NCBI RefSeq assembly: GCF_004010195.1
Contig: NC_057719.1
Location: 26,042,114-26,062,113 of the forward strand
From: Chiloscyllium plagiosum
Lineage: Eukaryota
Direction of reading: 5' to 3'
Length of the DNA: 20,000 bases
Shown here: positions 1-20,000 of the stretch, one piece after another
Position numbering within the stretch: position 1 is the first letter of the stretch
Layout: every line of letters begins with the position of its first letter
The notes under the pieces: model-generated
What the model saw: the letters and a program-made list of their open reading frames with translations, nothing else
Database searches by the model: none
What the model was told of the DNA's origin: nothing
Made by a program: the position numbers and the translations under genes

Positions 1-1195
1 GAGGAAGGGAAGCAGTGTCGGTCCAATTTCCCTTGTTATTTTCAGTTCCTGGTCCTGAATCACCATGGGCCAAAACTAAGCCAAATAAAACTCAATTTTT
101 TGGGGGCCATTCAGAAACAAAGATTTTAACTGAGCCTTAGGCAAAATACATTTTACATTTCACACTTTTGACAAATAACTTAAGCAGCTGAAAGATTTTT
201 AGTTATTGATATGATAAAGAAAAGAATACACTGACCTGGATAAACATTGGGACATTAAAAATTGTATCAGCGATTTGTTTTGACATTGAAAGTTTTTTTT
301 TTGGTCACATAATTGATGGTTGGTTCCCTTCACAAATTATTTAAAAAGGAACCTTGTGCTTATCCATTGCAGTAAAGGGCAGCATTTTGCCTCAAACACA
401 ATCAATCAAAATAAATACTGAACTGCTGTGGAAATACAAACTAGGAATTTCAAAGAAAAATGCAAAGCAAGCAAAATATTTAGGTTAAACTATCCCGCTG
501 AGTCTTAATTAAGCAGCCTTTGTCCATATCTGCCATTAGATGTTAATTTTCTGTTTATTACGGTTATATTCGACAGTTTCTACGCTTGAATATTATTTTG
601 TTTCAATAAATAAATAGCAATGTTACAAAGGAATATATGTAAAGCATTTGTGATAGATTTAAGAGCTAGTGCAAGATCATGAGGAAGTGCAGTAGATAAA
701 TCACTATCTTAGGCAATCCTTTAGCATCAGGATGACTTGCTTCTACGCCAGTGCAATGGCTGATACATCCAGTGTGTGCTCTGCAGACTGCCACATGTGA
801 GACAAGTGCTTGCAGGGAATAGTTTGCTGGCTTATAGTCACAGCCACACCCCTGTATGTTCCCTCGAACTGTCTCAATGTGCTCAGTGCCTTCCTTCTGG
901 TATGAACCTTCCCTATTTGTATCAGTTCCCAGGTAGGGATACCCATGAATCAATAGAGATGTTTGATTTCTACAGGGATGCTTTTGGGGGCATCCCTGAA
1001 ATGTTTTCTTATCTGTCAGTATCTAGAACAGATTCACTCGAACTTGAATTGCGGCTACCTGGATTGACCTGGGGAAGATGCAGCCTGAAAATTATGTTGA
1101 GTCACTTATTAATCCTTTTAGACTGGTGCTCCAACAGCCATCATCTGAATCAAGGCTGTTAAATGGTCAATGGAACAGACTATTTCAGGTAGGAG

Positions 1196-1398
1196 CTGAA
1201 AATGTGTTGCTGGAAAAGCGTAGCAGGTCAGGCAGCATCCAAGGAGCAGGAGAAAATTCGGGCATAAGCACTTCTTCACGCTTATGCCCGAAACGTCGAT
1301 TCTCCTGTTCCTTGGATGCTGCCTGACCTGCTGCGCTTTTCCAGCAACACATTTTCAGCTCTGATCTCCAGCATCTGCAGTCCTCACTTTCTCTCAAA
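1196..1398. mobile_element. Short Penelope-like (family A) terminal unit arranged as an inverted repeat around a disrupted hammerhead core
   Basis: Arms ~1193-1269 and 1280-1361 are near reverse complements, followed by the PLE 3' end (..tcctcactttctc, 1393). The right arm starts gcttatgcccGAAAcgtcgatt (HHR stem II/III). Flanked by TATTTCAGGTAGGAG (1181-1195) and TACTTCAGGTAGGAG (1399-1413), 14/15 identical. Confidence 0.85.
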
Positions 1399-1572
1399 TA
1401 CTTCAGGTAGGAGACCAGTATTGACGTCCTGTAGAATATGCAAAAACGGTTTGTTATGGGCCAGAACAAAACCCCTCAAAATATATTAAGAAGCTTGACT
1501 AACCTATTCTTATTTTAAAGGTAAATGTAAATGGTCGCAGTCCAGATGCAATTCAATTGGTCAAACTACTCA

Positions 1573-2253
1573 CAGGAGTCGCAGGTAGCTAGGATAGTGA
1601 AGAAGGCGTTTGGTATGCTTTCCTTTATTGGTCAGAGTTGTGAGTACAGGAGTTGGGAGGTTATGTTGCAGCTGTACAGGACATTGGTTAGGCCACTGTT
1701 GGAATATTGTGTGCAATTCTGGTCTCCTTTCTAATGGAAAGATGTTGTGAAATTTGAAAAGAGTTCAGAAAAGATTTACAAGGATGTTGCCAGGGTTGGA
1801 GGATTTGAGCTATAGGAAGAGGCTGAATAGGCTGGGGCTGTTTTCCCTGGAGCGCCAAGGCTGAGGGGTGACCTTATAGAGGTTTACAAAATTATGAGGG
1901 GCATGGATAGGATAAATAGACAAAGTCTTTTCCCTGGGGTTGGGGAGTCCAGAACTAGAGGGCATAGGTTTAGGGTGAGAGGGGAAAGATATAAAAGAGA
2001 CCTAAGGGGCAACTTTTTCATGCAGAGGATGGTATGTGTATGGAATGAGCTGCCAGAGGAAGTGATGGAGGCTGGTACAATTGCAACATTTAAGAGGCAT
2101 TTGGATGGGTTTATGAATAGGAAGGGTTTGGAGGGATATGGGCCGGGTGTTGGCGGGTGGGACTAGATCGGGTTGGGATATCTGGTCAGCATGGACGGGT
2201 TGGACCGAAGAGTCTGTTTCCATGCTGTACATCTCTATGACTCTATGACTCTA
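1573..2253 (+). mobile_element. 5'-truncated CR1-clade LINE (HER1-like), ORF2 C-terminus plus 3'UTR
   Basis: Peptides LYRTLVRPLLEYCVQFWSP and KIMRGMDRINRQSLFP..RTRGHRF..FF.QR.V.VWNELP..FKRHLDGFM, stop at 2166. The tail is (CTCTATGA)2CTCTA at 2233-2253. Internal stops and frameshifts are present. Confidence 0.95.
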
Positions 2254-2697
2254 ATCAAAGACAAGCAAAATACAATTTATTCATACACTATAGTTAAAAT
2301 ACAACAACAAAAAAAGAAAAGAAAGGAATTGGCTTAGCTGTAACTCTATTGCAAAGCTTAACAGAATAATAGATTAGCTAGCTGCTAAACAGTAAATGTT
2401 CGAATGTAGTAACATCCCATAAACACACCCTTGGCAAAAGGTGAATTTAGAAAAAATTGCCTCACATGCAACTCCAGCAGTCCAGGAGGGAAAAATATCA
2501 CAAGAACTCAGAGAGTGTAACAAGAAGTGATGTACTAAAGCAATCGAACCAGCAGCAACAGTTACTGAAAATTAAAATCCTGCTTCGTTGGGAGCATGAC
2601 CACACCCATTCAGGCTGCCTCTATTGTTCCAACTCCAAAAAAAGCCCCAAGGCCTTACAAGCTTTATGAGCTTTCAATAGACATCTTTGCACCTCTG

Positions 2698-3458
2698 CAG
2701 AAAGTGAGGACTGCAGATGCTAGAGAGTCAGAGTCAAAAAGTATAGCACTGGAAAAACACGGCAGGTCAGGCAGTATCCGAGGAGCAGAAGAGTCGATAT
2801 TTTGGGCATAGGCCTTTCATCAGGAAGGGGGCTGAGAGACAAATACAAGGGTGAGGGTGGGGCTGGGGGTAAGACAGCTGGGATGGCGATAGGAGAATGC
2901 AGATGAGATAGGTCAGTGGGGAGGGTGATTTGATGGGGTGGGGGGTGTACCTAATGAGGGAGTCACAGAGGGAATAGTCTCTGCGGAATGCAGATGGAGA
3001 TGGGGAGGGAAATATATCTCTGACCGTACACTTCCCTCCTCACCTCCATCCAAAGCCCCAAAGGATGTTTTTACAGCCGGAAGAGCTTTTCATGCACATC
3101 CACTCACCTCAACTGTCATGTCCATTGCTCTCGATGTGGTCTCCCCTACATTGGGGAGACAGGACGTCAACTTGTGGAGTGTTTCAGGGAACATCTCTAG
3201 GATACATGCAGCAAATGACCTCACTGCCCTGTGCCTGATCACTTCAAATCCCCCTCCCAGTCCACCACGAACCTCCTCCACCGCCAAATCCAGGCCACCC
3301 AACATCTGGCAGAAGAACATCTCATCTTCTGCCTTGGGACCTTTCAACCACACAGCATCAATGTCAACCTCAGCAGTTTCCAAATCTTCCCTTCCCCACT
3401 TCATCCCAGCCTCGGATACTGCCTGACCTGCTGTGCTTTTCCAACACCACACTCTTCA
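2698..3458. mobile_element. Internally deleted, partly inverted Penelope-like element with GIY-YIG endonuclease remnant
   Basis: The plus arm, read from 3087, gives FSCTSTHLNCHVHCSRCGLPYIGETGRQLVECFREHL*..HF..EEHLIFCLGTFQPHSINV (GIY-YIG C-terminus, with stops). The minus arm (2698-~3020) has the PLE terminus, a degenerate HHR (~2793-2826) and RDIFPSPSPSAFRRDYSLCDSL. TSD is ATCTTTGCACCTCTG (2683-2697) / ATCTTGGCACCTCTG (3459-3473). Confidence 0.9.
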
Positions 3459-3859
3459 ATCTTGGCACCTCTGTCTTAAACCCTTTCTTTAAAGAGACAG
3501 GACAAAATAAACCTCTTAACGCCACACTATCGTCACAAGTGACTGTAGTTTTCAGAAAAAAAGTGGATGAAATGCAAGACAACCCATGCCTGGTCATTCA
3601 AAATGGCATAGAGAGGAATAAACATCAGAAACTGTTCAAAAATTTAAAGAAGCAGAGAAAAGGATTTCATATATTCATATGTTAGTACCACACACCACGA
3701 TTCCAGTTCGTGAGGGCAGACAATTCATTCTTGACCACTTTACGCCATCATCTACACTCAAAATTACCCTCAATGTTTACTGTTATAAAGTGGAATCTTA
3801 CAGACAAATTACAACACTACAGTAGGTCTGAATGTCCAACTGAGCCTCTGAAATCTAAA

Positions 3860-4610
3860 TGAGGCCGCAGTTTGTGCATGGGCAGTTATCGGTTAGATTT
3901 TAGTGCCCCCACCGTGAATGTTTTCGTCATGTCAGAGGCACTTAAATAGATTGGGTAGCTTCACCACCTTCGCAAGTACCCTCAAGCTGCCCCGATAATA
4001 CAGGGGCACTGAAATCAGCCTGCTGCTTTTAAATAAATAATTAATGGTAACTTAGGCTGGTCAACAAGTTTGTGTAACAAGCTGCACATGCCAAAATACT
4101 TGGCACAGTCAACTTGTTTAAGAACTTGTATAAGAAAAGGCCAGAAATGAAGTGGGAGGTGGGGGGGTGATGGTGGGAGCACACCATTTCAGGAGCGTCA
4201 TTTGTGCATTGGTGCAACCCTCCAGCAAGCTCAAGACTGCTGCCATCCCAACACAACACCATTCACCACCTTCCTTTTCATGCCATCTACCCACCAGAAG
4301 TCAATCCCCATCCTCCTCCCTCTCCCATTTCCCTCTGCACCAAAGATGCAGTCAACCTTGGGATTCAGCAATCTGGGAAGGCCATGATCCCCTTTAAGCT
4401 CCTTTCTGGCAGTGCCCACTTCTGACGTCTGGCACTGCCAAGAGTGATGGAACTACCAGCTAATCAGATAGGTCAGCAATTCCCATTGGGCAGCCCTCCT
4501 GCTGAGTCGGCTGGCTGCAGCATGTTGTGGCTACAGTATGGTTTGTATGGAGACAAACTGGCTACTGGCTGATTGGCCAATACCCATCTGTCCAAAACAA
4601 ATGGGTTGAA
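3860..4610. repeat. Unclassified GC-richer interspersed repeat remnant with internal inverted repeats
   Basis: 14-bp inverted repeat at 3896-3909/4003-4016 (13/14) and a perfect 10-bp inverted repeat at 4407-4416/4431-4440. Composition differs from the AT-rich flanks. Boundaries are approximate. Confidence 0.3.
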
Positions 4611-5018
4611 TTCAGATCACTGAACTTCTGAGATATTATAGATCTATTTTCATTTCAAGCAATTCTGTGGCAGATATTAATTAAATGCGAGAAAATCTGC
4701 AAGGATGAATTAACATATTACTGCATAATCACCCAGAGATTCTTGTTAGAAAACCTGGGTCTGTAATGCAGCTATAAAAACTTACAAATGTAAAATAAAG
4801 TCATTTACGAAGCCACTTTCTTTCTGTGCAGAAAGTATTAAATGACAATATTCAAATAAATGCTTTTACTAATTGGTTTGCAATGGACATTCTGTTTTTG
4901 ATCAAGAACTAGCACATAAATGGTAGTAGAGGTAGCAACTTCAATTTGCTTTCATTTTTCATTAATGAATGGGTCTCTTGCCTTGTTTCCTTTCAGAGCT
5001 CTTTTACCTGTATTAAGA

Positions 5019-5354
5019 GGGGTGGCATGGTGGCTCACTGGTAAGCACTGCTGCCTCACAATGTCAGGGACCCGGGTTGATTCCACCCTCCAGCGACTGC
5101 CTGTGTGGAGTTTCCATATCTGCCTGGGTTTCCTTCAGGTGCTCTGGTTTCTTCCCACAGTCCAAAGATGTGCAGGTTAGGTGGATTGGCCATGCTAAAT
5201 TGCCATAGTGTTCAGGGATGTGCAGGCTAGGTGGGTTAGCCACGGGGAATTATAGGGTAGGGGCATGGATCTGGATGGGATGCTCTTTGGAAGGTTGGTG
5301 TGGACTAGTTGGGCCAAATGGCCTGTTTGCACATTGTTAGGATTCTATGATTCT
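5019..5354 (+). mobile_element. tRNA-derived SINE, HE1/V-SINE type
   Basis: A box TGGCTCACTGG (5031-5041) and B-box-like GGTTGATTCC (5075-5084). V-domain-like core (tgtgtggagttt..ggtttcttcccacagtccaaagatgtgcagg). The CR1-like 3' tail ends gattctatgattct. Confidence 0.9.
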
Positions 5355-6701
5355 CGTACGAATAGCTTCTGTATATAAGCATTCGGAAATTATTCAATTT
5401 CTTCACCCTTTTCTGCTATAAGCCTGTGAATTTTTGCCTGCCTTCAAAAGGAAACACCTAACTTCCTCTGGAGACTTCAGCAGATGCTGCAGCTGAGCCC
5501 AGCGGCTCAGTCTGTGGGCGATTCAGATGTGAACATGTGCTCTCTCGCTCCACAGCCCAGGAATAGACAGCCAGTGGACCTCTTCATCCTGACAGCTTCT
5601 TCCAGCCGAGTGCTCAGGCCATGTGTTTTCAAATCATCTGCTTTCTCTACTGGTTTCTTATTTATATTGTTCAATTTTTGAATAGCTTCACCTCACCCAA
5701 ATCTCTGAGTGATTATGCATGAGAATGCTAATTAATCCTTCCAGTCTTTCCCTCATTTTCTTGATGCCCCTCTTTGTCACAGTACTGCTTGAAGTGGAAA
5801 ATGACATGGAGTATCTTGGAAGGTGCACTGCTCTGAAATTCCTCAATTTCTATTCTACAGAAGCAAGATGCTATAATTACAAGGGGTGGAGTGCGGGGTT
5901 GGGATATGGACTGCTTGCTCCATTGGAGGGGACATCAACCAGTTTTAATTCCCACATGCAATGTTACAGAAGATTGACTTGAATTTATTTGGGAATTAAA
6001 ATTGACAAAGGTGTACAGTAGGCTGCTGATGGCACCTTGCCCAATTTATAATATCAGAAATTGAGATTAGCCCTCTTAATCCTAATAATTTGTCTAGTCT
6101 CCATGCTGTTACATTTTGTCTTATACTAAACAATTGAAATTTTGTTTACAAAACCTCCTGTGACATTGAATTTGATGAAAACAATCTGCATCCCCTTTAC
6201 CTATTCAATTAGTTGCATCTTCAAACACAGAAATGTTTGACAAATATGACTTGCCTTTAAAAAAGTCAGCCCTCATGATCCTTGATTGTTCAACTGAACA
6301 TTCAGTAAATTGAAAGCACACACAAACAATAATCTGTACACTAGCAAATATGTCACTAAAGAACCAAGCATGTCATCATTTAGAGACAGGAAAACAAAAA
6401 CAATAAAAGGATGGAAAAGTAATTGAAATTATTATCAATACATTCCCTCCATTTTCAATGGGCAACAAACCTTTACCATTCAATTGGCCTTTCATTTGGT
6501 AAACGTTTGAATAGTAAGGGCAAAACTAATGAGCAGAGCCCTGTTGAAGTGCTTGGGTAGGGGTGAGCAGAGACTCCCAGCCACATCAGCAATACCGTTA
6601 GATAGTATCCATGATTTGGAGATGCCGGTGTTGGACTGGGGTGTACAAAGTTGAAAATCACACAGCACCAGATCATAGTCCAACAAGTTTAATTGGAAGC
6701 A

Positions 6702-6736
6702 CACTAGCTTTCGGAGCGACGCTCCTTCATCAGGTG
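6702..6736 (-). ncRNA. Minimal type I hammerhead ribozyme (PLE-associated), intact core
   Basis: The minus strand reads CAC-CUGAUGA-A-GGAGC-GUC-GCUCC-GAAA-GCU-A-GUG. This gives stem I CAC/GUG, a 5-bp stem II, palindromic stem III AGCU and a CUA cleavage triplet. Confidence 0.8.
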
Positions 6737-6740
6737 ATAT

Positions 6741-6775
6741 CACCTGATGAAGGAGCATCACTCTGAAAGCTAGCG
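6741..6775 (+). ncRNA. Minimal type I hammerhead motif, partly degenerate
   Basis: CAC-CUGAUGA-A-GGAG-CAUCA-CUCU-GAAA-GCU-A-GCG. The core is intact, stem II has a G-U pair and stem I has an A/C mismatch. Confidence 0.6.
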
Positions 6776-7183
6776 TGCTTCCAATTAAACCTGTTGGACT
6801 ATAACCTGGTGCTGTGTGATTTTTAATGTTAGATAGTATAACTGGTGATGCACTCTGCCATTGATCTTAGACAGGAAATGGTTGAAGCATCTCAGTAACA
6901 CTGAAATGAAGAGGAGATCTGGAGTGGTGTACAGAAAGGTTTGACTGCGATAGAATGAACAACTAGTTTGTAAATGTCTGGAAAATTAAAGCCTTCCATT
7001 GCACATCTTGTAGAACTTCACAACAATGTTGATGTGTTCACAAGATCATTATTAATTTCACATTGGCTTGTCTATGAATATTCAGAATAATTTTTTTTCT
7101 ACTTCTGCTTTAAAATCTATTTCTTGCCCTTTCTCCACTCAAAGTTTAGCTCCAACATGGAGTGCAATTGTGACAATTTCTTT

Positions 7184-7268
7184 GAAGGGCTTTTGCCCGA
7201 AACGTCGATTTTCCTGCTCCTTGGATGCTGCCTGACCTGCTGTGCTTTTCCAGCACCACTCTAATCTA
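7184..7268 (+). mobile_element. Penelope family A terminal fragment beginning in the hammerhead core
   Basis: gaagggcttttgcccGAAAcgtcgattttcctgctccttggatgctgcctgacc.. Possible degenerate TSD at 7154-7170 / 7269-7285 (14/17). Confidence 0.8.
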
Positions 7269-7509
7269 AACATGGGGTGGAACTGCATAAATGCCGAAAA
7301 TCATATAGCTTATGAGCAAAATAGGCATTGCAGAGTACTCATACGCGAACTGTGGACATCAACAGGTTATTTTGTATTGTTTTTGGAAGGAGTGAGGAAT
7401 GTGAAGTGAGTGGTGCTTCACAGTCAAATGTAATCTGGCCTTCTCATGTTGTTCATGCGCATCAAATTCCACTAGGATCTCTGGATGACATTTGGAATGA
7501 TATCCCTGA

Positions 7510-7607
7510 CTGAATCATTGTGTCATTGTGGGTTCAACAGGAAAGCTGTAAATGTAACTGAAAGGTTTGGACTAAGACACTTGATTAAATGCATGCGAAA
7601 TGTGAAC
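7510..7607. repeat. 98-bp segment of the proximal LURAP1L 3'UTR, duplicated at 9038-9135
   Basis: Ungapped direct repeat at offset 1528, about 85/98 identical by hand alignment. Confidence 0.9.
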
Positions 7608-7633
7608 AACATTTTTTTTTATTTTCACATAAT

Positions 7634-8012
7634 TTATCCAAAACAATAATATCCATCATCAAAGTCATCTTTGGATTCTTTATTCATAGATTCACTGTTA
7701 AGTGAATCTGTTGTTACACATTCGTCTGAGAAGGGATCTAGGTCGGAAGGTGTGCAGTCACCTGGCAAGTCGTCAGCCAGCGTGTCCAGGTAACTTCCCA
7801 CTGAGATTTCATCAAGCCCATCACTGCCATCTTGCAGGCTATTCCAGCTGCCTTGGAGTGAAATGCTCTGGCTTTCTGCCAAGCTATAGAGACTGCTCGT
7901 CAAGCTGCTCCCCCTGCTCGCCATGTTGCCTTTCTCCTCTATTATCCACTTGATCGACTCAATACCTTCATTGATGGACAACAACTGATGTATCAATTGC
8001 CCTGAGGCGAGC
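7634..8012 (-). CDS. LURAP1L: Leucine-rich adaptor protein 1-like, terminal coding exon (apparent frameshift near 7991; possibly a pseudogene or assembly error)
   Basis: HQLLSINEGIESIKWIIEEKGNMASRGSSLTSSLYSLAESQSISLQGSWNSLQDGSDGLDEISVGSYLDTLADDLPG..PSDLDPFSD..YYCFG* matches the recalled vertebrate LURAP1L C-terminal half (RQLLVINESIESIKWMIEEK..SRGSSLSGSL..DGSDGLDGISVGSYLDTLADDVPG..YYCFG). ARLRAID at 8012-7992 matches the exon start VNLRATD but is in another frame. TAA is at 7636-7634. Exon 1 was not found in the window. Confidence 0.9.
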
Positions 8013-8408
8013 CGTAATCTGAACAGTGCAACGGCACCTTTTTTCTCTCTCACTGTTCCTTTTCCTTCCACCCTCATTGCTCAATCCAGGGACACTTTCA
8101 CTCAAGAGCTCCTACACCCAGACAGAGAGATGTTAGACCAGCATTGAACCTTGGATCTTCTTGGTCAGCCTGTCTCAGCTACACACTGAATAAATGTACA
8201 GATTCCTGAAGAGAACCCAAGCATCCACAATGAAATACACAGCTGCCATGTTCCAGAAGCAATTTTTAATTTTAATTTTGTTGCAATCCTGTTGGGGTAA
8301 TGCTATTTTCTTTACCCCAGTTACATTTATATAGGCTATAAAAGAACCAAACAATGACAATATGCACCGGTAAACACTTTAATGAAATTTTTGGTTTCTA
8401 CAAATAAG

Positions 8409-8808
8409 TAGAGTCATACAATGATACAGCACAGAAACAGGCCTTTCGGCCCAAATCGTCCATGCTGATCAGGCTAGTCCCTCTAAACCCTTCCTATTCA
8501 TATATCCATCCAGATGCCTTTTAAATACTGTAATTGTACCAGCCCCACCACTACCTCTGGAATTCCATACAAACACCACCCTCTGCGTGAAAAAAAAATT
8601 GCCCCTTAAGTGTCTTTTAATTCTTTCCCCTCTCACTTTAAATCTAAGCCCTCTAGTTTTGGACTTCCCTATCCTGTGGAAAAGACCTTGGCTATTTATG
8701 CCCCTCATGATTTTATAAATCTCTATAAAGGTCACCCATCAGCCTCCTATGCTTCAGGGAAAGAAGTCCCTGACTATCGGGCCTCTCCTAATAACTCAAA
8801 GCTTCCAG
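8409..8808 (-). mobile_element. CR1/HER1-like LINE 3' fragment
   Basis: The minus peptide IEIYKIMRGINSQGLF..KTRGLRFKVRGERIKRHLRGNFF.TQRVVFVWN..FKRHLDGYMNRKGLEG is homologous to the copy at 1573-2253. Confidence 0.92.
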
Positions 8809-9037
8809 TCAAATGCTATTTCAGCAAATATCTGTAAAACCCCTGGCTATCAAATCCACCCACAACCCAGCTTGGCATGCACATTTGCAGATATCAAGTG
8901 AAGACAGACTTGCCTTCAAGGCTCTCATTATGGAAAGGTTTCCCGAATCTATAGAGCTGTGCCATAGGAAGGTCCAGATCATCTGTCATTGTTTCAAATA
9001 TGTTATCATTTCATGAGATTCAGGCAATAAAAAGGAT

Positions 9038-9135
9038 CTGAATCTTTGTGTCATTGTGGGTATAACAGGATAACTGATGATGTAACAGAAGGGTTTGGAC
9101 TAAGACACTTGATTAGGTGCATGTGAAATGTGAAC
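9038..9135. repeat. Second copy of the LURAP1L 3'UTR segment, in the presumed intron
   Basis: Direct repeat of 7510-7607, about 87% identical. Confidence 0.9.
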
Positions 9136-9267
9136 TACAGTGATTAATTTCCAGGTTCCAATTCATGGGTAGTCTTCTCTAAACCAATCAAAGCTTTTGG
9201 AGCTGCAAAACTTTTGCTCACTAAAAATATATTTGAGTGGATTTTTTCTGAAACAGCCATAAAGTGA

Positions 9268-9600
9268 GAAATCATACAACACCAGGTTATAGTCCAACAG
9301 GTTTATTTGAAATTAGAAACTTACGGAATGTAGCCCCTTCATCAGGTGAAGTGAGAGGGAAGCACACAGAACACAGAATTTATGGGCAGAGAGAGCAAGG
9401 GCAGAGAGATCAAAAGATCATACAAATGGTGTCAGTGTTGAATAATAAATCTCTGCAGGTGACCAGGAATGTTAGTGTGTGTGAGTGTCAACAGCTGAAT
9501 AACAAGTGAAGGGGTGACCTATAATCCAATTAAATGAGGCAGAGAGATAATTACGAAAAATTAAAAGTACGGTGGTGCCGACGACAGACCACATGACTGG
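9268..9600 (-). mobile_element. Penelope family B-related 3' fragment with degenerate hammerhead
   Basis: 9268-9347 aligns with 6654-6736 (aaatca.acaacaccaggttatagtccaacaggttta..ccttcatcaggtga). The GAAA box is mutated to GTAA. The right boundary is approximate. Confidence 0.7.
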
Positions 9601-9876
9601 AAAAACATGGAACATAAACAGAAGCTTCTGGAAAAGCCCGGCAGGTCACAAAATGGACATTGAAAGTGCAAATTGATTGGAGATAAACAAATTATCATCA
9701 TTCTAAATAACTCTGGGGTTGCTTATGTTGGATGTTTAAATAGCTTTAGCACAAAGGTAGATACAGACAGGATTCCATACATGTCAAATTTGGGTTTGGG
9801 AAATTTTGAGGATCTACAACCCACTCACTGTTAACCACCAGTTTCTCAGATACTTCCCCGCTCTCCCCCCCCCTCC

Positions 9877-9896
9877 CACACACACACACACACACA
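9877..9896 (+). repeat. (CA)10 microsatellite
   Basis: Read directly from the sequence. Confidence 0.95.
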
Positions 9897-11044
9897 CCCC
9901 TCCCCACTCCAAACCTTTTCCAGCATAATCTTTGCTATGTTTATAAAGCTACAATTGAATTAGACATCTTGCAGAAATCCAGCTCAGTACATACTGAGCA
10001 AAAATCAAGAATCTGATTGCATCCTGGCATGAGCTGCCCATCAGGGCTACATGCTAATGCCAGAGTGAATTCAGTGGCAGAACACTGTAAATGGAGCACA
10101 GGTTCCCCTTAGATCTGTTGCTATAGCAATGACATTTGCAGACACCTCCTCACTTCTCATGTGCTGAGCATGTGCAGAGAGCCAAATGTGGCACTTCAGC
10201 TTCAGAATATCCATCCCATAATGATGAAATGGTAACTGTTGCTCAGTAAGTGTATTTTGTGAGAACGGCCACACATAACATGGAATAAATGTACTGTATA
10301 TTTTCACATAATCTTTCAAAATGTAACTGTACTAAAAATAGATATAGCCCCCTCTGCATATTCCAATGGTCAGTGGACTTCAGTCTTGCCATCAGTTCTT
10401 CCATGAGGGAAATTACACACCTTGTTTGAAGCTCCTTGAAAATCAAGAGGCATTTTTGCATTCACTGTGGCCTAGTTAAACGTACGCAGTAGTATAATCC
10501 TTGGGGAGGAAGCAGATCCAACTGCTTCTAGTATGGAGGTATCAGGCACAACTGAGGTGAAGGGTAGCAACAGCAGTAGCAGTTCTGTGTTTCAGTTGGA
10601 TTGTAATATTGTGTTGGTGTGTGACAAAGATTTACAAACATACTCTTTCCAAAAACTGCTTCTTTAGCACTTAACACCAACTTTTCCATTTGACAAACAC
10701 AATTCATTTCTGTCCTCCAATCTTTCTGTCCAGATTTTAGAAGGAGAATATGTGCAATAGTGTGGCAAATGATGGCAGTCCAGAACCAATTAGTTTCCAA
10801 TGAGTTTTTATGAAATAAATATACTTTACAGAAGGAAAATATCTTAAAAATGCCCATGGCAGGAGGTAATGTACCTGCTGTTCCATACAGAATCTAACAG
10901 ACAACATGCATGTGTGTGTTATGGACATGGGTTGAGTCAGAGTGACTGCTTTGCCAGCCAACATGCCAAAAGGAAATCACCACCATGCCCTGGTGAATTA
11001 TAATTTTGAGAGTGGGGCCCTCTGCCCCTCAGTGAGAGGAAGTG

Positions 11045-11489
11045 TAGAACCATAAAAAATGACACAGCACAGAAGCAGGCCATTTGGCCCATCGTGTCCA
11101 TGCCAGCCCAAAGAAACCTAGATGCCCTTCAATCCCATCTTCCTGCACATAAACCCTGCTGAGAAACTGCAGGAAGGAAAGGGCTTATGCCCGAAACGTC
11201 GATTCTCCTGTTCCCTGGATGCTGTCTGACCTGCTGCGCTTTTCCAGCAACACATTTCCAGCTCTGATCTCCAGCATCTGCAGACCTCACTTTCTCCTCC
11301 AGGAGCCTTCTCTGTTCCAAGAAAAACAACCTCAACTTCCCCAATTTCTCCTCATGGCAGGAATTCTCCAGCCCTGGCAACATTTTAGTAAATCATCTCT
11401 GCACTCTCTCCAGAGCAATTATGTCCTTTAATGTGGTGACCAATACTGCACACAACACTCCAGTTATAATCTCACCAGTGGCCTATACA
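11045..11489 (-). mobile_element. Older CR1-clade LINE 3' fragment interrupted by a Penelope unit
   Basis: The 3'UTR-like acagcacagaagcaggccatttggcccatcgtgtccatgcc resembles 8426-8467. The minus peptide MLPGLENSCHEEKLGKLRLFFLEQRRL is CR1 ORF2-like. Confidence 0.8.
11180..11299 (+). mobile_element. Penelope family A terminal unit beginning at hammerhead stem II
   Basis: agggcttatgcccGAAAcgtcgattctcc...ctcactttctcc is nearly identical to 1280-1393. Confidence 0.9.
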
Positions 11490-11918
11490 GGAAGTACCAC
11501 CCTCGAGAACTGGCAGGCCATCAAACTGAGTGCCAGCTCAGGCAGTCCCTGAGCTCAGTAGTGGGCATTGCTGGGGTTGAAATAAAAGAGCACAGTGAAG
11601 ATGAATGGCTACAAAAGTGTGAGAATTTCCAGGGCTTGGAGTAGAAAGGTATCTGAGATCATTGGGAAGTGGGCTCAGAGGCCTGCATCAGGCTGGCTTT
11701 GAAAGGCAGGTGGCACAAAAGGTTTGCAGGGGGTGGGGATGTTGATATGTTGGGGTGGTGCCAATGAGGCACACAAAGTAGGGCGCTCCATTTCCTTCCT
11801 ACAATTTCTCAGCTGGATCACAAAGATCACCTGTCTGCCTGCCCATGCCATCCAGGACAGTGTGACATGTTACTCTTAGTGAAGGATTTGCCCAACTAAT
11901 CAACTGTCCATTTTAATT

Positions 11919-12107
11919 GCCTTCACTGTCGCAAGGTCAAAATCCCAGAATTCACTCCCTCAGGGCATTGTGGGTCAACCTACAGCACATGGACTGCAGC
12001 AGTTCAAGAAAGCAGCTCACCACCACCTTCTCAAGGGCAACTAGGGATGGGCAATAAATGACTACCCAGCCAGTGATACCCAAATACCATGAATGAATAA
12101 ACAAAAA
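11919..12107 (+). mobile_element. 3' end of a second CR1/L2-clade LINE family
   Basis: Homologous to 13953-14125 (ttcaagaa.gcagctcaccacca.cttctcaa..gcaa..gggcaataaatg..ccagccag) and ends in an A-rich tail. Confidence 0.8.
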
Positions 12108-12589
12108 ATGGCAGGAGGGTTTGCAATCAGCCCATAGGCTAGCTAATCACATGTATATGTGTGATATACACCGCATGCCCTCACTGACAAAAATACACCA
12201 ATTTGTAAGGGGGAGCAGTCTGAGGACTTTTTAAAGTAGGCTATTGCTTGGAATTATTTCAAAATAACAATCATTTACAAATTCACCTCTGTCATAATAA
12301 GAATTAAAATTGAACTTCAACTAAATCCTACAAGATGGAAAGCAAAGAAAAACATGCAACAGCATTGTGGTCAGGTTGTGACGATGTTATGTTTGGAGGT
12401 GTGGGGCAATGAGCATGTGCAAATAGTGTCCTCAACTTCATAGGAGAAGAAACCTGCCAGTCAATGAGCAGTCTCCAGCAGTCCATTGTAGCACACTATC
12501 AACCTGGTAAAAAATGATTGGAGCATGTCCACTGCATGGTCTGGCTAGTTTATCACTAGTTTTTCCAAAGTAGTTGAGTGGATAGTTAG

Positions 12590-12663
12590 GTTGCAGATCA
12601 GCCATGATTTCCCGAATGCCAGAACAGGTTCGAGTCTCAAGACTCTATTTCTGCTCCTTTGTT
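12590..12663 (+). mobile_element. Short decayed CR1 3'UTR remnant
   Basis: gatcagccatgat..gaatg..agaacagg.tcgag..ctgctcct resembles the CR1 3' terminal motif (from recall only). Confidence 0.4.
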
Positions 12664-12946
12664 AATAATCTTGAAACAGAGCCTTCTTCTCACATTTATC
12701 AATCCACACCTTGCTTTTCAGTTTCTGTCAAGGATTCCTAAATAAAAAGGACATTGTCAGTGCTTCAGCATAGCTCTGATAAAGAATTTAGTCTCCAGGA
12801 ATATTTGCACCAATTTTTTGTGCATAAGGCATATCATTTCTACTCTGCTAACTCTTCTGCATCTATATTCAAGTTCAGGAAAGAATTTTCTCTCTTCAAA
12901 ACTTCCTTCCTTCAGACTGAGTTTTTTTTTATTTACAGAATGAAAG

Positions 12947-13199
12947 CATTCCTAATTGCCCAGAGGGCAGTTAAGAGTCTGGTGTCACATGTAGGACAGA
13001 CCAGTTTCCTTCCTAGAACTACATTAGTAATCTAAATGGGATTTTCTGTCAATCAACAATGGATTCATGGTCATTATTCCAGATCTTTATCAAATTCAAA
13101 TTCCACCATCTGTCATGACAGGATTTGAATCTGGATCACTGGAACATCAGTTGGTTTCCTGGATTAACAGTCCAGTGACAACACTTGGCTACTGCCACC
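12947..13199 (-). mobile_element. tRNA-derived SINE sharing its 3' tail with the second LINE family
   Basis: The minus strand has a tRNA-like head (ggtggcagtagcc..agtg..actggactgttaatccag..B-box-like GATTCAAATCC). Its tail gggcaattaggaatg matches the LINE end gggcaactagggatg (12036-12050). Confidence 0.75.
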
Positions 13200-13404
13200 C
13201 CATTTGAGAAACTGCCTTTTGGAATTCCAGTATCACTTCATATTTTTTTTGCTTCACTGCCAAAGTTTGAAAGTTTTTCCTACTGTCCACCACAGATTCT
13301 CTAGATGACCACAATAATTTACATCGATATACTAGGCTAATAATTTAGGTCTCCAAAATACAAAGACAAATTAATGAATTATTTCTTATTTTGTCTTCGA
13401 GCAG

Positions 13405-14125
13405 GAACATTCATGTCATACAAGTGCCAGGCAATAACCATCTAATCACTGCTCCTTGACATTCAATTTAGTTACCATCACTGAATCCCCCACTAATAAC
13501 ATCTTTGGGGTCACTACTGACCAGAAACTCAACTGAACTCACCACAGACACAGTGGCTACAAGAGCAGATCACCTGTTAGGAATACTGTGTTGAGTAACT
13601 CACCTCCTGACTCCCAAAACCTGACCACCAGCTACAAGGCATAAATCAGGAGCATGGTGGAATACTCCTGGATGGGTGCAACTTCAACAATACTCAAGAA
13701 GCTTGGCACCAGCAAGGCCAAAACAGCCCGCTTGATTGGCATTATATCCACAAGCATCCACTCCCTCCACCACTAGCGCCCAGTAGCAGAAGTGAAAGAT
13801 GTACTGCAGAAATTCATCAAAGATCCTTGGACAACACCTTCCAAATCCACGACCACTTCCATCTAGATTGATGAGGGCAGCAGATACATGGGAACACCAC
13901 CACATGCAAATTCTAAGCCACATACCATCCTAACTTGGAAATATATCACTGTTCCTTTACTGCCAGTGGTTTAAAATCCTACCATTGTGGGTCAACCTTC
14001 AGCATGTGAATTGCAACAGTTCAAGAAGGCAGCTCACCACCAGCTTCTCAAAAGCAACTTCTAACGGGCAATAAATGTTGACCAGCCAGCGATGCCCACA
14101 TCCCATGAGTAAATTTTTTTAAAAA
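13405..14125 (+). mobile_element. Second CR1/L2-clade LINE family, decayed ORF2 C-terminus and 3' end
   Basis: Decayed peptides KCQAITI, ITESPTNNIFGVTTDQKLN*THH (LGVxxDxxLxW motif) and YKA*IRSMVEYS. The 3' end matches 11919-12107. Confidence 0.85.
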
Positions 14126-15371
14126 CCCAACTTTTGCCATAATGTATTGATTACGCTTTGTCTGGATGCAACTCCTCCACACTCCACAAAGCCACCCCTG
14201 GCCCTAATTAACTACCTTGCCTCAGGCAAGGAAAGTGACTGCTTTTCCAACAGGAAAACAAGAGCGGACTACCTTCTGGGTGGAGGTGGGAAAGGGCCTC
14301 CACTTACCCCCATCTGGTAGCTTTCAGCTACACCCCTTCCCTTGCATAAAACCACCCCCTCACCCCATAACCCCATCCCAAGATCTTTTAAAACAAGCTC
14401 ACTCACGTTCTCAGCTTCCTAGCTGTGCAGGCCAGGCCTCCGGTGACAATCTCCAGTTCTCAGGGACTCATGATACACTGGAGAAGGCTGTCAGTCAGCC
14501 TTCTTACTGGTGGGGACAGGGAGTTAGTCACTTCTAAAGACACCCAGCACCACAACATCCAGAGCACTAAGTGAGGGCTATTGTTTGACCAGAGCTTGAA
14601 AATCAAGAACTATGACTCAGTCCAACAAAAGTCCCTTGCTGGTGCTTTCAATTCACCATTAAGTTCAGAATGTAAAGGTGCAAGAAAGGATCCTGAACTC
14701 ATTCACTCTATATTTCTTGCAATCGCTACATACATGACGAGCATGTGGATATGTCTAAAGGAAAGAGATGGAAATGATCTTAGCCAAATTATAAACAGAC
14801 ATGAGAGGTAGCTCTTGCTCAGCTTGTTTTTGACAGCAATACATTTTAGAGAATTAGTTCAATTTGAGCAGGACAAGGATTTTGTTCCATCTGAAAAAGA
14901 ATGAATTCTGAATGAATAAGGAACAATTGGATGAAAGAGACATTTCATTTTCAGCAGGAGAGGACTCATCCTTCCCAACAAAGAGGTTATGTTACAAAGG
15001 AGCTGGCTGTTTCACAGCTGAGAGCTTGTTAATTTATTCTACACTAGATTGTTGGCCTGTGGTGTGGTAGTCATCTCAAGAAGGTCTCATACCTTTAGAG
15101 AACTCAATCGTCTTCTGAATCTTTGCTCCAGGTTTGGGTGGAAACCACTGCATCAGCAAAACAAAAACTTGCTGCATAAATACAACCTGAGGTCATTGAA
15201 AAAAAACATTTTGGACAGACTTATGGTCATGAGTCCCTGAGACAGGGGGCTTAACCTAACAAAAATCTTTCAAAGTGGATCCATTTAATAGCGTCAAATA
15301 AGTTTGCAACTGAACATAAAATATTCCTTATTAACTTGTTTTTCTGAGTTGATATTAGACACAACCATGGT

Positions 15372-15492
15372 GAGGTAAAAACAATGACTGCAGATGCTGG
15401 AAACCAGATTCTGGATTAGTGGTGCTGGAAGAGCACAGCAGTTCAGGCAGCATCCAAGGAGCTTCGAAATCGACGTTTCAGGCAAAAGCCCT
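15372..15492 (-). mobile_element. Penelope family A-related terminal unit starting at hammerhead stem II, inserted in a SINE remnant
   Basis: The minus strand starts agggcttttgcctGAAAcgtcgatt. Perfect 12-bp TSD CACAACCATGGT at 15360-15371 and 15493-15504. The flank (ctggagttacacatagaccaga) resembles the SINE at 12975-13003. Confidence 0.9.
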
Positions 15493-15880
15493 CACAACCA
15501 TGGTAATACAGGACTGGAGTTACACATAGACCAGATTGGGTAAAGTCAACAGATTATTATCCCTGAGCAGAAATTATGGAACTGTTTGCATTCTATTATA
15601 ACACCAGTGATGAAAGGAATTAATTATGAGGGTGTTAGATGTGATGCTGATCAAACAGGTTGTTTTAACCTGGAATGGTCGAGTTTCTCAATAGTTGTTG
15701 CAATTACATTCATTCAGGTAAATGGGCAGTATTCCATCACAGTCCAGACTTGTGCCTTGTAGGTGGAAGACAGATTTTGAGGAGACAGGAGCTGAGCTTC
15801 TGTAGTCACTGCAGAATTCCTAGCCTCTGATCTCCTCTTGCAGCCACAGTATTTACGCAGAATGTTGATAGCATGAGGAA

Positions 15881-16640
15881 GAATGTATAACTTTTAGATT
15901 AATTGATATTTTGTATTTTGTATGTTAAGAAGGTGTAAAGCGGTTTTAGTTTCAATTTTATTTAAAAGAGTTCTTTTGTAGTTTTGGCAACAGGGAGTCT
16001 GGAGGCTTGGGCATGCATTTTTAATGAGGTTTTACAATCCTTGCAGTGAAGGAAGAAGGATTTGTCGTTCAATACGCAAAAAACATCTAGTGGCAGGGGT
16101 TGGGAGACACAAAGAAAAATCTAGAAGGCAGTCAGCTGATGTGTGCCAGAGAAACACTGCTGGAACTTATGATGAGGGAAATCGTGTTTGTTCTGAAGTT
16201 AAAAAAATACTGATTTTAGTTTGTATTTTATCTTTAGAGACTCAGGGAGAAAGGTACCAGCCAAAGCATCTAGGTTATATGCAGAAATTTCTGGAAGGAA
16301 ATCAGGACTGAGTGCCAGCCTGAGCAAGAAATCTTGGTTTGGAGATAGTGATCTCTTCAGTAGAGATTTGGCATTTGTAAGGATATTGCTGGCTTGGTAT
16401 GAAATTGAATCTTTCTCTGATGTCTGTAATGAAATCTTTCCAGTTGTTACCTTTAGTGTAGTATAATTTATGTTTTACTTGTTTATTAAATGGTTTACTC
16501 CTTGTGTTAAAATCCTCCGACAAGACTATTGTGAAAGTGTTCGGTAACCAACCTCACAGTTAATAACAAAACAATTTCGGTCCTATTAAACCCGATCTGA
16601 AACATCCAATATTAAAAACAGCTCGGGTTAAAAATTAGAA
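15881..16640. mobile_element. ~760-bp non-coding insertion, possible solo LTR
   Basis: It splits a collinear LINE and is flanked by GAGGAA (15875-15880 and 16641-16646). It starts TGTATAAC (15884) and ends GTTAAAAA, a degenerate inverted match. Confidence 0.45.
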
Positions 16641-17035
16641 GAGGAATCAGCAATTATAATGCCATTGAATGTGACGGGTTAATGATTATGCCAGGCAAAG
16701 TTACACGCCTGCATGTGATTCAGGTCTTGCTGTAATCGAAATGGATTGCTTCAGGATCTATGGAGTCACAGATGGTGCTGAAAAATTGTGCAACCAGCAA
16801 ACGACCCCATCTTTGACTTTATGAAAGGGGGAATGTTATTGATGAAGCAGCTGAAGATAGTTGGGTGTTGAACACCACCCTGAGGAATTCCTTCAGAGAT
16901 GTTCTGTGGATGAGATAACTGACCTTTAGCAAACACAGCCAACTTCCTTTGGTGCTTTGTGTGTTTCCGACGAGTAAAGGGATGCCCCCCTCCCTGATTC
17001 ACATTTACTCCAGCCCCACTAGGATTACTTGATAC

Positions 17036-17192
17036 CATAAACAAAAACAAAAATTGCTGGGAAAAACTCAGCAGGTCTGGCAAGGTCTGTGGAGAAAAAG
17101 CAGAGTCACTATTTCAAGACTAGTGACTTTTCTTCAGAACAATTTCAGTTTGTGTTTCTGATTTCCAGCATCTGCAATTCCTTGTTTTTTAT
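17036..17192. mobile_element. Penelope-like family C terminal unit with short inverted arm and degenerate hammerhead
   Basis: aaattgctgggaaaaactcagcaggtctggca.. resembles the family A terminus. The minus strand ~17140-17105 reads gtt-CTGAAGA-aaagtcactagtctt-GAAA-tagtgac. It continues on the plus strand as tttccagcatctgca. It interrupts the LINE. A related scrap lies at ~9612-9648. Confidence 0.65.
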
Positions 17193-18451
17193 GCTTAATG
17201 CTCAGTTAATTGATGTCAAGGCAGTCACCCTCCCTTCTCTACTTGAGTTCAGCTATTTTGTCCAATTTTGGACCAAGCCTGGAATGACTTCACGGGCTGA
17301 ATGGACTAATCAGCAGGTTATTGTTGATTAAGTCCTACCTGATAGCACAGTTGATGACATCTTTCATCATTTTACTGATGATCAAGAGTAGACTGATGGG
17401 GTGGTAATTGGTCAGCTTGGATTTTTCATGCTTTTTATTGTCAGGACAAAGGTGGGCAATTTTCCACATTGTTGGGTGGATGTCAGTGCTGTAGCTTCAT
17501 TGGAACAGCTTGGCTAATGGTGAAGCAAGTTCTGGAACACCAGTCCTTAGTACTAATGCCAGAATATTGTCAGGGCCCAGGGCTTTTGCGGTATCCAGTA
17601 CTTTCAGCCATTTCTTAATATCACATGGAGTGATTCAAATTGGCTGAAGATTGGCATCTGTGCTGCTGGGGATCTCTGGAGGAGGCCACGATGGATCATC
17701 CGCTCAATACTTCTGACTGAAGATTGTTACAAATGTTTCAGCCTCATCTTTTGCAGGAGATTTTGGACTTTCCCCATTATTGAGGGTGGACCTATTTATT
17801 GAGCCCTGTTCTCCAGTGTATCTATTGTCTACCACTACTGAAGACTGGATGTGACAGGACTACAAATTATAGATCTGATCCATTGATTGTTGAATCAAGT
17901 TGCACTGTCTATAATTCACTTCTTATCCTGTGTCATAGCTTCACCAATTTTACACAGCTGGTGCTGCTTCTGGTTTGTACTCTTCATTTATGCAATGCCG
18001 CTCCATGGGCTTGCTAATAATGGCAGAGTGGGGGATATGCTGGGCCATGAGGCTAGATTATAGTTGTATATAGTTCTGCCAATGATGGTCCACAGCACCT
18101 TATGAATGTCTAGATTTGAGTTGTTAGATCTAAGCAAAATTTCTCACATCTAGCACAAGGGTGGTGACACATACAAGATGGTGAGTACCTTTACTGTGAA
18201 GGTAGGACCTTGTTTCCACAAGGACCGTGCAGTGGTCACTCCTACCGATATGGTCATGGACAGATGAATCTGTTAGGCAGATTGTAGGTGGGTGATGTAC
18301 AGGAACAGCTTGGCTGAGGCTGTACTTATTTTGTCTATTGCCACAACATTATCCGGGCCTGTAACCTTTACACTATCCAGTGCCTCAGTCCACAATGTCA
18401 AGTGGTGTGAATTGAAGTGGGCTGAAGACTGGCATTAATGAAGCTATGGAG

Positions 18452-18601
18452 CAGTGTTCCCTCTAAGCTGTTCAGCCATTCTGAGGTTCTACACACCCCT
18501 AATTGGTGTGTCAATGCATTGGTTTCTGGTTTTGGAGGGTGCTGCCATGCACAGACCTTGGGAAGTCCATACGCTGATAAAAATAATCAGAGGGAGCATT
18601 G
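18452..18601. mobile_element. 150-bp MITE with hAT-like terminal inverted repeats
   Basis: CAGTGTTCCCTCT ... AGAGGGAGCATTG (11/13 inverted match), interrupting the LINE. No 8-bp TSD is recognisable. Confidence 0.55.
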
Positions 18602-18720
18602 ATTGGGTGACACTGAGATGGAACTTCCATTTGACCTTTCAGTTGAATATAGTCATGCACATTTCAGCATTGTCTCTTGTGTTGATGTGCTGGGCTCATT
18701 AAAAGGGGAATATTTGTGGA

Positions 18721-18792
18721 ATTTTCTCTTCCACTTGGTAGTGTCATTGTCCACCAATTTTCACTTCCACTTGGTAGTGTCATTGTCCACCA
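18721..18792 (+). repeat. 36-bp tandem duplication (2 copies)
   Basis: ATTTTC(T/A)CTTCCACTTGGTAGTGTCATTGTCCACCA x2, 35/36 identical. Confidence 0.95.
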
Positions 18793-19104
18793 ACCTTCCT
18801 GATTGAATATGAAATATTGATCTGATTCCTTGGTTGTGGGAACCACTCAGCTTTGTCGATTGCATGCAGCTTCCTCTGTTTAATATGCAAGTAATTCTAT
18901 GTTGGAGCTGCACAAGTTGGCACCTCATTTTCAGGTATGCCTGTTGCTGCCAATGACATATTCCAAACTCATTTTCTATGAGGTTGATCTTCTACCTGAT
19001 GGTAAAATGACAGATATGCCTAACCATGAGGTTGCAAATTGTAGTTGAATATAATTCCAATGTTCCTCATGGATGCCTGTTTTTGTGTTGCTAAACCTGC
19101 TCTA

Positions 19105-19291
19105 AGAGAAAGTGAGGATTGTAGAAGCTGGAGATCAGAGATGAGAGTGTGGTGCTGGAAAAGCGCAGCAGGTCAGGCAGCATCTGAGGAGCAGGAAAAT
19201 CGACATTTGGGCATAAGGCTTATGCCTGAAAATTCTATTCTCTTGCTCCTCAGATGCTGCCTGACCTACTGTGCTTTTCCAGCACCACATT
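19105..19291. mobile_element. Short Penelope family A unit, inverted repeat joined inside hammerhead stem II
   Basis: Arms ~19148-19217 and 19218-19289 meet at gggcataag|gcttatgcct. Perfect 14-bp TSD CTAAACCTGCTCTA at 19091-19104 and 19292-19305. Confidence 0.9.
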
Positions 19292-19723
19292 CTAAACCTG
19301 CTCTAGATCTATCTCATTTATTTGGTGCAGGGTGTCCTCAATGCAAAGATGGGATTGTGCAGTCCTACTAATATTGTCCTGGGCACATATATTTGTGACA
19401 CATAGATTGGTAAGGCCAAGGTTTAATAGCTTTTCCCTCTTAGTTTTATCAGAGTTTGGTCAGCGGTGCTTTGTCCAAGCCTTAGTGCTACACATTGAAG
19501 GTTTTTAGAGTATTATGTTCCCATGCAATCCTCTGTAGTTCTCCTATATGATTTTCAACATTGAGGGTAGTAGCAATAAATATGCAGCAAGTTTTCTTGC
19601 CCAGAGTTGATCTGACGCTTTGAGACTCCATGGAATCTGGAGTCAATATTGAGGAGTCCTAGAGTCACTGTGTCCTGAGTGCTTTTACAGTGGCAACACC
19701 ACCAGTAGGATATTTCAGCTTTA

Positions 19724-20000
19724 AGTTGAAACTTTATTGCTGGAACAGCACAGCAGGTCAGGCAGCATCCAGGGAACAGGAGATTCGACGTTTCGGGCAC
19801 AGGCCCTTCTTCAGGAATGAGCAGAGAGTGTTCAGCAGGAGAAGATAAAAGGTAGGGAGGAGGGACTTGGAGGAGGGGCGGTGGAAATGTGATAGGTGGA
19901 AAGAGGTCAAGGTGAGGGTGATAGGTCGAAGTAGGATGGAGGCGGAGAGGTCAAGAAGAAGACTACAGGTCAGGAAGGCAGTGCCGGGCTGGAGGGATTC
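19724..20000 (-). mobile_element. Penelope family A element 3' region, running off the window end
   Basis: The terminus ttgctggaacagcacagcaggtcaggcagcatcc, an intact HHR and a purine-rich (plus strand) UTR, as at 2820-2930. Confidence 0.88.
19783..19818 (-). ncRNA. Minimal type I hammerhead ribozyme (PLE-associated), intact
   Basis: The minus strand reads AUUC-CUGAAGA-A-GGGC-CUGU-GCCC-GAAA-CGU-C-GAAU. This gives a 4-bp stem I, a 4-bp stem II, palindromic stem III ACGU and a GUC cleavage triplet. Confidence 0.85.

What the first reader, a model, noticed from the sequence alone, without database searches (positions are those of the whole stretch)
1181..19305. Mini-Penelope units whose junctions cluster at the hammerhead core, with 12-15 bp TSDs
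Seen: seven independent short inserts (1196, 6609, 7184, 11180, 15372, 17036, 19105) consist only of the last ~85-130 nt of a PLE, some with an inverted second copy. In all seven the 5' truncation or inversion junction lies between just 5' of stem I and stem II of the HHR. Four have clear 12-15 bp TSDs. Known: PLEs carry minimal HHRs in their pseudo-LTRs and often insert with inverted termini, and non-autonomous HHR elements (retrozymes) exist. Inference: the junctions sit about 18-35 nt upstream of the predicted cleavage site, so these are not simple copies of self-cleaved RNA. The folded ribozyme may act as a stop or template-switch signal for reverse transcriptase, producing a SINE-like class of hairpin insertions.
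Basis: partly seen in the sequence, partly recalled or inferred. Interest (0 to 1): 0.72.

Follow-up and report, generated by a model that had tools for sequence, protein, structure and literature searches.

The report
Penelope run-off stubs with fixed start
These short inserts are real, very common end pieces of Penelope-type jumping genes whose front edge sits at nearly the same few bases across the genome, likely because the copying enzyme starts 95 or 131 bases into the element's RNA and runs off its front end, not because the folded ribozyme stops it.

Summary
Ten of the 11 arms in the seven inserts begin at -5 to +11 relative to hammerhead core base C3; four TSDs are exact (12-14 bp). 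In 119 evenly spaced genome stretches, 79 of 136 family-A arms at risk ended in -7..+11, several times the rate elsewhere; family B behaves alike. In a young subfamily, 45 of 101 arms start at -6..-3, and 3' ends fall near +90 or +126. The edge lies beyond the whole ribozyme, not at its 3' foot, where a fold would stall reverse transcriptase. Minis show no variant separating them from long copies, so there is no sign of a separate SINE lineage. The unit continues into the ORF start, so it is the element's 5' UTR. Best reading (0.6): internal initiation, then run-off at the RNA 5' end, likely a start site at an initiator-like TCATTC. Hairpins would form when one cDNA from each initiation site (26 of 30 cases) anneal through short matches. 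No start site was measured. This scan has reported the same thing on other DNA, in this and other genomes.

The parts
1184..1195 (.). Left TSD of insert 1196 (right copy 1402-1413)
   Evidence: 12 bp exact, 15 bp with one mismatch
1193..1278 (-). Family A inverted arm without tail, 5' end at +1
1280..1394 (+). Family A arm with tail, 5' end at +10; predicted ribozyme cut after 1297
1402..1413 (.). Right TSD of insert 1196
6597..6608 (.). Left TSD of insert 6609 (right copy 6828-6839)
   Evidence: 12 bp exact
6609..6738 (-). Family B arm with tail and complete minimal hammerhead (core starts 6733), 5' end at -5
6739..6826 (+). Family B arm without tail (core starts 6744), 5' end at -5
6828..6839 (.). 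Right TSD of insert 6609
7183..7269 (+). Family A single arm without tail, 5' end at +4; only a degenerate flanking repeat (7154-7164/7269-7279)
11179..11299 (+). Family A single arm with tail, 5' end at +6; no TSD; target deletion of about 230 nt
15360..15371 (.). Left TSD of insert 15372 (right copy 15493-15504)
   Evidence: 12 bp exact
15372..15492 (-). Family A single arm with tail, 5' end at +7
15493..15504 (.). Right TSD of insert 15372
17036..17140 (-). Family C (older) arm, core starts 17137, 5' end about -3
   Evidence: end read by eye against other family C copies
17140..17190 (+). Family C second arm with tail, starting well downstream of the ribozyme (about +70)
   Evidence: sequence read directly
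19091..19104 (.). Left TSD of insert 19105 (right copy 19292-19305)
   Evidence: 14 bp exact
19105..19217 (-). Family A arm with tail, 5' end at +11
19217..19293 (+). Family A arm without tail, 5' end at +9
19292..19305 (.). Right TSD of insert 19105
2699..3465 (.). Older, longer two-armed family A insertion with decayed coding-region DNA; not a mini
   Evidence: 66-79% matches to long copies
9261..9383 (-). Family B relative extending at least to -38; not a mini
19724..20000 (-). Young family A long copy running past the window end into an assembly gap; not a mini

Best explanation
The inserts are gene-less end pieces of endonuclease-bearing Penelope-like retrotransposons with a fixed front edge at the start of hammerhead helix I, and they are likely made when reverse transcriptase starts inside the element's RNA, about 95 or 131 bases from its 5' end, and runs off that end. 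Shown: the unit is -4 to +90, or -4 to +126 with the tail; the same sequence leads straight into the ORF start, so it is the element's 5' UTR as well as its terminus; minis match long copies in sequence; hairpins pair one tailed with one tail-less arm. Inferred: (1) -4 is the transcription start, at an initiator-like TCATTC overlapping helix I; (2) the RNA has the two initiation sites in its front repeat and again in its rear repeat, so the front pair gives minis and the rear pair gives randomly truncated long copies; (3) the endonuclease makes a staggered break of about 14-15 nt and each strand can prime one cDNA, one from each site; (4) the two identical cDNA ends anneal through 1-3 nt matches, often GAA with TTC of the core, which spreads junctions from -5 into helix II. 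The ribozyme is carried along uncut.
For: Young subfamily, 101 arms: 45 start at -6..-3 (19 at -4, 14 at -3); hazard 0.046/nt in -7..+8 against 0.005-0.010 upstream. 3' ends: 35 at +89..91 and 43 at +124..128, like the two internal start sites that bound the tail in the anole element (PMC11167929). Random sample: 79 of 136 (A) and 25 of 43 (B) arms at risk end in -7..+11. The tail runs on into shared sequence with an ATG about 35 nt later in L204, L213, L301, L357 and L378; one L378 arm starts at -3 and continues into it. Long copies encode RVT_1 (E 9e-8) and a GIY-YIG match (E 3e-4, just under the Pfam cutoff). 26 of 30 hairpins are tail plus tail-less, none tail/tail or short/short (p 1.5e-8). 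In 24 of 28 hairpin junctions the longer arm reaches -3 to -6; 17 have 1-3 nt overlap and 6 use the TTC/GAA register. TSD of 9 nt or more in 43 of 61 minis against 10 of 1200 shuffled pairs, mode 14-15. Most long family A copies read TCATT or Y-A at -6..-4, and family C copies show TCAGTT at the same place. D. virilis Penelope has an internal promoter in the pLTR (PMC2377424). The anole protein nicks and extends both strands, is predicted to be a dimer, and uses uncut RNA (PMC11167929).
Against: No transcription start was measured; RNA reads were mostly read-through of genomic copies and gave no start pile-up. A cap signature was not seen: the base before -4 was G in 7 of 19 (A 8, T 4), near chance. 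One ORF-linked arm in L378 extends to -18, so not every template ends at -4. Four ORF-linked front copies (L204, L213, L357, L378) carry a tail variant found in only 1 of 38 tailed minis, so most minis did not come from that source copy; one ORF-linked copy (L338) has the common form. Family B lacks a clear initiator and its edge is broader. No intact full-length tandem copy was recovered. None of 18 variants was shared by both arms in 28 hairpins, so single-RNA copying is not shown.
Confidence: 0.6

Rival explanations
1. The RNA 5' end at -4 is real but made after transcription: a longer transcript is trimmed by a 5'-to-3' exonuclease or processed until it meets the protein-bound ribozyme, and reverse transcriptase then runs off that end.
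For: In family A the edge coincides with the first base of helix I. No cap-derived G excess. The anole ribozyme folds or cleaves only with protein bound (PMC11167929).
Against: In family B the arms reach -5/-6, beyond its 3-bp helix I. The fold is weak (-7.2 kcal/mol). The initiator-like TC at -6/-5 is shared by families A and C and is not explained by helix pairing.
Confidence: 0.15
2. Minis copy themselves as a SINE-like class: a mini keeps the internal promoter, is transcribed into its flank and is copied in trans from the internal start sites.
For: Minis outnumber long arms (80 against 19). Internal initiation makes a defined RNA 3' end unnecessary. The Drosophila promoter is internal.
Against: No mini-specific variant above 2 of 80 arms and equal divergence to long copies; the family A tail types seen among minis also occur in long copies; hairpin centres are not inherited. 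A low level of re-copying cannot be excluded, because the copy would erase the flank.
Confidence: 0.08
3. The endonuclease or a repair step cuts longer cDNA or an integration intermediate at the ATT motif at -4, releasing the short unit.
For: The anole endonuclease prefers 5'-ATT-3' (PMC11167929), and family A has ATT at -4..-2.
Against: Family B has no ATT there in its long copies yet clusters in the same bin. Many ATT sites upstream show no peak.
Confidence: 0.07
4. One reading: the folded ribozyme stalls reverse transcriptase or forces a template switch.
For: A tail of ends runs from 0 to +11 into helix II, and a few ends lie at +20..23 and +30..31.
Against: Stalls are expected at the 3' foot of helices (+19, +31), where rates are at background; the mode lies 5' of the whole motif; the secondary peaks at +2 and +5 are accounted for by GAA/TTC annealing.
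Confidence: 0.05

Closest known systems
Endonuclease-positive Penelope-like elements, Neptune-type (pLTR, inverted 5'-truncated copy, 30-40 bp tail at one end; PMC8557442 passages, PMC3846280 passages)
   Same: RT plus C-terminal GIY-YIG with a CX4CxxC linker, tail on one arm only, inverted arm, TSD, heavy 5' truncation, hammerhead in the terminus.
   Different: Those passages describe truncation as variable and explain junction palindromes by self-priming on an antisense template. Here about half of all arms stop within a 19-nt zone with a sharp mode, and hairpins pair one arm from each initiation site.
Poseidon_Ac of the green anole (PMC11167929, parts 1-2 of 4 read)
   Same: Two internal reverse transcription start sites bounding the tail, both strands nicked and extended, ribozyme cleavage not needed.
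   Different: Its ORF starts at helix II; here the likely ATG lies about 35 nt past the tail. The text read reports no fixed 5' edge of genomic copies; its Fig. S2 could not be seen.
Minimal type I hammerheads of metazoan PLEs (PMC4209133, parts 1-2 of 4 read)
   Same: Palindromic helix III without a loop, extra base before helix II, most copies single, some close and on opposite strands, ascribed to truncated PLEs.
   Different: That text does not map breakpoints. In D. virilis an intron ends at helix I, whereas here no AG acceptor precedes -4 and no shared upstream exon is seen.
Non-LTR retrozymes (10.64898/2026.07.22.740005, part 1 of 5 read)
   Same: Short, non-coding, type I hammerhead, derived from PLE pLTRs.
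   Different: Retrozymes are tandem repeats cut at the ribozyme; these are single or head-to-head, do not start at the cut site and often lack part of the core.
L1 twin priming (recalled, not read here)
   Same: Both target strands prime cDNA and the products join by microhomology.
   Different: L1 twin priming copies two different parts of one RNA; here both arms copy the same part from two fixed start sites.

Membership tests
Endonuclease-positive PLE (Neptune-type) | RT followed by C-terminal GIY-YIG in one ORF of the parent element | tested here: met
   RVT_1 above cutoff in L214; GIY-YIG E 3e-4 (21.5 bits, cutoff 22.6) in L215; family B and C long copies carry homologous coding DNA
Endonuclease-positive PLE (Neptune-type) | CX2-5CxxC linker between RT and endonuclease (PMC8557442 passage) | tested here: met
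   CX4CxxC in translations of L214, L215 and others; no tree was built, so the clade rests on this motif
Endonuclease-positive PLE (Neptune-type) | Terminus equals the start of the next unit (pLTR), with optional 30-40 nt tail | tested here: met
   Tail of about 36 nt (+90 to +126) continuing into the ORF start
Endonuclease-positive PLE (Neptune-type) | Inverted copy at the 5' side and TSD | tested here: met
   30 of 61 minis called inverted; TSD of 9 nt or more in 43 of 61
Endonuclease-positive PLE (Neptune-type) | Intact pLTR-ORF-pLTR master copy | tested here: inconclusive
   Walked about 3 kb upstream over several searches; no complete copy recovered, many assembly gaps
Minimal type I hammerhead | CUGANGA, helix II, GAAA, palindromic helix III, NUH site, short helix I | tested here: met
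   no Rfam hit
Minimal type I hammerhead | Self-cleavage | not testable with these tools
   No inserts start at the cut site, which says nothing about activity
Non-LTR retrozyme | Head-to-tail tandem units with complete ribozymes, boundaries set by the cut | tested here: not met
   Single or head-to-head; 0 of 156 ends at +28; one three-unit tandem (L378) has unequal units
SINE (independent non-autonomous lineage) | Own lineage with diagnostic changes and a fixed inherited structure | tested here: not met
   No variant above 2 of 80 mini arms; centres differ; tested on one young subfamily only
SINE (independent non-autonomous lineage) | Own promoter and transcripts | not testable with these tools
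   Reads could not show starts

The most novel reading that the evidence does not exclude
In these Penelope-like elements the transcript starts on the first base of the hammerhead, and a protein dimer bound near the RNA's front primes one cDNA from each cut strand at the two internal start sites. The stubs are strong-stop-like products of the normal first step, the same step that would build the inverted pLTR of full insertions. Hundreds of thousands of genomic stubs would then record the PLE integration mechanism base by base.
Probability: 0.4. Interest if true: 0.7.

Novelty: new variant of a known kind. Interest (0 to 1): 0.42.

Why it matters
How Penelope-like elements integrate, why they have inverted ends with a tail on one side, and what their ribozyme does are open questions with one in vitro system. 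A fixed 5' edge, two fixed 3' edges and strict tail/no-tail pairing give exact predictions: product sizes of 95 and 131 nt, a start site at -4 and one initiation site per strand. The existing anole assay and a 5'-end mapping experiment can test them. For annotation, these stubs are abundant (about 149 family-A and 47 family-B arms per Mb in the sample) and should be filed as PLE by-products, not as a new SINE, MITE or microRNA class. The architecture itself is known, and this scan has noted the pattern many times.

Tried and rejected
Rfam scan: only weak microRNA-like hits from the hairpins, all below gathering scores; no hammerhead hit. Self-cleaved RNA as template: rejected, 0 of 156 ends at +28. 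A 3' splice site at helix I as in D. virilis: rejected, because there is no AG before -4 and the bases 5' of the edge are TSD, filler or the inverted arm, not a shared exon. Cap-derived G: inconclusive, 7 of 19. Variants shared by both arms as a sign of one RNA template: 0 of 18 in 28 pairs, too few variants to decide. RNA evidence: no RNA holder listed; raw single-cell reads X20 were 95-97% run-on into unlike sequence with no start pile-up, X21 gave no reads, and contig runs cannot show starts; 160 X20 reads did lose their match at L213:784, which is -4, echoing the genomic edge. Full-length master copy: not recovered; the search hit inverted arms by mistake. Empty sites in relatives: no relatives are held for this genome; only two window inserts could be checked against other copies of the host repeat. 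Artefacts set aside: the -200..-148 bin (reference length limit), three family B ends at -144 (a reference holding an inverted arm) and seven young arms at -174 (an indel in the reference copy).
Full report
Coordinates below are relative to the first core base of the hammerhead (C3 of CUGANGA = 0).

Observation in the window. All seven inserts are present. They belong to three terminus families: A (1196, 7184, 11180, 15372, 19105), B (6609) and an older C (17036). The motif is a minimal type I hammerhead with a loopless palindromic helix III; Rfam does not detect it. Ten of 11 arms start between -5 and +11; the second arm of 17036 starts near +70. Four TSDs are exact at 12, 12, 12 and 14 bp. 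7184 has a weak offset repeat; 11180 lies in a target deletion of about 230 nt; the flanks of 17036 overlap by 8-16 nt against other copies of the host repeat.

Parent element. Walking upstream from the copy at 19724-20000 gave long copies with RVT_1 (E 9e-8) and a GIY-YIG match (E 3e-4, just under cutoff) and a CX4CxxC linker, the Neptune-type mark named in PMC8557442 (passages). Long B and C copies carry homologous coding DNA. Breakpoints of long copies are scattered. In five loci the tail continues into shared sequence with an ATG about 35 nt later, so the terminus is also the 5' UTR of the next unit. No complete master copy was found.

Is the clustering real? I took 119 stretches of 10 kb at round coordinates on 30 large contigs (1,148,996 non-N bases) and found copies with probes lying downstream of the ribozyme. 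Family A: 171 hits after removing C-type hits, 170 aligned, 156 above the score cut, 27 of them censored by gaps, edges or reference length. Ends per bin (ends of arms at risk): +20..35, 12 of 156; +12..19, 6 of 143; -7..+11, 79 of 136; -27..-8, 9 of 54; -47..-28, 3 of 45; -87..-48, 4 of 41; -147..-88, 2 of 33. The mode is -3 (14) and -4 (11); none is at +28. The -200..-148 bin (14 of 24) is inflated by the reference limit. Family B: 54 hits, 46 kept, 25 of 43 end in -7..+11; three ends scored at -144 are a reference artefact. The bin was chosen, so the p values (1e-32 and 1e-8) are descriptive; the young set below is an independent sample.

Base-level map. A 26-nt probe for one young subfamily has 15,244 exact matches and 0 for the reversed control. 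I fetched the first 100 listed matches, all on contig C1, as 80 stretches. Of 101 arms, 75 start in -7..+8 and 45 in -6..-3 (19 at -4, 14 at -3); seven scored at -174 are long copies hitting a reference indel. The probe requires +8..+33, so shorter arms are not counted. 3' ends are bimodal: 35 at +89..91 and 43 at +124..128. Among 61 mini insertions, 43 have a flanking exact repeat of 9 nt or more (37 of 12-17 nt) against 10 of 1200 shuffled pairs; lengths include a few bases of overlap with the element ends. Thirty were called inverted; some with very short second arms were scored as simple. Of the 30, 26 pair a tailed with a tail-less arm, none pairs like with like, and 4 had an unclassified end. 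At 28 junctions, 17 show 1-3 nt overlap, 2 are blunt and 9 have inserts; 6 join -3 to +2 or +5 through TTC/GAA; in 24 the longer arm reaches -3 to -6. Mini and long arms differ from the reference at 11 of 4380 and 3 of 1041 sites, and no variant exceeds 2 of 80 minis.

Mechanism. A wall at -4 with a decaying tail downstream is what run-off at a template end followed by small losses would give. A structural stall would sit at the 3' foot of a helix (+19 or +31), where rates are at background, and the monomer fold is weak. The anole element starts reverse transcription at two internal sites that bound the tail, extends both target strands and uses uncut RNA (PMC11167929, parts 1-2 of 4 read). 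If the transcript begins at -4, initiation in its front repeat yields 95- and 131-nt products, the sizes seen. Most long A copies read TCATT or Y-A at this place and C copies TCAGTT, matching the initiator consensus as I recall it. D. virilis Penelope has an internal promoter in its pLTR (PMC2377424, part 2 of 4 and passages). Against this: no start site was measured; a cap G was not in excess (7 of 19); one ORF-linked arm reaches -18; a tail variant of four ORF-linked copies is in only 1 of 38 tailed minis; B has no clear initiator. I put this model at 0.6, post-transcriptional trimming at 0.15, self-copying minis at 0.08, endonuclease trimming at 0.07 and a ribozyme stall at 0.05.

Comparison with print. 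Inverted pLTRs, a one-sided tail, TSDs, solo pLTRs and junction palindromes are described (PMC3846280 and PMC8557442, passages). Scattered single and opposite-strand minimal hammerheads were ascribed to truncated PLEs (PMC4209133, parts 1-2 of 4). Retrozymes are tandem derivatives of pLTRs (10.64898/2026.07.22.740005, part 1 of 5). Seven searches (listings and abstract starts only for the other papers) showed no paper mapping a fixed 5' edge at helix I or strict tail/no-tail pairing. The library lacks most subscription papers, and Fig. S2 of PMC11167929, which plots genomic coverage on the template, could not be seen, so the edge may be visible there.

Earlier scan notes. My reading was written before I consulted them. 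326 findings in at least 32 genomes match the words, and several reach the same run-off or two-ended model, two of them in this genome. They are not independent support. I tested two of their leads: the cap signature was inconclusive, and variants shared by both arms were not seen here.

Verdict. A real, abundant, sharply bounded by-product of known Penelope-like elements. Not a new SINE class and not a ribozyme-induced stop, but a useful record of the integration step. New variant of a known kind; interest 0.42.

Noticed in passing
L378:420-680 (runs X15 and X4): Contigs show a recurring joint (depth 459 in X15, 95 in X4) where a unit starting at -4 or -5 is preceded by ORF-start sequence ending about 130 nt past the tail. 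It may be a template jump from the RNA front end, a third start region, or one amplified tandem locus.
   Followed up: no
L378, L357, L213, L204, L338: Tandem mosaics of ribozyme, tail and 20-130 nt of ORF start joined to another terminus at -3, -18, -70 or -95, suggesting repeated template jumps near the RNA front.
   Followed up: partly
L335 and L347: Two insertions 3.5 Mb apart share the same junction (-76/-149) and one flank, so one is likely a duplication or assembly copy; L380 and L382 have similar junctions with a 15-16 nt filler.
   Followed up: no
G000:C1:136150183-136153037 (L321-L326): Array of at least 13 units with 213-bp period containing about 100 nt of the element's proline-rich N-terminal coding region.
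   Followed up: no
L271, L314, L319, L320: The N-terminal part of the family A ORF contains a GC-rich, proline-coding repeat of about 36 nt, which likely hinders assembly of full-length copies.
   Followed up: partly
window 11040-11450: The 11180 insert interrupts a LINE-like 3' end with loss of about 230-237 nt of target and no TSD.
   Followed up: partly
window 7510-7611 and 9038-9139: Two 102-nt copies (86% alike) next to coding-looking sequence at about 7700-7990, possibly part of a processed gene copy or another repeat.
   Followed up: no
window 5010-5350, 1570-2230, 11930-12100, 13400-14120: Common interspersed repeats: a tRNA-type SINE, a CR1-like 3' end and two copies of another LINE-like 3' end (labels recalled, not searched).
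   Followed up: no
window 18721-18790: Direct repeat of about 35 nt in tandem.
   Followed up: no

What the first reader, a model, noticed from the sequence alone, without database searches (positions are those of the whole stretch)
7968..8012. Apparent frameshifting 11-nt deletion at the start of the LURAP1L terminal exon
Seen: the minus strand GCT CGC CTC AGG GCA ATT GAT A CAT CAG TTG TTG gives ARLRAID in one frame, which stops at TGA 7970-7968, and HQLLSINEG.. in another. Recalled orthologues read VNLRATD-VRLM-RQLL (LURAP1L) and AYLRAID-VKIL-QQL (LURAP1), so 11 of the 12 nt for four residues are missing. Inference: loss between two TGAT repeats (atTGAT..cTGATa). The well-preserved downstream frame suggests recent pseudogenisation, a null allele, a duplicate copy or an assembly error. 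LURAP1L is an MRCK/LIMK adaptor.
Basis: partly seen in the sequence, partly recalled or inferred. Interest (0 to 1): 0.7.

Follow-up and report, generated by a model that had tools for sequence, protein, structure and literature searches.

The report
Frameshift in shark LURAP1L retrocopy
The 11-base loss is in this sequence, but it sits in a spare, intron-less copy of the shark LURAP1L gene, likely pasted back from an mRNA that lacked the start-codon exon, while the working gene is intact, so this is an ordinary pseudogene.

Summary
On the minus strand, 8079-7612 is a 468-nt processed copy. It has 67 nt of an upstream non-coding LURAP1L exon, joined exactly at that exon's GT donor to the first base of the last exon, then 17 nt of 3' UTR and a short A-run. 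The ATG-bearing exon is absent and there is no acceptor AG.

Sequencing runs show a second, intact locus. A 4,244-nt contig joins the coding exon to this exon with the 11 nt present and a different 3' UTR. All 6 raw RNA reads fit that parent where informative. The insertion is shared with a related organism, and its drift from the parent (7 replacement, 3 silent) is compatible with neutrality.

None of 7 contig runs shows the deletion, and contigs tied to this copy's flank carry the missing letters. The deletion is therefore a rare allele (about 70%) or an assembly error (about 30%). It puts an upstream ATG in frame (147 codons), with no sign of use. The scan noted other retrocopies in this genome, none of LURAP1L. 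Ordinary.

The parts
7612..8079 (-). Processed (retro) copy of a LURAP1L transcript, 468 nt, 5'-truncated
   Evidence: similarity to other loci starts at 8079 and ends at 7617; exact splice join at 8013/8012
8013..8079 (-). 3' 67 nt of an upstream non-coding LURAP1L exon; at its source locus it is followed by a GT donor
   Evidence: Contigs match 8012-8079 with 3 differences and continue otherwise on both sides; translation matches the N-terminal extension of whale-shark model P0244 (tblastn E 1.2e-5 against the window)
7634..8012 (-). Copy of the coding part of the last LURAP1L exon, with stop
   Evidence: 94-96% identity over 118 aa to hemiscylliid proteins; Pfam PF14854
7991..7992 (-). Site of the 11-nt loss between two AATTGAT repeats, plus one changed base at 7991
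   Evidence: tables 3, 4, 7
7617..7633 (-). First 17 nt of the parent's 3' UTR, ending in an A-rich stretch
   Evidence: Parent-type contigs diverge at 7617
7612..7620 (-). A9 run, 5 A's beyond what the parent holds; likely a tail remnant or priming site
   Evidence: and the loose end before 7617
7634..8077 (-). 147-codon ATG-started ORF that exists only because of the deletion (29 new codons from UTR and shifted frame, then the LURAP C-terminal part)
   Evidence: Pfam LURAP profile positions 29-117
7510..7611 (.). 102-nt stretch right after the A-run that repeats window 9038-9139 at 86%; not a plain target-site duplication

Best explanation
The window holds an intron-less, 5'-truncated copy of LURAP1L, likely made by reverse transcription of a minor mRNA in which an upstream non-coding exon was spliced straight to the last exon, and the 11-nt loss likely arose later in this dead copy. 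SHOWN: the join at 8013/8012 falls exactly between a donor site and the start of the last exon; the ATG exon is missing; an intact spliced parent sequence exists; the insertion is shared with organism B; the deletion is seen in none of the 7 contig runs laid. INFERRED: a LINE-type reverse transcriptase primed at the A-rich stretch 17 nt after the stop codon and stopped after about 465 nt; insertion came before A and B split; the copy drifted neutrally; slippage or microhomology repair between two AATTGAT repeats removed 11 nt and changed one base in one haplotype (about 70%), or the assembly made that change (about 30%). The LURAP1L gene is unaffected.
For: (1): contigs of 2,584, 2,905 and 1,255 nt (X1, X2, X3) match only 8012-8079; read on the minus strand they continue ACG then GTAAGG, a donor, where the window enters the last exon. 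(2): that segment, and the letters upstream of it at the source locus (hand-translated AATQFVGEKP), match the N-terminal extension of whale-shark model P0244, which runs on into the ATG exon. (3): X15, 4,244 nt, aligns 7617-8013 with the 11 nt; its loose end behind 8013 translates by hand to TKIQILKRDM, the end of the coding exon in P0241; its 3' side differs from the window below 7617. (4): the non-window alleles at 7662, 7685, 7722, 7863+7864 and 7921 account for all 5 of 118 residues in which the window differs from intact P0241; both allele sets appear side by side at 7692-7802 in X1, X2, X3, X6. (5): raw RNA reads of X21 show parent letters in 3 of 3 (7662, 7685, 7745, 7772), 4 of 4 (7722), 1 of 1 (7863/4). 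(6): X10 (organism B) contigs bridge both outer junctions (7999-8300, 7500-7654). (7): 7 replacement and 3 silent differences against 80% replacement sites, P 0.32. (8) No trace of the ATG exon in the 20-kb window.
Against: No target-site duplication: the longest shared word between the flanks is 7 nt and lies away from the junctions. The tail is only 5 A's beyond the parent. Only one splice junction is crossed. The parent's own acceptor and its genomic position were not seen (no genome held). The 8013-8079 exon is not listed within X15's main contig, so its place in the gene rests on one automatic whale-shark model. The link between this copy's flank and the 11 nt rests on contig ends with 29 letters on the short side, under the tool's 31-letter rule for bridging. 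Ten changes give a weak test of selection (pN/pS 0.58). No raw read covers 7991, and contigs drop rare variants.
Confidence: 0.9

Rival explanations
1. This is the LURAP1L gene itself, recently pseudogenised or carrying a null allele.
For: Frameshift in a conserved motif; downstream frame open and 96% like the nearest protein.
Against: No acceptor and a purine-rich upstream; upstream DNA is a copy of another LURAP1L exon; a spliced contig with the 11 nt and another 3' UTR exists; two allele sets in the same DNA samples; intact 198-aa proteins are on record for the closest named species.
Confidence: 0.02
2. Retrocopy as above, but the 11-nt loss is an assembly consensus error rather than a real allele (sub-rival, concerns the deletion only).
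For: Seen in 0 of 7 contig runs (5 samples of organism A, 2 labelled B); flank-linked contigs of X1, X2, X3, X6 carry 8 of the missing letters; the loss is coupled to a base change; the window has another private letter at 7543.
Against: The window is otherwise locally exact (0 differences in 309, 97 and 111 letters against X1); the loss sits between 7-nt direct repeats, as real slippage or microhomology deletions do (general knowledge); five samples cannot exclude a rare allele.
Confidence: 0.3
3. The copy came from the full mRNA and lost the ATG exon afterwards or during reverse transcription (template jump), or arose by DNA rearrangement.
For: No raw read showing the direct join was seen; X15's main contig has the coding exon in place.
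Against: Both ends of the missing part fall exactly on splice sites that share only 1 nt (G). X6 record 10 (8006-8079) carries parent-type letters and parent upstream sequence yet runs 7 letters into the last exon, which suggests the same join exists outside this copy (short overlap, run of unknown kind).
Confidence: 0.06
4. The copy is a young functional retrogene, and the deletion creates its 147-codon reading frame.
For: The deletion brings ATG 8077 into frame with the LURAP C-terminal part; no stop in 118 codons.
Against: Deletion absent from the other samples; 0 of 6 RNA reads show window-type letters where informative; the first 28 positions of the LURAP profile are unmatched; an open frame is expected at 3% drift.
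Confidence: 0.03

Closest known systems
Processed pseudogenes (retrocopies) of vertebrates (PMC5470649, passages; PMC13320880, passages)
   Same: Intron-less copy across a splice junction, 5' truncation, A-rich 3' end, decay; most vertebrate retrocopies (about 45-90%) lack intact ORFs per PMC13320880.
   Different: No target-site duplication found; the 3' UTR is cut after 17 nt rather than complete; the template lacked the start-codon exon, so it was crippled from the start.
Retrocopies as records of splice variants (Shemesh et al. 2006, PMC1360558; title seen only in reference lists; content recalled)
   Same: The copy preserves an exon join that differs from the main mRNA.
   Different: Shark rather than human; a single case.
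LURAP1L proteins of hemiscylliid sharks (P0241, P0242, P0243, P0121; Pfam PF14854 LURAP)
   Same: 94-96% identical over the last 118 residues.
   Different: Lacks the exon for residues 1-69, has the frameshift, and has no acceptor or full 3' UTR.

Membership tests
Processed pseudogene (retrocopy) | Crosses an exon-exon junction of the parent with no intron | tested here: met
   Join at 8013/8012 between a GT donor and the last-exon start; one junction only
Processed pseudogene (retrocopy) | Intact parent gene at another locus | tested here: met
   Spliced 4,244-nt contig, parent exon-plus-intron contigs, two allele sets per sample; genomic position not seen
Processed pseudogene (retrocopy) | Poly(A) remnant at the 3' end | tested here: inconclusive
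   A9 at 7620-7612, only 5 A's beyond the parent's A-rich stretch
Processed pseudogene (retrocopy) | Disabled or unconstrained coding sequence | tested here: met
   ATG exon missing; neutrality not rejected, P 0.32 on 10 changes
L1-type (TPRT) retrocopy | Short target-site duplication at both junctions | tested here: not met
   No shared word of 5 nt or more at the junctions; the mobilising element is therefore not assigned
L1-type (TPRT) retrocopy | 5' truncation | tested here: met
   Match to the source exon stops at 8079, while the source continues in sequence that still matches P0244
Unitary pseudogene (gene loss) | No functional copy left in the genome | tested here: not met
   X15, X7, X21
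Unprocessed (duplicated) pseudogene | Keeps parent intron sequence and acceptor | tested here: not met
   No AG before 8012; flanks differ from parent-type contigs on both sides
Functional retrogene | Expressed, with a fixed ORF under purifying selection | tested here: inconclusive
   0 of 6 RNA reads window-type, too few to exclude expression; ORF-making deletion not seen in other samples

The most novel reading that the evidence does not exclude
The deletion is a real segregating allele that turns a dead retrocopy into a new chimeric gene: it fuses a short upstream ORF from the 5' UTR exon to the LURAP C-terminal part (147 codons), and the copy is transcribed and translated in carriers, a retrogene caught at birth by a frameshift that gains rather than loses a frame.
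Probability: 0.03. Interest if true: 0.55.

Novelty: new member of a known kind. Interest (0 to 1): 0.14.

Why it matters
It removes a false signal of gene loss: LURAP1L is intact in this shark lineage, and gene-loss screens or read mapping could be misled by this 97%-identical copy. As a small extra, the copy records a LURAP1L splice form that lacks the start-codon exon. No open question is made testable by it.

Tried and rejected
Whole-genome search for a second copy: no genome is held for this window, so the parent was inferred from reads. An early idea that the source exon is an internal cassette exon (an AG lies 9 nt above the truncation point) was dropped, because the match to P0244 continues across that AG. 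An apparent gap-free alignment in the HQLL frame (RLRLASGQLI against RLRAIDVKLM) is chance: reads give the 11 nt. One search compared mainly the wrong frame with P0244 (E 0.006); repeated properly. The 102-nt repeat as a long target-site duplication: it does not abut the 5' end (958 nt away), and 14 differences in 102 exceed twice the copy-parent divergence (P 0.003). Contig depths in X3 and X6 are higher on window-type exon letters than on the flanks, but the run kind is unknown and contig depth cannot rank parts, so this is not used. X7 has no listed contig over this copy's 8013-8051 part: no inference. No TYRP1 or other host exon was found in the window (12 other long ORFs scanned, none passing a Pfam cut-off). 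Literature: LURAP1L + shark, 2 irrelevant papers; LRAP35b + MRCK, 0; retrocopies + bamboo shark, 0; retrocopies + skipped exon terms, 0; seen as listings. No folding or complex jobs were run, as none bore on the question. Supplementary Table 13 of PMC13320880 (retrocopy counts) was not looked at.

Full report
Observation. On the minus strand the window reads ARLRAID at 8012-7992 and stops at TGA 7970-7968. A second frame gives HQLLSINEG...YYCFG to a stop at 7636-7634. The second part is LURAP1L: 94% to a Chiloscyllium punctatum protein and 76-87% to ten other sharks and rays, 96% to the C. plagiosum record P0241, Pfam PF14854 at E 1e-38. All 12 cartilaginous-fish proteins have four residues between D and HQLL. 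Of 244 fetched homologues 231 show the same spacing and 13 give no motif match. The loss is real in the window.

What the read sets show at the site. I laid 8 of the 24 runs listed: X1, X2 (study P1), X3, X6, X7 (P2), X10 (P4), X15 (P6) as contigs, and X21 as raw RNA reads. Six of the 7 contig runs list 11 letters put in behind 7991 at their whole depth there. X10 shows the same letters as loose ends. With them the frame reads AIDVKLMHQLL, as in P0241. The lost stretch lies between two AATTGAT repeats. The window also has ATA where the runs have ATG (7991). No single clean deletion gives the window's letters (prefix 9 plus suffix 6 of 16, by hand), so it is a deletion plus one changed base.

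The locus is not the gene. There is no AG in front of 8012, and the 40 nt upstream are 37.5% pyrimidine. Instead, 8012-8079 matches separate long contigs (2,584, 2,905, 1,255 and 1,381 nt in X1, X2, X3, X7) with 3 differences. On the minus strand these continue ACG then GTAAGG, a splice donor, at the very base where the window enters the last exon. The segment belongs to LURAP1L: it matches the N-terminal extension of the whale-shark model P0244 (tblastn E 1.2e-5 against the window), and the source contigs go on upstream in letters that translate by hand to AATQFVGEKP against AATELAGEKP in P0244. In P0244 this stretch runs on into the ATG exon. The window thus joins an upstream non-coding exon directly to the last exon. 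It has no trace of the exon for residues 1-69.

At the other end, parent-type contigs leave the window's sequence at 7617, 17 nt after the stop, inside an A-rich stretch. The window has 5 more A's and then unrelated DNA. A splice join, 5' truncation and an A-rich end are the marks of a retrocopy (PMC5470649, passages). A target-site duplication, also named there, was not found.

The parent is intact. X15 (RNA by guess; labelled organism B, but with the same 10 listed letters as X7 of organism A) has a 4,244-nt contig that aligns over 7617-8013 with the 11 nt. Its loose end translates by hand to TKIQILKRDM, the end of the coding exon in P0241. The non-window letters at 7662, 7685, 7722, 7863 with 7864, and 7921 account for all 5 of 118 residues in which the window differs from P0241 (the double change read by hand). 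Both allele sets stand side by side at 7692-7802 in X1, X2, X3 and X6. In X21, about 2 in 100 of the run was read and 6 reads were laid. They show parent letters in 3 of 3 reads at 7662, 7685, 7745 and 7772, 4 of 4 at 7722 and 1 of 1 at 7863/7864. None covers 7991. Six reads cannot show that the copy is silent.

Age and constraint. X10 (organism B; 10 differences in 302 letters at 7999-8300) has contigs across both outer junctions, so the insertion predates the split of A and B. Copy and parent differ at about 14 of 463 letters (3%). In the coding part 7 of the 10 listed changes are replacements, against 80% replacement sites: pN/pS 0.58, P 0.32 under neutrality. This is compatible with drift, but the test is weak. 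One of X15's 11 differing letters is not listed in the table and was not counted.

Is the deletion real? In X1, X2, X3 and X6 the contig tied to this copy's flank runs through the join and on into 8 of the 11 letters. In X1 and X2 the 11 letters also go with the window's letter at 7982, not the parent's. So the copy usually has the 11 nt, and the loss and the change at 7991 are private to the window. Two caveats apply: the short side has 29 letters, under the tool's 31-letter rule for bridging, and contigs drop rare variants. The window is otherwise locally exact (0 differences in 309, 97 and 111 letters against X1). I put a real rare allele, made by slippage or microhomology repair, at about 70% and an assembly error at about 30%. 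This split is a judgement, not a computed value.

Template. Both ends of the missing part fall on splice sites that share one base, so a minor mRNA without the ATG exon is the likely template. X6 record 10 has parent-type letters and parent upstream sequence yet runs 7 letters into the last exon; X10 record 15 (7999-8041) may be similar. These point to the same join in present-day RNA or in a second copy. The overlaps are short and the run kinds uncertain. Against a simple three-exon model, the upstream exon is not listed within X15's main contig, so it is probably an alternative first exon. Its place rests on the automatic whale-shark model.

A curiosity. With the 11 nt present, the ATG at 8077 would open a short frame that stops inside the repeat (by hand). 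The deletion puts that ATG in frame with the LURAP C-terminal part, 147 codons, matching Pfam profile positions 29-117 of 118. Nothing shows that it is used.

Comparison and novelty. It works like, and is a member of, the processed pseudogenes. It is not assigned to L1, because the target-site test failed. It is not a unitary or unprocessed pseudogene. PMC13320880 (passages) finds retrocopies in all 579 vertebrate assemblies, most without intact ORFs. That retrocopies record splice variants is known (Shemesh 2006; title only). My searches found no paper on this copy. The scan has noted other retrocopies in this genome, none of LURAP1L. On function, the only source seen is a reference title that assigns the MRCK-LIMK1 adaptor role to LRAP25 (PMC12542016, passages); I did not confirm it for LURAP1L.

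Verdict: observation confirmed, interpretation partly supported, new member of a known kind, interest 0.14.

Noticed in passing
window 7510-7611 and 9038-9139: A 102-nt direct repeat at 86% identity, 1,528 nt apart; one copy starts right after the retrocopy's A-run. It looks older than the insertion (P 0.003) and does not abut the 5' end. Unexplained.
   Followed up: partly
window 6651-6826: Fold-back with 88-nt arms, 91% complementary, no spacer; -80 kcal/mol as DNA, z -20. The arm is related to a dispersed repeat at 9261-9349; probably two head-to-head repeat copies.
   Followed up: partly
X6 record 10 (8006-8079) and X10 record 15 (7999-8041): The join of upstream exon and last exon appears with letters that differ from this copy: present-day skipped mRNA or a second, longer retrocopy.
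   Followed up: no
window 7722: The copy has E where both Chiloscyllium parent proteins have G; Hemiscyllium, Rhincodon and Stegostoma have E. It may keep the ancestral state and date the insertion before those two species split, or be a back-change.
   Followed up: no
run X15: Labelled organism B but carries the same listed parent letters as organism A's X7, unlike X10; the label may be off.
   Followed up: no
window 1831-2166 and 8469-8738: Two related fragments in opposite orientation (I3, I16, I24) that look like 3' ends of a CR1/L2-type LINE (recalled; no Pfam hit).
   Followed up: no
window 1181-1393, 2720-2826, 3410-3490, 7184-7302, 11179-11305, 15396-15492, 19097-19331, 19711-19817: Many copies of one short dispersed repeat, some as close inverted pairs (1193-1361, 19144-19293).
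   Followed up: no
window 16769-17113 (-): Faint reverse-transcriptase hit (RVT_1, E 0.004, below cut-off); probably a decayed retroelement piece.
   Followed up: no
window 18720-18793: 36-nt tandem duplication, 97% identical.
   Followed up: no
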